64,000 nucleotides of DNA from an uncultured virus (IMG/VR IMGVR_UViG_3300033069_001715) (IMGVR_UViG_3300033069_001715), one strand, 5' to 3'. Shown: positions 1 to 64,000, numbered from the stretch's first letter. The notes: a model not told the origin generated them from the letters alone. Numbers and translations are program-made.

Positions 1-261
1 GCCCGCACCTGGAGTGAGTACTGCGATAGAGCTCCCAGTGTTGTGATAACTGACTAGTTGTTTCTCGACTCCTGCGAACGCAACTGTTGTCGGGGCACTG
101 CCAGTGATATCGTTCACCACTACAGCATCTAGACTCGTTGGCGGTGAAAGCTTCCATCGGTACTTGCCATTGGCAGCGTCGATGACGGCCTCGATCTGAT
201 AGCCGTTGTATGTGTCACCAACAACACCATTAGGTGCGTTAAAGTTTGCAAGTGCTACCAC
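1..261 (-). CDS. Virion structural protein, partial (runs off window)
   Basis: GTG at 261 lies just after the TAA of the upstream gene. The frame is open to position 1 (VVALANFNAPNGVVGDTYNGYQIEAVID...). Confidence 0.6.
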   Translation of the reverse strand, partial: MVALANFNAPNGVVGDTYNGYQIEAVIDAANGKYRWKLSPPTSLDAVVVNDITGSAPTTVAFAGVEKQLVSYHNTGSSIAVLTPGAG

Positions 262-262
262 G

Positions 263-643
263 TTATAGGGCTCCCCAGTTGCCGACTAGATCAAGTGATT
301 TGTAAACGCCCACACCATCAAGCCAGAACAGTTGTCCAATTCGAGCCGCTGTCGTAGGTAGAGTAGCTCCTGCGCCGGCGAGTAGGCCCGCTGGAAGAAG
401 CCCAATCTCCGTGTTGGTGGCCGTAACTACCCAGCCGGTGTTGCCTGTACCTGTGGCCTTGCGCCATTCCAGTCCCGTTGACTGATCTAGGCATCTTGAA
501 CCCACAGGAGCAGTGACAACCGATTCTGGCGATGCAGTGCTAAGGAACTGCTTTAGCAGTGCAGAACCCGACTTGATCTCGTAGTACTGACCCGAGGAGT
601 CAGTGGTGTGCGAAACCAAACCGAGTACGATGTTGCTGGACAT
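263..643 (-). CDS. Small virion fibre/collar-type protein
   Basis: Motif SPESVVTAPVGS...WRKATGTGNTGW is shared with the neighbouring ORF (TPENVITAVAG...YDKTGAGITGW) and is typical of phage fibre proteins. Confidence 0.55.
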   Translation of the reverse strand: MSSNIVLGLVSHTTDSSGQYYEIKSGSALLKQFLSTASPESVVTAPVGSRCLDQSTGLEWRKATGTGNTGWVVTATNTEIGLLPAGLLAGAGATLPTTAARIGQLFWLDGVGVYKSLDLVGNWGAL

Positions 644-672
644 AGTGGGAAACCTAAAACCTAGGACAAAGG

Positions 673-1491
673 TTACACGCGAAGGACGTTGATCTCATAC
701 GTGCCAGCAGCGAAAGCCGCCGGTGTGGTGACAACAACAGTGTTGACACCGTTTCGCTGAACAGGCATCACAACAGTGTCGCCATTGGCCGTGTCAACAA
801 TCTGAACAATCACCTTCTTGGAGTTCAGATTGTGAGTGACAGTGATTGTGCCGCCTGCGGTTCCAACTCCAAGGTCCGCGTTGTAACCTCGTGGCATTGT
901 GGTGAGCAGGTACGCATTGGCAGCTGACAATAGACCGGCGGTTCCGTCAGTGGCGACAGCGGTGGAGTTAGCAACAGCTGCTGGAATGGTGAAGCCAGTT
1001 CCGTTGCTATTGGTAATCGGCTGAGTTGTCTGAGTAGCCGCGCCAAGTGCCAAGTTGCTTGGACTGTCGCTGTTGTCGAGCTTATGAAGGTTACCAGCGT
1101 TGTCCCGCAAGAGCCAGTCACCGACTTGCCAATCAGTAACCGCTCCGAGGTTGACCGTCGTGACGCTGGTGGTACCAGCTACGCTGACGCGAGCATACTG
1201 GTTGTTGTTGATCGTCGGAGGAGCGCCAGTGGCGTCCCACGTACCGGCAATCGTCAACCCACCTACCGCTACTCGCTTGACCCAGCCAGTGATACCAGCA
1301 CCGGTCTTGTCGTAGATATCGCCGTTTGCGAGGTCGATGTATTCGTTAAGACCAGCTACTGCAGTTATGACGTTTTCTGGTGTGCCAGATCCGGCATAAC
1401 GGGTGATGGTTGCACTGCCGACAGTAACGCTTTCATAAGCACCGGCGGCGATGACCTGATCTACAGGTCCGATAACTTTATTTTTAGCCAT
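673..1491 (-). CDS. Tail fibre/whisker-like protein
   Basis: Thr/Gly/Ala-rich; GTWDA and DWQVGDW motifs; C-terminal TVTHNLNS beta-domain. Confidence 0.6.
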   Translation of the reverse strand: MAKNKVIGPVDQVIAAGAYESVTVGSATITRYAGSGTPENVITAVAGLNEYIDLANGDIYDKTGAGITGWVKRVAVGGLTIAGTWDATGAPPTINNNQYARVSVAGTTSVTTVNLGAVTDWQVGDWLLRDNAGNLHKLDNSDSPSNLALGAATQTTQPITNSNGTGFTIPAAVANSTAVATDGTAGLLSAANAYLLTTMPRGYNADLGVGTAGGTITVTHNLNSKKVIVQIVDTANGDTVVMPVQRNGVNTVVVTTPAAFAAGTYEINVLRV

Positions 1492-1507
1492 GATGTCTTC
1501 TTAGTGT

Positions 1508-2341
1508 CTAACCGAGAACGATTACCGAGCCAACGTCAGCTACGGCTAGAGGGCCGACGGTCAGCGTGTTTGAATCCACAATCTGAACCGGGACTGTAGT
1601 TCGCACGCCGCCGATCCAAACATCAACCAGTGGAGTTGTTGTTCCAAGGTTGTGAGAAACCGTCCACGTTGTAGCAGCAACCGCTTGGTTGTGGACATAA
1701 GGAGTAGCGCCAGTTGTCGGACTCGAAGGGGCACCCGGACTGAGATACGGACCCGTTTCAATGCCGGATGCACCAATAGACTCGATGCAGTAGAAGCCAG
1801 CGAGGTTTGTCCCATCGTCTTCGGCCAGCAAATACCAGTAACGCTCACCCGAAGGCATGGCCGCTCCAATGGCATTCTTCTCAGCAGCGCTGTGCAGTGT
1901 AAACCGAATCTCTAACCCATCGGTCTTGACCCACTTAAGGCCTGTGTACACAAACTGGTTCTGATTGACGCTGTCGTATCCGCTGTCCCCCGCAGCTGCT
2001 GGAAGAGCATCCCAGGTACTGCCGTTGAACTTGTAAGGACCGATGGCGAAGGCTGTTGTTGTGGAGATGCTTCCGTTGCCAGCCTTGGTGTTGAACACCG
2101 TTTGCCCAGTTGTTGGCGATGCCGGCTGATTGGCGGTGAAGTCTGCAGACCCAGCCCACACCAGCGAACTAGACTGGTTGGTCGACACCGGGACGATCTT
2201 CTCAAGAAATCGCTGTCGCGTCAGTCGGTGAGTTGGAGTTCCAAGGGTATCTAGCTGATTCCCGGCGAGGTTGATCGCTCCAGACTGAGGAAAGACATCA
2301 GTTCCAACTGTGCCGTACGTTCGTGTGTCTATGAGTGTCAT
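1508..2341 (-). CDS. Tail fibre/whisker-like protein
   Basis: YKFNGSTW and YTGLKWV motifs; C-terminal YVHNQAVAATTWTVSHNLG domain paralogous to the previous gene. Confidence 0.6.
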   Translation of the reverse strand: MTLIDTRTYGTVGTDVFPQSGAINLAGNQLDTLGTPTHRLTRQRFLEKIVPVSTNQSSSLVWAGSADFTANQPASPTTGQTVFNTKAGNGSISTTTAFAIGPYKFNGSTWDALPAAAGDSGYDSVNQNQFVYTGLKWVKTDGLEIRFTLHSAAEKNAIGAAMPSGERYWYLLAEDDGTNLAGFYCIESIGASGIETGPYLSPGAPSSPTTGATPYVHNQAVAATTWTVSHNLGTTTPLVDVWIGGVRTTVPVQIVDSNTLTVGPLAVADVGSVIVLG

Positions 2342-2400
2342 GACCCGCCTCTGTGATTGCTCGTAAATCTGATTAGGGTGAGCCTAATCTTTGAGCCTGC

Positions 2401-2438
2401 TATAGCTAAAAAAAGAGGCCAGGCGTTAACCTGACCTC
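2401..2438 (-). terminator. Intrinsic terminator after tail tube gene
   Basis: Minus strand GAGGTCAGG-TTAACG-CCTGGCCTC followed by TTTTTTTAGCTATA. Confidence 0.85.
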
Positions 2439-2466
2439 ACAATCCCCCTACACCTTCGTCGGTGTA

Positions 2467-2946
2467 CTAACCTTCTGTGTACGCCAGGCTCTCAAAGCTC
2501 AGCGTCACGTTGTTGTTGACCAAACCGTCCTGCGCACCAACGTTGAGAGCTAGCTGATTAGCTACAGCCAAGCCGCAAGTGAATCGCTGAGTTCCGATGG
2601 CCTTACTGGCTTCGCAACCACTCTTAAGCTCGAACTGAAGCTGATTGGCTGCAGCATTGCAGACGTTGCCGTAGGTCGAATAGAACTGCTTCATCGAACC
2701 ATCGGGTGTCAGCACCTGCTGCAAGCTAGCGTTACCTTGAGGACGACCAGAAGCCAGGGCGACCTTGCTTCGGTTAAGTGAATAAATCCGGCTGACTTGC
2801 TGACCGTACTGCATTCCCAGCTGACTGATCAGGTACGGCACGTAAGCGGCGTTGCCTTGCAAGTTTGGAAAGGTCAATAGCGTGTCGTCGGTGCTAAACC
2901 CACCGGCGAACTCCGCTAATCGGCGACCTAGGATGTCTGTGGCCAT
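2467..2946 (-). CDS. Tail tube protein
   Basis: 159 aa, immediately downstream of the sheath; beta-rich, with QQVSRIYSL...GRPQG and C-terminal NVTLSFE patterns of myovirus tubes. Confidence 0.7.
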   Translation of the reverse strand: MATDILGRRLAEFAGGFSTDDTLLTFPNLQGNAAYVPYLISQLGMQYGQQVSRIYSLNRSKVALASGRPQGNASLQQVLTPDGSMKQFYSTYGNVCNAAANQLQFELKSGCEASKAIGTQRFTCGLAVANQLALNVGAQDGLVNNNVTLSFESLAYTEG

Positions 2947-2978
2947 GGATGACTCCAGTTAAATGTTGAGTTGGTGAA

Positions 2979-5735
2979 TTAGCGGACGGTGCAGTTGAAC
3001 TTGATGGAATTGCCAGGACGACCTAGTACCAATTCGCCTTCAATCTCGAGTTCATCTGCTTGAAGAGCCGACGGCTGGATTGAAGTGATGATCAGGTCCA
3101 CAATCAGGCCACCAAGTTCAGCGGTGTTGCCTTGGTTGCGGAGTGAATCGCGAACGCTGTTAAGGTCAGCGCGGAGCTGGCTCTTGAGCACCTCCATGGC
3201 ATCGCTGTCATCGCTGATGTTGATTCGACCTGCATAAGGACGAAGGCGATCGGCGATAGCAAACAATGCCACGTGACGAGCTGTAACCATCGACTCTTCG
3301 CGTTTGGCCAAAATCGTTGTGTCGCCAGTTGTTACACCGTGACGAACTTTCACCACCTGATCGAGCTGATCATAACTGATGATCATGCAGCCGCGAGCAG
3401 CCAGGATGTTCAGATCGTTGACAGTCAGAATTCCCAGTCCGCCTACAGCCGAAATGCCTGGAACAACTTGCGTTGAAAGTGGCGCTTGCGGAAGTAGGTT
3501 CGAGCGAAGACCGGCAACCATAGCTGCAGCGTAGTAACCAGGGAGTACCTGGCCACCAACAGTAATGTCAGGAGCTAGAACGAAACGAGTTGTGTCTGCT
3601 GCGTACGCTGCTGCTTGATCGCCATAGTGCTGCGAAAGCTCAGCGGCGTTGAAGACTCGGTGGATCTCCACTCGGCGTCCCACGGTTTCTTGGAACAGCT
3701 GCGAATCGACAATCACGGTCTTGGCCGATCGAACTTCAGTGATCTTGCGCTGCTGGTAAACCTCTTTGCCCCAGGCATCGATTTCGTAACCATAGCGAAG
3801 GTAGTCACCAACACGAATGCCTAGAGTCTGAAGATCAGCGTTGGTACCCAGAAGGCGAACCTGAGTCCACTGAGTTCCAGAAGCCAAGGCGTTGTCTTCA
3901 CAAACAGCCAAAGCGATTTGTGAGTCCGAGGTCTTGGTGGCATCAAGAACTGCTGCTCCGTCTTCTCGAGCGCAAGACGCCCAAAGAACTCGGTAGGAGC
4001 TTCGTGACGGATCATTAGCGGTTGCGGTTGCTGCGGCGGCTGAGATAAGGATGTCCTTATCAGTTGTCAGCGGAACGTAGCTATAGACGGCCTGGCTTTG
4101 ACCAGCACGCTCAAAAGCGTCTTCCCAGTTTTGCTTATCGCTAGGGTCGCCGATGATGTAGACAAACACACTCTCGCCGCCGCAAGTCAGCCGCGTCAAC
4201 CTCGCAGCCTCCTTGAGCGGGTTGACCACGTCGGAAGGACCTGGCAGCGCATCGCCCAAATCGGTACGAGAGTTGATTTCAGTTACTGCGGTGCCTGATG
4301 GATACCAGGCTCGGTAAGTGACATAAAGCTTCGAGTAGTCTGGGCGAACTGTGGATGCCCAAAGGCTGGCGTTGATCGGATTTCCAGCTAGCGTCAGGTC
4401 CGCAAATGTCATGACGACACTTGAAGACACTCGAATTTGAGTTGGCTCGGCAATGTAGTTGAACACGCCGACGCTTGTGCTCTCAGCGGAGATCTCGACG
4501 CTCTTCTTACGATAGAACGTTAGGTTCAAAGCGGCACTGGCGTTGAGAGCCACGTTGTTTGGAAGCTCGTCAGCCAGGATCAGCGTTCGCTTGGTACCCT
4601 CAGCCGAAGCGGTGACGGCAACCGTCCACTTGTCGCCTCGAACAAGACGATTGGCCGGAGCAAAGTTACCAGCAAGACCGAAACTGCCAAGGGTGAAGTC
4701 ACCCAGGGAGGAGATTAGCTGAATGGCACCGCTGTCAGTTCCATCTTGACTGGAAACTCGAACTTGAGCTGTTCCCGAAGCAACGTCACCGCCGCGAGTA
4801 ACCTCGACGATGTATGTTCGATTGGCGGTACCAGCATAGGCTCCGGAAACCACAAGGTTTCGAGCACTCACAGCCTGGGACATTGATACAGTCCAGGTTT
4901 GACCAGCAGTAAAAGTCGTCACAGCACCGTTGGCTGAGAATGTTACGGCACCACCGCGGGTTGTCAGCGCGAGAGCCGAGCCTAGCGCAACCGATGTTAG
5001 ACTCGCATTGTTATCAGTATTTGAGGCGCTTGTAACAGAGAGTATGGCTACTCCCGGCGCTCCACCGACAACACAGCGGATGGTGTACGTTTCGTTTGGA
5101 TAACCAGCGACGTCGCCGATGTATGCGGTTTCGTCAGCAGTGATGTTGAGCTGAGTAGCCAGAACAGCGTTCTCGCTATTGCTGGCTGCTTGTGCTGCAA
5201 TGTTGCTGGCTGCTGCAACTGGAAGACCTGTAGTCGAAGCAATCAGGTCGCCAGAAGAACCAATGACATAGGTGAGTAGCTCAAACGGAGCCGAGGTCTG
5301 GTCAACGCCGGTGATATGCACAGCGTCACCCCTGGCCACTCCGCCGTCAATGAAGCTGGCCGTTCCAAACCCATTGGAGGCCACGATCTTTCCGGGGAGC
5401 CGAACGAGGTTTCGCTGGGACTGCAAAACCGCAGTTCCCGAGTTGTCTTGGAAGTAGCGAAAAAGACCACTGTCGACGTAAAGCTTAACGAAGCTCTTGT
5501 CGAGGATGTTGCCGCTGATAAGGTTAGGCCATGAGTAGACAGTTTCGCCTACAGCAGTGGGATCAAAGTTACCCAGCAAGCCCAGGTCTTTCTCGGCGGA
5601 TTCCGAGTATCGAACAACCTGCGCCAAGGGGCCAAACAGCAGTGCACGCGTGCGTCGGGCGGTTGAAACTGGGCGACCCGCAAACCTTTGATTGATGACA
5701 AGTTGTGGGGGTACTAGTGGAGTAACCATTCGCAA
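2979..5735 (-). CDS. Contractile tail sheath protein
   Basis: 918 aa; C-terminal sheath hallmarks (PGYYAAAMVAGLRS, LNILAARG, VRHGVTT, LRPYAGRINI, GRPGNSI). Confidence 0.85.
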   Translation of the reverse strand: MRMVTPLVPPQLVINQRFAGRPVSTARRTRALLFGPLAQVVRYSESAEKDLGLLGNFDPTAVGETVYSWPNLISGNILDKSFVKLYVDSGLFRYFQDNSGTAVLQSQRNLVRLPGKIVASNGFGTASFIDGGVARGDAVHITGVDQTSAPFELLTYVIGSSGDLIASTTGLPVAAASNIAAQAASNSENAVLATQLNITADETAYIGDVAGYPNETYTIRCVVGGAPGVAILSVTSASNTDNNASLTSVALGSALALTTRGGAVTFSANGAVTTFTAGQTWTVSMSQAVSARNLVVSGAYAGTANRTYIVEVTRGGDVASGTAQVRVSSQDGTDSGAIQLISSLGDFTLGSFGLAGNFAPANRLVRGDKWTVAVTASAEGTKRTLILADELPNNVALNASAALNLTFYRKKSVEISAESTSVGVFNYIAEPTQIRVSSSVVMTFADLTLAGNPINASLWASTVRPDYSKLYVTYRAWYPSGTAVTEINSRTDLGDALPGPSDVVNPLKEAARLTRLTCGGESVFVYIIGDPSDKQNWEDAFERAGQSQAVYSYVPLTTDKDILISAAAATATANDPSRSSYRVLWASCAREDGAAVLDATKTSDSQIALAVCEDNALASGTQWTQVRLLGTNADLQTLGIRVGDYLRYGYEIDAWGKEVYQQRKITEVRSAKTVIVDSQLFQETVGRRVEIHRVFNAAELSQHYGDQAAAYAADTTRFVLAPDITVGGQVLPGYYAAAMVAGLRSNLLPQAPLSTQVVPGISAVGGLGILTVNDLNILAARGCMIISYDQLDQVVKVRHGVTTGDTTILAKREESMVTARHVALFAIADRLRPYAGRINISDDSDAMEVLKSQLRADLNSVRDSLRNQGNTAELGGLIVDLIITSIQPSALQADELEIEGELVLGRPGNSIKFNCTVR

Positions 5736-5740
5736 CGCAC

Positions 5741-6436
5741 CTAGTTAGTATTGAACTTGATATTGAGGTATCGCAGCGGCATGCCGCCGGTAACGATTTG
5801 AACTACGTCCGTGTACTGTAGGTCAGCCACAATCGGCACGGCAAAAAAGTTAGGAAATTCTCGAAGCCTTCCTACCTCCCCTGCTTGACTAACGTTGAGC
5901 ACGTTGAGGTCGTACTCTTTGCGAATCACATGACTAAAGTGCGACAGCAGCTGCTCACATTCAGCTCCCAGGTGATCGGCCTGTCCGGCATCACGGCTCA
6001 TGGCAAACGTGACGACGCTGAAGGCATAGGAGTGCAGAAATAGGTTTCCAGGAGCACGACGATTGACCGCAGGTGCCATCATCCGGCTATCGCCAATGCC
6101 GAGCTTGTTCTTGGCTACGGCCCCACGGCGAATGAGTATCTTGGGCAAATCGGTAAGGTTGTCGCCTAAGTACTCGTCGAGCCTTCCGATTTCAACCATG
6201 TCTGGAAAATCGGCCTCAGTTGGAACTGGCGTTGGCGGAACTTGCTGGTCCCCTTGAGGATCGACGTAGCGAAGGTGAGCCACCGACGGCATCCAGCGAT
6301 GATCAGGACCTGGGGGAAGCGAGAAGTACTGCTTGAACAGCGACGACCAGACCGTTGGCATCTGAACGTATCGAACAGCGATTGGGCAGGCTGTCTGATC
6401 TGGATCGGGAGTTGAATTAAGAACCTTTTCGGCCAT
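5741..6436 (-). CDS. Putative tail terminator/completion protein
   Basis: Lies between neck and sheath genes; LPKILIRRG strand and alpha/beta pattern. Confidence 0.5.
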   Translation of the reverse strand: MAEKVLNSTPDPDQTACPIAVRYVQMPTVWSSLFKQYFSLPPGPDHRWMPSVAHLRYVDPQGDQQVPPTPVPTEADFPDMVEIGRLDEYLGDNLTDLPKILIRRGAVAKNKLGIGDSRMMAPAVNRRAPGNLFLHSYAFSVVTFAMSRDAGQADHLGAECEQLLSHFSHVIRKEYDLNVLNVSQAGEVGRLREFPNFFAVPIVADLQYTDVVQIVTGGMPLRYLNIKFNTN

Positions 6437-6635
6437 GTTGCCACCCGCCCATTCGCTCTAACGCTTCGTAAGGATTGGCTCCGTAATCAACGCCGTACGT
6501 CGGAGTGATCGATAGCTCTTTGACTGGAGCTACAGATGCACCCGCAGACTTACAGCTTGGTTTTGCGACAGCGCTGTCTCGACGCTCTAGCTGAAGCTCA
6601 GGCCTTTGAAAGGACCAGTTCTTATTATCGCTCAT
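6417..6635 (-). CDS. Small hypothetical protein
   Basis: Overlaps both neighbours (ATGA coupling upstream); contains the 16-bp repeat. Confidence 0.5.
   Translation of the reverse strand: MSDNKNWSFQRPELQLERRDSAVAKPSCKSAGASVAPVKELSITPTYGVDYGANPYEALERMGGWQHGRKGS
6565..6580. repeat. Dispersed 16-bp near-palindrome, copy 1 (GCGACAGCGCTGTCTC)
   Basis: Exact copy, reverse orientation, inside a CDS. Confidence 0.95.
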
Positions 6636-7483
6636 CGAATAACCGGGTAGCTGTAAATGACGTGCTTGGTGTTAACTCGAGCTACAGGAGCACTGGCCAT
6701 CAGCTCGACCGCTCCGAGTCTAACAGTGGTCGTCATTGGATTGCCAATCACCCATCGCTCATCAGTGTTGGCATCCACCCAAACATCGCCTGGAAACACC
6801 TGCGGGATGTGTAGCCAGGTAAAGCGATCGATCGGTCCATCCTGATTCCAGCCGGCCTCGAAAGTGAAGTTCTCTGAGACCTGAGTCTGAGAGCCTTCAA
6901 CAAAGAAGCAATTGGTCACCTGCTGAAAACCATCAATGAATCCAGCATCGAAACAAGTCAGGCACTGGGAGCGAATCTTTTGACGACCGTCGCGATCAGT
7001 GCAGTCCGGGCAAAGCTGTCCCCAACGGCTCCGCTTGAGCAAATAGCCCTCCCGAAGCTCACCGGTCTTGCAACGCTCATACCAGCGGCGAACCGCCTCT
7101 AGGTATGGCGTTGTTAGCATCTTGGGAACTGTATCAAAAACGTGCTGAATGGGAGATGCAGTAATGTTACCTAAGGCATCTCGAACATTGATTCGGTAGT
7201 ACAGCGTGTAGTTGGAACCCTGAACCAGCTGCTGCGGCACGGTGAAGCTGTTGGCTACTGCTGAAAACGGCATAATCTCGACCCACGACCCAGCTGCGGA
7301 CCGTGAATACTCGATGTTGACCTCCAGCGGTGGTGTTAGATTTACCACGCTGGGCATCAACGTCAGATCCCAGGTAATAACTGTTCCAGCTCGCGTCAGC
7401 GGAGTGATCCGCATCACCTTTGACTTGCGAGCGTCGCAAGCGGCATCAGCTGCACATGAAGGCGTTGTAGGACAGTTGCTCAC
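6632..7483 (-). CDS. Putative neck/head-closure protein with CxxC motifs
   Basis: YLLKRSRWGQLCPDC...QCLTCFDAGF; GTG start at 7483 follows the upstream stop at 7485. Confidence 0.55.
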   Translation of the reverse strand: MSNCPTTPSCAADAACDARKSKVMRITPLTRAGTVITWDLTLMPSVVNLTPPLEVNIEYSRSAAGSWVEIMPFSAVANSFTVPQQLVQGSNYTLYYRINVRDALGNITASPIQHVFDTVPKMLTTPYLEAVRRWYERCKTGELREGYLLKRSRWGQLCPDCTDRDGRQKIRSQCLTCFDAGFIDGFQQVTNCFFVEGSQTQVSENFTFEAGWNQDGPIDRFTWLHIPQVFPGDVWVDANTDERWVIGNPMTTTVRLGAVELMASAPVARVNTKHVIYSYPVIR

Positions 7484-7484
7484 G

Positions 7485-8576
7485 TTACGCCCCTGGGATT
7501 GGAATTGGATTAGACAGTGCACCTCGAAGTGCCTCACCAGCTAGTGCTGGAGCGTTCTCCACTGTTTCTTTTGCTACGGCTTTACCACTGGCTCCTACGT
7601 GCTGTTTGTCGCCATACTTCTTGTCGTAGTAAGCCTTGAACCGCTTCCACTTCTTGGAACCCACAAGCTTCTTGAGCTGCTCCTGAACATCTCGGTCATC
7701 GCTCTTTTGCCAGGCCTTACCGATTCTGGCTCCACCTACAACGCCCAAGGAACCGCCTAAGGCACTACCGCCCAGCGACAGAGCGATCGGAAGTCTTCGG
7801 GCTAGTACCCTGGATAGCGTTGAATCTGATCCTTCGAGTTTAGTGGCTAGAGCCAGGCCGCCTAGTGCTCCACCTACGCCACCAGCCAGTCCGCCCAAGG
7901 CACCGCCCCAGTATGTTCCCAAGGCTGATGGCTTGGAGTGCGTTCGCTCGTTAAGAACCTCAGCCACAAACTTGGGATCAGCCTTTGTCTTCTTAGCACC
8001 GCTTATCAGCGCGTCTGTTCCCTTATTCCAGGCCGCGTGCTCCTTCCATAGCGTAGTAAACGGAGCGATTCGGTAAACGTCAGCAGCGGTGTTGCGTAGT
8101 GCCCGTCCGATGTAATTCTCAGGAAGTCGGTAGTCGTTGTAGTCGATCGCATGGCCTAGCTCATGCATACCGACAGAAAGATTTGCCCATGGGTTGGTGA
8201 CACGATCAGTCAGTGAGTTGTACAGCGGCTCAGTGTCGTAGCGATCAGCCTCGTATTTAGAGCCAGCTGCACCCGCCCAGGCCAGAGGTGTTCCGATTAG
8301 GCCAAGGCGAGGGTTGCTCATCGCTCGGTCGTAGTTCTCGCTGACAGTAGAAAGTCCAGGGACGTAACTGGTGTTGTCCAGGCTTCCATTGGGAGCCCCG
8401 GCGCTCATGATCGCCAGAAGCTTCTTGACCTTGCGAATATCGGGCCTGCCTCGGTTGGGAATGTTAGAAAGCACCGTACCTTCAAACGTGTTGGCGCTCA
8501 CCCGCTTATCGTTGACGGTCTGGTAGTTGGGCGACAACGAAGCCGCTAGCTTGCTAACTTTGGCTGGATCTAACAT
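7485..8576 (-). CDS. HExxH zinc-metallopeptidase-like domain fused to glycine-zipper helices
   Basis: VGMHELGHAID plus downstream KEHAAW; C-terminal GGALGGLAGGVGGALGG helices. Confidence 0.65.
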   Translation of the reverse strand: MLDPAKVSKLAASLSPNYQTVNDKRVSANTFEGTVLSNIPNRGRPDIRKVKKLLAIMSAGAPNGSLDNTSYVPGLSTVSENYDRAMSNPRLGLIGTPLAWAGAAGSKYEADRYDTEPLYNSLTDRVTNPWANLSVGMHELGHAIDYNDYRLPENYIGRALRNTAADVYRIAPFTTLWKEHAAWNKGTDALISGAKKTKADPKFVAEVLNERTHSKPSALGTYWGGALGGLAGGVGGALGGLALATKLEGSDSTLSRVLARRLPIALSLGGSALGGSLGVVGGARIGKAWQKSDDRDVQEQLKKLVGSKKWKRFKAYYDKKYGDKQHVGASGKAVAKETVENAPALAGEALRGALSNPIPIPGA

Positions 8577-8583
8577 GAGTGCC

Positions 8584-9840
8584 CTAGAACATTGAACGGT
8601 AGCCGCGATACGCCGATTGCCCTGCTTTATCGGCCATGCAGAACTTCTTGTATTCTTCCCACAGCGTATTTCCTAGCTGAATGATTCGGAAGTACTTGTC
8701 GCGAGTGTCGTTGGTCAGACCTTGAGCCTGAATGGTCGACTGGTTTCGCATCATCCAGATTCCGGAGGTCACCAGCAGCTTGGCCACTGTGGCGTCAAGC
8801 CAGCGATTGCGATATGGGAAATTAGCTGTGTTGTAGTAAACGCTGTGCGGCGGAGTTTCGTTGTAGTACTCAATAGGCTCGAGCATTGCCGATACAATCT
8901 CAGCCACTGAGAACTCATAGACCCCCAGCAGGTCGTTAGACTCAGGCCAGTCCCGCATCTTAGTGCGAATGCGACTAAGTGTCAGTGGCCCGTGAACGTT
9001 GGTTACCAAGGCTCGGTTCAGTAGCGACTGTTCGACCGAAACAATCGATTGTTTCTGATAGGTAATTCCACCCTGGGTCCAAATGACCTCCATGTTGTAG
9101 ATACTCGGGTTGACCAGCACCACGTCAGGCGGAACCAAAATGAGCTTACCCGAGCGAATCTGCATGCGACCGTAAACAACAGGTCGGTTACAAAACGGAT
9201 TGTTGAACATCACCATTCGGTCAGGTAAACGCGTCAGGTCAACATTCGGATCGTTAGCAGGCGTAACGTCTGCTGGCCAGGTCGGAGCAGCGCCGCCTGG
9301 GAGCGTGAATTCAAGCGCGGAGTCGGAGTTAGCTGGAACAACATAGCCAGGCATCTGAGATCCACTGCCGCTGCAGATGTTGCCCTGCGATGCCTCAGGC
9401 TGAATGATTGATGTGACTGTTCCCAGCGGTCCACCTGGAGCACCTGGTCCACCAAAATCAGAGGTGAGTCCTACACCGCGACCAACAATTGGTGAAAGCC
9501 TGGGAAGTACCGACGTGCGGTTGTCCTGAGTCGTTGAGCTTATGTTAACAAAGCCGTGGTAGAGGATCGCCCCACCAACATCGAGAGTAGTGGACTGACC
9601 ACTGATTTGAACTACAAGCTCGCCACCAGGTCCAACAGTGATAACCCCGCCAGCGCTGACAACGATCACTTCAAAGTCGCCAACAAAGGCATCAGGGACG
9701 GTAAACCGATAAGGCTGTCCTGCAGGGTCGGTAATGACGTACCCCGCTGGATCAGGAGTCCCAGTGGAACTCTCAAAGGGCATCAGGTAGACCCGAACAT
9801 CCCCGGCTAGTTTGTCTGAATTGATTACGACTGTTGACAT
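8584..9840 (-). CDS. Putative head-tail adaptor/neck protein
   Basis: Helical C-terminal domain (RTKMRDWPESNDLL...YNETPP...NFPYR) with N-terminal beta domains; located in the neck region. Confidence 0.5.
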   Translation of the reverse strand: MSTVVINSDKLAGDVRVYLMPFESSTGTPDPAGYVITDPAGQPYRFTVPDAFVGDFEVIVVSAGGVITVGPGGELVVQISGQSTTLDVGGAILYHGFVNISSTTQDNRTSVLPRLSPIVGRGVGLTSDFGGPGAPGGPLGTVTSIIQPEASQGNICSGSGSQMPGYVVPANSDSALEFTLPGGAAPTWPADVTPANDPNVDLTRLPDRMVMFNNPFCNRPVVYGRMQIRSGKLILVPPDVVLVNPSIYNMEVIWTQGGITYQKQSIVSVEQSLLNRALVTNVHGPLTLSRIRTKMRDWPESNDLLGVYEFSVAEIVSAMLEPIEYYNETPPHSVYYNTANFPYRNRWLDATVAKLLVTSGIWMMRNQSTIQAQGLTNDTRDKYFRIIQLGNTLWEEYKKFCMADKAGQSAYRGYRSMF

Positions 9841-9845
9841 AAAGA

Positions 9846-9874
9846 AACTCCCGCCAGTCAGTCTAGCGGGAGTT
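9846..9874 (-). promoter_or_regulatory. Hairpin overlapping the RBS of 8584..9840
   Basis: AACTCCCGCTAG-ACTGA-CTGGCGGGAGTT ends 5 nt before the ATG; GGGAG lies in the stem. Confidence 0.5.
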
Positions 9875-9911
9875 CAAGAGCAATCGGTTTTTTGTCAGCG
9901 ATATCGTGATC

Positions 9912-10310
9912 TTAGACCCAAAGGAAGCCACCTTGGAATGGCACGATATGCGTTCCCTGAACAAAGTAGTTGTAGATAGCCGCTGGATCAGCTGGAGCCT
10001 CAACGCGCGCTGAAGCAAACTTGGTCTTAACTTGGCCACTGTAAGTCGCCTTAGCTACCAAGGTGATGCTCTCACCTAACTGAAATTCCTTGCCAACAAC
10101 CGGAGTAATTCGGATGAGGTAAGTTCCCGCGGGAAGGGCGGCGGTGATCGTGATTGTGTAGTCAGTAGTGACCGTCTGCAGTACGCCGTCTCGGTGGAGC
10201 TTGACGTCAGCTGCTAGTGGAGCCGAATCCGGAGCAATGACGGTGCCCAGTTGGGTATCGATCGCTGCAAGAGTGTAGACCAGGTCTAAGTTAGTGAAGA
10301 CTTGAAGCAC
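9912..10310 (-). CDS. Small beta-rich (Ig-like) virion protein
   Basis: Thr/Val-rich strands, GTYLIRITP motif. Confidence 0.5.
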   Translation of the reverse strand: MLQVFTNLDLVYTLAAIDTQLGTVIAPDSAPLAADVKLHRDGVLQTVTTDYTITITAALPAGTYLIRITPVVGKEFQLGESITLVAKATYSGQVKTKFASARVEAPADPAAIYNYFVQGTHIVPFQGGFLWV

Positions 10311-10321
10311 GGTTAACCTCT

Positions 10322-10723
10322 TTAGCTAGCAGTATGAATTTGAAGACCGATCGCCGCCGGAATGGCCGATCCGTTAGAAATAGCTCGGATCTCCACCTCA
10401 CCTGCAGGTGTTGTTCCATCGGCTTGCGTGAGCTCATAGAAATAAGCGTCTGAAGCGGTCACTCCACCTGTTCCTGCAGTGATGGCTACAGCAATGGTGT
10501 CAGCATCGGCCATTGACATTGCTGTTGCTCGCCGCGGCGGCTCCATCTGAGTGATAAACTTCACTGTCCCACTGTCATTTATGAACATCAAACCTTTGAG
10601 AACGCCTGATATCACCAGCGCAACATCGCCAGGGTTGGGAATATCGGTGGTCGTCGGCATGGTCGTGGTTGTAACCAGACCTCCGCTACTGTTTGCTGAT
10701 TCATCCCACCACCTGCGTCCCAT
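10322..10723 (-). CDS. Hypothetical structural protein
   Basis: 133-aa ORF in operon orientation. Confidence 0.5.
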   Translation of the reverse strand: MGRRWWDESANSSGGLVTTTTMPTTTDIPNPGDVALVISGVLKGLMFINDSGTVKFITQMEPPRRATAMSMADADTIAVAITAGTGGVTASDAYFYELTQADGTTPAGEVEIRAISNGSAIPAAIGLQIHTAS

Positions 10724-10794
10724 AACAGTTCTCCAAGTAAATCTTCCAGCTTAAAGCTCGTGAAAAACAGAATAGCCGTTGAGATATGGGCACG

Positions 10795-10823
10795 AAAAAA
10801 GCCACGGTGGGTGCCGTGGCTTT
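10795..10823 (-). terminator. Intrinsic terminator
   Basis: Minus strand AAAGCCACGG...CCGTGGCTTTTTT. Confidence 0.75.
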
Positions 10824-10844
10824 AATTGGGTCTATCGAGGGAAA

Positions 10845-11879
10845 CTACTCGATAGTTACACAGCCCTCGGGCGTGCAGATAGTTCTGGACGTGCTCCGCT
10901 GCGGAGTCATGGCGTCGATCATGTTGCGAACCGGAGCCATTGCAGTGGCAACCGGAGCAATCTGCATCGGAGTGGCATACATCTGAGTTGGAGCACTGTA
11001 CTGAACTGGAGCCATTGAGTACGGCGAAACGATCGCTCCGTCATTAGCTACAGGCTCACATCCACAATCAGGTACGCCAACGCTTTGCATAGGAGCTACC
11101 GAATACGATGGGGCTACCGAGCTGACTGGCGAAACGATGCGACTATCACGTCGATTGGCGACTGCTTTTCGAATAGGACCACGAACAGGAACTGCGACCT
11201 GAACGTTGGAGTAACTTCCAGTGCAACCACCACTCTTAACAGCTCGATTAACAGTTCTGTACGGCTGAGCTCGAACTGCTTGAACAGTCTGAACAGGAAC
11301 AGCTTGCATTACCGGCTGCGAGTACTGAACAGGAGCAGCTTGCGAGTAGCTTCCGTTACTTCCACCACTGCGAACAGCCTGGTTGTAACGAACAGTCTGC
11401 GTGTACTGAACTGGGGCGCTGTAGGAGTATTCAACTGGAGCACTGTAGGAGTACTGGACAGGTGCTGCCTGGGAGTAACTGCCATTGCTGCCACCACTCT
11501 TAACAGGTGCTGCCTGGGAATAGCTACCGTTACTTCCGCCGCTCTTGACCGGAGCAGCCTGAGAGTAACTTCCATTGCTGCCACCACTCTTAACAGGTGC
11601 TGCTGGCGTAGGTACAACCGGAGTTTCAGTTACTTCAGCTACGACGTCGTCAGTGGGAACCGGTGAAACAATCTTGTCGTCATACCACTTGGCGAAATGG
11701 AACTGGTTAGACTCTAAACGACCCAGACCGGAGACTACTCCGTCGACGCGGGCGTCAACAATCCACTCAGATGTATCTGCGGCCTGACGCTTAACGGTTG
11801 GTTTTGTCTTGTCGCCAGCTTTCATCATAAACGACGACATGGCCACCAAGGCCAGCACTACGATAGTAAATCGACTCAT
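10845..11879 (-). CDS. Secreted low-complexity repeat protein
   Basis: N-terminal signal peptide; AAPVKSGGSNGSYSQ repeats; GPIRKAV and C-terminal CTPEGC. Confidence 0.7.
   Translation of the reverse strand: MSRFTIVVLALVAMSSFMMKAGDKTKPTVKRQAADTSEWIVDARVDGVVSGLGRLESNQFHFAKWYDDKIVSPVPTDDVVAEVTETPVVPTPAAPVKSGGSNGSYSQAAPVKSGGSNGSYSQAAPVKSGGSNGSYSQAAPVQYSYSAPVEYSYSAPVQYTQTVRYNQAVRSGGSNGSYSQAAPVQYSQPVMQAVPVQTVQAVRAQPYRTVNRAVKSGGCTGSYSNVQVAVPVRGPIRKAVANRRDSRIVSPVSSVAPSYSVAPMQSVGVPDCGCEPVANDGAIVSPYSMAPVQYSAPTQMYATPMQIAPVATAMAPVRNMIDAMTPQRSTSRTICTPEGCVTIE
11458..11603 (-). repeat. Coding tandem repeat, 3 x 45 bp (AAPVKSGGSNGSYSQ)
   Basis: Identical peptide units with synonymous DNA differences; further degenerate copies near 11340-11370 and 11215-11240. 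Confidence 0.85.
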
Positions 11880-12253
11880 TGTTCTTCCTTCGCTTTCTTT
11901 GAGGCAGCCTTAAGTGCCGCCGATTGAGTAGCCAGCTGCTGTTGCAACTGACCGATTTGAGACATCAGTTTAGTGTTATTTTCCTCAGCGGCGCTCACTC
12001 GAACACCTAAGGAACCAATAACCTGCTTAACGTTCTCCATGATGCCCATCACGTTAACGCTGATGGTCTGGACGCTATCGAGCACCCCTTGGGCCTTTAG
12101 AATCGCCGTGTTGGCGTTGGCCTTAACCTCTTTAACCTCAGCTATTAATGCTTTCGCCTCCCGTTTCCAGTAAAGGTACTCGCTAACACCAAATAGTGAC
12201 GCTCCAATAAGGAACATCACTACCAGGCTAATCATAATCTCTTTGAAACTCAT
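11876..12253 (-). CDS. Membrane-anchored coiled-coil protein (spanin-like?)
   Basis: N-terminal TM helix followed by a long coiled coil. Confidence 0.55.
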   Translation of the reverse strand: MSFKEIMISLVVMFLIGASLFGVSEYLYWKREAKALIAEVKEVKANANTAILKAQGVLDSVQTISVNVMGIMENVKQVIGSLGVRVSAAEENNTKLMSQIGQLQQQLATQSAALKAASKKAKEEQ

Positions 12254-12273
12254 CGCACACCTTCAGTTCGGGA

Positions 12274-13572
12274 TTATCCCCAAGGCTTCAAGACCTTCTT
12301 CCAATCTCCAGGAGTAAAGATTCGAGGCTTGAGGTTCGGCATATCGGACAAGGCAATCATTGTTGTCCACTTGTGAGCCAGCATCTGCTTAATAGCCGTC
12401 GGACTCCAGCATTGCCAGCCAGGATACTTCTTGGAACCCCACTGCTTGCTCCAGGAGTTCATGATCCACCAGTACGGATCGCCGTTCTTGTCGGTTTCTT
12501 CTCCAAGGCAAAGAGCGCAAATAGCGTGCCCGCCGTTACCAGGCTTGAAGGTCTCGACCTTGTCAGTACTCATGGCGTCGCCCCAGGCAACACCCATGTG
12601 AAGACCGCCCATTCCAGAACCAAGGAAGATTCGGCCTTCTTCGTACTGCTGAACCGCAAAAGCCTTGGCCAGCTTATTGAAGGCAGCATTCTGAACAATG
12701 GCATCCCAATTGGCTGGTCGCGTTGGGTCATACTTGCCGGTGTATGGCCAAAGCTTCTCTTCGCAAAGGCCCACGCTCATGACCAGTTCACGGCCGCCAT
12801 CAATGGTCGAACCGTCGTCCTTGCCAAGGAGCCCGTCAAGTCGCTGAGTTTCGTAATAACCCATAGCGCGGGACAGCTGAGTAACCTTGCCAGTAGCGAT
12901 TGCCCGGCACCACTCGGTAACACTCGATAGCGAGTGCCCCTGACAGTTGTGAACAATGATATCTTCGCAAAGGAACGAGTTGTCTACAGCAACGTTGAGG
13001 CAATGTACCTGCAGGTTAGTAACATTCTCACTCTTAATGTAATCGATGCTGGTCAAACGACCTTCGCTGCACTGACCGTTGAGCGTTGTGGCCTTGACCA
13101 GCGGACTGATGCATCGATCAAACTGTTGGAGCGCGTCAGCCCGAACCCACTGAATGTCTTCAGGTAATCCATTGCCAAGCCCCGCTTCCTGCTTGCAGAT
13201 CCGGATCAGGTGATCTTCGGTGCAGCGGATGATCGTTAGGTCTTCGAGGTAAAGAGTAAACAGCTTACCAGTGAAAAGTCGGTTAGTTGGCGCCACAACA
13301 TTTTGGATCTTCTTGGTGTGGGTCTGAACGCGATCGCCAGCCTCAACCTCGGTGATCGGAATCTTACCTTTGTTGAGAGTGTTGACCTGCATGTCAGGCG
13401 TGAAACACGCTCCGACGTTGCCCTGGTTTTCCACCTGCATGATTTCCCGAGGATCGAGCTTGACCTCAGTGTACGTACCCTTGAAAGTCATCAGCTGACT
13501 AGCTTTGGGAAGCAACTGAAACTTGCTTTTGTCTTCTCGCTCGGGATTGTATCCAATGAATGGCTCAGACAT
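12274..13572 (-). CDS. Papain-like (C1) cysteine peptidase with mini-intein
   Basis: Spliced product has NQGNVGA-C-QGHS (Q and catalytic C), GGHAI (H) and WIMNSW (N). Confidence 0.85.
   Translation of the reverse strand: MSEPFIGYNPEREDKSKFQLLPKASQLMTFKGTYTEVKLDPREIMQVENQGNVGACFTPDMQVNTLNKGKIPITEVEAGDRVQTHTKKIQNVVAPTNRLFTGKLFTLYLEDLTIIRCTEDHLIRICKQEAGLGNGLPEDIQWVRADALQQFDRCISPLVKATTLNGQCSEGRLTSIDYIKSENVTNLQVHCLNVAVDNSFLCEDIIVHNCQGHSLSSVTEWCRAIATGKVTQLSRAMGYYETQRLDGLLGKDDGSTIDGGRELVMSVGLCEEKLWPYTGKYDPTRPANWDAIVQNAAFNKLAKAFAVQQYEEGRIFLGSGMGGLHMGVAWGDAMSTDKVETFKPGNGGHAICALCLGEETDKNGDPYWWIMNSWSKQWGSKKYPGWQCWSPTAIKQMLAHKWTTMIALSDMPNLKPRIFTPGDWKKVLKPWG
12946..13407 (-). mobile_element. Mini-intein (154 aa, no endonuclease)
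   Basis: Starts CFTPDMQV, contains block-B CTEDH, ends IIVHN followed by Cys. Confidence 0.9.
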
Positions 13573-13605
13573 GGTCTACCTTTACTAAAAGCCGCTTGAC
13601 GCGGG

Positions 13606-14325
13606 TTACTTCTTTTTCTTCAGCTTCTTGGCTGCCGCGTCGATTTTAGCAGTGGCCCCATCAACATCATAACTCACGCGGGAGTTGGCCATGATGTCAC
13701 CCATTCTGCCCTCAAGCTTTTCGGTCATTACTTGAGAGAGTTCCTCCATGAAAGCATCAGCGGACGAATTGAAACGCTCGGCGAACTCCTTGTTGATCCA
13801 CTCAGCTCGGTCCTCGTCCTTTTCAAACTTCTGCTTACCGGCGAGCTTCATGATCTCCATCTTTGACTGCCAATCAGCAGCGTGCAGACGGTAAAGCGCA
13901 ATGGCTGCAGCGGCGGCGTGATCGTCACTGGTCACAACGACATCAACGGGCGAAACAATGCGGTCATCACCTGAGCCAGCATCAGGTTCAACCTCAGCCG
14001 AGTCGCCACCCCGCCAGTTCTCAATGAACTGTTTGCCGACAAAGTTGTAGATGATAATCAGGCCTAGGGCAGCGATGACCAACATCTGACCCCACTTCAT
14101 GATCGCACCAGTGGGGATGGAAAGGGTGACTTGTTTGTTCACGGTAGCAGGTCCTTCGGAAATTGGCTGCTGCACCGACTCGACTAAAGTCTCGGCCGCA
14201 ACAGTTGGAGTTGAGACAGCGCTGTCGCTAACTGGGGTTGGCTCCACATACACCGGCCTGGCTGGAGGCTGAGGAAGTGGAGCTGAAATCGGTTGCACAC
14301 GTTTTGTTTGTCGCTGAATGGCCAT
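13606..14325 (-). CDS. Single-pass membrane protein
   Basis: Pro-rich N-terminus, TM helix (MLVIAALGLIIIYNF), helical C-terminal part. Confidence 0.6.
   Translation of the reverse strand: MAIQRQTKRVQPISAPLPQPPARPVYVEPTPVSDSAVSTPTVAAETLVESVQQPISEGPATVNKQVTLSIPTGAIMKWGQMLVIAALGLIIIYNFVGKQFIENWRGGDSAEVEPDAGSGDDRIVSPVDVVVTSDDHAAAAAIALYRLHAADWQSKMEIMKLAGKQKFEKDEDRAEWINKEFAERFNSSADAFMEELSQVMTEKLEGRMGDIMANSRVSYDVDGATAKIDAAAKKLKKKK
14213..14228. repeat. 16-bp near-palindrome, copy 2 (GAGACAGCGCTGTCGC)
   Basis: Exact copy inside a CDS (encodes SDSAVS). Confidence 0.95.
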
Positions 14326-14332
14326 GGGGAGG

Positions 14333-14647
14333 TTAAGCCTTATTTGCTTTCCACTGCTTGTAGACACTGTACAGGATCATCAGAATCTTGATGACCAAGA
14401 TTATTGTAGTGATTGATCCGTAAGTTTTCTGCGCCTGAGGCTCCTCAAGTGAAGCTTTTAGTTCGTCCCCATCCTCACTGGTCGGAAACTTCGCCTCGGC
14501 TATCTCCATGATCTTGCCGTAGTGCGAGTGAAGAACCTGCAGCTCTTCCTCTGAAAAGAGCGACTCGTCAACGAGGCTCTCAAGCACCTTTTGAACGTTT
14601 CCTCGCCTTTGAATGCGAGCCTGACGTCGATCTCGTAGCAGTCCCAT
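14333..14647 (-). CDS. Small protein with C-terminal TM helix (holin-like?)
   Basis: ITTIILVIKILMILYSVY hydrophobic segment. Confidence 0.55.
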   Translation of the reverse strand: MGLLRDRRQARIQRRGNVQKVLESLVDESLFSEEELQVLHSHYGKIMEIAEAKFPTSEDGDELKASLEEPQAQKTYGSITTIILVIKILMILYSVYKQWKANKA

Positions 14648-14689
14648 AGCACACCTCTAATAAGTCAATGTTTCAAAAATACGGACAAG

Positions 14690-14716
14690 AAAAAAGGGCA
14701 CCCAAAGGGCGCCCTT
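14690..14716 (-). terminator. Intrinsic terminator
   Basis: Minus strand AAGGGCGCCC-TTT-GGGTGCCCTTTTTT. Confidence 0.8.
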
Positions 14717-14736
14717 AAGTGGCTTCGGCGACGAGT

Positions 14737-15117
14737 CTATCGATGAAGATTGACCAGGGCGGAGCTGAAAGTCAGTGGGTCAGACAACAGGCCTTGAACC
14801 ATCTCCATCGCAGCTTGCTTGCGGCTTTGATCGGCTGCTTGAGCTTGATCAGCTGGGCTGCTGGCTTGCTTGCTTCCAAGGATCAAGCCTAGAGCCTGGT
14901 TGACTGGATCATTGGCTGCGGTGTACTGGGCTGTCTTCTGTTCGAGTCTGTCAGACGCTTCAAGCATTGCCTGGGCGTGCTGTTCGTTTTGAGGATGGAT
15001 GCCGTAAGCAGCCAATCGCTCGAAGAATGCGCTTTTGCGAACTTCTGCTGGGTAGTGCTGAGCGACGTCAGGATTCATGCCCAGTGTTTCGCAAAGGTCA
15101 GTGTAAAGATTTGACAT
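14737..15117 (-). CDS. Small head-associated helical protein
   Basis: Follows the MCP; four K-x-A motifs (KSAF, KTAQ, KQAS, KQAA). Confidence 0.55.
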   Translation of the reverse strand: MSNLYTDLCETLGMNPDVAQHYPAEVRKSAFFERLAAYGIHPQNEQHAQAMLEASDRLEQKTAQYTAANDPVNQALGLILGSKQASSPADQAQAADQSRKQAAMEMVQGLLSDPLTFSSALVNLHR

Positions 15118-15211
15118 GAGTTTCTCTCTGTGCTCAGTGCGGTTTTGTTATTGGCGAAAACTGGGGGTCAGGCGAGGTGAATCTCACCCAACCCCCGGCT
15201 ACGCGTGAGAA

Positions 15212-16174
15212 TTACAAGCTGAATCGGCTCTTGCTGACCGCAGCTTGGTTGATGATCATCATACCGAAGACTTCAAAAATCTCGAACGAGATCTTGAGGC
15301 CGCGGTTTTCAACGAGCATTGTTGGTTCGTACATATACACGTAACGACCCAACTGATTTTCTGGACCGAAGAAGTAGTAGTGACCTTGCGGTACCAGCTT
15401 CTTCTTGATGGTGGAGATCATTTGCAGGCTATCGCCAGGCATTGTGATTTCCATGTCACCGTCGCGGAAGACCTGAGCAGCGATTTCCGATGCTGCGAAG
15501 TCTTGGCGAATTTGGTCCTTCATCAGACCGATCATCAGGTGGTTGAACAAGCAGGTTGCTGGTTCGATGGCGTTTGGAGTTGAACGCATAACGTTCAGCT
15601 GGCGTTGCCATGTACCGTAGTTCCAGCTTGCGCCAACGTTGACGTCGTTTGCTACGCCGGTGTACAGAAGCGGCGTGCTGCTCATGCACTTGTCAGCAGT
15701 AGCAAGCAGCTTCTGGTCCTTGATGTAAGCCAACTGAAGGCTCAGCAAGTCGGTGAGTACAGTTCGGAAGTTGTACTCATAAGCTGCTAGTTCGGTGACG
15801 TTCTTGACGATTCGCTGTGTAGCGACTTCGGTCAAGCTCATGACCACTCGCTTACCGTATGGATAGAACGTTTCAGCCAAGTTGCCGAAGTCGACCTGTT
15901 CTGCACCAGCGGTGTCAGGTTCGATTTCGATCATGATCATTGGATGATCCGAATCTAGAGCCTTGGTACGCTCAGCTTCGTTCCAGCTTGTCGGTGTCAG
16001 GATCTTCGACGCAAACGACTGTTCGTAGTTGTTTGGGCGAAGGTAGTCAGTCATGTCAATGGCTGCTTCCTTGACCTGACCTTCGTCACGACTCATGAGC
16101 CGGTCAACAATGGATTTTGACCATTGCTTGGACTGCTCACGTGTCATTGCGGTGTAATCAATTTGGTCGAGCAT
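15212..16174 (-). CDS. Major capsid protein (HK97 fold, inferred)
   Basis: 320 aa with a strong RBS; EQSFASKILTP, E-loop-like EIEPDTAGAEQVDFG, long backbone helix ending KDQKLL; protease-scaffold-decoration-MCP gene order. Confidence 0.75.
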   Translation of the reverse strand: MLDQIDYTAMTREQSKQWSKSIVDRLMSRDEGQVKEAAIDMTDYLRPNNYEQSFASKILTPTSWNEAERTKALDSDHPMIMIEIEPDTAGAEQVDFGNLAETFYPYGKRVVMSLTEVATQRIVKNVTELAAYEYNFRTVLTDLLSLQLAYIKDQKLLATADKCMSSTPLLYTGVANDVNVGASWNYGTWQRQLNVMRSTPNAIEPATCLFNHLMIGLMKDQIRQDFAASEIAAQVFRDGDMEITMPGDSLQMISTIKKKLVPQGHYYFFGPENQLGRYVYMYEPTMLVENRGLKISFEIFEVFGMMIINQAAVSKSRFSL

Positions 16175-16239
16175 TTTGGTTATTTTCTCCCGTATGGGTT
16201 TGTTTGAAAGTTAAAGCGGACAGGCCGCGAAAGCGAGAG

Positions 16240-16899
16240 TTACAGTGCCAACGGGGCAGCCGCAGCTGGAATAGCGTTTGAAAGCTGACCAATTGCTGGA
16301 CGGTACAAACTGTAGAACACCAGCATGTCGACACGGTGAGGCTTGCGGAACGCCATTTCACTGACGATACCAACGATAGGATCGCGACCGTAGACAGGCT
16401 TAACTGCACCGACTTGATTGGTGACCTTACCAGCGTCAGTCTTGCCGTTGGTAATGGCCAAACCAGCAGCGGCAACAGTTGGAGCAACTAGGAAGTCGTT
16501 AAGGGCGTAAGTGCCAGCCACGAATTCAGTTGTTGCCAATTCAAGACCTTCGATACCCGCATAGCACAGTACCTTGTGGTCAGCGTCGCTCTTCCAAGTA
16601 ACGTGAGGCGCTAGCTGGACAGGCTGAGGATCGGATACTGCACCGGTTGATGGCTGGGCAGATCCGCGGAAAGTGAAGTAAGGAACGTTGTTGCCCTTAC
16701 ATCCCAGTGTGGTCTCACCGTTAACACCTGTGCGGCTAACGCATCGACCAGCAGGAACGTTCTGTCCAATCAAGGCTTGTTCTTGAGTGGAGTCAGGGGT
16801 CAAGTTCTTGATCAGCTCGTGTTCAAAGCCGTCCAGACCACGAAGCACGTCAAGCTTCTGTGAGGTCATGTCCATGCCGCGAGCAATGAAATTCGTCAT
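16240..16899 (-). CDS. Putative head decoration/cement protein
   Basis: Directly upstream of the MCP, strong RBS (AAGGAG), beta-rich with ELATTEF motif. Confidence 0.55.
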   Translation of the reverse strand: MTNFIARGMDMTSQKLDVLRGLDGFEHELIKNLTPDSTQEQALIGQNVPAGRCVSRTGVNGETTLGCKGNNVPYFTFRGSAQPSTGAVSDPQPVQLAPHVTWKSDADHKVLCYAGIEGLELATTEFVAGTYALNDFLVAPTVAAAGLAITNGKTDAGKVTNQVGAVKPVYGRDPIVGIVSEMAFRKPHRVDMLVFYSLYRPAIGQLSNAIPAAAAPLAL

Positions 16900-16964
16900 T
16901 TTCTCTAATCTCCTTGAGGAGTTAATTGGTTATCGGAAATTGCACCCTACACGAGTGCCCAGTG

Positions 16965-17363
16965 TTAGCAGCGAGGCTTGGAAACCTGCTGTTTGTCTTT
17001 TGGAGTCGCGGAGGTCTTTGGCTCGACGACGGAACCCAGTGTGCTTGCCGATGCAACCTTAGGGCTGCCAGCAGCAACGTTGGAGCTGATCATGTAATCC
17101 AGAACCTTGCACGCGCCCGAAAGAGCGTTCACGTGGTTCGATGCAAAAGCATCAGCGTTGGACTGAATGATTGGCTTGGTATCTGGTACCAACATGGCAA
17201 CCTTGCTTGAAAGGCTTAGTGCCAGGTCAGTAATCAGCTTTTGATCCTGCGCTGAAACAGCAGGAGCTGGTGCAGCGGCAGTCTTGTTCGCGGCGTCCAG
17301 CGAAGCGATCTTGCGAAAGCCAGCTTGAAGACTGCGAATGAGAGTCAGGTGATTATTGGACAT
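16965..17363 (-). CDS. Scaffold-like head protein
   Basis: Ala-rich with multiple K-x-A motifs. Confidence 0.5.
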   Translation of the reverse strand: MSNNHLTLIRSLQAGFRKIASLDAANKTAAAPAPAVSAQDQKLITDLALSLSSKVAMLVPDTKPIIQSNADAFASNHVNALSGACKVLDYMISSNVAAGSPKVASASTLGSVVEPKTSATPKDKQQVSKPRC

Positions 17364-17438
17364 GAAAACCTCAGTTTTGATTTCGTGGTGTAGTCGGTCA
17401 CTGGGTTAAGCAGTGACCAACATTAGTAACTACAAGCC

Positions 17439-18653
17439 TTAGCAGCTCTTGGCTACCTGAGCTGGCGTCTTGCCAATTTCAGTTGCCAACAGTTGAGCAA
17501 TCTTCTTGCGAACTGTTTGTTGCTTTGGTGTACCTGGAAAAGCCGCAGACTTCTCTTCTGGTGGTGGCTCGTCAGGAGGTGCACCAGATCCGGCACCTTC
17601 GGCGCCTGGAGGAGGTCCGCCAGCATCTGGAGGTGGTCCACCGGCATCACCGCCTGGAGGCATTCCACCGCCGCCTTCACCACCACCGCCCTCTTGAGCT
17701 AGAAGCTGCTCAAGAATCGCCTCTGGTGGCTGACCGGTTTGCTGAGCGATCTGCTCGATGAGCATGATGATCTGCTCTTCGGGACTTCCACCTTCACCGC
17801 CGCCGCCTGGAGGCATTCCACCAGATGGGTCTCCCCCTGGTGCTCCGCCGCCCATTGCATCAGGGGGCATTCCGCCACCCATTGCATCAGGAGGCATTCC
17901 GCCACCAGCAGCTGGATCTCCACCCATCATCTGAGCAGCCATTGCTGGGTCGTCACTGGCGAGCTTGATGAATGTGGCTAACTTGTCAGCGCGACTGATT
18001 CCATCAAGAACTAGTGGCTCAAGGAACGAGGCGACCTTTTGAGCATAGATCTCTCGCATGTTGCCTTCTTCGGGAATGATCTCGCGAAGAACGTGAGCAA
18101 CCTTTTCGCTTTGACTGGCGTTTGCAGGTGGCTCGTTGGACTGCACAGGTGCAGGTGTTTGAACTGGAGCAGAAGCTTGTTTGATCGACGCTTCAACCGA
18201 TGCAGCTAAGGCATCGAGATCCTTAAGCATGATGTTGCAAACGTCAGAGATTGTTGTGCAGCTTGCGTACTTCTCTTCGCCAGCCTTTGCAGGGTGACCA
18301 GAATCTTGCCCACTGACGTCTTCAACCTTGTCAGTGGGCATCAAGCCGCTGATTTCCGAGCCGTCCTTACCTGTTTCGGTGTTGACGCTTTTGGCCTCTT
18401 TGTCCTCAACAGCAGAATCACTCGGCTGAACACCAGTGGTTGGCAGTGCATCGCTTGTGAAGCTGTCAGCCTTCGAAGGAATGTCGCCCGATGGCACAGG
18501 TAAGTTACCGCTATCGGCACCTACGCTAGCTGGATGGCTTGAATCCGGACCTGGATCAGAAACGCTGCCCTCAGCAAGCTTGCTCGTTGGCGCTGAGGCC
18601 AACTTGGACATGAAGGAACCCACCGTTGGGAACCTGGTATTAACTTGACTCAT
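17439..18653 (-). CDS. Capsid scaffolding/core protein
   Basis: Acidic, disordered, GGGMPPDAM repeats, ~10 K-x-A motifs, adjacent to the protease. Confidence 0.6.
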   Translation of the reverse strand: MSQVNTRFPTVGSFMSKLASAPTSKLAEGSVSDPGPDSSHPASVGADSGNLPVPSGDIPSKADSFTSDALPTTGVQPSDSAVEDKEAKSVNTETGKDGSEISGLMPTDKVEDVSGQDSGHPAKAGEEKYASCTTISDVCNIMLKDLDALAASVEASIKQASAPVQTPAPVQSNEPPANASQSEKVAHVLREIIPEEGNMREIYAQKVASFLEPLVLDGISRADKLATFIKLASDDPAMAAQMMGGDPAAGGGMPPDAMGGGMPPDAMGGGAPGGDPSGGMPPGGGGEGGSPEEQIIMLIEQIAQQTGQPPEAILEQLLAQEGGGGEGGGGMPPGGDAGGPPPDAGGPPPGAEGAGSGAPPDEPPPEEKSAAFPGTPKQQTVRKKIAQLLATEIGKTPAQVAKSC

Positions 18654-21206
18654 CTAATTCCCTCCGGGGATTGAATAGTTCTTTCTACGAACCAAACCAA
18701 AGGCACGTAAATCGGATTGTGGTGAATGGTGTGTCAGGCAAAGTTCAATGGCTGCAAACTTCATCACTACTTCCGGTAACGATTCATGCGTTGCAGCTGT
18801 TTTGAGTGTTTCGAAACTTTGCTCATTAGCGGCGGCAAGCAGTGATGCTCGGTTGATTTGTTTCAAATCTATAGACGCCACTTTCGCCGCGGCAAATTTT
18901 CTTGCAGAATTCTCAATTAAGTGTGCGAGCTTTTCGGCCTGAGCAACAGCATAGGGAAGCTTACCAGTGAGCCGAAGCCTCTGATAAAGGTCTGGAAGGA
19001 ACATCGCGTACTTCTGAGCCTGACCCTCGCTGATACCTGAGTGCTTGCACAATCGCTCAAAGCTGATGTAGCTACCGTTTCGAAGAGCTTGAGACAGCGC
19101 TGTCGCGGTAACTGTGTGATTGACCGAATCGAGATCCCTGGTATCGGCGTACGATGCGCTGGCAATCTTGCAGAACCCGAAGTCATAACCTGAGAAATCG
19201 CCACGCCTATGAGCAGCTTCCATTTCAGCCAGCTTATTTGCCAAACAGAATAGGCTTCGTGACAGTGGCGATTCCTCAATGTTAGGAATCTGATCAAACG
19301 CAAACTCGGCGACCTTGGAGTTACTCTTGAGATCACGATAGAAGTCGCCAACAGGAAGAAGAACTCCGTTGGCGATTGGGTCTGCTCCGGTCTTTACCTT
19401 GGAGATGTCGTAGAAGGTGTTGTGAGGATTGTCGACGTACTGAAGCTGTCCACTGGATGCCATCTTGAGCATTCCATTGAGACAACCAAACATGTTGCAA
19501 CTGCCGCCCTCTTTCTTGGACATGCAGCGATCTTTAGGCTTGGGAGCCTTGTGATTACAGGTACTACAGTTATGCACTGCAATACCCTCGATAACATAGC
19601 TCTCATCATCTGCAACCGAGATGTTGTAAACAACAGTAGAGTTGACTTCAACCTGTCGCTGCCTAACTGGATAAGCAATGTAATTCGCGCCGTCATGCGT
19701 ATACCGCAAAGCACGAGGAGCTGGACTACGAGTATCAAAACCTTTAGCCTTAACGCTCTCGGCAAGCTGCCACAGCTCACTACAGGCGATGTTTACCCAG
19801 AAAACCTCTCTAAGTTCGCCCTCACTATATGTAGACCTCGCCCACTCAGACCTAAATGGAGCCGGTAAGCCAGCAGACAGACACAACAAATGGAGTCCAT
19901 GCAGCAAACCTCGGTTTGTTCCGGTTATTCTCGCGCTGCCCTTCTTGCTATCTACACTGCCGTCTGTATCTAGCATTCCAGCAACAAACGCAAGCTTTTC
20001 CTCTTTAGACGCGGTAAACAAGTAGTCTGGTATTCGCTTTGAGTTGCCTGCTTCTCCGCAAAGCGATAAAACCTTACTGGCGAATTCTCGATCATATACG
20101 TTCAACGCTACGTAGTTCTTTGCCTGTTCGCTGTATCTCCTAGGTTGGTTTTTCGCAAACTTAGCAAGATATAGCTCTAGTCGCTCAACGACACTCAACA
20201 AACGACGGTCACAAGCGAATCCCAAACCCATCACTTTGTAATCGCCGTTCTTCTTTCTCCCACTTCGTTGACGAATACGAAATCCGTCGCCACAGAACGC
20301 ACCTAGCAAATACGCCCACTGCAGCCTCTCTGCGTTATCACATTCCGCTGTAGATTCGACTGGATACAGCAAATAATCCCCAACCTCCACCTCAACAGCC
20401 GGTATCCATAATGGCTCAGCGTTTCTCCAATACTTTCGCAAACGCCCACTCGCATCTCTAACGCTATCGGCGGTGAGAACCAGGTACGGGTGCTCCCGTG
20501 TTGATCGCACACCCGACAAAGACGCAGCAGAAAGCGTAACCATCTCGCCACAATATTTACGCCGCATCGTACAAGTGACTGGCTGCCACTGCGCTGTGTG
20601 TGTTAATACAATATCTCCCAGTCGCACGTCAGCAATCCTCCGATAACCTGCCGCGGTCAGTATTAAGCGGTCGGCCTCGAAACAGACGTCGAACGGAACA
20701 AGACTACCCATCGAAACTGGGAAGTATCCGTGCTTGAGAAGTTCTTGGATCTCCTCGTCAGCCTCTTTGGCGCCTTCACCGCCTAGAGCAGCAGCGACCT
20801 TGGCACTGCCGTAGTACTCAGTGATTAGCTCAACGATCCCGTCGGAATCGCGATACCTGGCTAGCTTGACACTTCCGTAGTGTGGACCTTTGGATTGGTG
20901 CTGACGATAGGCCTTTGCGTGCCGTTCGAATGTGCCAACGTCGTTTCTCAACGCCTTCTCACTGAAACCGTCGCCCCAACGATTGGGTCCGTACCTTTCA
21001 GAGCACCCCATCGCTAGCTTGTGGACGTAGAAGCAATCAGGGTGCAGAGACAACTTGGAAAAGAAGTGAGCTGTCTCAGGAGACATGAACTCCTCTGCCG
21101 CCTTGGCATCGGCTCTGCCTAGTCCAGTTGAAGCTACTTTTATCTGATGCTGGGAGCCGCTGACGCCCGACCAGCAATCAGGAGCGAAGATCTTTGTTTG
21201 TGTCAT
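18654..21206 (-). CDS. Prohead maturation protease with LAGLIDADG intein
   Basis: N-extein AYRQH...PVSMGSLVPFDV joins C-extein CSTCNH (SMG serine motif followed by CxxC); located in the head module. Confidence 0.7.
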   Translation of the reverse strand: MTQTKIFAPDCWSGVSGSQHQIKVASTGLGRADAKAAEEFMSPETAHFFSKLSLHPDCFYVHKLAMGCSERYGPNRWGDGFSEKALRNDVGTFERHAKAYRQHQSKGPHYGSVKLARYRDSDGIVELITEYYGSAKVAAALGGEGAKEADEEIQELLKHGYFPVSMGSLVPFDVCFEADRLILTAAGYRRIADVRLGDIVLTHTAQWQPVTCTMRRKYCGEMVTLSAASLSGVRSTREHPYLVLTADSVRDASGRLRKYWRNAEPLWIPAVEVEVGDYLLYPVESTAECDNAERLQWAYLLGAFCGDGFRIRQRSGRKKNGDYKVMGLGFACDRRLLSVVERLELYLAKFAKNQPRRYSEQAKNYVALNVYDREFASKVLSLCGEAGNSKRIPDYLFTASKEEKLAFVAGMLDTDGSVDSKKGSARITGTNRGLLHGLHLLCLSAGLPAPFRSEWARSTYSEGELREVFWVNIACSELWQLAESVKAKGFDTRSPAPRALRYTHDGANYIAYPVRQRQVEVNSTVVYNISVADDESYVIEGIAVHNCSTCNHKAPKPKDRCMSKKEGGSCNMFGCLNGMLKMASSGQLQYVDNPHNTFYDISKVKTGADPIANGVLLPVGDFYRDLKSNSKVAEFAFDQIPNIEESPLSRSLFCLANKLAEMEAAHRRGDFSGYDFGFCKIASASYADTRDLDSVNHTVTATALSQALRNGSYISFERLCKHSGISEGQAQKYAMFLPDLYQRLRLTGKLPYAVAQAEKLAHLIENSARKFAAAKVASIDLKQINRASLLAAANEQSFETLKTAATHESLPEVVMKFAAIELCLTHHSPQSDLRAFGLVRRKNYSIPGGN
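19091..19106. repeat. 16-bp near-palindrome, copy 3
   Basis: GAGACAGCGCTGTCGC exact, inside a CDS (encodes ATALS). Confidence 0.95.
19569..20684 (-). mobile_element. Intein with LAGLIDADG homing endonuclease (372 aa)
   Basis: CFEAD start, TREHPY, motifs YLLGAFCGDG and FVAGMLDTDG, end IAVHN followed by Cys. Confidence 0.92.
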
Positions 21207-23663
21207 TTACTCACCTCGCATCCAGTTAACTAGGGCTGGCCCTCCCCAAGTCAATCCAGCAGCAGCTAGACCGGGAAGCGATCGTCGAAACCCGCGACCC
21301 GCTGCAAAGCGTCGAGCACCAGTTCCAGCATGAATGTCCTTGGTTCTCTTGGTGATCAGATCGCCAATCTCAGAAAGAGTTTTGGTCTGTCCGCCGACGC
21401 TAGCCGTGCCGCCACCTCTTTGCGCTGCGGCGAACAACTTTTGAAGCTCTGCCATCTGTGGGTCGTGGGCCAGCTCTGTCTTGTTGACAAAGTTCTGCAG
21501 TAACGGGTTGTTACGAGTTCCGTAATGCACAGCCGCCCCTACACCTGTAGAAGCCAATGCTGGCGACTCATCGTAAAGTTCACCCACGAGCTTCCCGGCG
21601 TTTTGCACTGGTCCTGGTGTTTGACTTTGGACAGCCTTATCCAACTGTTTAACTCCGCCAGGCGTCTTGAGGATGTTGGCTTCTACTTCACTCAGATCTC
21701 GGTCAGGAACGCCGCCTGAAGATAGATTGCTGAGTTGACCCAGGCCACCACCAACAGCAGCACCACCAAGAGCTCCAGTCAACGCAGCGTTCAGATAACG
21801 ACGACGCTTCTTATCAGGGGATAACGCTTCGGCACCGAGCATGCCCAAACTTCCAGCTGCAGCACCGCCAGCGGCTCCCATCATGGCTCGGTTGGTTGGA
21901 TCAGCCCACTTGTCGCTAATCCACTTGAGCATGTCACCCGCAGCAGCCAGCTTTGGCATCGTTGGCGGTGCGGGCATTCCACCAACACCAGTTGGAGCTG
22001 CAGGTGTTTGCGTTCCGACAGGCGTTCCGTTTGGATTGAGCATCACTGGTCCTGGAGGAGCCTGAACAGGAGCCTTTGACTCCTTAGGTTCCTTCGGTGG
22101 AGGAGTCAGCTGCGATACTCGGTCTGTGTAGCCCTTGCCAAGTGGGCCGCTTAAGGAAGCAAATCCAGACTGCTTATCCATCAAGGAGTTGCGAAGTAGG
22201 TTTGCTAGATACACACCGCCCGCACCCGCAGCGAGACCTCCAAGACCTTTTCCAACGCGACCCTTCATCAAGCGACCAGTTCCACTGATCGCGTCGCTGA
22301 CTCTCCCACCGCCTCGGGCCTTCATCGCATTTCCGGATGCCTCAGTTAGCCTGCCAAGCAACGGAGCAGTCTTTACGCCCGCGCTTGCGCCTGCTCCTGC
22401 ACCTACAGCACCTCCCAAAACGGAAGTCGCCGGGCTTGCCAGAATCTTGTCTTTCGTTGACGGCACACTAGAAGTTGGCGGTGCGTTTGGATCAACAACA
22501 GCCGGGCCTGGATTGGTGAACTTGCCGACAATTCCACCACCAATACCGCCGATTCCAGCTCCCAGCATCGCCGATCGAAGCACCGATCGCTCTTCCGGAT
22601 CATCCATCAAAAGCGACTTAGCTGCGCCGCCAACAGCACCTAGGCCTGAACCGATCAGGGCTGAGGCATATGGACGAGTCGAAGGATCAGCCAGTGTTGC
22701 TTTGATGTTGTCGAGAATGCCTGCAGCTTTGGCCTGAACAGCTCGCTGATTCATAACGATCCGAATAGCATCCGCTCCGGCTTTCTGAACAGTTGCTCGA
22801 ACGGCGAGTTTCTTGGATAACTGCGAAGCCTGTTTGGGCGTAAGTGAAGCTAGTTGATCTGCAACGCTGTCCAGTGAAGATGTTTTTGGATGCAGCATTT
22901 GACGAATCGCTTCACGAGCCTTGTCGTAGGTGCTCATTATTCCACTTTCAATTGCCGGATCTGAATTGGCGAGCTGCTTAACACCGTAACCTGCACCTGC
23001 ACCTAGTCCAGCTCCCAGCAGTGCCCCACGAGCGTAGTCGCGTTCTTCCTTAGGCTTGACGACCTGTTTGAGCATTCCAGCTCCCGCGCCAACACCAGCA
23101 CCGAGCATGGCAGAACCGGCGGATGTTGCAGCCAAGTTCTTGATTAGGTCGTTGACTGAAGCGGTCTTAGATGTCACAGGCTCACCCCGTCGGATTTGTT
23201 GTTTGGCAAGCATAATTGCCCATTTGACTTTCGAAGATACTACGCGAGCGAGCTCGACGCGAAGAATGGAATTGTTGTTTTCGAGGTCCTTTGGCTTCCA
23301 CCAAGCGACAGTTTCAACTTCATCGCCGTCTGGATTGCGTACCCGTCGATCCAGCGGTCGGTTTAGCTTAATCTCCGCTTCAGTTGGCACTGAGCCAACA
23401 AAGCCCTGATAAACTCCAGACCGCCAGTCAGTGTGTACAGCAACGGAGGATGGCAGTCGCTGACCAACTTCCTCCTCCCACTCTCGCCTTGCAGCCACTA
23501 GCGGCGTTTCTCCGGCTTCCAAGCGACCGCCCGGCGCCTCCCAACGGCCAGCCGCCGGATCATTCGGGTCGTTGATAGACCGCTGAAGTAACAAGACACG
23601 TCCAGTGTCTTTGGCCATTAACAGCAGGCCCGCGGCGATTACGTTATTTTTAGACACTTGCAC
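21207..23663 (-). CDS. NUDIX hydrolase fused to repeated glycine-zipper modules (internal virion polyprotein?)
   Basis: Nudix box GGRLEAGETPLVAARREWEEEVG; three GxxxG hairpin modules; no Cys. Confidence 0.75.
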   Translation of the reverse strand: MQVSKNNVIAAGLLLMAKDTGRVLLLQRSINDPNDPAAGRWEAPGGRLEAGETPLVAARREWEEEVGQRLPSSVAVHTDWRSGVYQGFVGSVPTEAEIKLNRPLDRRVRNPDGDEVETVAWWKPKDLENNNSILRVELARVVSSKVKWAIMLAKQQIRRGEPVTSKTASVNDLIKNLAATSAGSAMLGAGVGAGAGMLKQVVKPKEERDYARGALLGAGLGAGAGYGVKQLANSDPAIESGIMSTYDKAREAIRQMLHPKTSSLDSVADQLASLTPKQASQLSKKLAVRATVQKAGADAIRIVMNQRAVQAKAAGILDNIKATLADPSTRPYASALIGSGLGAVGGAAKSLLMDDPEERSVLRSAMLGAGIGGIGGGIVGKFTNPGPAVVDPNAPPTSSVPSTKDKILASPATSVLGGAVGAGAGASAGVKTAPLLGRLTEASGNAMKARGGGRVSDAISGTGRLMKGRVGKGLGGLAAGAGGVYLANLLRNSLMDKQSGFASLSGPLGKGYTDRVSQLTPPPKEPKESKAPVQAPPGPVMLNPNGTPVGTQTPAAPTGVGGMPAPPTMPKLAAAGDMLKWISDKWADPTNRAMMGAAGGAAAGSLGMLGAEALSPDKKRRRYLNAALTGALGGAAVGGGLGQLSNLSSGGVPDRDLSEVEANILKTPGGVKQLDKAVQSQTPGPVQNAGKLVGELYDESPALASTGVGAAVHYGTRNNPLLQNFVNKTELAHDPQMAELQKLFAAAQRGGGTASVGGQTKTLSEIGDLITKRTKDIHAGTGARRFAAGRGFRRSLPGLAAAGLTWGGPALVNWMRGE

Positions 23664-23699
23664 ATACCTTATTTGGACGGCACGATACTCTGGTTCTAC

Positions 23700-23863
23700 T
23701 GCTCACTGGCGTTGCAATCGCCTCTTCAACAGGCCAGCCAGCCTGCAGCTTTACATAACCAAACAGTAAAGCCCTGGCCACTAGGGTACTTCGCCCGTCG
23801 AAAGCTGACTGGCGTTAGCTTTCCGAATTTTTTGTTACTTAAATCAACAATCGACTTTGACAT
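23700..23863 (-). pseudogene. Internally deleted homing endonuclease remnant
   Basis: MSKSIVDLSNKKFGKLTP...WLCK joined out of frame to LQAGWPVEEAIATP, the typical N- and C-termini of phage HNH-type endonucleases. Confidence 0.7.
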
Positions 23864-23979
23864 TCAAACACCTACGAGCTTGCCTAATCAACACAGGACG
23901 AAGATACCATCACTGCTCATCGCGTAGACAATAGCAGCACCTGGCCCATGACAATCTGTGAGCCGTACATGGAGTTGAC

Positions 23980-25704
23980 CTACGACTTAAAACAAGCGTC
24001 GAGAAATAGCTTCATCCGTGTTGCCAGTTCAGAAACCTTGCCCCGTAAAGGACTCGCCGATGTCTTATTCACAAGTTCACCCCGCCTATCGAATTTTTGC
24101 TTAAACAAAACACCACCATCTCGCAATAACAGGGTATTGAGCAATTTACGTTTGAGCATTTCTCTGGCATGCTCCAGTTTCGTTGGGATGTGATCAGTGC
24201 CTTCCCAAAGCGGGTCCCACGATGATTTCCAACCGTTCGAAGTTCTAGCTTTGTACTCTGATTGGATCTGATTCATCGCGGACGGCTGACGAACAAACTC
24301 CTTGGCATATTTCTTGAGCTGCGTCTCTTCATCGGGCGTTAATGCGAAATCCCACAAATCCTCAATGCTCAAATTACCTTCTGAATCACGGCGATAACCA
24401 TGCCGTGATAGATAGTCACCCATCGCTGGATACTCGCCCTCTCTATCGGGATTGCGGTAAACGCTACGAATCCTGCTCTTGAACTTGCTGGCTGTCGAAT
24501 CTTTATCAAGTGAATCAGCTTGGAACCTCGCAGGATTAAGCTCAATGGTCCTGAAGTTACCAGGCACTCCGCCACTAGTTTCAGTGGGTGCCCAATCTTG
24601 TCGCCCAACCTCACGAAAGAAAGCGTTCGATGGATCGGCTATCGGCAAATCCATCGAACGGCGAAACAATTCATATCTAGCAGCAGCGGCATCCGGCTTT
24701 AGTGAGAACTGGCCCTCTCGACCAGCCATTGGGCCGATATTCAAGACGGATTCACTGGGCCGGTCCATTACCAGCGTATCCCAGACCTGCTTAACACTCT
24801 TAGGTCGAAGGGCTGCGCCGTGATCGCTGTTTCCGTAACCAGCCGCAGGTAGGTTGTTCACCACGTAACGGCGAAACCGATCTCCGACTATGTTTCCGCC
24901 CACCGCACCAGCTGCAGCACCTACTAACATGTTCCGCAGATAATGCTTCTTTGACTTTTCTTTGGTTGAATCAGTGTCGCCAGAAGTTAACGCCGTACCT
25001 AAACCAGCAAGCCCGGCACCCCCTAGTGCGCCGGCGACGCTGTCAAACAGTCTGATGTTTGGTAGATGATGCTTCACCGAAGCAAAGAAGCTGGGTATTT
25101 CTTGACTAGCTTGTTTGATTCCCAACTGATTCATTATCTCGTCCACTGTCTGCTTGTGGTTGCGCATGATCACCGTGCCGGGCACTCGCGAAGCTCGATT
25201 CATCGTGGATCGATAACCGTCATAAATCTCCCGACCGGCGTCAAATCGCTTTTTCTCTATTTCATCGTCCCAGGGCTTCCCTTTGGCCAAGGCCTTTGAC
25301 TTTACTCTAGCGATTCGCTGCTCCAGAAGTTTAGCCAACGGCGTCTTCACCAGCACTCTGTTGGGATACTGCTGCAGCTCCTTCGATGGCAGCTGGGCTA
25401 TCTGCGAACCTTCTACAATGCTTGGCGACTGAAGCGAACTGAGGATTTCGCGAGCAATTCGCTGTCGCTCTTTGAAAAAGTGCAGTCGCTCTTGAGAACC
25501 AGTGACTAAGTGCAAATTGTTGGGATCGTTCTTGAATAACGCCCTGTTATCGGGGTGATCGTCTATCGAAACAACTGGTAAGCCCAATCGTTTTGCGAGT
25601 TCACCGGCGGTGTGGCTCTTTCCAGCTCCACTGTGACCGGTGACGAGAATTAGATCGCGAGGGTCAACCGCAGTCGGCCTATAAGTCACTGGTTCGCTCG
25701 TCAT
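23980..25704 (-). CDS. P-loop kinase-like domain + glycine zipper + unknown domain
   Basis: LILVTGHSGAGKS Walker A, VSIDD, IVEG (NMP/shikimate-kinase-like); KQAS linker then a Gly-zipper module. Confidence 0.7.
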   Translation of the reverse strand: MTSEPVTYRPTAVDPRDLILVTGHSGAGKSHTAGELAKRLGLPVVSIDDHPDNRALFKNDPNNLHLVTGSQERLHFFKERQRIAREILSSLQSPSIVEGSQIAQLPSKELQQYPNRVLVKTPLAKLLEQRIARVKSKALAKGKPWDDEIEKKRFDAGREIYDGYRSTMNRASRVPGTVIMRNHKQTVDEIMNQLGIKQASQEIPSFFASVKHHLPNIRLFDSVAGALGGAGLAGLGTALTSGDTDSTKEKSKKHYLRNMLVGAAAGAVGGNIVGDRFRRYVVNNLPAAGYGNSDHGAALRPKSVKQVWDTLVMDRPSESVLNIGPMAGREGQFSLKPDAAAARYELFRRSMDLPIADPSNAFFREVGRQDWAPTETSGGVPGNFRTIELNPARFQADSLDKDSTASKFKSRIRSVYRNPDREGEYPAMGDYLSRHGYRRDSEGNLSIEDLWDFALTPDEETQLKKYAKEFVRQPSAMNQIQSEYKARTSNGWKSSWDPLWEGTDHIPTKLEHAREMLKRKLLNTLLLRDGGVLFKQKFDRRGELVNKTSASPLRGKVSELATRMKLFLDACFKS

Positions 25705-25727
25705 TGCGTGCTCTACTCTAACCGCTG

Positions 25728-26747
25728 CTACTCAGCCGTCTTCTTGAGAAACGGCGAAACGCCCCGGCTGCCCAAATCGGCCCTCGCGTAAAAATCCTTA
25801 CTCAACACGCGCAGTCGCAACGCTTCTGCCTGTGCCTTTCGCAACCTATCCCTAAAATCAAGTAACAACGTTTTTTGAGCATCCCTACCAGATCGGGCAG
25901 CATCACTACGGAGCGTTGCGTCTTGAAACAGTTGTGACGCTGTCGCGTGTTGTTTCATCCCGTCGTTTAACTGGTCACCTAATAGATCTAATCTATTTGA
26001 AGTAGAATTCACATCTCGCAGGCTACCAATAGCAGCTCCACCTAAACCGCCCGCTGCAGCGCCAGTTAAGATATCATGCAGCCAACGACGTTTCTTTTTA
26101 TCAGACAATGCTGCATGCGACGCGCCGCCAACAGCACCTACTCCGGCACCGAGCAACGCCCCCACCCCAGTACCACCCATATCATTGGCCATTGCCCCAA
26201 ATACGCCACTAATTTTAGGAGTGTGCCTGGCGATATCCGGGATGTCCTCTGTCTTAATGTCCCAATCTTTAATCCGGTCGTTATAGAACTTGATTTGCCT
26301 TTTATACTTCTCAATGCTATCCAAAATCTTAGGAAGTGCATACTCACGCGATTCTTCAGAAAGTTTGCCCGCATAGAAAGCGTCGGCCTGTGAAAACAGG
26401 TCTCGATCAATCAGCAAGTTCTTAGTTTCAGCAGCTAACCTCTTTGTCTCAGTCTGGGCACGATTCAAAAGCTGGCTAAAGTGCTGACCCTTCTGGTTCA
26501 TCCCTCGCATCCCCAGCGCCGAGCCGCTCAACATGCCAACACCGCCGCCCAGACCAGCTCCAATCAAACCCGAACGAAGATAGTGCCGCTTCTCACCCTT
26601 GTCACGGAATAGCTCTCTAGCAATGCCGGCAAGGGCGCCTAAACCAGCACCGTAAGCCCCACCTACATAAGGCAGCTGAGTTTCGGAGTGCGACGCTTCC
26701 TTAACATTAAAACAAGCACGAAGAAATAGTGTCAATTGTTGTCGCAT
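25728..26747 (-). CDS. Glycine-zipper/coiled-coil virion protein (internal duplication)
   Basis: Two Gly-zipper hairpins, each followed by a coiled coil. Confidence 0.65.
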   Translation of the reverse strand: MRQQLTLFLRACFNVKEASHSETQLPYVGGAYGAGLGALAGIARELFRDKGEKRHYLRSGLIGAGLGGGVGMLSGSALGMRGMNQKGQHFSQLLNRAQTETKRLAAETKNLLIDRDLFSQADAFYAGKLSEESREYALPKILDSIEKYKRQIKFYNDRIKDWDIKTEDIPDIARHTPKISGVFGAMANDMGGTGVGALLGAGVGAVGGASHAALSDKKKRRWLHDILTGAAAGGLGGAAIGSLRDVNSTSNRLDLLGDQLNDGMKQHATASQLFQDATLRSDAARSGRDAQKTLLLDFRDRLRKAQAEALRLRVLSKDFYARADLGSRGVSPFLKKTAE

Positions 26748-26749
26748 TT

Positions 26750-28087
26750 TTAAGCCTCACTTCTTTCTGGTTTGGAATCCCGCTCAAGCTTGCGAATGGC
26801 TGCTAGGTCCATCGCCGAAGCGTTGTTCTGAAGATACTGACGAAGCACGCTTCGCATGGTTGCTGGATTCTCCAGTGCCCGAGGAGCATAGTTCGCTACC
26901 TCGTTGTAGGCTCCAAGAACCTCATGTTCTGGCGTTGTGGAGATGACGGGATCGTCGACCATCAACTGCTGAAGGGCGGTTCGACTGCGAATCGCTGATA
27001 GGTTAGCTTCGTGCTGCGGAGCGCCCAGCTGAACCATAAATCGGTCCTCGTCACTGCTACCGGGTGCCTTCTTGTCTTCGGCTGGTTTGGAGAGATTGGC
27101 CAGTTGTGAGGTCAGGAACATCGAGGTGACATTAGCGACCTTCTCGACATGCTCAGCCTGCTGATCAGCTAAACTTTGTGAGCCAACAACCAAAGCTGCG
27201 TTCTTGATTCCACCGTCAACCAAGCATGTCTTGATGATGTAAGCCAGCTCCCTGCATCTGGCACTTTCGGCTCCAAGTCCGGGAAGCTGCTCATAGAGCT
27301 CTTTGGCAGCTGCTGCACTCTTGGCGAACAGTTCAACCGCGTGATGCGACTCTTGAGACAGCGCTGTCGGAAGCTGCTCTACCTGGCCAAACGAAGCCTG
27401 CTTGTGGGTAGGTAGGAATTGTGTTGCCCAGCCAACAGCCTCTTGTGCTGCGTCAGAAAGCTGCGGATGCTGTGAAGCGACAAAACGGAACTGCTGCAAG
27501 AACGACTCACCCATCGAAGCTGTCTTCTTGCGAAGTTCCTCAGAAGCACAACCGCGGGCGATCTGATAGTTCATGACCAGGCTCGCGACCTTTCGCTGGG
27601 CTACCTGATACCTCTGATCGATGTGCTCGAGTTCTCGATGAGCCGCTTTGAGGCCTAGCCCGTGATAAAGACCATGTGAAGGATCTTTTATTGGAGCGAC
27701 AGGAGCGGCGGCGACCTTCTTGGCAACCGGGATAGCGGCTGTCGGAGTACTAAGCAGCTTTTCAACCATCGGCATCGAAGCAACCTTAGCGGCTGACGCT
27801 GCGGCGCTGCGGCCTTCCTGAAGCTCGGCCAGGTCCTGTTTGACCAAAGCCGGATCAACAACATTAACGCTCGAAAGCTTGGTAACCAGATCATCGGCTC
27901 CAACTCGCTCTCCAATGGAAGCTGTTCGGTTGAATAACTGACAAAGGCGATCGATTTGATCGGGCAAGAGCGACTGAGCAGCAGCGACCTTGACAATAGC
28001 CGTACGCGGGAGAGTCCCGCTTTCGGTGAGGCTCAATACCTCATTGACCGCTCGAGCAAGAAAATTTGTAGACATTTGCGCCGGCAC
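26750..28087 (-). CDS. Helical head/core protein
   Basis: 445 aa, Ala-rich, ~10 K-x-A motifs. Confidence 0.6.
   Translation of the reverse strand: MPAQMSTNFLARAVNEVLSLTESGTLPRTAIVKVAAAQSLLPDQIDRLCQLFNRTASIGERVGADDLVTKLSSVNVVDPALVKQDLAELQEGRSAAASAAKVASMPMVEKLLSTPTAAIPVAKKVAAAPVAPIKDPSHGLYHGLGLKAAHRELEHIDQRYQVAQRKVASLVMNYQIARGCASEELRKKTASMGESFLQQFRFVASQHPQLSDAAQEAVGWATQFLPTHKQASFGQVEQLPTALSQESHHAVELFAKSAAAAKELYEQLPGLGAESARCRELAYIIKTCLVDGGIKNAALVVGSQSLADQQAEHVEKVANVTSMFLTSQLANLSKPAEDKKAPGSSDEDRFMVQLGAPQHEANLSAIRSRTALQQLMVDDPVISTTPEHEVLGAYNEVANYAPRALENPATMRSVLRQYLQNNASAMDLAAIRKLERDSKPERSEA
27355..27370. repeat. 16-bp near-palindrome, copy 4 (1 flank mismatch)
   Basis: GAGACAGCGCTGTCGG. Confidence 0.9.
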
Positions 28088-28150
28088 CTGAACAACGTTG
28101 TAGGAAATTCACGTCGTTCAAAATACCGGTAGGCACAAGCGGGCAAGAAA

Positions 28151-29116
28151 TTAAGAGCGATTTAGGACTTCGCCGCCCAAATGAATTTCAGGGAATTGTT
28201 CAATGACGGCTGAGGCCGATACCTTGCCATCGATAACGTCTTGCTTCTCCGACGCCCGAGGTTCGAAGCGATACTGGGCAACATCAAGTCCTGTCTGCTC
28301 GATGTACGCCATAGACCGCTCATCACTTCGAGCAACGCTCTGGAAGCTCTTCATAGCTGTAACAACCTCGTCGATCCATCGCTGTTCCTTAGGTCCGCTA
28401 TCGCCCTTTTCCGCGCTGCGGATAGCAGTGTAACCCTCTAGGATTCCCCGAGCGTCAAAGCGTGTTGGCTGGTGGATGGTGGCGAAGATAGCCGCCTGGG
28501 TTGTGATATTGCGTCTGGTAGCAGCTTCAAGGTATCCAAGCACTTCATCATCAGTTTGAAGCGGAATACTGCGACTAAGTCCGTGCACAACCTGATGCAA
28601 GACCTTAGCACCGCCGAAGTATCCAAAATAGCGTGCCAGCAGCGCCGGGTTGAGGCTATCTAAACCCGATTGGAATACTGGGCCCAAAACGTGAGTTGAG
28701 ATGTACTGAATGTTTTCCAATCGATCGCGAACATCAAAGCATAGATCGCTGAAGACAGTGACTTCGCCGGTTGTGAGCCCAAACTCCTGGGCCACCTCTT
28801 CGATGGTGAGTTCTGTAAGGAGATACGCCTGAAGCGATATGCCCGATAGATTGTTTCGGTTTCTCCAAAACTCCATCGGTCTAGCGATATCAGGGAATCG
28901 CTCCATCAGAACAAGATCAGCATCCACATCAGTGTAACCTGACTGGAGCATTACGGATTCGGCTCGAAGATAGGTAGCTAGTCGAGCTACAAGAGGATCT
29001 CGCATCTTGGCCCGACGGCTAACGGATTGACCGTCAGCCATGCGGGTAGCCAAGTTTACTCTCCAGTGCGGATCTCTGTGCCAACGATCTCGCTGACTAA
29101 CTTCTACTTTGGACAC
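28151..29116 (-). CDS. Hypothetical protein with HTH-like segment
   Basis: LTIEEVAQEFGLTTGEVTVF resembles a helix-turn-helix. Confidence 0.55.
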   Translation of the reverse strand: MSKVEVSQRDRWHRDPHWRVNLATRMADGQSVSRRAKMRDPLVARLATYLRAESVMLQSGYTDVDADLVLMERFPDIARPMEFWRNRNNLSGISLQAYLLTELTIEEVAQEFGLTTGEVTVFSDLCFDVRDRLENIQYISTHVLGPVFQSGLDSLNPALLARYFGYFGGAKVLHQVVHGLSRSIPLQTDDEVLGYLEAATRRNITTQAAIFATIHQPTRFDARGILEGYTAIRSAEKGDSGPKEQRWIDEVVTAMKSFQSVARSDERSMAYIEQTGLDVAQYRFEPRASEKQDVIDGKVSASAVIEQFPEIHLGGEVLNRS

Positions 29117-29128
29117 TGTCCACCGCCG

Positions 29129-29329
29129 TTAAGCCTCAGATTCTCCAGAAGGAGCTTCAATGAGGCCGGTTACTTCATCTATCATCGCGCCAGGAAACAT
29201 TCTCTCCAGCAACACCAGCCACTGCTGACGCTCGTTCTTCGCCTTCTCGCCGTCGATAATCGCCTGGTTGCACCTTTGAAGGGCAACACAAATAGGCTCG
29301 GGGATTTGGACTACTTTATGTGCTGGCAT
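29129..29329 (-). CDS. Small hypothetical protein
   Basis: 66 aa with a GGAG-like RBS, overlapping the upstream ORF end. Confidence 0.5.
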   Translation of the reverse strand: MPAHKVVQIPEPICVALQRCNQAIIDGEKAKNERQQWLVLLERMFPGAMIDEVTGLIEAPSGESEA

Positions 29330-30015
29330 CGTGCCACCGCAACTTCTGTTCTTGCCAACACACCGTCACAGTAGATCCCGCCTGGGTCTTTGGTTGTTAG
29401 CTCAACCAGCTGTCCGAGCTTGCCAACGTCACTAACCAGCGGGAGCATCCAGTTACCGTCTCGCTCTCGCATACCATCAAACGCCGCGTTACCAGCAGCT
29501 ACCTTACAGCTTCGGAAAGGCATCGTCCGAACTATCTCGGCGTAGCTAGTCCAGATCTCATCGTCGCGGTACGGCAAGGCATCAACGAGTGTTGCCTTTG
29601 GTTCTTCAGCGTGCCAACCATGTGGAACAAATATCAAACAGCTTCGGTCAATTTGATCAGCCCTCACCCAGTGCGGCGCTGAATAGAGCCGCACTGGTAG
29701 TGGCTTGAGATACGGCATCGGCAATTCCATGGACGCGATCCGACGGCGAATCAAAATCATCGCCGAGCATGGAGCAAGCGTCGACCAGGAAACACCTGGG
29801 TAATTGAACTTCAAACCCTTGACCGAGCGGTCAATCAGGTTCACCCTCAAAATCTGGTTGAGCCCCAAACGTCCTTCAACAAATACCGGCCTGTTCTTAT
29901 CGAAATCCTTCAGCACCGTCTCAAGGGTCATAGACTGAGTCTCGCCCTTGCCATTGGTCATCTTAACGTCACAGTTAATCCAGCCAGTTACGTTCTTTAC
30001 AGATACTTGGGTCAC
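29311..30015 (-). CDS. Stand-alone degenerate Hint(intein)-like protein
   Basis: WVRADQIDRSCLIFVP and GQLVELTTKDPGGIYCDGVLART resemble intein blocks, but the catalytic TxxH and HN are absent. Confidence 0.45.
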   Translation of the reverse strand: MTQVSVKNVTGWINCDVKMTNGKGETQSMTLETVLKDFDKNRPVFVEGRLGLNQILRVNLIDRSVKGLKFNYPGVSWSTLAPCSAMILIRRRIASMELPMPYLKPLPVRLYSAPHWVRADQIDRSCLIFVPHGWHAEEPKATLVDALPYRDDEIWTSYAEIVRTMPFRSCKVAAGNAAFDGMRERDGNWMLPLVSDVGKLGQLVELTTKDPGGIYCDGVLARTEVAVARCQHIK

Positions 30016-30042
30016 TTGAGCAGTCCCTATGTGTAGCGTTGG

Positions 30043-30411
30043 TTACAACCCGCATCGAACTCTGACCCGAATGTTTCTGGCACCCTTGGTTCGTAGGACA
30101 AACTTCCACAGAAGATCGTTGGCGATGACGTTGTCTTCGACAGGCTCGGCCTGAGCAGTAAATGTTTTGTAAACCTGCCAGGAGAAGCCGCCGTCGATCG
30201 ATCGCATCATGTCCAAGGCAAAGCCGCCAGCCGGTGCTCCACCTTCTTCAGCAATCGACAAGGCAATGCTTCTCGCACTACCCGCACCAGGAAGAAACAG
30301 TGTTGGATCTGTTTCAGCACCGGCGGCCGAGAGCAACTGATTGATCGAGGGCATTGACGCCTGGAGAATCGAATCGGTTGCTGGGTTGTGGGGTAATTGT
30401 GCTGCCACCAT
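30043..30411 (-). CDS. Small beta-sandwich structural protein
   Basis: MRSIDGGFSWQ motif, beta-rich. Confidence 0.5.
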   Translation of the reverse strand: MVAAQLPHNPATDSILQASMPSINQLLSAAGAETDPTLFLPGAGSARSIALSIAEEGGAPAGGFALDMMRSIDGGFSWQVYKTFTAQAEPVEDNVIANDLLWKFVLRTKGARNIRVRVRCGL

Positions 30412-30412
30412 G

Positions 30413-32779
30413 TTAGATATCCGCTGAAGCTGTCATACGAAGGTCAGTGCCCACCGAAACACTTCGGTTAAAGAGCTGAACGAGTAGTTTCCCTGCACCT
30501 GACAATTGCGTCAACAACTGCTCTTCCATTTCATCAGCGTCATCTACCCCATAACTCTCGGAAAACTCCTCTCCGTGAGCCAAAAGCAAAAAGCGTGCCC
30601 GTCCTACGGTATCGCAAGATTTTAGTAGTCCGCTGAGCAGTCTTTCTCGTTCAACCGAGGTGTTCACGTGATTTACCATCGAAGTGAACATCTCATTGTC
30701 GAAAATATAGTGCGGATCTTCAGCCATTTGCTCGGCCTCAGCCTTCTCTCGGTGGTCCATCACTTTAGGCTGGGTATATGGCGATTCCTCACTGCTCCAA
30801 GGTGCTTGGTGCTGATTGGCGAACTGCATTGTGTTCGAAGGGATCTCTTCGTTGACGCCGTGCTCGGACTGAATCGGAATGTGATAGCCTTCTTGCCCGT
30901 CAGCTGGACTACTTGGTTCAGCGAACGAGTAATCCGGATCTCGAAGCGAGTAGGCCTGCTTGACCCCACTGGCGATATCCAGCGGAGTTGTTCCCGGATC
31001 AATGATGGCAAACGTCTTGGCCACTCCACTGGACGAATCAACGATCTCCATGGCAGCGGTCTTAGATAGTCCGCTGACCATCAAACTCATGACGGCGTTA
31101 CCCTGCTCAACGATCTTGCCGTTGACTTCCAAGTGCTTGCTGCTGATTCGGCTAACAGTGAAAGAGGCCTTCTTGGCCAGCGATGAAAGATCCAGTGAAG
31201 ACAGCGGCATTACCGTTAGTGTCTTCACATCCTTGTACTCGCTTCCCTCTTCGGATGTGTAACCAAGCGGGTAATACTTGGTGTCCTTGGGAACGCGGAG
31301 GATGTCGGCGTCTGGTCGCTTGATAATGCGGTTACTGGTCAGCTCGCCAGTTGTGTCAACGCTCACCTGATCGATGTTGGGCTCATTGTTCTTCTTGGCT
31401 GAGCTTCGGTGCACCATTCGCTCAAGCTTGCCCTGAGTTGAGAGGTGCAGGTAGCGAACATTGAACACCATACCCTCTTCGTCTCGCTCCAAACGACAAG
31501 GCTCACTGATCTTTCCGTTGGCATAAACAATGATCGCTGGAACAGCCTTGTCACCAGGCTTGATACTCGAAAGCAACTTGAGCTTCTCACCAGATAGTAA
31601 GTGCTCTTTGAATTCCGATGGGTCCAGCAGCTTCTCACCCTGCTTAGCTGCCAGTTCAGAAGTGGCCACACAAGCAACTGCGCCGCTGCTCGAATCGATG
31701 ACAATACAGCTAGTCGCAGATCCGCTGAATGGCTGAATATCCTCAGGGCGATAAACAATCAGCTTCTTCTCAGTTCCGTCGACCATCGCAACATCGTAGG
31801 TGCTTGAGAACACCGGCGACATGTACGAACGTGTCATGTCCAGCACGCCCATCGCCAGCTTTGAGACAGCGCTGTCGCGATAGTCCTCAATGCAAAGCCC
31901 GTACTTGGCTATTTCTGCCACCGCCTGTGAAAGGTCAGTCCGAGTAGCCTGAGAAGCCAATTTGAATGCTGCAACCTTAGGTGTTGCAACTTGCGACTGA
32001 GAATGCAGTGAAACATTGTCGGTGATGGATAGATCCAGCGATGGCCGAGAGGCTGTCTTGAGATTCTGAGCCAGCGACTGTTCGAACTTCTTGAGGTTAT
32101 CGTCCCAATCAGAACCTAGAGCAGCAGCCATCTTAGCTGCGAACTTAGGGCTATGTGCAGCAGCTGCGCGGACAAATGCTCGGGCACCATCATGTGCTAG
32201 AAGCTCAACCCATTTAGGAGCTGGAAGACTAGCCTTCTTGGTTCCGTCATAGAGTGCTGAAGTCCAAGGATCGTCGATGATCGATTTGAGGATATTGATC
32301 GCCGACTGCTTGGTCATGAAACGGTTTTGATCCGAGAACGGACGAACATTCATAACGGTCTTGCGATTACGACTGGTGCTGGTCAGCGGTCCTTCCTCGC
32401 CTAGGCGAACGCCTCGCTGACGAAGAATGAACTCAAAGACTTCGGGTTCGGCCGGAAGAAACAGTTTGGCGTCTCGAAGGAACAGCATTTCGTGCCCCTT
32501 CACCTTACCGTCTATGACGAACATAGGTACGTCAACAATGGTTCCGTTGACATTGAACACGAAGAAGCCAGCCACAAACTTTCCATCCTCGCTCTTATCC
32601 AAAAGCGATAGACCGGCAAAGTACTGCATGGCGTCGGGGAGCTGTTCTTGCAGAATGCTCATTCCCACCTTAGCCAAAACCTGTTCGTAACCGCGTTCGC
32701 TCGTCGGACCGCCAGCGGTCTTGAGGGTGTTGCGAATAACTTCAGAGTAGTCCTTGCGGACAAGTGCAATTGTTGCCAC
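30413..32779 (-). CDS. Large head/core protein of unknown function
   Basis: 788 aa, >10 K-x-A motifs, within the structural operon. Confidence 0.6.
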   Translation of the reverse strand: MATIALVRKDYSEVIRNTLKTAGGPTSERGYEQVLAKVGMSILQEQLPDAMQYFAGLSLLDKSEDGKFVAGFFVFNVNGTIVDVPMFVIDGKVKGHEMLFLRDAKLFLPAEPEVFEFILRQRGVRLGEEGPLTSTSRNRKTVMNVRPFSDQNRFMTKQSAINILKSIIDDPWTSALYDGTKKASLPAPKWVELLAHDGARAFVRAAAAHSPKFAAKMAAALGSDWDDNLKKFEQSLAQNLKTASRPSLDLSITDNVSLHSQSQVATPKVAAFKLASQATRTDLSQAVAEIAKYGLCIEDYRDSAVSKLAMGVLDMTRSYMSPVFSSTYDVAMVDGTEKKLIVYRPEDIQPFSGSATSCIVIDSSSGAVACVATSELAAKQGEKLLDPSEFKEHLLSGEKLKLLSSIKPGDKAVPAIIVYANGKISEPCRLERDEEGMVFNVRYLHLSTQGKLERMVHRSSAKKNNEPNIDQVSVDTTGELTSNRIIKRPDADILRVPKDTKYYPLGYTSEEGSEYKDVKTLTVMPLSSLDLSSLAKKASFTVSRISSKHLEVNGKIVEQGNAVMSLMVSGLSKTAAMEIVDSSSGVAKTFAIIDPGTTPLDIASGVKQAYSLRDPDYSFAEPSSPADGQEGYHIPIQSEHGVNEEIPSNTMQFANQHQAPWSSEESPYTQPKVMDHREKAEAEQMAEDPHYIFDNEMFTSMVNHVNTSVERERLLSGLLKSCDTVGRARFLLLAHGEEFSESYGVDDADEMEEQLLTQLSGAGKLLVQLFNRSVSVGTDLRMTASADI
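31863..31878. repeat. 16-bp near-palindrome, copy 5
   Basis: GAGACAGCGCTGTCGC exact, inside a CDS (RDSAVS). Confidence 0.95.
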
Positions 32780-32799
32780 GGAGCAAATCCTTGAGCGAG

Positions 32800-34452
32800 C
32801 TACGACTTTTTGACTAATTGGTCTAGGAAGGAGCCGGGTTGGAACTCCGCTAGAGCCATTCGGTACGGTGATGATATTCCATCCTTGACAGGTGAGGATG
32901 GAATTCGAGGTGCTGGAGCCGGTGCAGGTTTAGGTGCGGCGGCTAGTTGCTGCGGCGCAGGTTGTGCCGGCGCAGGCGGTGCTACCGGCTGAGGCGCAGG
33001 TGGTCGTGGCGGCTGAGCATAAAACTGCTGCTGAGGGACCGGCATCTGAGGCTGCATGCCTACGTTGGCGGGATACGCCGACTGCAGGATCTTGTCACCT
33101 ATCACATTGGCACCCAAGTTCGCTGCCTGGTCTGCACCGAGTCTAAGTGCCGCCGGGCCATACTTTCCAAGGATCTTTGCTCCCTTGAACGCATCACCAG
33201 CAAACGGTATCGCAGCAACGCCGTTAACGCCAGCTTCAACCAAGTGCCGAGTTGCTTCGGCTTTGTCACCCATCGCGTAGTTAACACCAGAACGGGCAAG
33301 CGATACACCTGAGTTCACTAGGTCAGGGATGGCGCCAATACCAGGGATGAACCCGGCTACATTGAGTCCATTCTGAAGCCAATCCATTGCTGTCGAACCC
33401 CAACCAGCTTCTTTAGCCAACGCCTGCGCCATCTTCCTTCGCATTGACGCAGCGTTGCTCATGAACGCTTGAGGATTAGCTTGCGGTGAATTGGGATTCT
33501 GAACGCTTGAGCCAATGAACTGCGAAAGCGTTTGTCCGGCCATAGCTGGGTTCATGCTTGTAGCGTGCTGATGCTGAGCCTGCACTCGCTGAGCAGTCTG
33601 ATTGACCGTATCGAGCGTGAGATCTGCGTCGGGGTTCTGCTGCTCAGCCAATCCAACAACAGCAGCGCCATCAGGCGTGCTCTTCATACGCTTGATCTCA
33701 GCCTTTTGCTGATTTTGCTCCCAGTCCATCATCTTGTCCTGAGCTTCAGCGTGCAGAAGCATCTTCTGAGCTTCTCGAAGCTGGTTGTAGTCTGGACGGG
33801 TGAATTCTGGAGCTGTTCCACTAACCTGAGGCGTTTGTGATGGCTGAGGCTGAGCTGGTTGCGGTTGCTGCGGCTGAGGAGCTTGCGGCATCCCTGCTTG
33901 CACGTTTGCGAGCTTGAAGAACGCACCAGCTTTGTAGCTCATGCCTTCGATAGCTGGATCAACGTTAGGACGCGTCGTTAGCGGGGCATTGGCGTAGAAG
34001 CCCTGTGGAGCTTGCGATTGCGGCGAGCTGGCACCCATTCGACCAACAAAGTCGAATAACGGCTGAAGCATACCACCCCCGCCACCCCCGCCTTGTTGCC
34101 CCTGTGCCATTAGCTGATCATTGAGCAAAGCCTGCTGCTGGTTGGCCATCATCAAGTTCATGTGATCGCCTTGGAGCTGATTGATCTGCTCCTGATTACC
34201 ACGATTCATAAAGGCAGCACCGCCCAAACCCGCACCGGCAGCAAGTACCGGCATCTGAGCTTTTCGCAGTCCCTTGTCGACCGCCTTAGAAACTTCTCGG
34301 TAGCCACGAATAGCCTTCCGTCCGCCAATCGCATTGAGGCCCGCGTTGAACGTTCTTGAGGCGTTGCCCATGATGCCGCGACCAGACTTCCAAATGCTTC
34401 CAGCTACCTTTTGCGTCAGCTGGCGGCGAACACTTTCAATTTTTGTCGTCAT
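32800..34452 (-). CDS. Gln/Pro-rich virion protein with pre-toxin TG-like domain
   Basis: LNVAGFIPGIGAIPDLVNSGVS...AAIPFAGDAFKGAK; no Cys. Confidence 0.65.
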   Translation of the reverse strand: MTTKIESVRRQLTQKVAGSIWKSGRGIMGNASRTFNAGLNAIGGRKAIRGYREVSKAVDKGLRKAQMPVLAAGAGLGGAAFMNRGNQEQINQLQGDHMNLMMANQQQALLNDQLMAQGQQGGGGGGGMLQPLFDFVGRMGASSPQSQAPQGFYANAPLTTRPNVDPAIEGMSYKAGAFFKLANVQAGMPQAPQPQQPQPAQPQPSQTPQVSGTAPEFTRPDYNQLREAQKMLLHAEAQDKMMDWEQNQQKAEIKRMKSTPDGAAVVGLAEQQNPDADLTLDTVNQTAQRVQAQHQHATSMNPAMAGQTLSQFIGSSVQNPNSPQANPQAFMSNAASMRRKMAQALAKEAGWGSTAMDWLQNGLNVAGFIPGIGAIPDLVNSGVSLARSGVNYAMGDKAEATRHLVEAGVNGVAAIPFAGDAFKGAKILGKYGPAALRLGADQAANLGANVIGDKILQSAYPANVGMQPQMPVPQQQFYAQPPRPPAPQPVAPPAPAQPAPQQLAAAPKPAPAPAPRIPSSPVKDGISSPYRMALAEFQPGSFLDQLVKKS

Positions 34453-34460
34453 TGGAATCC

Positions 34461-35897
34461 CTACAATCGTCGACGAATTGGTGCAGGATTAGCTGCTAAT
34501 GTTGGTACACCCGGAGCTGGTGCTGGAGTTGGCATCTTAACCTGTGAAGATGTCGGAGGACCGCCACCCAACTGCGACCTTGGCATCGAACCTGTCGGCT
34601 GAGGCGGAGCGAGAGTTGGCGTTCCACTTACTGGTGTAGCTGCGGTTGGTTGCGGCGGTGCCAATGTCGGTGTCCCGGTCTTTGGCTTCTCCAGAATCGA
34701 ATGTAAGCCTGGTGTTTCAGGTAAAGACTCAGGCGGCGGCGCCAGTGTTGGCGTTCCTGCCTGTGGCTTCTCAATAATTGATTGCATACCCGGTGTCTCT
34801 GTACTTGTCGGAGATAACTGATCAATGGCAGTCTGCACACCTGGAATCTTACCTGGGTCCATAGCAGGATTTAATGCTCCAGGAGTTGGCGATGCAGGCG
34901 GCAACGCTGTTGTTGGACCAGTTCCAGCTGGCGACTGCGGAAGCGAACGACCTACTGTTGGAGTTGGACCTGGGGTGTTACCGAATAGTCGATCCCAGAA
35001 TCCTCGGTAGCCCTGGCCGAGACTCTTGGCCCCGTTGTACACATTCTTTGCCATTCCTAGCGCACTAAACGGATTGGATGGTCCAAATATGGAACTTAGT
35101 CCGTGTCCAATCGCACCCCATGTGCTCCCTGCTGCGTTGTTAATTGAATTGCCAACCGCATTCAATCCCTTTAGACCCATGGCAGCTCCTCCTATTCCAG
35201 GAATAGCCTGACCAGCCGCAGATCCTAGAGCGCCCCAGCCCGCAGCGGGCACGTTTCCGGCAACACGACCGAGTTGACTTCCGAGAGTGCTCAAACCGTC
35301 TACACCACTGGCGACGTTGCTAGCAAGTCCCTGAGCACCCTGACCGATAGCGTTGTACGCGGCATTCTGAAGCCCCTGATAACCGTTCATCGCGTTGACA
35401 GCCCCGCTACCTAGAGCTGTTCCAGCAGAGTTCAAAGCACCGCCGACAGCCTTCGCACCACCAGCAACATTGTTGACCAAACCTTGAGCACCCTGGCCAA
35501 TCGCCTGTGTAGCCTGGTTACCTAGATTCTGAGCACCCTGATACGCATTAACCATTCCGTTGGATAAGTTGCCAACCATGTTGTTGTAGCCCTGGCCAAC
35601 TTGGCTTCCGAAGTTCTGAGCTTTCTGTAGTGCCGCATTAGCCTGGGCACCGACTTGGCCTGCTCGCTGGAAAACTGGGTCAACAACATACTGATTGGTC
35701 GCCTGACCTGCGTCACCCATCGCCTTGTTGCCCAGCTGACCTAGAAGATCGCCATAACCTACTTCAGCCTGCTTGCTGTTCATGTCACGACGCATGGCAG
35801 CAAGGGTGATTCTTCGAGCAGCCTCTCGAACGGCCGGATCGTTTGTTCGGCACATAACACGAGTAGCTGCGGAGGCGATTTTTACATTGGATTGCAT
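34461..35897 (-). CDS. Gly/Ala/Gln-rich low-complexity virion protein
   Basis: AIGQGAQGL and GTPTLAPP repeats; N-terminal KIAS/KQAE. Confidence 0.6.
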   Translation of the reverse strand: MQSNVKIASAATRVMCRTNDPAVREAARRITLAAMRRDMNSKQAEVGYGDLLGQLGNKAMGDAGQATNQYVVDPVFQRAGQVGAQANAALQKAQNFGSQVGQGYNNMVGNLSNGMVNAYQGAQNLGNQATQAIGQGAQGLVNNVAGGAKAVGGALNSAGTALGSGAVNAMNGYQGLQNAAYNAIGQGAQGLASNVASGVDGLSTLGSQLGRVAGNVPAAGWGALGSAAGQAIPGIGGAAMGLKGLNAVGNSINNAAGSTWGAIGHGLSSIFGPSNPFSALGMAKNVYNGAKSLGQGYRGFWDRLFGNTPGPTPTVGRSLPQSPAGTGPTTALPPASPTPGALNPAMDPGKIPGVQTAIDQLSPTSTETPGMQSIIEKPQAGTPTLAPPPESLPETPGLHSILEKPKTGTPTLAPPQPTAATPVSGTPTLAPPQPTGSMPRSQLGGGPPTSSQVKMPTPAPAPGVPTLAANPAPIRRRL

Positions 35898-35905
35898 GTT
35901 TTTTC

Positions 35906-38422
35906 TCAGGTGGCAAAGAGTGATTTGGATAAATCTACAGCGCTGGCTCGAACAGGAACAAAACTTGTTGAAGCCTCGTCGCTCTCTCCGGACTGGTGAA
36001 TCGAGTCCATGAAGGTCTTCTGCAAATTCGAACCCATGAAGCGAGTCATGTAATCAGGGTCAGAACCAAGCAGGTCCAGAGCTCTGGTAACCCGCGGCTT
36101 AAACGGTGGCGGCTCGGCATGAGTGATGATGTCCTTGGCACCTAGATCATCAAAATCTCTAGCCATACGCGGCGTTACCCGCGTTCCAATTGTGTAGTGC
36201 GCAATCGGCGATTCAAGGTAACGACCGATCGACGAACTAGAGTTTCCTGCGACAGCGCCGTCTCGAGGCTTCCACAGTTTCTCCAGTCTGGAATAGGGAA
36301 CCAGGTCACCAGGAAGGAACTCGTTGTACTCATCCTCCATTTCAACGCGATCGATCGCCCCGCGGGCCAGCAGCTCGATATTGCGGCGGTTAACCGGAAA
36401 GCCGGCTTCTTTGAGTCCTTTGCGAACAGCATGGGTAAGTGCCAGGCGACCTTCGCCAATTCCTCTAAATCGCGTTACCTCGGCTGGATCGATGTTGCCG
36501 CCAGTTAGAGCATCGCCAGCTTCAACAACATCGCCAACTTTGACTGTTGGCTCGAAGTCTGGTCCGGCATAACGTTCTTCGCCTTGTCCGATTTGAATGT
36601 ACCAGCCTCCTTGTGGAGCCTCGCGAATGGAGTTGACCTTGCCATCGTCGTGCGCATGGATGGCCAATCCAGAGCCTTCTTTGGGTGGACTGATAAGGCG
36701 TTCGATAAGAGGAAAACCAGCCAGTCCAGGCGTGCCTTTTCGTTTGCGAGTGCCGGAACCATGCTTGGCCGAATTCGAAACAATAAGTCCATTAGCCAGC
36801 ACAAACAAATGATCCGGATTGTCGACCTCGATGTCGTAGCAGTGTAGCTCACCAACGGGTGTAACCGATCGTCGCTTGTACGCCTGCACAGACTTGCCCG
36901 CTGTTGAAAACCGCGTCTTACGACCCTCTTGCCACAGTGAGTTCAGAGACTCCGCCCTGGCACCCTTCTCCCCTGGAATGCCAACCTGGTCAAGAAACTT
37001 CCTGACAGCAGAACGATGTGAAAACTCAACTGAATACAGCGGTCGTTTTCTGGTATCTCGACCTAAATAGGAAATAGACTGCGGTATCATTGCATACACT
37101 CTATTCCCAACCTCTCCGCAAGGTCTAGCAGAGAACTTCCAGTTATCTTTGTCCGACTTCTGGGAGCTTGTTACGCGAGTTGACAAAATCTTGTGATTCT
37201 CCGTAGCTATAAGCTCCACCTGACAATCAGACTGCTCAGACCACTGATGCGAATACAGTACGCTCACGCACGGCTTTACACCTTGGTCGAACGTACTAAT
37301 GACTCTTACCGGCTTGCAGTGACCAGCTACATCCGCACCCAGCACCCAATCGCCAACCTGAATATCCTGAATCTCCTTAATTGAACCGTCTGCCATTCGA
37401 ACAAGCGTACCCTCTGATAAGCAAAGTAGGGATTGGGTAACCTGCTCACTGATAGCCTGCGCACTGGGAAGCCCAACGTGCTCACCCCGAGCAGCCAATC
37501 TTCCGTTCTCTCTCAGTCCAACGTCCTTGGCGTAAACACCTGAATCGATCGATGAAGATGAGATCGGCGAGCGAACGAACAATCGATTATCTCGGACCTT
37601 GTCCTTGAGGGCAGCAAGGATTCTCGGAGTGATGATGGTGTTCTTCTTGTACGGTCCGTAGTCACGAGCTAGGAGTGCTCCGACGTTGTCTTTGTCATCA
37701 GCATCAACAAAGACTCCACGATGCTGACCTACTGGTTCATCGTCATCGTCACCCACAACAACAGCCCGGTGAGCAGACTGAGCTAGGAGCTTGCCAATGA
37801 ATCCCCCCTGCGCCACGCCCAACTTGGTTGTTACCACCCCAACACGATTTGAATAAGCGTCTGCCAGGTATTGGGACATGCGAAGTCCCTGGGAGTATCC
37901 GCGGGTCAATGGAATGGGAATCGGTCTACCCGCACTGTCCGAAGCCAACATGTCACCAGCTAGCATTCCAGCCACGCTCTTGGCATTGCCTCGTCCAGCA
38001 CCTTTGAGCTGGAGATTGAAACGGTTGTTTCGTTTGTCGCCAATCTGTACCACCTTGTCTGGTACTTCAATGGCGGCGTCCTCAAGCACCTTGGCGATGG
38101 CCGCCTTTCGCTCCGGACCCCTGGGCATGGTGTCCAAAAGCTGCTTGACCTTCATGTTGACACCATGCTGGTACTGGCGAATCTCGTCAGGCGTGCGAAG
38201 GTCTTCGATGCTAAACGACGCTCCACCCATGGCCTCACCAGACTTAAGTCCCAAACGCGTGAGCTGGTAGGAAATGTCTTCGTATCGATCAGGATAGCGG
38301 CGACCAATCTCAGTCATGACCCGCTTAATTCCCTTCTTATCTAGCACATCGCCGGGACGATAAACGTCCTCGGGAAGGATCTGACGAAGCATGTGCTGGC
38401 CAAAGGTTTCAGGTTCTGACAT
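35906..38422 (-). CDS. Phage multisubunit RNA polymerase, beta' C-terminal half, with intein
   Basis: GAGRGN; GRPIPIPLTRGYSQGL..SQY; bridge helix RVGVVTTKLGVAQGGFIGKLL; trigger loop AQAISEQVTQSLL/SAKHGSG. No NADFDGD motif, so the N-terminal half lies elsewhere. Confidence 0.9.
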   Translation of the reverse strand: MSEPETFGQHMLRQILPEDVYRPGDVLDKKGIKRVMTEIGRRYPDRYEDISYQLTRLGLKSGEAMGGASFSIEDLRTPDEIRQYQHGVNMKVKQLLDTMPRGPERKAAIAKVLEDAAIEVPDKVVQIGDKRNNRFNLQLKGAGRGNAKSVAGMLAGDMLASDSAGRPIPIPLTRGYSQGLRMSQYLADAYSNRVGVVTTKLGVAQGGFIGKLLAQSAHRAVVVGDDDDEPVGQHRGVFVDADDKDNVGALLARDYGPYKKNTIITPRILAALKDKVRDNRLFVRSPISSSSIDSGVYAKDVGLRENGRLAARGEHVGLPSAQAISEQVTQSLLCLSEGTLVRMADGSIKEIQDIQVGDWVLGADVAGHCKPVRVISTFDQGVKPCVSVLYSHQWSEQSDCQVELIATENHKILSTRVTSSQKSDKDNWKFSARPCGEVGNRVYAMIPQSISYLGRDTRKRPLYSVEFSHRSAVRKFLDQVGIPGEKGARAESLNSLWQEGRKTRFSTAGKSVQAYKRRSVTPVGELHCYDIEVDNPDHLFVLANGLIVSNSAKHGSGTRKRKGTPGLAGFPLIERLISPPKEGSGLAIHAHDDGKVNSIREAPQGGWYIQIGQGEERYAGPDFEPTVKVGDVVEAGDALTGGNIDPAEVTRFRGIGEGRLALTHAVRKGLKEAGFPVNRRNIELLARGAIDRVEMEDEYNEFLPGDLVPYSRLEKLWKPRDGAVAGNSSSSIGRYLESPIAHYTIGTRVTPRMARDFDDLGAKDIITHAEPPPFKPRVTRALDLLGSDPDYMTRFMGSNLQKTFMDSIHQSGESDEASTSFVPVRASAVDLSKSLFAT
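36249..36264. repeat. Variant of the 16-bp element (GCGACAGCGCCGTCTC)
   Basis: One core mismatch, inside the RNAP CDS. Confidence 0.7.
36773..37423 (-). mobile_element. Intein (217 aa) in the RNAP trigger loop, endonuclease degenerate
   Basis: CLSEGTLVRMADG start, ATENHK, end FVLANGLIVSN followed by Ser. Confidence 0.9.
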
Positions 38423-38494
38423 GACTTAACTGGCTGAGAATTGTGGCTATATGAAGTACGTGCATGTTAACTAACCTCAGAAAAGGAAAGCAAA

Positions 38495-38785
38495 ATGGGA
38501 TACGTCAAAGTTGAAGAGTTCACGGTCCAGGAGAAAATTAGTGATCGCAATGTGTACTACAAGTACGCGTGGAGAGCCAACGCTCGTAAGGTCGACGGCG
38601 TCTATCTCGCTGGGTATCTTCCAGTCCCGAGCGAAGTCCGCGTAACTATGAGTTATGACGAGGCGATTGCTCTACGAGATGACGTCAGAGCTAGAGGAGG
38701 AGACGCTCGGGCATTTCGCACGGAGACGGTTGAGTGGCGAGGACCTATGCCTGCGACGCAAGACGCAGACTCGGAATACTGGTAA
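38495..38785 (+). CDS. Small hypothetical protein, opposite strand
   Basis: AAAGGAAAG RBS and its own terminator. Confidence 0.7.
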   Translation: MGYVKVEEFTVQEKISDRNVYYKYAWRANARKVDGVYLAGYLPVPSEVRVTMSYDEAIALRDDVRARGGDARAFRTETVEWRGPMPATQDADSEYW

Positions 38786-38787
38786 CC

Positions 38788-38817
38788 AAAAGAGGCTCTG
38801 GCCTCTTTTTTTAGCTA
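38788..38817 (+). terminator. Intrinsic terminator with TTTTTTTAGCTA tail
   Basis: AAAAGAGGC-TCTG-GCCTCTTTTTTTAGCTA. Confidence 0.8.
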
Positions 38818-39932
38818 CCAGCGACAGCGCTGTCTCGAAGCGAATTTCCCTGCTGTCGTTCCTGCCACTGTAAGCGATTTAACCGTTCTCGCGTCTTAGG
38901 ATCACGAAGAAGCGTTGCCAGTTGCCTTTCAGTAAGCCGCGACTTGGACTTTCGCTTAGGCTTAGGCTTCTCGGGCTGCTCCTTTCCAAATAACGACTGG
39001 AACAATTTCCCGCCACCATAGAATCCGCCTGCGGCCCCGAGTGCTGGAAGAGCTGAAACCATAGCTAGGTTACTAACACCTGGCCTGCCGAACGCCGATC
39101 CGGCTTGTTGTGCTCGTCTCTCAAGAACATTGCTCAAGGCGTTGCCGCCTAAAAACCCTAACGACGCACCTGTGCCCTTAGCTACGTTCTCCGCCTTACC
39201 AGTAGCGGCGCCGTAGACGCCTCCTAAAGCTAATGAAGATGCTAATCCCCTGGACACCTGATCAGCCCTGGCTCTAGGTGCGACGTGCCCACTCATTCGC
39301 TTTTGAAAGCCGGGCTCGCCAGTCATCATGCCAGCGATGTAGTTGATGTATCCAGGCACTCCCTCGAACATCACGTGAGGTGCGGCATCAGTGACCGCCG
39401 ACTTTAGTTGAAACTTCAGCACATCCATCGCTGACGCGTTTGGATTGTCCTGCTTAAACTTAGCTACCTGCATAGACAAGCTTGGCCAGTTGTCCTCGTG
39501 GAAAATCCACTCTTTGCCATGGCGATGTAAATGCATGCCGACCTGCGGATGCCGCCATGTCCTGATTTGCGTCTGACCCCTTTCAGGAACCGCCACGTAA
39601 GATGGGAGAAAGCCTATCTGCTTGAGCTGCTCAGGGGTTAAGTCTTGGGCTGGAATTGCCGACCTAGGTAGCGACGCGGAGGAAAAGCCAGGCGATATTC
39701 GATGTTGCTCAAGTGCACCGAGGACAGCATCAAGCTTCGTGGTTTGCGGATCAACGCCTTGCTCATTGAGTCGTCCAACAATCTTCTCTCGAAGCGTAGG
39801 TAGCGGCACGATCTGAGGCTTAGCCTCAGGCATCTTAACTGGGAGCCCGACACCGGTCATCACGGGACCATCGGGAGCCAAAGCCTCGGCGGTCTTTTGA
39901 AAAAACGGACAAGTGTATCGGTGCTGCGACAT
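38811..39932 (-). CDS. Virion-type protein with C-terminal glycine zippers
   Basis: N-terminal ...PFFQKTAE; His-rich WRHP..MHLHRHG..FHED segment; Gly-zipper helices. Confidence 0.6.
   Translation of the reverse strand: MSQHRYTCPFFQKTAEALAPDGPVMTGVGLPVKMPEAKPQIVPLPTLREKIVGRLNEQGVDPQTTKLDAVLGALEQHRISPGFSSASLPRSAIPAQDLTPEQLKQIGFLPSYVAVPERGQTQIRTWRHPQVGMHLHRHGKEWIFHEDNWPSLSMQVAKFKQDNPNASAMDVLKFQLKSAVTDAAPHVMFEGVPGYINYIAGMMTGEPGFQKRMSGHVAPRARADQVSRGLASSLALGGVYGAATGKAENVAKGTGASLGFLGGNALSNVLERRAQQAGSAFGRPGVSNLAMVSALPALGAAGGFYGGGKLFQSLFGKEQPEKPKPKRKSKSRLTERQLATLLRDPKTRERLNRLQWQERQQGNSLRDSAVAGS
38821..38836. repeat. 16-bp near-palindrome, copy 6
   Basis: GCGACAGCGCTGTCTC exact, at the 3' end of a CDS next to the terminator. 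Confidence 0.95.
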
Positions 39933-39992
39933 GATTAACCACTGCGACTGTAGGCTCGTAAGGTCCTCAGCATAACAAATAACCAACCCCTG

Positions 39993-40030
39993 ATAGCTAA
40001 AAAAAAAGCTACCTTGTGGGGCAGCCTCTC
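39993..40030 (-). terminator. Intrinsic terminator with AGCTATCA tail
   Basis: Minus strand GGCTGCC..GGTAGCTTTTTTTTTAGCTATCA. Confidence 0.75.
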
Positions 40031-40034
40031 AAAC

Positions 40035-40361
40035 CTAGCGATCGATCCGCCGAGGTTTCCATGTTTCGCCGAATAGGCCTACATGGAACTCTAAATCACC
40101 AGGCTTCGCATTCTTTGGTCTAGCGATCTTAGCAATCCCAATATCAGTGAACTCGTAATCGGTCATCGACACTTTGATTGCCAGTGCTGAGTTCTCCAGC
40201 CAGCTGTTACCGGCAGGGCCCTCGATGTGATCCAGATCGAACGCCGGCATCTTGCTTCGACCAATGGCGATGATTCCAACTATCAACAAAAGCATCAGGA
40301 TCATTCCGCCACTGATACTAACCCCACCAATAACCAGAAATGCCTTTTTATTCTTGTCCAT
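40035..40361 (-). CDS. Small membrane protein
   Basis: N-terminal hydrophobic helix; GAAGGAAG RBS. Confidence 0.6.
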   Translation of the reverse strand: MDKNKKAFLVIGGVSISGGMILMLLLIVGIIAIGRSKMPAFDLDHIEGPAGNSWLENSALAIKVSMTDYEFTDIGIAKIARPKNAKPGDLEFHVGLFGETWKPRRIDR

Positions 40362-40443
40362 CTTGGCTTCCTTCTCGGATTGAGTTTTGAATTCGCGTCA
40401 GGATTAACGCGTTACACCTCATATAGCCCGTGATGGACCTCGA

Positions 40444-41133
40444 TTAAGCTCCGACAAGATACGGATTGCCGCGGCTCTCAAACGCATGGCGGCTATGCTT
40501 CCAGCCAGTCGCGTGCATATCCAAATGCTCCGGGTGCAGGGTACTCCCAAGTTCTATTCGCGAGATCGCAAACGGGTAGCCACACAGGTAAGACCTGTGC
40601 ATGCAGTACACGTAAGAGTCTGCCACTAGCAGCCCATGCTTAACATGAGGAAGCGGATGGTCCAGATAGTACTCCAGCGGATGCTCATAGATGCCTGTTG
40701 CCGATAGTACCTCCCGAAGCCTTTCACAGTTGACCAGGTATAGCTGTGTTCCGTAGTACCCATTAGTTGTCGGTCGCCAAAGCGGAGCGTCGTCGTAAGC
40801 CCCATGAGCGAGTGTTGCTAGTTGCAACAGCGTCGCATCCTCCGGGGCATCGGCAACCAACTTCTCAACGTCAATGACTCCGAAGAGCTCTATGTCATCC
40901 TCACCAACCAGAGCCCACTTAGGCCAAACCGATGTTGCCAGTCGCAACTGAACGCCAATATGAGAGAGCAGACACGCGTAGCCTGGCTTGGTGTAGGGCG
41001 GCTCGAACGTGATCCGCTGATGCTCTATCGCAGCAAATCTCGTAGAGGCGTACCCAGTCCGCCCAAGCATGGACTCCATGTGAGTTCGCCGTTCAATGTG
41101 CCCATGACAGTTGATCCAATTAAGTGCAAGCAT
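40444..41133 (-). CDS. Glycosyltransferase family 25-like
   Basis: WIN...ERRTHM, GYACLLSH, GEDD, YYGTQLYLVN motifs. Confidence 0.75.
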   Translation of the reverse strand: MLALNWINCHGHIERRTHMESMLGRTGYASTRFAAIEHQRITFEPPYTKPGYACLLSHIGVQLRLATSVWPKWALVGEDDIELFGVIDVEKLVADAPEDATLLQLATLAHGAYDDAPLWRPTTNGYYGTQLYLVNCERLREVLSATGIYEHPLEYYLDHPLPHVKHGLLVADSYVYCMHRSYLCGYPFAISRIELGSTLHPEHLDMHATGWKHSRHAFESRGNPYLVGA

Positions 41134-41144
41134 ACCAATCTCTG

Positions 41145-41180
41145 ATAGCTAAAAAAGAGGTCCGGAATTAACCGGACCCC
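41145..41180 (-). terminator. Intrinsic terminator with AGCTATCA tail
   Basis: Minus strand GGGGTCCGG-TTAATT-CCGGACCTC-TTTTTTAGCTATCA. Confidence 0.85.
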
Positions 41181-41184
41181 TGTT

Positions 41185-41832
41185 CTATTTCTGACCTACT
41201 GGAACCGTCAACAAAATCTTGTGAAGTCCCGCTGCGCATCTAGAAACAAACCGTCGACAACCGTCGCTATCTGGCTCCCAAATCTCAACGTTCTCCAGCC
41301 AATGCGACTGTTGAAAACCTAACGCCTCAACAGCCTGTAAAGCCGTCTTGGCAATTGGTCCCCGTCGCAAGTAACACCCGACAAAGCAATGGGTGTAACG
41401 ATTCTCATCCGCCACAACAAACTCGCCCTCTTTTGGAATCCCAACGAGAACAAATGGAAACGTCGTAGCAACGCCCTCGTGGCTCATCGAAAGCGTGAGC
41501 TTGCTAAGAACTCTCTCGGCGTCGTCGATCCGAGTTTTAAGTTTCTTGGCGTAGTTACCCAAGATGTAGTGCAGGTCGTTTTTGTTTACGCACACTCGGT
41601 TGAGCCACAACTGCACGTCTTGAACGGCCCTGTTTCGATGATTAGCAACAAATCGCGTTACAGCCCCATCCGCCAATCGATCCTTCCTAAACTCAAGTAG
41701 CCCTGGAAGGTCTCCTGGACAAGCGTCCAAAACGTGGATGAGAAAGTCATCCTCTTCGAGCAACTCTTTGCAAACGATTGAATAGTCAACCACAGCTTGT
41801 TCCTTAATCAAACACAATGGTCGAGGCAACAT
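41185..41832 (-). CDS. Hypothetical protein
   Basis: ORF in operon; the true start may be GTG near 41793. Confidence 0.55.
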   Translation of the reverse strand: MLPRPLCLIKEQAVVDYSIVCKELLEEDDFLIHVLDACPGDLPGLLEFRKDRLADGAVTRFVANHRNRAVQDVQLWLNRVCVNKNDLHYILGNYAKKLKTRIDDAERVLSKLTLSMSHEGVATTFPFVLVGIPKEGEFVVADENRYTHCFVGCYLRRGPIAKTALQAVEALGFQQSHWLENVEIWEPDSDGCRRFVSRCAAGLHKILLTVPVGQK

Positions 41833-43957
41833 CGCCTTGACACCACTTACGGATTAGCTCCTGCTGGTTCTGCAGTCCCAATGCCCAGACCACATACTTG
41901 GTTTGGTAATCAACTGCACCCCTTCCAACTGGAATGCTAACAGTCACATCAGCCACTGTACCAGGTGTAGCTTTGAGTGAGTGCCCGAAACCGTACATTT
42001 GCTTCATGCCGTGAAGCTTGAAGTAAATGTATTGACTAAGCACTGTCGGCCTCTTGACACGGAAGCATGTCCGGTCGCGGCTGACCAAAAACGGCTCAGT
42101 ATGATACTCCAAGTTTGCTCCAGCACTCCCGTCACCGTTGGCGGCAAAAGAAATAACTGGCTCACTGGTGCTCGCACGAATAAGCTTCTCAGCAATCACA
42201 CTGGTGTCGACTCGCTGGGCGTCGATATACGCCAAGATATCCTTGCCCGCACTGTAAAGCGGATAACCATCACTAGGTCGCACGCATCGCATGCCCCACC
42301 AAACAGTCTTAGCCCAGCCAGTCTTATGATGGATGAACTCGAAGTATTCGTCATCGCCCAGGCATACGTCCTGAAACTCCAGCTTTTTTCCGTCTGGTTT
42401 CTGAGACAGCGCTGTCGTTCTAATCACGTCCGTCAGTTTCTTGACCGCGTCTGGATACTCCGAGGCGGCAATTGTTGGACTGTCGTCGACAACGTCTAGC
42501 TGTCGCAGCTCGTCCATAGTCCAGAATCGCTGCGGCGACCAATCACCCTCTAGGAATCTTTGAGCCGGCACAACCTTGACGCCTGCGCTACATGGGGTCA
42601 GGCCCTCGTAGTACCAGCTATTAAACGCCTGCACCACACGAGAAAGATCATTTCGATCGATCGGAAGTCGATACAGATCGCGACTCTCGCCAATCTCCGC
42701 CACAACAGCGGTGAACACTGGGCTGGTTTGTACTCTTGGCTCAAGTCCAACCTTCTTGCTGACGATCAGAATGCACGTCTTCTTGTCCGTGGCGTAGAAC
42801 GTTCGCGGCGGCAAGGCAATCACGCCGTTAACCTCCACTCGCTGCGATAACTGCTCAAGATACTTAGTCTGCAGCAGCAGCCCATCAGGAACTACAACAA
42901 TCGCCTGTCCACCTGGGGCTAAATGTTCGGCGATCCAGTCCATAGCTAGAGCTTCAGTGCCTCGGCCGTGATGACTGTAAAAGGCATCGATCTCACCGGC
43001 CTCGAGGGATTCGCGAACTACGGCCGACCCCCGGTAGTTGTAAGGAGGATTAGACACAATGAGGTCAAACCGCATCGCTGGGAATTCGCCGAAAGTTCCC
43101 AGCGGCGTGCGGACGAGCTTGAACATGCTATGCGCAAGAGCTCCGAGTGAGGCAATCGATTCTTTATTGACATGACTAGCCAGATGAACGGCCAGATTGA
43201 ACTTGGCCATCGCAATGGTTTGGTAGTCATCAGAATCTTCGCCGCCTCGATCCATGCCAAACAGCGAGATCTTCGGCAAGAACGTCGGACCCTTGGGCGT
43301 GTAATCGGCTTTGGCGACCTCCGAGCGACTGAGCGTCTCAAGAAGTAGTCCGCCAACGCCGCAAAACGGATCACACACTTTGTACTTCTGACCCGCTTTG
43401 AACAGCTTCACGCACGACATGTCGAGCATAGCTCTAACTACAACCCGCGGGGTGAAGAACTGACCCAGCAAACGACTCTCAGCACTTTGCCTGAGGAACA
43501 TCTCGTAAAGTCTTGACTTATCGTAGTCGCCGTCACTAAACCAGTTGGGCGGCACTTCTTTGAGCTGGACGATCAACTGAGCAAACAGCGGAGCATGCAC
43601 AATACTAGGCCCGTCAGGACCAACAAACAGCGACTGCTCTGACACAATCGCTTCACCAATGATGCTACGACCAAAACAATCGATCATCTCTGGTCGGCAC
43701 TTGCGAACATAGTGCGTCAGCGCCGCTGTTTGTGAGCTTTCCAGGTGCTCACGCACTGAATCGAAGTTGCAGTACTTACCCAGAACCTTGGTGTCACTGA
43801 GAAACCGAAAGAGCATCAGCTCCATCACGTTGTACAGGCATTTCTGCGGCTGTTTGCCTGTGTGCTCCCAAATCACTTGCCACAACGATTTAGCCCAACT
43901 CTCCATCCGTCCGTCACCTTGCCATCCGCGATTCGAAATGTGGCCACTAATTCCCAC
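41804..43957 (-). CDS. N6-adenine DNA methyltransferase (HsdM-like) fused to a specificity (TRD) domain
   Basis: GQFFTPR, DPFCGVGG (motif I), SNPPY (motif IV), IVVVPDGLL; C-terminal HsdS-like GYPLYSAG...ANGDGSAG. Confidence 0.85.
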   Translation of the reverse strand: MGISGHISNRGWQGDGRMESWAKSLWQVIWEHTGKQPQKCLYNVMELMLFRFLSDTKVLGKYCNFDSVREHLESSQTAALTHYVRKCRPEMIDCFGRSIIGEAIVSEQSLFVGPDGPSIVHAPLFAQLIVQLKEVPPNWFSDGDYDKSRLYEMFLRQSAESRLLGQFFTPRVVVRAMLDMSCVKLFKAGQKYKVCDPFCGVGGLLLETLSRSEVAKADYTPKGPTFLPKISLFGMDRGGEDSDDYQTIAMAKFNLAVHLASHVNKESIASLGALAHSMFKLVRTPLGTFGEFPAMRFDLIVSNPPYNYRGSAVVRESLEAGEIDAFYSHHGRGTEALAMDWIAEHLAPGGQAIVVVPDGLLLQTKYLEQLSQRVEVNGVIALPPRTFYATDKKTCILIVSKKVGLEPRVQTSPVFTAVVAEIGESRDLYRLPIDRNDLSRVVQAFNSWYYEGLTPCSAGVKVVPAQRFLEGDWSPQRFWTMDELRQLDVVDDSPTIAASEYPDAVKKLTDVIRTTALSQKPDGKKLEFQDVCLGDDEYFEFIHHKTGWAKTVWWGMRCVRPSDGYPLYSAGKDILAYIDAQRVDTSVIAEKLIRASTSEPVISFAANGDGSAGANLEYHTEPFLVSRDRTCFRVKRPTVLSQYIYFKLHGMKQMYGFGHSLKATPGTVADVTVSIPVGRGAVDYQTKYVVWALGLQNQQELIRKWCQGDVASTIVFD
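42403..42418. repeat. 16-bp near-palindrome, copy 7 (1 flank mismatch)
   Basis: GAGACAGCGCTGTCGT in the M-S linker. Confidence 0.9.
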
Positions 43958-43966
43958 TAAAGTCTC

Positions 43967-44362
43967 CTAATTAACACTGGGATCGAAATCCTTCGGTACA
44001 CCGTCGGTCGGTAACATCATCTTGATTCCTACTGACTTGCACTGCAGTAGCTTCTTGGCGAACTCGGCAATCGGCTCGCCTGGTTCACGAATCCACAGAT
44101 AGTTCCGCACAGCATCAGGAAATATCGTCTCTCTAACGCTAGCGATGTAGCCCTTGAACCGCTCCAAAGATACTTCCAGCGGCTCCTCACCACTGCGATA
44201 GTTGTATGCACTATCGTCGGCTGTTAGCTCATTTCCAGCTTCCACCATGAACACCGCCAACAACATACTCTCTTCTTTGACCTGCGTCAGAGTTGCCATG
44301 AAAGTGAATTTGGTGCTCATGAGCATTGCTATAGCCCGCACCTTTTCAGTAACTGGTAACAA
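43967..44362 (-). CDS. Hypothetical protein (paralog of 44602..44994)
   Basis: C-terminus LPTDGVPKDFDPSVN. Confidence 0.6.
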   Translation of the reverse strand: MLPVTEKVRAIAMLMSTKFTFMATLTQVKEESMLLAVFMVEAGNELTADDSAYNYRSGEEPLEVSLERFKGYIASVRETIFPDAVRNYLWIREPGEPIAEFAKKLLQCKSVGIKMMLPTDGVPKDFDPSVN

Positions 44363-44601
44363 ACCTTCGCCCTTTCACTTTGGAGGAGGTGGGAGAGGTT
44401 TGAGCCTCTCCCATGGATAACTGGCGTTCATCCGATGCAGCAGCGGCCACTCTACTGGCACACGTACAACCTTGTCATCTCTAAGTTCAATGACAAACGG
44501 CTTGTGCAGATCGGCTATGTCCCAACTTCGGATGTCCTCAACCCTGCCATGGATTAGCGGATGTAAGGCAAGCCAAAGAACTAGATCAAATAGCCACACG
44601 A

Positions 44602-44994
44602 TTAGTTCATGCTCGCGTCGAAATCTTGAGGCACGTAATCCGTCGGAAGCGTCGGCATCATCGATAGGTACTTGCACTCAGAGATTCGCTTGGCGAAATC
44701 TTCAAATGACTCCCCGTCTTTTCGTATGCAGCCAAACACATACTCCGGATCAGGCATTAGCCCTTGAATGACCTTAACAACACCCTGAAAGGCCTCCAAA
44801 GCATATACTAGCCCACCCTTTGATGACATCGCTCTAGCTGCGTCAGCAATCTTCTGAGGCGAATCCAGATGTGGGCCCAGATTCACAAAGTTGATCACCT
44901 GTTCGTCACCAAAGTCATGCAGGACGCCAAAAAATCCCATGTCTGCTGCGCAGTGGTAGTAAAGGGCGACAGTCTCATTTCCTATATGAAGCAT
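44602..44994 (-). CDS. Hypothetical protein (paralog of 43967..44362)
   Basis: C-terminus LPTDYVPQDFDASMN. Confidence 0.6.
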   Translation of the reverse strand: MLHIGNETVALYYHCAADMGFFGVLHDFGDEQVINFVNLGPHLDSPQKIADAARAMSSKGGLVYALEAFQGVVKVIQGLMPDPEYVFGCIRKDGESFEDFAKRISECKYLSMMPTLPTDYVPQDFDASMN

Positions 44995-45365
44995 CAGCGG
45001 CTCTCTTTCTCAGTTTTATGCGGCTCTTCTCCGGCTCTACTTTTCGCAACCGCCATCTGGGCAACGACCTGACCGAGTTGGCGAATTTGCACCTCATACA
45101 CGTCAAGAATCCCCATCAGCTGAAGCTGCAGCGAGTTGCTTCGCTTAACACTGGTTGCGTAGCAGCCGATGATAAACAGCAAGAACGCAATCGCCGCTGT
45201 TGAAGCCCATGTCGCCAGCGACTCACCTTTGACGATTTGACCTACAGTTGTCAGCCCTTCAAACGTCCCGGCCGCAACCGTCACCATAATGACAAAGTTC
45301 TGTGCTGCACCGTCAATCGCTAGCCGTCTGCGAACTCGAGTTGAAATTGGTTTTGGCATCTCCAT
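44994..45365 (-). CDS. Two-TM membrane protein
   Basis: Two hydrophobic helices. Confidence 0.55.
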   Translation of the reverse strand: MEMPKPISTRVRRRLAIDGAAQNFVIMVTVAAGTFEGLTTVGQIVKGESLATWASTAAIAFLLFIIGCYATSVKRSNSLQLQLMGILDVYEVQIRQLGQVVAQMAVAKSRAGEEPHKTEKESR

Positions 45366-45389
45366 AAAACTTTCCTATGTCTAAAGTTG

Positions 45390-45740
45390 TTAACCTTCTA
45401 GTTCAATCCCCAACATCTTGGCGTACTTATCGTAGTCAATGTCCGCGGCCACGTAAGGCAGTATGACCTCGAAAAAGCTCTTCAACGGCAGCGGCCAGCA
45501 GTCCACGATCTCGAAAAAGATCAGTGCCGCCAGCAACATCGCGTCTTTAGCGGCAGGCAGATCCTTTGCTACCTCCGCCTTGAAAAGCAGAATCGCCTCT
45601 TGAGAGCGTACGTGGGTGCAGCTGAACTGCTCTCCGCCGTCTTCGACGAAGAATCCATAAAACACTTGCGGGGGCTCATGGAATCCTGCGAAGTAAACCT
45701 GCTCACTGGCGTAATAAGCCTGCATGACACATTCTTTCAT
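45390..45740 (-). CDS. Hypothetical protein
   Basis: 116-aa ORF, co-oriented. Confidence 0.5.
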   Translation of the reverse strand: MKECVMQAYYASEQVYFAGFHEPPQVFYGFFVEDGGEQFSCTHVRSQEAILLFKAEVAKDLPAAKDAMLLAALIFFEIVDCWPLPLKSFFEVILPYVAADIDYDKYAKMLGIELEG

Positions 45741-45749
45741 TTTGAGTTT

Positions 45750-45765
45750 GAGACAGCGCTGTCGC
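45750..45765. repeat. 16-bp near-palindrome, copy 8
   Basis: GAGACAGCGCTGTCGC exact, intergenic. Confidence 0.95.
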
Positions 45766-46265
45766 TAAGCAGATAGCTCTCTACCAACAATCAGCTGCCC
45801 GTCGCGGACTAGCACATAGTAAAGAGGCGACCAGCCATTATGCTTGAGGAAGTTTCTGAAATCACCATACTTGATGACCATACTGCGATACTCCTCAAAC
45901 GGCGATGGACAAATCACCTTGGCGGCGTACTCAACGTCCTCAACACTCAGTGATCCGACTTCCCGCTTAACGGTGAACCCAGTTCCGATTCTCTGATGTG
46001 GAACGTGCTTGGTGCTCAAGGTGAATCCCCAAATATTTAGCTCCACGTAAGCGAAGTTGCCGTCTTTGTGAGCCTGGAAATAGCGGGACTTACCAAAGGG
46101 CGGCTTTCGCCAAAACACGTCCCAGCCTGCAGCGATCAGCTCCTTAGCCAAGCTGTCTAACTCAGGCTCTTCGAATAGCTGCGTAGCGCGAGCTGCAACT
46201 TCTTCATCCGTCAAATCCCTAGTCGGATCTCTGTAGAACTTATCGTCAGGTGGTTGTTGGCTCAT
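45765..46265 (-). CDS. Hypothetical protein
   Basis: 166-aa ORF with RBS. Confidence 0.55.
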   Translation of the reverse strand: MSQQPPDDKFYRDPTRDLTDEEVAARATQLFEEPELDSLAKELIAAGWDVFWRKPPFGKSRYFQAHKDGNFAYVELNIWGFTLSTKHVPHQRIGTGFTVKREVGSLSVEDVEYAAKVICPSPFEEYRSMVIKYGDFRNFLKHNGWSPLYYVLVRDGQLIVGRELSA

Positions 46266-46671
46266 TTGTGCTCTCGCCTTGCGTAGAACCGCCTCGAAAC
46301 TTCGCCTGCAGCTCCACGTACTCTTTGATCATCGGGATAATTGCCTCACGATCTTTGTCAGTCATGAACTGCATTGTCATGAACATCGGATATCCGTTGA
46401 TGGCTCTGGGACCAGCCTGATTAACGTACTCGTAAATACCGCCGATATTTCGTGGCAACTGCGCTGGACCACAAAAGGACAGCGGCAAGAATACCAGTCG
46501 CACTGTTGCGTCGTCGTCAACTTGCCAATCTCCAAAGATCTTTCCTTCAACCATCTCAATGGCCAGCTGTCGTAGTTCCGCCTCACTCTTGTCTGGTTGA
46601 GGTGGCCCCATCTTGTTTAACCGCTCTTCCAGCTTTTGCTCGTCAGTTAGCTCTACCGTTTCCTCACTCAT
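46246..46671 (-). CDS. Hypothetical phage protein
   Basis: AGGAG RBS; YEY..QAGPRAINGYPMF motif. Confidence 0.6.
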   Translation of the reverse strand: MSEETVELTDEQKLEERLNKMGPPQPDKSEAELRQLAIEMVEGKIFGDWQVDDDATVRLVFLPLSFCGPAQLPRNIGGIYEYVNQAGPRAINGYPMFMTMQFMTDKDREAIIPMIKEYVELQAKFRGGSTQGESTNEPTTT

Positions 46672-46884
46672 TTAGATTCTCCTGTGCAACTCGCGGCGGC
46701 TGCTCTATTAGTCTGTCACTCGACACATACATCTGATAAAGGCCCTCACTGAAACAAACTCCCCAAGAAGATTGCACCAACACTGGAGCCCCGTCGCCTA
46801 CCGTACCCACTAGGATCTCCACCCACAGGTAGATGCCGTAGACATGATCCCAAAGCATCCACTGAGGTTTACGCCTACTCGGAC

Positions 46885-47190
46885 TCACTCAACCTCATCC
46901 GCGTCAAATGCCGTAGCCTCTATGCCTGGCTCATTGGCCTTGGACTTCTCAAGAACCTCGTAAGTCCGATCAGTTACTCCTTGGCTAGTCTGATCAGACT
47001 CTTCACCGTCGCCTATCCACCGATGAGCCGCACCCTTCGCTGCTGAAAGTTCACCGGAGGCAGTAACGTCGTAAATTCGAGTTTCGACAATCGTTTCGAT
47101 GATCTTGACCTGGAATGTCCTGAGCTCGCGTTTCTTAGCCACCGAGCTTATCTCCAGGATCGAGACCGTGAACGAGTCCAACACAACCAC
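46885..47190 (-). CDS. Hypothetical protein
   Basis: Acidic small ORF; the true start is probably downstream (GTG, VAKKRE). Confidence 0.45.
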   Translation of the reverse strand: MVVLDSFTVSILEISSVAKKRELRTFQVKIIETIVETRIYDVTASGELSAAKGAAHRWIGDGEESDQTSQGVTDRTYEVLEKSKANEPGIEATAFDADEVE

Positions 47191-48034
47191 CGCTGTTGGG
47201 CATCACCTTTACTCCGCTGGAATCAATCGAAGCTACCCAAGCTTCAATCTCGCCTTTCTCCGCAGCCAAACCAATGTGCAGTACATCCTTAGTCATTCCG
47301 AGGACAACGTAATTGCCGTTTGGAAGTTCAATTGCAGTGCCCTCATTAGAGATATGGTGAATCTGCACATAGTCACCTTGCGGATGAATCACTGGAGCAA
47401 CAGGTAGCTTGGTGATCGAACCACCGTAATTCTCAACCATCTTTCGAGCGTGAGCGAGGATCTTGTAGTAGTCGACGTCGTAAGGGATTCGCTTAAGCCA
47501 CTCAAGACAAACATCAGAATGTGCTCCCCGTTTTTGACCTTCGACGGTGTTATTGGTCAACAACATCGACACCGCATACGACACACCCTCAAGCACGAAC
47601 TCAAAGCCCTGTGCGTTGTCGCTACGAAGTTCGTTGTCATAATGCTCGTTGATGAAGTAGCACTGCTGGGCGATCACCTGCGCCAGCTGCTCGTCATTCC
47701 ACTTAAGAGGATTCGCGTCCTCAGGTGGGAAGTCTGGGTCTTCAGGACAGTAAATATCCACCCCGAGCTTCTCCCATCGCCGAGCCAATAGCTCGATCTC
47801 CTCAGCGTCTCTATGAACATCCATCCCATGAAGCTCAAGCATTGCCGCGGCCTCACCGTTACCCCGGATGGCCTGCAGTCTCACCTGGTGAACCGCGTCG
47901 TCGTCACTCATCGTATCTGGAGCCGTCTCATCACACTTCTGAATCCGCAGCTTACCACTATCTGTGCAGAACAGATCTGCGTGATATGGGTGAAGTGCGA
48001 TGAACGCTTTGATCACTCGTTTTTTCTTTGCCAT
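47135..48034 (-). CDS. Hypothetical protein
   Basis: 299-aa ORF. Confidence 0.6.
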   Translation of the reverse strand: MAKKKRVIKAFIALHPYHADLFCTDSGKLRIQKCDETAPDTMSDDDAVHQVRLQAIRGNGEAAAMLELHGMDVHRDAEEIELLARRWEKLGVDIYCPEDPDFPPEDANPLKWNDEQLAQVIAQQCYFINEHYDNELRSDNAQGFEFVLEGVSYAVSMLLTNNTVEGQKRGAHSDVCLEWLKRIPYDVDYYKILAHARKMVENYGGSITKLPVAPVIHPQGDYVQIHHISNEGTAIELPNGNYVVLGMTKDVLHIGLAAEKGEIEAWVASIDSSGVKVMPNSGGCVGLVHGLDPGDKLGG

Positions 48035-48436
48035 TTATCCCTCAACCAGAAAGAAGTTAGGTATCTCATCGGACAAGAATAGCTCTACTACCTTGCACAT
48101 CATCTCGGCTAGCTCGGGCGTAACCAGCACCAGATCATAGTCCACCATCGTTTGCCCGTACTCGGTCCACGTGTAAGGTCGCAGGACCCCGTAGGCAGAT
48201 CTGGTGCCCTCTCGCTCACCCCTGAGCGTCTTGATTTTGTACCACTACCTGACGACTACAACAGCCACGCCGAACTTGCCGCCAAACTCTAAGTACCGGT
48301 CGTCAATAACCTCATACTCCTCACCACTGAGCTTGTAGCTAGGCCAGGAATCCTCATGGATCTCCACCTTCAGCGAACTGGGCCAATACTGTGCTCCAGC
48401 GGCGACTGTCTTTGCGTCTTCAAGGTTGATCGGCAT
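48035..48436 (-). pseudogene. ORF split by a single in-frame TAG at 48245-48247
   Basis: The frame continues WYKIKTLRG...FFLVEG to a TAA that abuts the next ATG at 48034. Confidence 0.6.
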
Positions 48437-49661
48437 GTTGCTCCCTGTACTCTAGTCCGATATCGATACATCCAGCCACCAAGTCAGCTATCGACCCGTA
48501 TTGATACTGACTGATCGCCAAATCAATAGTCGCTTGATCCAGTCCCTTGAGCATGCGGTGACATACTTCGCGGGCGATCGTTTCATCGACATTCTTAAAC
48601 TCCACGATTTCCCCGGCGCGGCCTGGCCGCCTCACCGCTGGGTCAATCTTCTGATAGTCGTTGGTTGTCACAAACACAGCAACACCGTCAACCTCCGCAA
48701 CGCCGCTAAGGCACTGCAAGAACGTGTCAAACGACAAACCGTTATCGAGGTGAACGGGTGTTCGACCATCAAACACGTTGTCGAGGTCTTCAAACAGGGC
48801 TATGCAAGGAGTATTCGCCAGTACGATCTTCCAGTAGTTAGTCAGCTCGTTACTGCTCATCGTTCCCAAATCAAATTGGAAGATCGGTAGGCCGTAATCC
48901 ATGGCGATCGCGCGGACCATCGAACTCTTACCCGTTCCTGGAGGACCGTAAAGACAAGCTCCGAACTTCCAAGGTATGTTTCGCTCCAGGTACCAGGCAC
49001 GGCCGCGGTACCAATTCCTAAACTTAGTTACCAAGTTCTCGAGTTCGTCGGTTGTCATCGTCTGCAGAAGCGTCGGCACGCCCTTACCGGACTCGCCGAT
49101 ATCCTCCTGCTTGCAAGTGATAAATCTGGTTCGGCTCGGTAATGGGCCCATCGCAGGCTTAGCAGTCTGATCTCCAGGTGGCATGACATCGACGCTCTTG
49201 TCTCTCCCCTGAAACACTGTTACGCCATACCGATGCTGCCTGTCATCAGTGTTGACTGAGTAATCCCTGGCCAGCGTCAGAAGCTCATCCCGGTCAAACG
49301 TACCTCGGATGAAACTGAGCATCTTGAAACCGCTCTGGGGATTGCCCGCATTCGCGCACGCACCAAGCCAAACAGGCCAGATACCCAGCCACCAAAACCC
49401 TCCCTGCTCCGGCATTTCGAACATCTGTAGTTCCCATTTGTTGGTTCCCTTCATCTGGTAGATCCCACCACCAACGCTCGTCACCCCGTGCCTTGACTTC
49501 CTGCCGTACTTAGCCAGGTAGAGCCCTACGGCCTTGGCCGAATTCCAGTCCAGCTCGATTCGCACAATGGCATAGCTGGAAATGCTAATCCAAAACGACT
49601 TGACCTGATTCCACGCCATCGCTAATGCAGCGACAACCGCACCTATCCAAACTGTGTTCAA
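48420..49661 (-). CDS. BCS1-like AAA+ ATPase with N-terminal TM
   Basis: WYLERNIPWKFGACLYGPPGTGKSS, LFEDLD, TTN, IDPAVRRPGR. Confidence 0.85.
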   Translation of the reverse strand: MNTVWIGAVVAALAMAWNQVKSFWISISSYAIVRIELDWNSAKAVGLYLAKYGRKSRHGVTSVGGGIYQMKGTNKWELQMFEMPEQGGFWWLGIWPVWLGACANAGNPQSGFKMLSFIRGTFDRDELLTLARDYSVNTDDRQHRYGVTVFQGRDKSVDVMPPGDQTAKPAMGPLPSRTRFITCKQEDIGESGKGVPTLLQTMTTDELENLVTKFRNWYRGRAWYLERNIPWKFGACLYGPPGTGKSSMVRAIAMDYGLPIFQFDLGTMSSNELTNYWKIVLANTPCIALFEDLDNVFDGRTPVHLDNGLSFDTFLQCLSGVAEVDGVAVFVTTNDYQKIDPAVRRPGRAGEIVEFKNVDETIAREVCHRMLKGLDQATIDLAISQYQYGSIADLVAGCIDIGLEYREQHADQP

Positions 49662-49745
49662 ATTAAGTCCCTTACTTTTCTATTATTAAACTGACCCAAC
49701 AACACCTGCTTTAACTCAACCGTCATACCTAACACGGAGTTCAAT

Positions 49746-50519
49746 ATGAACACCTTAGAACGACTGCTGTACTGCCCAATCACACCCAAAGAAGCCGCAG
49801 CCGCTTCCGACGAAAAGAAACACAAAAAGCAGTCCCGAGAAGATCAAGCTGAAGCCACTGTAGATACAAAAGGTTGGGCAGGACTACTTGGAGATCTCGT
49901 TGGCCCTTGGGCGGTTGAACGTGCTGGGAGATCTACCGGCGTTGCTATGGCCGGAGGCAAAGACTACGCATCTGTGCCATTCCGAATACGAAATCCAGGA
50001 ACAGGAATGCTCGGCGACACGCTACTGGGCTCGACACTCGGAACCGGACTAGGTGCAGGCCTCGGTGCACTTTTAGGTGCAGGTGGCGGCGTTGGCGGCA
50101 TGATGCCTGTATCAGACGGAGCGATTATCGGCGCCGCGGGAGGTGCCGGTACGGGTTTAGCAGCTGGAGCAATCTACAACCTGCTAAAGCGGCGAGCTCA
50201 CATGCGAAAGATTAACAAGATGTTCGGAGCGAGCACTAACGACATAACCGCCCAGCCCAATACAACCTCACTATCGTCATTTCTGCCAGTAAATTCAGGC
50301 ACGCACCTGAAAGGACAGATGGACGCACTTCGCTATCTAAAGGGCGAGTCGCAGACGCCGATCAGCCACCCAATCGGAAGTACCGTCGCCAATGTCGCAA
50401 CTGTTGCTATACCCCATTTGCAAATACCAATGGACATCGGCAAGAACTTCTACGCAAGACACATGCTCAGTCAGCCAAAAAAAAAAAACAACGACAACAA
50501 CGACGACTGGAACACCTAG
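49746..50519 (+). CDS. Glycine-zipper virion-type protein, opposite strand
   Basis: GGAG RBS; N-terminal KEAA; long GxxxG helices. Confidence 0.65.
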   Translation: MNTLERLLYCPITPKEAAAASDEKKHKKQSREDQAEATVDTKGWAGLLGDLVGPWAVERAGRSTGVAMAGGKDYASVPFRIRNPGTGMLGDTLLGSTLGTGLGAGLGALLGAGGGVGGMMPVSDGAIIGAAGGAGTGLAAGAIYNLLKRRAHMRKINKMFGASTNDITAQPNTTSLSSFLPVNSGTHLKGQMDALRYLKGESQTPISHPIGSTVANVATVAIPHLQIPMDIGKNFYARHMLSQPKKKNNDNNDDWNT

Positions 50520-50527
50520 GTAAACGC

Positions 50528-50559
50528 AAAGAGCCGGGCACTTGTGATGCCCGGCTCTT
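50528..50559. terminator. Bidirectional terminator between convergent genes
   Basis: AAAGAGCCGGGCA-CTTGTGA-TGCCCGGCTCTT. Confidence 0.8.
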
Positions 50560-50593
50560 CTGTTAGTCAATTGACGCGTTTAACTTACCCCCA

Positions 50594-51136
50594 CTATCGG
50601 GCATATACAGCTGACCAGTACCACTTGGAGCCAGCACCTTGAACACCTGCTCTGGCAATCAAGCCCTGACCAACGCAATGGTTAGGATCGCTAGGGCTAT
50701 GAGATGAGCCAACGCCCTGCATTCTTCCTCCTGGTGCAACACCGGTTAAGTGTTGGACTATCCCTCTTGCTGCTAGCATCTCCGCCTCTCGACGACAATG
50801 TTGCCAAGCGGCCGTTCCAACTCCAACGTCAGCCAAACTTCCTCCACCAGTCCCTGCGTAGGAGTAACCCTGATATCCGCCATAGTACTGCGGCTGCGCA
50901 GTTTGGTAACCACCATCGGTGTACACCACTGTCTGACCATAGTTCTGCGAATAGCTAGGCTGCGAGTGCATTCCTCGGGCGTGGCCAAAGATGATTCCAG
51001 GCCGAGCGTTGTTGACTGCTCGAGCGATCCGCCGCAAAGGACCGTCAGCATTTAGCGGGCTGAGGTTAAACGACAGTAGTGCCATCATTGCTAGAACAAC
51101 TGTGATGGGCTTTCTCATAACTAGACTCCGTTTCAC
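50594..51136 (-). CDS. Secreted protein with minimal CAP/SCP-like C-terminal domain
   Basis: Signal peptide, GPLRRIAR, Tyr/Gly-rich linker, AEMLAARG..H...GVG...KWYW. Confidence 0.5.
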   Translation of the reverse strand: MKRSLVMRKPITVVLAMMALLSFNLSPLNADGPLRRIARAVNNARPGIIFGHARGMHSQPSYSQNYGQTVVYTDGGYQTAQPQYYGGYQGYSYAGTGGGSLADVGVGTAAWQHCRREAEMLAARGIVQHLTGVAPGGRMQGVGSSHSPSDPNHCVGQGLIARAGVQGAGSKWYWSAVYAR

Positions 51137-51163
51137 GCACTAGGGCGCTGTAGTGATAGTTGG

Positions 51164-51883
51164 CTACTCGCCAACCAGAAATTTACCTAACTCAGCCACG
51201 CTGTAATCAACACTCTTGATCACTTTGGCGTCTGAGTTCCGCAACACTCGGTAGTAGCGTCTCTCGTTGATTTCGCACTGCTCGAACCGACATGGAACTC
51301 CAAGTCGCTCCTGAGCAGCAACAGTTCTTTCAGCTTCTTCCTGAGTCTCGCACAACTTGCTCATATTCGAGCGGTGCACCTCCTCAAAGGCATCAGCAAG
51401 TACCGGCAAAAAGCCTGTAAACACAGCAATGTGTCGCAGCTGTATCAACATGTCTTCGAATGTGATTCGCAGTCCAATGTTGACAACCGTCCCTACTTCA
51501 TCACCCGGCCTGTTCGTCAGAGCCAAGAATCGGGACATAATCCTGTCCCACTCTGCCTTCCCAATATCCCACTTGTAAGCGAACACCGGCTTGGTGCTAG
51601 CGAGTAAGACGTCGATATTGGGGAATTTCTTCGAGTTGACGTAACCATACGACAACATCGAACCGACAACGACATAAAAACTGTCGCAAAGACCATCCAA
51701 AATCTCTCGGCGGTTGCCCGTCTTAAATCCTGTCGTCAACTCTTCAAATTCTTCCGTCATCAAATTCACCCGAAGCTGGCGAACTTGCTCAGACTGCAAT
51801 GTTGGGGTCTCAGCCTGGGTAACACCAAATGCTGAATGAAACTCCCGCAAAGCCGCGATCATGCGGTTAACAGTCAAACTCAT
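51164..51883 (-). CDS. MazG-like/PRA-PH nucleotide pyrophosphohydrolase
   Basis: LMTEEFEEL, EILDGLCD, AFEEVHRSNMSK; start reassigned to MSLTVN. Confidence 0.8.
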   Translation of the reverse strand: MSLTVNRMIAALREFHSAFGVTQAETPTLQSEQVRQLRVNLMTEEFEELTTGFKTGNRREILDGLCDSFYVVVGSMLSYGYVNSKKFPNIDVLLASTKPVFAYKWDIGKAEWDRIMSRFLALTNRPGDEVGTVVNIGLRITFEDMLIQLRHIAVFTGFLPVLADAFEEVHRSNMSKLCETQEEAERTVAAQERLGVPCRFEQCEINERRYYRVLRNSDAKVIKSVDYSVAELGKFLVGE

Positions 51884-51909
51884 CGAATTCCCTTTGTTAA
51901 GTAACAAGG

Positions 51910-51939
51910 GCGGGTTGAGACAGCGCTGTCGCAACCCGC
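51910..51939. repeat. 16-bp near-palindrome, copy 9, with extended inverted flanks
   Basis: GCGGGTT-GAGACAGCGCTGTCGC-AACCCGC, intergenic. Confidence 0.95.
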
Positions 51940-51978
51940 TCACTTGCTTCTGGACCGCCTGTGGCGACCATCCGTTTG

Positions 51979-52653
51979 TTATTGGTCCGACCTACGGCTA
52001 GGGTGACCAACTGGATAATCAAATGCTCCGCAGTTCTCCTGCCAGCACAGAGGTATCCTACCGCTGATTACCTTATCGTAGCTTTCGTCGAAGTGCAACG
52101 CCTTGACCCGCCCTAAATAGCCTGTTGCGGTCTGACAAACCGTAAACTCTACCCTTCCTAACTTTCCGTCAGGACGCCTAAGGGTGACTACGGCCGCCGT
52201 AAATGGCGTATCCATCTTGTCAACGTGCAAAGTTACAACATAAGTGGGCGGATTATGTTTTCCGTCACTGAGAACCCCGGTTTCAACCAGGTGTGGATGC
52301 TTATCCAGCGGTGCAGCTTCCTGCGGCGAGTATTCTCTTAGCGGGAAACCGTCATCAACAACCTCAGTTGTCGCTTCGTCAACGATCAGAACAATTCGAG
52401 GATCGGTCATTCCAAGTTCGGGCCTGGCCTCCCAATTCTGGAACAGCTCATCCTTCTCGTACATCAGCTTGACCTTGGCAGCGCATTCCTCAAGCGAACT
52501 GGCGCTAACCTCCGTGGTTCCATAGCAAGAACAGTCAAATGCCCAATCAACTAGGAACTTCACTGCTGCCACCTTTGCCAATCTCGATCTTCTCCCAGCC
52601 GCAGAAACCCGTCTGATCGATGTAGACCTCACTAAGCAAGTCAGGTCGGCCAA
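51979..52653 (-). CDS. Hypothetical protein
   Basis: The true start is probably GTG near 52563 (VKFLVDW). Confidence 0.5.
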   Translation of the reverse strand: MADLTCLVRSTSIRRVSAAGRRSRLAKVAAVKFLVDWAFDCSCYGTTEVSASSLEECAAKVKLMYEKDELFQNWEARPELGMTDPRIVLIVDEATTEVVDDGFPLREYSPQEAAPLDKHPHLVETGVLSDGKHNPPTYVVTLHVDKMDTPFTAAVVTLRRPDGKLGRVEFTVCQTATGYLGRVKALHFDESYDKVISGRIPLCWQENCGAFDYPVGHPSRRSDQ

Positions 52654-53083
52654 TCTCAGCAGCGAACTCAGCTACAACCTCAATGGCCTTGCCCTTGCTC
52701 AGCGGCTCGTCGTCATAGTGAGTCCAGATCTTCTCAGTGAACTTCTGACCATCGGGACGAGCAGCATCAATACACCAGCCATCACTATCCTGCTCGAAGA
52801 TGCGAATACGCGTTGCCTCCGATGGTTGGATGTAACAGTCGAGGTTGTTCTGAAGCTCGTCGTTCATCTCCTGCAGGAACATCTCACTGGAGTCTTTGAT
52901 CAACTTGTTGAAGTCGATCCGTCGCTGCGCACACCAGTGAATGCAGTTGGTCAGGAGATCGGAAACAACAACCTCTGGATTGTGCTCTAGATCTCCTGCC
53001 ACGTCCGCCTTAGTCACCTTCGCAAACGTCTCTAGGGCCTGGGCGAAAAACCCAGCCCTGTCCTGATTGGTTATCTCACTCAT
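52547..53083 (-). CDS. Hypothetical phage protein
   Basis: TNQDRA...SDLLTNCIHW motif. Confidence 0.6.
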   Translation of the reverse strand: MSEITNQDRAGFFAQALETFAKVTKADVAGDLEHNPEVVVSDLLTNCIHWCAQRRIDFNKLIKDSSEMFLQEMNDELQNNLDCYIQPSEATRIRIFEQDSDGWCIDAARPDGQKFTEKIWTHYDDEPLSKGKAIEVVAEFAAEIGRPDLLSEVYIDQTGFCGWEKIEIGKGGSSEVPS

Positions 53084-53942
53084 TGCTGCTTTCCAAGGTT
53101 TTGACCTTCAAGAGTCTTTTCTGAATCACGGCTGCCTGCTCCTTGCGAAGCTCAATACTGATACTCGACCGTCCGTGCTTCTTAGCCATAGCTGCCGTTG
53201 TACCTGATCCTCCAAAGACATCCAGGACGATGCCGTCCGGGGGACAGTAAATCTGCACCATCTGCTCAGCCAGCCACTCTGGATACGGAGCCTCGTTTTC
53301 ATTGGAGAGCTCGTCACCCATGTGGCCGCCGCCAACTGCGCCACACCAGAAGATGTTGCCTACGTTTACCTTTTCCGGTGGCTTGTAGTCGGTCTCGGAG
53401 ATATTGCGTCCGCCGTCTTTACGCCTAGGTCTGGTTCTACCTCCAGGTGCGAACTTCGGCGGTTCTCCTGTTGCAGTAGGGTCAATCCACGCTGTTTTAG
53501 GATCGCCAACTGCGCAGATAATGAACTCCCAATTGTTGCGGAGCACCTTGAAGCGACCAGGAAGCGAGTACCGGCCGTAGATGGCGGGTTTACACATCTT
53601 GATCCCCATCCGCACAAGGTCTGCATGCAGTAGGATAGGTTCAGATGTGTAATGCATACTCTGCATTCCAGCGCCTTCAATGACCCAGCAGACCATTCCT
53701 CGAGTTACTCGCAAGCACTCGAGGAATCGCACTTTAGCCCATTCAACCCACTCCTCGCCTTTGAGGTTCCACCCGATGCCTAGGTCCCGCTGAGCCGCAT
53801 AAGGGGGACTACAGATCGTTGTCGACACGCTTTTGGATTCTCGCTTCTTCAGCCAGTTCAAGCAGTCGTCAACAACGATTTCGTGTATCTGCACACCTTC
53901 TAACTTCGTTCCCTTGCCAGCTCTCGATGTCGGTTTACTCAT
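53076..53942 (-). CDS. Beta-class N4-cytosine/N6-adenine DNA methyltransferase
   Basis: SPPY precedes APYPE and VLDVFGGSGTT. Confidence 0.85.
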   Translation of the reverse strand: MSKPTSRAGKGTKLEGVQIHEIVVDDCLNWLKKRESKSVSTTICSPPYAAQRDLGIGWNLKGEEWVEWAKVRFLECLRVTRGMVCWVIEGAGMQSMHYTSEPILLHADLVRMGIKMCKPAIYGRYSLPGRFKVLRNNWEFIICAVGDPKTAWIDPTATGEPPKFAPGGRTRPRRKDGGRNISETDYKPPEKVNVGNIFWCGAVGGGHMGDELSNENEAPYPEWLAEQMVQIYCPPDGIVLDVFGGSGTTAAMAKKHGRSSISIELRKEQAAVIQKRLLKVKTLESSNE

Positions 53943-54139
53943 TCTCGCATGAACCCCAGAAAGTAATGTTCCTTGGCGGGCCCAAGTCTAAACGATGCAG
54001 ACGGACTGCCGCAGATCTCTTGAGCCTCCTCCAATGTATACGTCTCTTCTCCGAATCGCTCCCGCGGCTTGCCAGACTCGGGCGACCAGAACTTCATGAT
54101 GATGTAGCGGTCCTCTTCGTCTTCATCGTAGTCACTCAT
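53939..54139 (-). CDS. Small hypothetical protein
   Basis: MSDYDEDE..., overlaps both neighbours. Confidence 0.5.
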   Translation of the reverse strand: MSDYDEDEEDRYIIMKFWSPESGKPRERFGEETYTLEEAQEICGSPSASFRLGPAKEHYFLGFMRE

Positions 54140-54611
54140 CGCTGGTATCCACTTGATGCAATGACTGTTCCTCCAAAAATGTCCGCACGTGTGCAGGTCC
54201 ATACTTTGCGGACAGCGCTACTGCTGTCACCATCGCGAGTACCGCATCGGGATCTTCCCACTCAGTGGACTCCCACATGCAGACCTCACCCTCGCCGTCG
54301 ATAACGTGCACCGATTCATGGGTCGTGAAAACCCCTGGAACCAACTCATGCAGGCCGTTAATGAACTCCCATACCTCAGGGTCAGTAACAATGACCACAT
54401 TCTTCGTGCTGAGGTAGTTAACGATATCCGTCTGCATCTGGCCTGCAGCGTGGGCATCAACAACCAGGGAGCTATGCAAGCATTCCATCAAACCTGAGTT
54501 GATAGCTACAACGTGCCCCGTTGATGTTGGGTAAGTCTTGACCTCAACTCGCTTGATCCCGTCATCAACCATCTGATCGAGCATCAGACAAATGTGATTG
54601 GCTAGTGCCAT
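54132..54611 (-). CDS. Hypothetical protein
   Basis: AGGAG RBS. Confidence 0.6.
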   Translation of the reverse strand: MALANHICLMLDQMVDDGIKRVEVKTYPTSTGHVVAINSGLMECLHSSLVVDAHAAGQMQTDIVNYLSTKNVVIVTDPEVWEFINGLHELVPGVFTTHESVHVIDGEGEVCMWESTEWEDPDAVLAMVTAVALSAKYGPAHVRTFLEEQSLHQVDTSDE

Positions 54612-54624
54612 AGATTCTCCTATT

Positions 54625-54640
54625 GCGACAGCGCTGTCTC
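54625..54640. repeat. 16-bp near-palindrome, copy 10
   Basis: GCGACAGCGCTGTCTC exact, intergenic, just upstream of an RBS. Confidence 0.95.
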
Positions 54641-54643
54641 ACG

Positions 54644-55027
54644 CTACCAGTCAATGTTGATTAGATACTCACCGGCTTCGAGCTTGCCCTGAGCGTGCAG
54701 GTCATTGGCCACCATCTCTAGCATTGGATAGTAGTTACGCTGCCAAAATATGGCAACCTGCCAATCCTCAAGGCCTTCCCCAACACTGGTCGGGTCACAA
54801 CTTTTCCAAACCTCAAACTTCACACCCATTTCATCGCCATTAACTTCGATTGGAATCGACTCATTCTCGTAGTCTTCGGCATCGGGGCATGGAACCGTCA
54901 GAGTCACCGTCCCTCGCTGTTTACATCCATCTTGCTGCTGCAACGCGTAGGTTCGGCCGTAGTTCTGCTCTACAAAATCATCCCAGTCGCTGACTTCAAC
55001 AACACGTGTCAAGGTGTACTTGAGCAT
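54644..55027 (-). CDS. Hypothetical phage protein
   Basis: FWQRNYYP...GEYLINIDW. Confidence 0.6.
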   Translation of the reverse strand: MLKYTLTRVVEVSDWDDFVEQNYGRTYALQQQDGCKQRGTVTLTVPCPDAEDYENESIPIEVNGDEMGVKFEVWKSCDPTSVGEGLEDWQVAIFWQRNYYPMLEMVANDLHAQGKLEAGEYLINIDW

Positions 55028-55416
55028 GGTGGTTCCTTAGAAAAGAGAATTCTTGCTAGTTCTTGAAAATCCGTCGCGGGCACATAGATCTTAACTCGCT
55101 CACCTAGGTCAAGCTCGTCCACTCTCTGCCAAAACTCCTTGTCAGTTACACGTGAAAGTGATTCCAGCAAGCGAAGCATCGACGGCGAGCTGTCGCAATC
55201 TAAAATCGAACAGCCCAAGAGCTCTTCAGTGCTGTACTCTCGAACTGCACCTATCAAACTAGGCTGCTTAGTTCCGCGGCTCCACTGAACCTGCCACTTG
55301 TCACTTGTGGAAACATCTCGGTGAGCAGTCCCCGTGTGACCAACATCGACCCAAAAAACATCGCCTACTTCGTCACTAACCTCGTGCGGCTTGACGCACA
55401 GTACCTTAAAAGCCAC
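55009..55416 (-). CDS. Hypothetical protein
   Basis: GGAGG RBS, coupled GTG start. Confidence 0.55.
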   Translation of the reverse strand: MAFKVLCVKPHEVSDEVGDVFWVDVGHTGTAHRDVSTSDKWQVQWSRGTKQPSLIGAVREYSTEELLGCSILDCDSSPSMLRLLESLSRVTDKEFWQRVDELDLGERVKIYVPATDFQELARILFSKEPPCSSTP

Positions 55417-56204
55417 TACAGTCCTCCTTCGAGAGAATCGATTGGATGCTGGTTACACGTCCCCCAGTAACGTCGTTCGTCTCCTCGCATCATCAGCAAA
55501 TGCGAGATCACGTCATCAGTCGGTGCCATCGCGCCAGCCCATGTTCTGGCGTAATAGCCAATCCCATGCCAGCAAAGGCACACCAGCGGTCTAACTGGCT
55601 CATTGCCACGGCTGATGTACGCCACCGTTGGCTTGTTCTTTCGGAAGTTGTACAGAATGCCACTTCGAGCACTGGTCTCGATGAAGCTTCCGTTGACAAC
55701 GTAGAGGTCAAATAGGTGCTTAGGAATCAACTCGGAAAGCTTTTGCATCGCCTTGAGCTCCGCCTCTGCGCTGATCTGTATTTGACAGCAGAACGTCTTG
55801 ATACTCATCGACGCGCGGCGAAGGGCAAACGCGTTAGGTACAACAACATGCTTGGTCTTATCGCTTCCGGGCTCTCGGTAGAGATAGATCTCTCGGCCCC
55901 TGCTATCGACCCAAAGGTTAACAACCTCACAATCTCCGTCACGAGCCACCTGCTCAAACGCCTGCTCCATGAGCTTGGTATGACGGTAGATATCGCCTTG
56001 GCCAACATCACCGTCACCACCCATTTTCGCCAAATCCGGATACGGAAACCGGTCACTGAGCATTAGCTTGGCGGTATCGCAAGGAAGTGGATACCCGAAG
56101 TAGTGCTCTCGCTCGATGGCCAGATTACGCATTAACTCCCGGATATCACTCCAGGTGGGAAGATTATCCTCCTGCTCGGATTGGGACGCTTGTGACTTTG
56201 ACAT
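55416..56204 (-). CDS. Hypothetical protein with CLCWH motif (partner of the GG-ending protein)
   Basis: AELKA..ETSARSG..YNFR..CLCWHGIGYY..WAG..PTDD..H..NQH; start uncertain. Confidence 0.6.
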   Translation of the reverse strand: MSKSQASQSEQEDNLPTWSDIRELMRNLAIEREHYFGYPLPCDTAKLMLSDRFPYPDLAKMGGDGDVGQGDIYRHTKLMEQAFEQVARDGDCEVVNLWVDSRGREIYLYREPGSDKTKHVVVPNAFALRRASMSIKTFCCQIQISAEAELKAMQKLSELIPKHLFDLYVVNGSFIETSARSGILYNFRKNKPTVAYISRGNEPVRPLVCLCWHGIGYYARTWAGAMAPTDDVISHLLMMRGDERRYWGTCNQHPIDSLEGGL

Positions 56205-56547
56205 CAGCAGCCGGTACAGACTTCTTCCTGCCCCTCTTACCCTTTTTCGGAATCGCGTTGGGATTTGGCGGCGGTCCGAGATTTGACTCCGGTACATCAC
56301 TATCGGCCGGCTTGGGTGGTCCCTGAGGACTATCCGAAACGTCTGCGATGATGTAGCTGTCGGTGTTAGCGTCAAAGTCTAGAATCCTTGTTGTTTTTCC
56401 CTCAATGTCTGCAAAGAGAATGCAGCCGCTTCGAAGGAGCGTAGTTACAGCCCGTCTGGCACGCTCAAGCTCGATAGGATCAGCCTTATCAAACTTGAGC
56501 GTCAAATGTCCGTCGCCCACTGATAAAATATCTAACGTTCCACTCAC
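56164..56547 (-). CDS. Small protein ending in -RAGG (ubiquitin/ThiS-like?)
   Basis: GTG start overlaps the upstream TGA, RBS GAAGGAAG; beta-beta-alpha-beta pattern; C-terminus VTSVPIRAGG. Confidence 0.55.
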   Translation of the reverse strand: MSGTLDILSVGDGHLTLKFDKADPIELERARRAVTTLLRSGCILFADIEGKTTRILDFDANTDSYIIADVSDSPQGPPKPADSDVPESNLGPPPNPNAIPKKGKRGRKKSVPAADVKVTSVPIRAGG

Positions 56548-56975
56548 TGGTCTTCCTTCACGCTCGTAGTTAATAGCTTGGCGATCTTCGTAGCTAACGC
56601 ATACTGCCTCTTGTTGATCGCCGCATCCTGCCTTGTAGTTAGGTGCATGATCCTGCAAACTTCATGCTCGTTGATGTCCACCACCTTCAAATGAGCTTGA
56701 GGCGCTGCGTCTGGGTCAGACATATCGTCAAACCAGCCATTCACAGCAAACGGAGGCTCATAATCATTAAGGGGGTCGTCCGGAAACAACTGATAAGCGA
56801 GCATCGCAGCAAACACCACCTGGTTGCCCAGATGCAAACAGGCTTTTGCTTCTTGCTTCAAAGCCTCTGGATTAACCAACTCTTCAGCAGAACAGGTGGT
56901 CTCAAACGTATATTTCCTCCACGTTCCGTCAGCATACGCAATACCGACAGTAGTCTTTCCCTTACGATTACTCAT
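56544..56975 (-). CDS. Hypothetical protein
   Basis: GGAGG RBS, ATGA coupling. Confidence 0.6.
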   Translation of the reverse strand: MSNRKGKTTVGIAYADGTWRKYTFETTCSAEELVNPEALKQEAKACLHLGNQVVFAAMLAYQLFPDDPLNDYEPPFAVNGWFDDMSDPDAAPQAHLKVVDINEHEVCRIMHLTTRQDAAINKRQYALATKIAKLLTTSVKEDQ

Positions 56976-57406
56976 GTCACCTCCCAGGGTCTAATAAGTT
57001 CAACACCCTCCTGCGTCGCATCGGATCGCTCCAGCAGTAAACGATAGCCGACGTGATATCTCTGCGGAGAGTGAGAGAAAATCGTCGCATCTGGCTCCAA
57101 GTTGTTGGGGTCAGAAGCTAGATAAGCCACAACCCGGTCCCGGAACTGCTTTTGAGTTCGCCAACCTGACATCTCATTCTCCAGCTCCGCCTGCTGCTGC
57201 CTGGCTATCGATTCAACGCTACCACTGTAACGGCGGTCCTGAACCTCTTCGATCGTTGGTGGATCACCACAATCGTACAGCGTTTCTTCGAGTCGCTCTT
57301 TGAGAACAGCACGGCAAACCTTATCCATCTTCGCTGACGTCGATACGTTGTAGTACACCGGATCACTGTCCGTCTTAAGCATCAGCACAGCAATCTGCTT
57401 ACTCAT
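56972..57406 (-). CDS. Hypothetical protein
   Basis: Coupled ORF. Confidence 0.55.
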   Translation of the reverse strand: MSKQIAVLMLKTDSDPVYYNVSTSAKMDKVCRAVLKERLEETLYDCGDPPTIEEVQDRRYSGSVESIARQQQAELENEMSGWRTQKQFRDRVVAYLASDPNNLEPDATIFSHSPQRYHVGYRLLLERSDATQEGVELIRPWEVT

Positions 57407-57788
57407 CTAGCGAGTCCCTAATTGGATGGCCAAACTGCATCCCAGCCAGTTGCACACTGCAAACAGCATCGTGGAAAAACAGCGGAAACTCCTTCGCGAT
57501 GTAACCGGCATCAACGAACTCAAAGAACAGCTGTTTCATCGCAGCTTCATCAGCGTCCTTAGGCTCTTGCTCCCGCCACTGCTGAAGATTACGTCCTAGT
57601 GGAATACAGGCACAGTCATAATTGACCAGCATCTCGTAAACCATGTCCTCAAGTCGAAGCCGCTCCTTCGCCATCGGCGTGTCCCATTTGACACAGGCAA
57701 TGAGCAGCTCATACGCCTTCTCACTTGGACGAATAGTCGGCAACACCCGCTCCGCGTTCTCGTCCGTATCGTAGTAATGTCTACTCAT
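57399..57788 (-). CDS. Hypothetical protein
   Basis: Coupled ORF. Confidence 0.55.
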   Translation of the reverse strand: MSRHYYDTDENAERVLPTIRPSEKAYELLIACVKWDTPMAKERLRLEDMVYEMLVNYDCACIPLGRNLQQWREQEPKDADEAAMKQLFFEFVDAGYIAKEFPLFFHDAVCSVQLAGMQFGHPIRDSLDE

Positions 57789-58090
57789 CTCGTCTGCTCC
57801 GCGTTTGTTTGATTCTCCTGAGCTTCAGCCGCCTGGATAATCTCCTTGGCCAACTGCCCTCGGACTTCCATCTCTCGCTTACGTCTGACGCACTCGGTCT
57901 TGAACCTGGCAATCTGATTATCGATCGTCTTGCACTTCAAGCACACACGATGATGAACAAGCCGTTTAAGTCCATACGACTGGACCAAAAGTGGCAGCTC
58001 AAAACTCCATAGAATGCGATTCTTGTCTTCGCTCGCAACGTAGTGCCAGTCGTGGTCGTCAATCAAACCAAACAATTTGGTACAGCCCAT
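57785..58090 (-). CDS. Hypothetical protein
   Basis: CxxC motif; coupled ORF. Confidence 0.5.
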   Translation of the reverse strand: MGCTKLFGLIDDHDWHYVASEDKNRILWSFELPLLVQSYGLKRLVHHRVCLKCKTIDNQIARFKTECVRRKREMEVRGQLAKEIIQAAEAQENQTNAEQTR

Positions 58091-58519
58091 CTACCACCCC
58101 CTCAGCCACATGCCCAGAATCGCCATCGCCAAAATGACAACAGCAATCAGGATCTCGGCGGTGCTAGGTCTAGCTGCGACGTCTAAAGTTTCTACCGGCG
58201 GCTCGACCTTCTCCGCATGCGCAGCATCCCACTGGTCAAGCCTTTCAGCAATCCAGTCGTCAGCCTCTCGCTTGGAGAGAAATCCCATCTGTAGCCACCC
58301 GTTCTCGCTCTGCATGCTGTAAGACCAGGGCCGAGGATTGCCGTTGTCGCGGTAGAACGGTCCGCGAACATAACCATTGGGAAATGGCACGAAGTTCCGG
58401 TTGCTGTCCACGTAGCCCTCGTAATGACCCCCTTGCTTGAACACGTAGCCCTGGGCAACCATCATCTGGTCAAGTTTGGCGTTGTGCTCTCTGATCCGCT
58501 CTTGAATTGTTTTGGTCAT
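58091..58519 (-). CDS. Hypothetical protein with C-terminal TM helix
   Basis: ILIAVVILAMAILGMWL. Confidence 0.55.
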   Translation of the reverse strand: MTKTIQERIREHNAKLDQMMVAQGYVFKQGGHYEGYVDSNRNFVPFPNGYVRGPFYRDNGNPRPWSYSMQSENGWLQMGFLSKREADDWIAERLDQWDAAHAEKVEPPVETLDVAARPSTAEILIAVVILAMAILGMWLRGW

Positions 58520-58711
58520 CTATCCAACCCAATCTTGGTCGATGATCAGATCACCATCGTCACACATCAAAGAGACCCCCTGAGGATTTCCTGGCTCTTC
58601 TCCATCGTTCTCCGCGGACACTGCCGCCTGCCATTTTCTAACGGCTTCAGCGTAGTTCTCTGCAACAACGAATCCTGGGCGATCTGAATCCTGCACGTGA
58701 AATAGTGGCAT
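58520..58711 (-). CDS. Small hypothetical protein
   Basis: AGGAGG RBS. Confidence 0.6.
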   Translation of the reverse strand: MPLFHVQDSDRPGFVVAENYAEAVRKWQAAVSAENDGEEPGNPQGVSLMCDDGDLIIDQDWVG

Positions 58712-58744
58712 CTTAGCCTCCTATTAGGAATGTGATTGAGTTGC

Positions 58745-58960
58745 TCAATCCTGAACAACCACGTAGTAACGACCGTCTGAGTCTGTTCCCAGACTCTCTC
58801 CGTCTTTGAGCTCCGGCGGACCAATAGAGATCTCCTGGGCGGCTATCTTCTCACCAATCAATTCACCTAGCTCCTCTTCGGAACAGGTTTCCAGATCTCG
58901 GTAATAGTCAATAGCCGCCCCGAAGCTCACAAAATTCGGCGTGCCGAATCTAGTCGCCAC
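58745..58960 (-). CDS. Small hypothetical protein
   Basis: Overlaps the upstream stop. Confidence 0.5.
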   Translation of the reverse strand: MATRFGTPNFVSFGAAIDYYRDLETCSEEELGELIGEKIAAQEISIGPPELKDGESLGTDSDGRYYVVVQD

Positions 58961-59657
58961 TGGTTTGATCTTCCGACTCTTCTACGACAGTGCCGTCGAC
59001 GGTGACGCCAATGGGTGACGTTCCCAAGTACAAATGCCCGCCAGCTACGTCTTGCACTGCAGCCAGAACGTTGGCGTAATGCTCTGGGTTAGCAGCCAGC
59101 GTTTTGGCAGTAAACGCCGCCAGCAGTTTCGAAGCCATCTCGTCGCGATCGGCGATCATCGCCTCTCGCTCAGCAATGTAGCGGTACGCTGCGTTGTCCT
59201 GCTTGATCAGCGAGTTATAAGCTGCCCGTTTAGCTTCTGGCACTGTATACGTGGCCTGTAGCTGAAGACCTTCGGCTGCCGCCTCGAAACAATCAGACAG
59301 CTCAACACCGTTAATGTCGACGCAGTTACCGTCATCGTCTGTTTCGATCGCAACAAAAATCTTTACGTTACCATGCGGCTCAGACAGAGACAGCGAGTAA
59401 AACCCGATACTCCAATCGGCGAACTCGTCATGGAACTCACACAGTGCCTCCATGACTGACACAAACTTCGCCGAATATCGTTTGGTAATATCAGCCTTGA
59501 TCTCGAGGTTCAACTCCTCTCGCAAGGTCTCTATCTGCGATCGCAACTGCTCTCGCTCTCTCGACTTAGCTTCGATCTCCAGCTCCAGCTCGGCAACTCG
59601 CTGCACTACGAGCAGGTTTACGACCTCGCTGTTCCCAATTTGAATATTTAGACTCAT
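58950..59657 (-). CDS. Coiled-coil hypothetical protein
   Basis: Acidic, with heptad pattern. Confidence 0.55.
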   Translation of the reverse strand: MSLNIQIGNSEVVNLLVVQRVAELELEIEAKSREREQLRSQIETLREELNLEIKADITKRYSAKFVSVMEALCEFHDEFADWSIGFYSLSLSEPHGNVKIFVAIETDDDGNCVDINGVELSDCFEAAAEGLQLQATYTVPEAKRAAYNSLIKQDNAAYRYIAEREAMIADRDEMASKLLAAFTAKTLAANPEHYANVLAAVQDVAGGHLYLGTSPIGVTVDGTVVEESEDQTSGD

Positions 59658-59692
59658 ACTTCCGTTCCAGTTCTTGTTAATTGTGATAGTTC

Positions 59693-59706
59693 AGACAGCG
59701 CCGTCT
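59693..59706. repeat. Variant of the dispersed element (AGACAGCGCCGTCT)
   Basis: One core mismatch, intergenic right after a stop codon. Confidence 0.6.
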
Positions 59707-60926
59707 TAGATGTGGCAATCGACAATGGTGAGATAGTGATCGTTTGGAATGCTGTCGAAGATCTGCTTGAAAACCTTCGGCCAATCCTCAACCTCGTTGG
59801 TTGAAGTTCCAAACCAACCCATCTCACCGTTTTGCATCCACTTTCCGTCTTTGACAACCGCCCAAACCGTTAGCGGCTCGGCCTGCCGCACCCACTGCTC
59901 AATCGTCTGGCCCTTCAGCTCAGGCAATTGCCAAGTGGATTCCCAAACGTCTGCTGCGTACTTGGCGTCTTCAGGAAGCCACTCCAAGAACATGGATCGA
60001 TAAGCACCGCCCTTAGGTCTTTGATCCTCTGGCAAGGCCTTCCAGATCTCATGATGCTCCTCACACAGATGAATCGCCCGCTCCATCTCTGGTCGCGTGA
60101 CAACTCGCTGTTTCTTCTTGAGCACCTGGTCAATGCAGTCATCGAGCCACTTGTAGCCGTTGGACATCTGGAGGGCGTGCATGGCGTTGATATCCAAATC
60201 TCCCTTGCGGGAACTATCACAACGGCCCGGTATCCGTCCGTTGATGAAACCTGGATAGATCATGTCGATGATGTTGACAATAGCCTGCTCAAGTGAGGAC
60301 GACGCTCCGCAGGGAGCGTTGCTGATGAACTTGCCGGTGTAACGCCCGCCAACACTCCACCAATCCCACTGGGCGTTAGGATTGGTTCGCTTGATGACTC
60401 GTTGAACATCGCCGTTTTCGTCCAAACGGATGTAGCCGTACTTATGCTCCCCATCCAATTCTGGAGACTCAGCAGTCGCAATCGACTCATATCCTGTGTT
60501 ACTGATCACGAACTCCAAAAACGTCATCGCCTCGTTTAACTTCTTGTCAAGCTCAATAGCACCTTCTGGCAAGAAGTGAACTCTCGCGGCGTAGCCTCGG
60601 CCGTCACCCCAATCACGACTGGTCCAAAACAAACCATCGCCTTGCCCAGTTCCGGCGATCGGTCCGATCTTCTTGGACTCCTCTTCTGTCGGCACGCGAA
60701 AAAACTGATCATCCCATTTGACGTGCTCAGTGCCGTCAGCCAGCCGAATCATCGGCTGCGTCTCCCTCTCGTATTCATCCTGAAGCGATTGGGTTCGGTC
60801 TACGTCTACAACATATTCATTTCGCACACCAGTGCACTCGAACTCGTGATACGGTCCAAGCACCTTATCGAGAACCTTACCTGTTGGCGGCTCACTGGTG
60901 ACGACTAGAACTGAAAAGTGGCTCAT
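59706..60926 (-). CDS. Phage hypothetical protein (MSHF...NPNAQWDWW...VDCHI type)
   Basis: Recognisable motif pattern seen in phage proteins of unknown function. Confidence 0.65.
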   Translation of the reverse strand: MSHFSVLVVTSEPPTGKVLDKVLGPYHEFECTGVRNEYVVDVDRTQSLQDEYERETQPMIRLADGTEHVKWDDQFFRVPTEEESKKIGPIAGTGQGDGLFWTSRDWGDGRGYAARVHFLPEGAIELDKKLNEAMTFLEFVISNTGYESIATAESPELDGEHKYGYIRLDENGDVQRVIKRTNPNAQWDWWSVGGRYTGKFISNAPCGASSSLEQAIVNIIDMIYPGFINGRIPGRCDSSRKGDLDINAMHALQMSNGYKWLDDCIDQVLKKKQRVVTRPEMERAIHLCEEHHEIWKALPEDQRPKGGAYRSMFLEWLPEDAKYAADVWESTWQLPELKGQTIEQWVRQAEPLTVWAVVKDGKWMQNGEMGWFGTSTNEVEDWPKVFKQIFDSIPNDHYLTIVDCHI

Positions 60927-61390
60927 TGTTTAGAGTCCTCTGCTAAATCTTCTTTGATCGAGGCAACCGTTCTTTCAAGACGGGCCAGGCTCTCCCGTCG
61001 CTCCTTCAAAATTCGCTCCGCCTGATCAATGGATGACCGGGCCAACTGAAGCTGCACGTCGTAGAAGGCGATTCTGGCCTTCCGCTGGTCTGGATAGTAC
61101 TCACCGTCAAACCAGTCAGTAATGCTGCGATCATGGTGGTCTACGTCTAGGTAGTCAACAAAGCGAATGTGATCGCCTCGATGACAAACCAGAAGCTCGA
61201 TCCGACCTTGGGCGCCAACACCGTGATCAGCCCTCAGCTCATACATCACGTGGTCCTCATACTGGCGGACCCCGATAACGGAGAACTCCAGTATGTCCAT
61301 ACAGCAAGGTCGCCAAAGCCTGTCCTTGCATTTAAGCATTTCCATCAAGAAGCTCCGTTTGTGGGCCTTTGAGTCGACTGGCCTGCTCAA
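60923..61390 (-). CDS. Hypothetical protein
   Basis: C-terminal coiled coil; start uncertain. Confidence 0.5.
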   Translation of the reverse strand: MSRPVDSKAHKRSFLMEMLKCKDRLWRPCCMDILEFSVIGVRQYEDHVMYELRADHGVGAQGRIELLVCHRGDHIRFVDYLDVDHHDRSITDWFDGEYYPDQRKARIAFYDVQLQLARSSIDQAERILKERRESLARLERTVASIKEDLAEDSKQ

Positions 61391-62123
61391 GTCCCATCGT
61401 GTGCAGCATCAAATCAATCTGCGCTGCAACCTCAGTCCGGACCTGCTGAACCGTCTCCTCCATCTGCTCCTCCAACAACGTCTGCACAAAGGCGAAGTTC
61501 TTGGGGATATTTCCCAAACGACAGTCCAGCTCATGAAGAAGGGCTGTAACCTCTTTGAGCGTCGGTCGCTTGCCCTCTCTTTGCCAATTGGCAACGGTAT
61601 TCCGGATGTTGAACAGCGATTCGATAGCATCGCGACCTGCCGCTTTGATCCGCTCGGACGCGTCGTTAACGTCATCAACAAGATTCTCCGGCCCTTCAAT
61701 CATCTCACCGCAGAAACGCCCAAGTGTCGCCGGAACACCCTCGCCACCAAAGGACGTGATAAGGGTAGCGAACTGAGAGGCTGTCATGTACACCGTGATT
61801 ATCGTGCCACTCTCGTAGAGCCTGCGATTGCTACCGTCGCGGATGATCTCCTGAGCAGTATGAATGCTCAGCGATACATAGTGCTGATGATTGACCCTTG
61901 ACTGCCAAAGCACCGCACCGCTGCTGTGCGTACGATTGAGCCTAACTACCGCCTGGTAAGGGGCCTCGATTCGAGTCTGCCCCTTATCATCCACCGTCGT
62001 GCTGTGCGGCCTTACCGCTGCTCGGTACGACCGGAGCTCTTCAAACACCGCCTGAGCCTGGGCGGCGGTCAGCTTGTTAGCCGCCACCGCCTCCAGTGGA
62101 ACAAGCTTAGGCTGGGACATCAA
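61332..62123 (-). CDS. Phage hypothetical protein
   Basis: MTASQFATLITS.G.EGVPATL motif. Confidence 0.6.
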   Translation of the reverse strand: MMSQPKLVPLEAVAANKLTAAQAQAVFEELRSYRAAVRPHSTTVDDKGQTRIEAPYQAVVRLNRTHSSGAVLWQSRVNHQHYVSLSIHTAQEIIRDGSNRRLYESGTIITVYMTASQFATLITSFGGEGVPATLGRFCGEMIEGPENLVDDVNDASERIKAAGRDAIESLFNIRNTVANWQREGKRPTLKEVTALLHELDCRLGNIPKNFAFVQTLLEEQMEETVQQVRTEVAAQIDLMLHTMGLEQASRLKGPQTELLDGNA

Positions 62124-62463
62124 TATTCGCCCCAGGTAGTGCCTTCTCAGCCAATCGAGCTGCGCGACGAAACTGCCTCATCTTCCGATTGAACTTCCAT
62201 CGCTCCCACCAGGTCGAACCAGTGCGGCCCTCCCGGATTCCTCTCACCAAGTCCCGCAGTCGATTAGCCCAGTAATGAGCACGATTGGCCTGCATCTTAA
62301 ACTCGAACATGGCCGCAGCCAGCGAGTTCTTGAGGACAGCGTTTTCCTTTTCAAGCTCCTGGCAGCGGCGGTTAAGTCTTTGATTGGTTTCCACCATCTG
62401 CTGCCGAGAAGCCATACACAGCTTCCAACCTTCTTGAGGCTTTGCCCCTTGATTCTTACCCAT
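62107..62463 (-). CDS. Hypothetical coiled-coil protein
   Basis: AAGGAG RBS. Confidence 0.55.
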   Translation of the reverse strand: MGKNQGAKPQEGWKLCMASRQQMVETNQRLNRRCQELEKENAVLKNSLAAAMFEFKMQANRAHYWANRLRDLVRGIREGRTGSTWWERWKFNRKMRQFRRAARLAEKALPGANIDVPA

Positions 62464-62479
62464 TACTCTCTCCTTGTTT

Positions 62480-62495
62480 AAGACAGCGCTGTCGC
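62480..62495. repeat. 16-bp near-palindrome, copy 11 (1 flank mismatch)
   Basis: AAGACAGCGCTGTCGC, intergenic, upstream of an RBS. Confidence 0.9.
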
Positions 62496-62499
62496 TGAA

Positions 62500-62763
62500 C
62501 TACGTCTTGGCCCACTTGAGCAAGTCAGCAATCTTCTGTTTGCCGACAGCCTCTCCATCGAAGCGGCCTATATGATAAACCGCCCGAACCAGTTGTTCCA
62601 CCTGGCGATGCAACTCAAGGTTGTAGGCTATCTCTTTGGTGGTCCTAATCGACGGCATGCTGTTGCCGTTGACCGAGATATTCATGACGAAAACGTCTGG
62701 CGGATCTTCGTCACTACCCTCGCCAGGCCATATGGAAACCCTAGGGTTCTCGTTTTTGCTCAC
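62500..62763 (-). CDS. Small hypothetical protein
   Basis: GTGA coupling. Confidence 0.5.
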   Translation of the reverse strand: MSKNENPRVSIWPGEGSDEDPPDVFVMNISVNGNSMPSIRTTKEIAYNLELHRQVEQLVRAVYHIGRFDGEAVGKQKIADLLKWAKT

Positions 62764-62996
62764 ACGAACCCCTCGATGTAATCCCGCATTTGCTTCTCGG
62801 TATTGAGCAACCCATTAACCAACAGTGGGAATCCCAAGTCCTGAATTATGGCCTTGAGATCGCGAGTTCCCTCATGCTTCATCACGTCACTGGAAAAGGA
62901 ATCAAACGCCTGTCGATAATCACCAGCCTCAACATACTGCATCGCCCTGTCCTTGCACCACTGAAGGTGCTCGGCCCTTGTCATTGGCTCTTTCAA
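62760..62996 (-). CDS. Small hypothetical protein
   Basis: TRAEHLQWCKDRA motif. Confidence 0.55.
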   Translation of the reverse strand: MKEPMTRAEHLQWCKDRAMQYVEAGDYRQAFDSFSSDVMKHEGTRDLKAIIQDLGFPLLVNGLLNTEKQMRDYIEGFV

Positions 62997-63454
62997 CTTA
63001 GCTTCCTCACCAGCTTGTCAAGCTTCTTGGCGATCTCTTTGGCTCCGACAATGAGCGTCTTCAGCTCTGTAGCTGCAGCCTTCTTTGCCATAGGCTCACG
63101 AGTTGGCACTGGTCGTTTCCACGCCGCACGTTTGCCCTTCTTTTTCTTCTTGGGCGGAAGTTTCTTTTTAACCTTCACCTCCTTGGGCAAGTACATCGCG
63201 TGATCAGGCAAGATCGTGATATTCGCCTCTGGATTTCCCGGTGTTTGGTGATCAGACAGATCCACCGCATAAGCGAAGTGGCCGACTTTGGCATAAGGTG
63301 CCAGATTTCCCTCAAGATCGTAAAAGGGCCCACAACAGCCGTCCGTCCTGGGCAAAATAGTATTCAACTTCTCCAGTCGATACCGCCCCAGGTCATACGT
63401 CTCGCCCTGGTTAGTTCCCTTTGGAAAGGTGTACACGCGAATTAAATCGTTCAT
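62993..63454 (-). CDS. Hypothetical protein, Lys-rich C-terminus
   Basis: AAAGGAG RBS. Confidence 0.55.
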   Translation of the reverse strand: MNDLIRVYTFPKGTNQGETYDLGRYRLEKLNTILPRTDGCCGPFYDLEGNLAPYAKVGHFAYAVDLSDHQTPGNPEANITILPDHAMYLPKEVKVKKKLPPKKKKKGKRAAWKRPVPTREPMAKKAAATELKTLIVGAKEIAKKLDKLVRKLS

Positions 63455-63981
63455 TTCTCTCCTTTGTTTTTGATTCCTAGTTCTTCATTATCCAGCTGAA
63501 TGGCGCGGGCGAGCCAGAGTAGTGCCTGCCTGACACGCCCGTGACGTCCGCCGCCGATCCCTGTCCTGCAGCGAATGCTGGGTAGTGGATAGGGCTTGCT
63601 ACCTTCGTTCTGCACGTTCTCCCACTCCTGGGCGCTCAAGTGACAGTCACCGTCAGTAGCAACATATACCGAGAAATAGGTAGCCTCGTTGGAGCCCTTG
63701 TCGTCGCAGTAGAACGTGTAGGCGTGGTTCATCTGCAGCCCCTCAGGCCACTGCGGACTGAGCACAAGGTTGTCTGGGGGAAGGCGATCACAGTTTACGT
63801 CTAAATACGCCAAGTGATCGTAACCCGCGAAGTCTGGAGGCTCGTCAGCATTGACAGCTAGATATATTCTTGGCTTATCGTCTTCGTCTTCATCGTCTTC
63901 ATCCTCATCGTCTTCGTCGTTGTCCTCATCAAAGACAATCCCGCTGACTGGGATCATCTCAAAGGACTTCATCATCGTCAA
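63451..63981 (-). CDS. Hypothetical protein with acidic tract
   Basis: D/E run near the N-terminus; may extend beyond the window. Confidence 0.55.
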   Translation of the reverse strand: MTMMKSFEMIPVSGIVFDEDNDEDDEDEDDEDEDDKPRIYLAVNADEPPDFAGYDHLAYLDVNCDRLPPDNLVLSPQWPEGLQMNHAYTFYCDDKGSNEATYFSVYVATDGDCHLSAQEWENVQNEGSKPYPLPSIRCRTGIGGGRHGRVRQALLWLARAIQLDNEELGIKNKGEK

Positions 63982-64000
63982 ACCGACAGCAACCTCTTCA

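Follow-up and report, generated by a model that had tools for sequence, protein, structure and literature searches.

The window analysed, the whole stretch of 64,000 nucleotides from an uncultured phage found in wastewater and river samples, carries genes that are almost all read in one direction. Along them the 12-bp palindrome GACAGCGCTGTC occurs 11 times without mismatches and twice with a single one, both variants reading GACAGCGCCGTC on the plus strand. The copies are listed in Table 1 and are named below by the start of their 12-mer. The number of copies was compared with that found in 100 shuffles of the window, obtained by preserving dinucleotide frequencies: the shuffles held a mean of 0.30 copies and a maximum of 3, and none of them reached 13. 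Among all words of 10 to 14 nucleotides in the window, the motif is the most repeated. The repeated palindrome described by the first-pass annotation is therefore real; the 16-mer starts proposed there for the two variants proved correct for the plus-strand one (36249) and off by one for the minus-strand one (59693 instead of 59692).

Table 1. Copies of the repeated motif along the window, with the start of the 12-mer and the surrounding genes.
Feature	Position	Strand	12-mer start	Context
Motif copy, GCGACAGCGCTGTCTC then GAC	6565..6580	+	6567	Inside small ORF 6417..6635; encodes RDSAVA
Motif copy	14213..14228	-	14215	Inside ORF 13606..14367; encodes SDSAVS
Motif copy	19091..19106	-	19093	Intein-bearing ORF 18654..21206, residues 701-706 (ATALSQ), C-terminal to the intein
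Motif copy, CCGACAGCGCTGTCTC	27355..27370	-	27357	Inside ORF 26750..28087; encodes PTALSQ
Motif copy	31863..31878	-	31865	Middle of ORF 30413..32779; encodes RDSAVS
Variant copy, GCGACAGCGCCGTCTC	36249..36264	+	36251	Beta-prime-like ORF 35906..38422, residues 720-725, directly after the part aligning with bacterial beta-prime
Motif copy	38821..38836	+	38823	Final codons of ORF 38811..39986; bidirectional terminator (38790-38817) 3 nt away
Motif copy, ACGACAGCGCTGTCTC	42403..42418	-	42405	N6-methyltransferase ORF 41804..43957, residues 514-519, C-terminal to the methylase domain (residues 149-448)
Intergenic copy	45750..45765	-	45752	Occupies the whole 24-nt gap; overlaps TAG stop of 45765..46265; 9 nt to ATG of 45390..45740
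Copy in 30-nt extended palindrome, GCGGGTTG...CAACCCGC	51910..51939	-	51919	Upstream of MazG-like gene; 16-mer at 51917-51932
Intergenic copy	54625..54640	+	54627	32-nt gap; 13 nt to ATG of 54132..54611, with GGAG ribosome site between copy and ATG
Degenerate copy, AAGACGGCGCTGTCTG	59692..59707	-	59694	Opens the 48-nt gap before 58950..59657; weak, 12/16 bases of the extended unit matched
Intergenic copy, GCGACAGCGCTGTCTT	62480..62495	-	62482	36-nt gap; 16 nt to ATG of 62107..62463, with AAGGAG ribosome site between copy and ATG

Alignment of the copies defines a conserved unit of 18 bp, GCGACAGCGCTGTCTC(A/G)A, which is a near-palindrome; beyond it, no flanking base is conserved among the copies. 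The flanks are asymmetric, and the 11 perfect copies show the split of 8 versus 3 already annotated. When the variants are included, GCGACAGCGCTGTCTC lies on the minus (coding) strand in nine cases and on the plus strand in four (6567, 36251, 38823 and 54627). Neighbouring copies are separated by 2572 to 8264 bp, in line with the earlier estimate of about 2.6-8 kb. The coefficient of variation of the spacing is 0.40, and an equally even arrangement was obtained in 0.07% of 200,000 random placements (P of about 7e-4), so the copies are over-dispersed, not periodic.

Eight of the 13 copies are clearly contained within ORFs, and they are read in two frames, as previously noticed, giving D-S/G-A-V in five cases and T-A-L-S in three. 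Copies 45752, 54627, 59694 and 62482 fall in intergenic gaps of 24-48 nt; copy 51919 also lies between genes, unless translation really begins at the GTG of position 51943. The distance to the next start ranges from 131 to about 1450 nt for the copies inside ORFs. No conserved promoter was found beside the copies, nor any shared upstream element.

These positions bear on a possible role of the motif as promoter, or as pause site, of a phage-specific or phage-modified RNA polymerase. A beta-prime-like fragment is encoded in the window, the motif is the sole strongly repeated word, and sigma-70-like promoters are nowhere enriched (13 versus 13.4 expected), being scarce between 1 and 40 kb (4 versus 10.8 and 11.4 expected). 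Promoters of phage RNA polymerases have a fixed orientation and a fixed position upstream of transcription units, however, and the copies lie on mixed strands (9 versus 4, although the genes are nearly all one-directional) and mostly in ORFs, which does not fit this class. In addition, three intergenic copies are followed by a start codon after only 9-16 nt, the ribosome site lying between the two, and the catalytic DFDGD motif is absent from every frame of the window. A promoter function is, on the whole, very improbable.

The ability of the motif to fold as RNA was also evaluated. The hairpin formed by the 16-mer reaches only -3.0 kcal/mol, and 12 of the 13 contexts of 40 nt fold no better than their shuffles (z between -0.78 and +0.96); in several of them, the best fold omits the hairpin of the palindrome itself. 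No Rfam family matched, and the structured RNA class was discarded on these grounds. The extended hairpin of copy 51919 is strong (-20.2 kcal/mol, z -3.4). This hairpin, the intergenic copies standing immediately before ribosome sites, and three metagenome copies located 3-10 nt from terminator hairpins would all suit a role in RNA processing, stability or translational control; given the folding results, such a role is extremely improbable. Since the RNA hairpin is weak, the signal resides in the DNA. The use of two reading frames points in the same direction, as does the check on synonymous sites suggested with the first annotation, by which flank bases were found to be retained at synonymous positions of the ORFs. 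The motif thus acts as DNA, not as RNA. The only relatives found are close variants of the phage, in which the motif is conserved: in one of them (L139) a block of 43 nt around copy 51919 is identical and the neighbouring sequence has diverged, a further sign of selection on the DNA, and copy 45752 is conserved in another (L143).

No known consensus had been recognised in the motif by the first-pass annotation. It corresponds to the operator of GntR, the gluconate repressor of Pseudomonas. For GntR of P. plecoglossicida, a LacI family member, DNase I footprints are described at PgntP (CAAAGACAGCGCTGTCTCGACA), PgnuK (GCGAGACAGCGCTATCTTACCC) and PgntR (TAAGGTAGCGCTGTCTCAGGACAC), with the consensus AG-N2-AGCGCT-N-TCT (PMC12195362). 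Of the 11 positions specified by this consensus, the phage unit matches 10, whichever way it is read. The 12-bp core of 11 of the 13 copies is, letter for letter, the GntR site, and copy 6567 has 17 consecutive bases in common with the PgntP footprint. The architecture is that of LacI-type operators, palindromic around a central CG step, with AGCGCT as the core. CcpA was reported to shift, in EMSA, a designed cre site containing the same 12-mer, TGACAGCGCTGTCA (PMC10992428). The motif core is, therefore, identical to a footprinted GntR operator of Pseudomonas, and the annotated role as site of a dimeric DNA-binding protein appears well founded, given this identity and the weakness of the RNA hairpin. 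The match could be a coincidence, with a chance of a few per cent, estimated by judgement and not by calculation. The operator of PtxS, another sugar regulator of Pseudomonas, shows no enrichment (4 matches versus 2.85 expected).

The same 12-mer was searched for in Pseudomonas genomes. Pseudomonas sp. JUb42 contains four perfect copies. Two of them are placed on either side of the gluconokinase gene, in a locus bounded by a LacI-family gene and a GntP permease gene; another is upstream of a GAPDH gene. In all four genomes examined that have two perfect 12-mers separated by about 580-600 bp (G001, which is JUb42, G027, G069 and G121), the pair brackets the gluconokinase gene of the gntR-gntK-gntP locus. 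Over 121 genomes of the JUb42 genus, 195 perfect sites were counted, versus 87 for a control palindrome, with no more than five per genome, versus 11 in the 64 kb of the phage. Two traits expected of a GntR-type operator, the match to the consensus and the marking of the gnt regulon (4/4 genomes), are thus found. Phage sites and operators of the gntR-gntK(gnuK)-gntP locus share the 12-bp core GACAGCGCTGTC and the central CG step, the 12-mer being present at both operators of the gnt locus in the four genomes; they differ in density, with 2 to 5 perfect copies of the 12-mer over 5-7 Mb in Pseudomonas and 13 copies in 64 kb in the phage. The host gnt sites checked lie in promoter regions beside the gene of the regulator, whereas most phage sites are in ORFs, with no promoter conserved next to them and no cognate LacI-family gene in the window. 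The flanks are also different: those of the host gnt operators read AAA...T(C/T) and lack the GC conserved in the phage, where they read GC and TC(A/G)A.

A possible binder was looked for in the window. No LacI or Peripla_BP family match was found in the 75 ORFs scanned, and the best tblastn hit of JUb42 GntR against it has an E value of 0.3. Searches of the 75 ORFs against Pfam, PHROG and NCBIfam revealed no ParB, KorB, HTH or RHH family match. The ORF 28151..29116, previously indicated as candidate binder, has no family match, and its Atlas look-alikes are below a meaningful level; the analogies drawn with parS, matS and Noc sites are likewise unsupported. KorB OB sites of RK2 and ParB-parS systems, in which one dimeric protein reads the sites with global effects, resemble the phage array in having about a dozen palindromes of 13-16 bp over a 60-kb mobile replicon. 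Their sequence is unrelated, however, and they require a gene of the ParB/KorB family on the element, which none of the 75 ORFs matches, so the array does not fit this class either.

The main rival to a reading based on host GntR is that a dimeric protein encoded by the phage uses the sites as its own genome-wide operator, or as condensation or partition sites, the likeness to the GntR operator being due to coincidence, mimicry or shared descent. Such a protein could have an unrecognised fold, most of the 75 ORFs being without any family match, or be encoded, possibly by a captured LacI-family gene, in the remaining 12.7 kb or so of the 76,685-bp contig. The flank asymmetry and the length of 18 bp exceed what host operators share. 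Stoperators of mycobacteriophages (L5, cluster A), which are dispersed operators for the phage's own repressor, offer a precedent: like the motif described here, they are a short operator spread over the whole genome. They are present in dozens of copies, often in short gaps by stop codons, and are thought to stop elongating polymerase. On the other side, stoperators are asymmetric and keep one orientation relative to transcription, whereas the phage core is palindromic and split 9 versus 4 on a nearly one-directional genome, which rules out an orientation of this type. They are also read by the phage's own immunity repressor, in temperate phages; here the window, in which most ORFs lack a family match and which covers 64,000 of the 76,685 bp of the contig, showed no match to a repressor or integrase family. 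Nor is their sequence that of an operator read by a metabolic repressor of the host, as is the case here. A phage-encoded binder would leave the identity of 12-17 bases with a footprinted host operator unexplained, unless it were a GntR homologue. It appears, on balance, rather unlikely.

Since no LacI-type gene is present in the window, we infer that the binder is GntR of the host itself, which would then be Pseudomonas-like. The repeats would be LacI/GalR-type operators of high affinity, matching the specificity of Pseudomonas GntR, and GntR dimers of the host would occupy each site on incoming phage DNA. Sites would be set every 2.6-8.3 kb along a single gene axis, in gene gaps where possible and in tolerant ORF stretches elsewhere. 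Bound repressors would form a series of roadblocks for elongating RNA polymerase, and little transcription would, as a consequence, reach middle and late genes. Gluconate and 6-phosphogluconate are reported to release GntR (PMC5902321; PMC12195362). Either of them would lift all the blocks simultaneously, so that infection would be restricted to hosts burning sugar. Among the functions first suggested for the motif, transcription road-blocking fits best, and the one-directional gene order and the over-even spacing accord with roadblocks in series; genome segregation, compaction and stepwise ejection are conjectural. Blocking of elongation from intragenic sites is known for LacI-family repressors, as for PurR at purB and CcpA at intragenic cre. 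In these cases a site in the coding region acts on elongation, not initiation; there, however, individual host operons have one such site each, as opposed to a series spanning a viral genome. We assign a probability of slightly less than 0.4 to this proposal, in which host GntR would occupy the phage genome at multiple sites and keep transcription blocked until released; it is thus tentative.

Several points argue against this roadblock model. A search of 401 genomes of the JUb42 genus gave no CRISPR-like or prophage match to positions 1-20000 of the window (best E value 4.6e-4, at chance level), nor was a homologue of a phage protein of 406 aa detected there. Protein sharing with Pseudomonas phages is weak (37% identity), and another phage protein is equally shared with Vibrio and Aeromonas phages. 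The asymmetry of the GC and TC(A/G)A flanks goes beyond host gnt operators, and its conservation is not explained by a symmetric homodimer. Known GntR operators overlap promoters, and the binding described in the two reports is to host promoters (PMC12195362; PMC5902321), whereas 8 of the 13 phage sites are in ORFs. Finally, self-repression without gluconate would stop the phage in hosts thriving on other carbon sources.

The same operator evidence would also support binding of host GntR for a different purpose, titration. Replicating phage DNA would soak up the repressor and switch on the host genes for gluconate uptake and phosphorylation, an auxiliary metabolic function made of DNA. Each phage genome copy would bring at least 13 strong sites, versus at most five perfect 12-mers in each of the 121 host-genus genomes, and a dispersed set would be more stable than copies in tandem. 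A sink, however, has no need for evenly spaced sites, or for their placement along the axis of transcription. Going by the published accounts of ligand release, GntR would already be released if gluconate is available, and without it an open transporter would gain nothing, so that no clear advantage is apparent. Titration is, accordingly, unlikely.

A further possibility is that the main role of the 18-bp unit is that of a linker for recombination, or of a small mobile module, which would border exchangeable cassettes and would have spread by copying 18 bp (6 codons) per event. At copy 45752, contigs of all four compared runs diverge from the window at most 6 nt from either edge (5 of the 19 loose-end rows listed). 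The same 18-mer is found beside unrelated genes in L126, L145 and L147, which were assembled in the same series as L139 and L143, the true relatives, and L145 encodes phage-family proteins. The length of the unit is a multiple of 3, and its asymmetry could persist by descent. T4-type early-promoter stem-loops (PeSLs), to which the unit was likened, are similar in being a repeated regulatory sequence at the borders of accessory genes, associated with cassette exchange, as at copy 45752. PeSLs are, however, about 50 bp long, contain a promoter plus a stem-loop and are only intergenic, whereas the phage unit has 18 bp, no promoter, and copies also within ORFs of structural genes. Moreover, such junctions occur at only one of the six copies in the stretch compared, and those of L143 are away from the motif. 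The retention of flank bases at synonymous sites indicates selection, not descent by itself, the ORFs scanned matched no transposase or recombinase family, and the identity with the GntR operator would not be accounted for. A mobile module is, on this evidence, decidedly improbable.

Returning to the regulation of the phage by host GntR, it is possible, if somewhat doubtful, that a lytic phage carries the GntR operator of its host at least 13 times, and that gluconate or 6-phosphogluconate gates the viral programme or, possibly, transcription-driven entry. If this is true, infection would be gated by a metabolite, through a sensor borrowed from the host and a succession of roadblocks, phage gene expression would be tied to the sugar-acid sensor of the host, and the array would represent a new variant of dispersed phage operators.

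The palindromic 12-mer GACAGCGCTGTC is present in the window in 11 perfect and two one-mismatch copies, as counted in the first-pass annotation, against a mean of 0.30 in 100 dinucleotide-preserving shuffles, none of which reaches 13. It is the most repeated among the 10- to 14-base words of the window and ranks first also among its repeat families; the observation is solid. When copies, named here by the start of the 12-mer, are oriented according to their flanks, a conserved 18-bp unit is obtained, GCGACAGCGCTGTCTC(A/G)A, beyond which nothing is kept. The unit is a 16-bp palindrome with one broken symmetric pair (C vs T opposite), and the break is retained in 10 of the 13 copies; by orientation, nine copies belong to the minus strand and four to the plus. 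The copy at 59694 is weak (12 of 16 bases), and a search for the 16-mer, allowing up to 3 mismatches, added just two doubtful places, 2204 and 35934, about the level expected by chance (1.13). GCGC is strongly depleted across the window (130 observed vs 284 expected from its trinucleotides), a possible sign that a restriction system of the host is being avoided. Despite this depletion, every motif copy has a central GCGC, and 11 of the 15 AGCGCT sites of the window are motif copies.

Neighbouring copies are separated by 2572 to 8264 bp (CV 0.40); so even a spacing arises in only 0.07% of random placements, and an equally large smallest gap in 0.015%. The copies are therefore spread out more evenly than at random, as the first reading of the sequence had suggested, though not periodic. 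Almost all genes of the window lie on the minus strand. Eight copies fall within ORFs and, as also anticipated, use two coding frames, reading D-S/G-A-V in five cases and T-A-L-S in three; a third frame (Q-R-C) is confined to 51919, a copy for which the start of the ORF is uncertain. In the cases open to judgement, in-ORF copies are located outside conserved domains: the one in the beta-prime-like ORF sits downstream of the part aligning to bacterial beta-prime, and the one in a methylase ORF sits C-terminal of the methylase domain. Within the small-gene region (44-64 kb), where the earlier claim of a position in short gaps before ribosome sites was borne out, the gaps that copies fill are short, with a stop codon on one side and the following ribosome site on the other.

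As RNA, the 16-mer folds with only -3.0 kcal/mol, and the 40-nt contexts fold no better than shuffles in 12 of 13 cases, the exception being 51919, where the copy is contained within a 30-nt extended palindrome (-20.2 kcal/mol, z -3.4). No Rfam match to the motif was found in the window. Given the weak fold and the lack of an Rfam match, the motif is concluded to be a signal in double-stranded DNA; sites for dimeric proteins usually take the shape of a near-palindrome of such size. On the tests made, the motif is neither an RNA element nor a promoter.

The window is viral DNA, almost without known relatives. No match was obtained by megablast of 18000-38000 against a phage collection, nor by tblastn of a 550-aa protein, and no relatives were found by protein-based scans of viral contigs or by a protein-alignment scan of metagenome contigs. 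A full HMMER search of 1.84 billion representative proteins found two partial relatives of the 550-aa protein (P0003 and P0004; 55-57% identity over about 150-180 residues); its residues from about 345 to 450 form a stretch common to many proteins of unrelated length. One protein of the window is the sole member among 5.8 billion clustered proteins, and since its contig measures 76,685 bp, about 12.7 kb of contig lie beyond the window.

PHROG, Pfam and NCBIfam gave matches for a minority of the 75 ORFs. The recognisable genes code for two N6 DNA methylases, one NUDIX protein, one AAA ATPase, one MazG-like protein and three intein-bearing products in 64 kb, one of these being the C-terminal half of a beta-prime-like RNA polymerase subunit. 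The DFDGD catalytic motif is absent from all frames of the window, so that the N-terminal half of beta-prime is elsewhere or absent. No tRNA genes were found in the window, and the only plus-strand genes of size are the two reported in the table. Sigma-70-like promoters in 1-40000 are fewer than in shuffles (4 vs 10.8 and 4 vs 11.4), and intrinsic terminators can be clearly recognised. Another repeated word, TTTTTAGCTA, has four copies vs 0.07 expected, each time forming the tail of a terminator hairpin rich in G+C; two are within an identical 20-mer, in inverted orientation, and one adjoins the motif copy whose 16-mer starts at 38821. The word may combine a terminator with a start signal.

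Coordinates and properties of further features of the window
Feature	Position	Strand	Remarks
C-terminal half of bacterial-type RNA polymerase beta-prime	35906-38422	minus	intein-interrupted; rpoC model E 1.9e-29; PDB beta-prime chains to 1e-21
Hint/intein signatures	12274-13572	minus	
Hint/intein signatures	18654-21206	minus	also LAGLIDADG domain and intein C-terminal splicing motif
550-aa protein	32800-34452	minus	
Plus-strand gene	38495-38785	plus	no family match; flanked by bidirectional terminator and motif copy
Plus-strand gene	49746-50519	plus	no family match
Coding tandem repeats	11208-11603		in ORF 10845..11879; 45-bp period, 3.2 copies, 75% matches; further, looser copies upstream
Word TTTTTAGCTA	2403-2412	minus	
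Word TTTTTAGCTA	38808-38817	plus	
Word TTTTTAGCTA	39994-40003	minus	
Word TTTTTAGCTA	41146-41155	minus	
Intrinsic terminator (example)	9845-9875		
Intrinsic terminator (example)	14694-14716		
Intrinsic terminator (example)	2415-2438		

Near-identical DNA was found in contigs of runs labelled as wastewater, river, activated sludge and digester; among the matches listed, part of the stretch recurs in 20 runs belonging to 10 studies, and nine runs contain at least half of the sampled words. A scan of metagenome contigs with the 18-mer produced 23 matches, each in single copy. Two of the metagenome contigs, L139 and L143 (93.4% and 95.8% identical to the window), carry a copy at the 51919 and 45752 places, respectively. 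The motif of L139 forms the centre of a 43-nt block identical to the window, while 8 mismatches and a gap are found in 27 alignment columns on one side, and 9 mismatches and 6 gap columns in the next 50 columns on the other. Three short contigs of the same assembly series (L126, L145 and L147), with a G+C content of 0.475-0.518, about that of the window, feature an identical 18-mer 3-10 nt from a hairpin-plus-T-run terminator. The genes beside it do not match the window, and L145 codes for two proteins of phage families; these contigs may represent the rest of the genome beyond the window, or alternative cassettes.

Strains were compared by aligning contigs of four runs to 27001-47000. In 5 of the 19 rows listed, from all four runs, the loose end is no more than 6 nt from one or the other edge of the 45752 copy, so that strains differ in the sequence on both sides of it. 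The other five copies within this interval have no such junction among the loose ends listed. A loose end at 38817 (run X2) was discarded as a strain junction: its letters follow an identical 20-mer located at 2403-2422 on the other strand, and it is explained by this unrelated 20-nt inverted repeat. Runs X2 and X12 show a 34-nt, hairpin-capable insertion in the gap at 28104, and runs X4 and X13 a similar hairpin-forming word after a motif copy, with loose ends at 45767; hairpin-like words of the variant contigs are not above chance in the window.

The identity of the motif, which had been reported to match no recognised consensus, was approached by a full-text literature search with the 12-mer, and its core was found to match a footprinted operator. 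In Pseudomonas plecoglossicida JUIM01 (PMC12195362), DNase I footprints of the LacI-family gluconate repressor GntR cover CAAAGACAGCGCTGTCTCGACA at the promoter of the permease gene gntP, GCGAGACAGCGCTATCTTACCC at the gluconokinase gene gnuK and TAAGGTAGCGCTGTCTCAGGACAC at gntR, with the consensus AG-N2-AGCGCT-N-TCT. The 6567 copy and the gntP footprint have 17 consecutive bases in common, and the phage unit agrees with the consensus at 10 of the 11 specified positions, in either orientation. A designed cre site, TGACAGCGCTGTCA, produces a shift with CcpA, another LacI-family protein (PMC10992428). The agreement with the GntR operator is both new and specific and, as judged from sequence, the motif is assigned to the LacI-type operator class, whose usual context (promoter overlap, regulator next door) it does not share.

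The genome of Pseudomonas sp. JUb42 contains four perfect 12-mers. One is flanked by a LacI-family gene and a gluconokinase-like gene, another precedes a GntP permease gene by 20 nt, and the remaining two are upstream of the genes for GAPDH and for an aldehyde dehydrogenase, respectively. Among 121 genomes of the same genus, including one unpublished (G100, contributing 1 site), 92 have at least one perfect copy, for a total of 195 sites vs 87 for a control palindrome and a maximum of 5 per genome; the density of perfect cores in the phage is several hundred times that of these Pseudomonas genomes. In three more genomes, sites are paired about 580-600 bp apart, and all three pairs flank the gluconokinase gene within a gntR-gntK-gntP locus; some other recurrent host sites resemble conserved coding sequence, not operators. 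Host gnt sites have the sequence AAAGACAGCGCTGTCT(C/T), continued in one of them by ...TCAA, as in the phage flank. Elsewhere, the 16-mer occurs in single copy in each of at least 120 genome contigs, and among the matches listed none adjoins gnt genes; it is also found once in each of 5 viral contigs, and the perfect 14-mer once in each of 40. Neither scan revealed an array of the GntR-type operator in a further viral contig, so that a second case is lacking.

The simplest reading is that the sites are bound by the host's own GntR. No LacI or sugar-binding domain was found in the window's ORFs, and tblastn of the JUb42 GntR against the window gave nothing (best E 0.3). The co-occurring ParB, HTH or RHH gene envisaged by the first-pass annotation did not emerge among the 75 ORFs, as searched with PHROG, Pfam and NCBIfam; nothing was found for its candidate binder, 28151..29116, for which the Atlas search was uninformative, nor by PDB sequence searches of ORFs 30413..32779 and 38811..39986. 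A dimeric protein encoded by the phage itself is a less probable reader of the sites, no match to the LacI, ParB, HTH and RHH families having emerged from the window's ORFs. Several results, the lack of a second array among viral contigs included, speak against the reading by host GntR. The gene of a binder may lie in the contig beyond the window. The asymmetry of the flanks is accounted for neither by a symmetric dimer nor by the host sites. Window 1-20000 showed no DNA match beyond chance in 401 genomes of JUb42's genus, where a 406-aa protein also had no match; shared proteins lead no further than to phages of Gammaproteobacteria and other Pseudomonadota. A link between the motif's GTCTC and the 717-aa methylase was rejected, as the Alw26I-type family match scored 23.7 bits vs a cut-off of 353.5 and GTCTC is not enriched in the window.

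The sites are strung along the transcription axis, not tied to gene starts and without a promoter, and LacI-family repressors are able to halt elongating polymerase from intragenic sites. For these reasons, and because the genes run one way, host GntR bound at the sites is proposed to form a series of gluconate-sensitive roadblocks, which would hold middle and late expression back until the host metabolises sugar. In P. aeruginosa, gluconate and 6-phosphogluconate release GntR from DNA (PMC5902321 and PMC12195362). That host GntR binds phage DNA and blocks transcription until released by these effectors is a tentative proposal, to which a probability slightly below 0.4 is assigned. Predicted GntR binding could instead act as a repressor sink, switching on host gluconate uptake; this appears quite improbable, and is rated below the roadblocks, because the presence of substrate alone already derepresses the uptake genes through the effector.

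The systems closest in working to the proposed roadblocks are stoperators and intragenic LacI-family roadblocks. The motif is not a stoperator, being a palindrome in mixed orientation, with no match to a phage repressor among the window's ORFs; the analogy with parS was not sustained either, as the tests made revealed no parS- or KorB-type system and no ParB family match. Phage promoters are known to contain sites for host regulators such as LexA, singly or in small number, and in some temperate phages the sites of the phage repressor are dispersed; the literature search retrieved no report of operators that serve a sugar-acid repressor of the host, are spread evenly over a whole genome and are conserved even where this fixes amino acids of essential genes.

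Should host GntR bind here, this orphan phage would have a host that can be tested, and a virus would be following the carbon metabolism of its host while lacking a sensor gene itself; a simple screen would also be suggested, for over-represented host operator words in other phage genomes. Should GntR not bind, the motif would still rank among the most distinct dispersed DNA signals of a phage whose genes are almost all unfamiliar, and ought to point the way to the protein that binds it.
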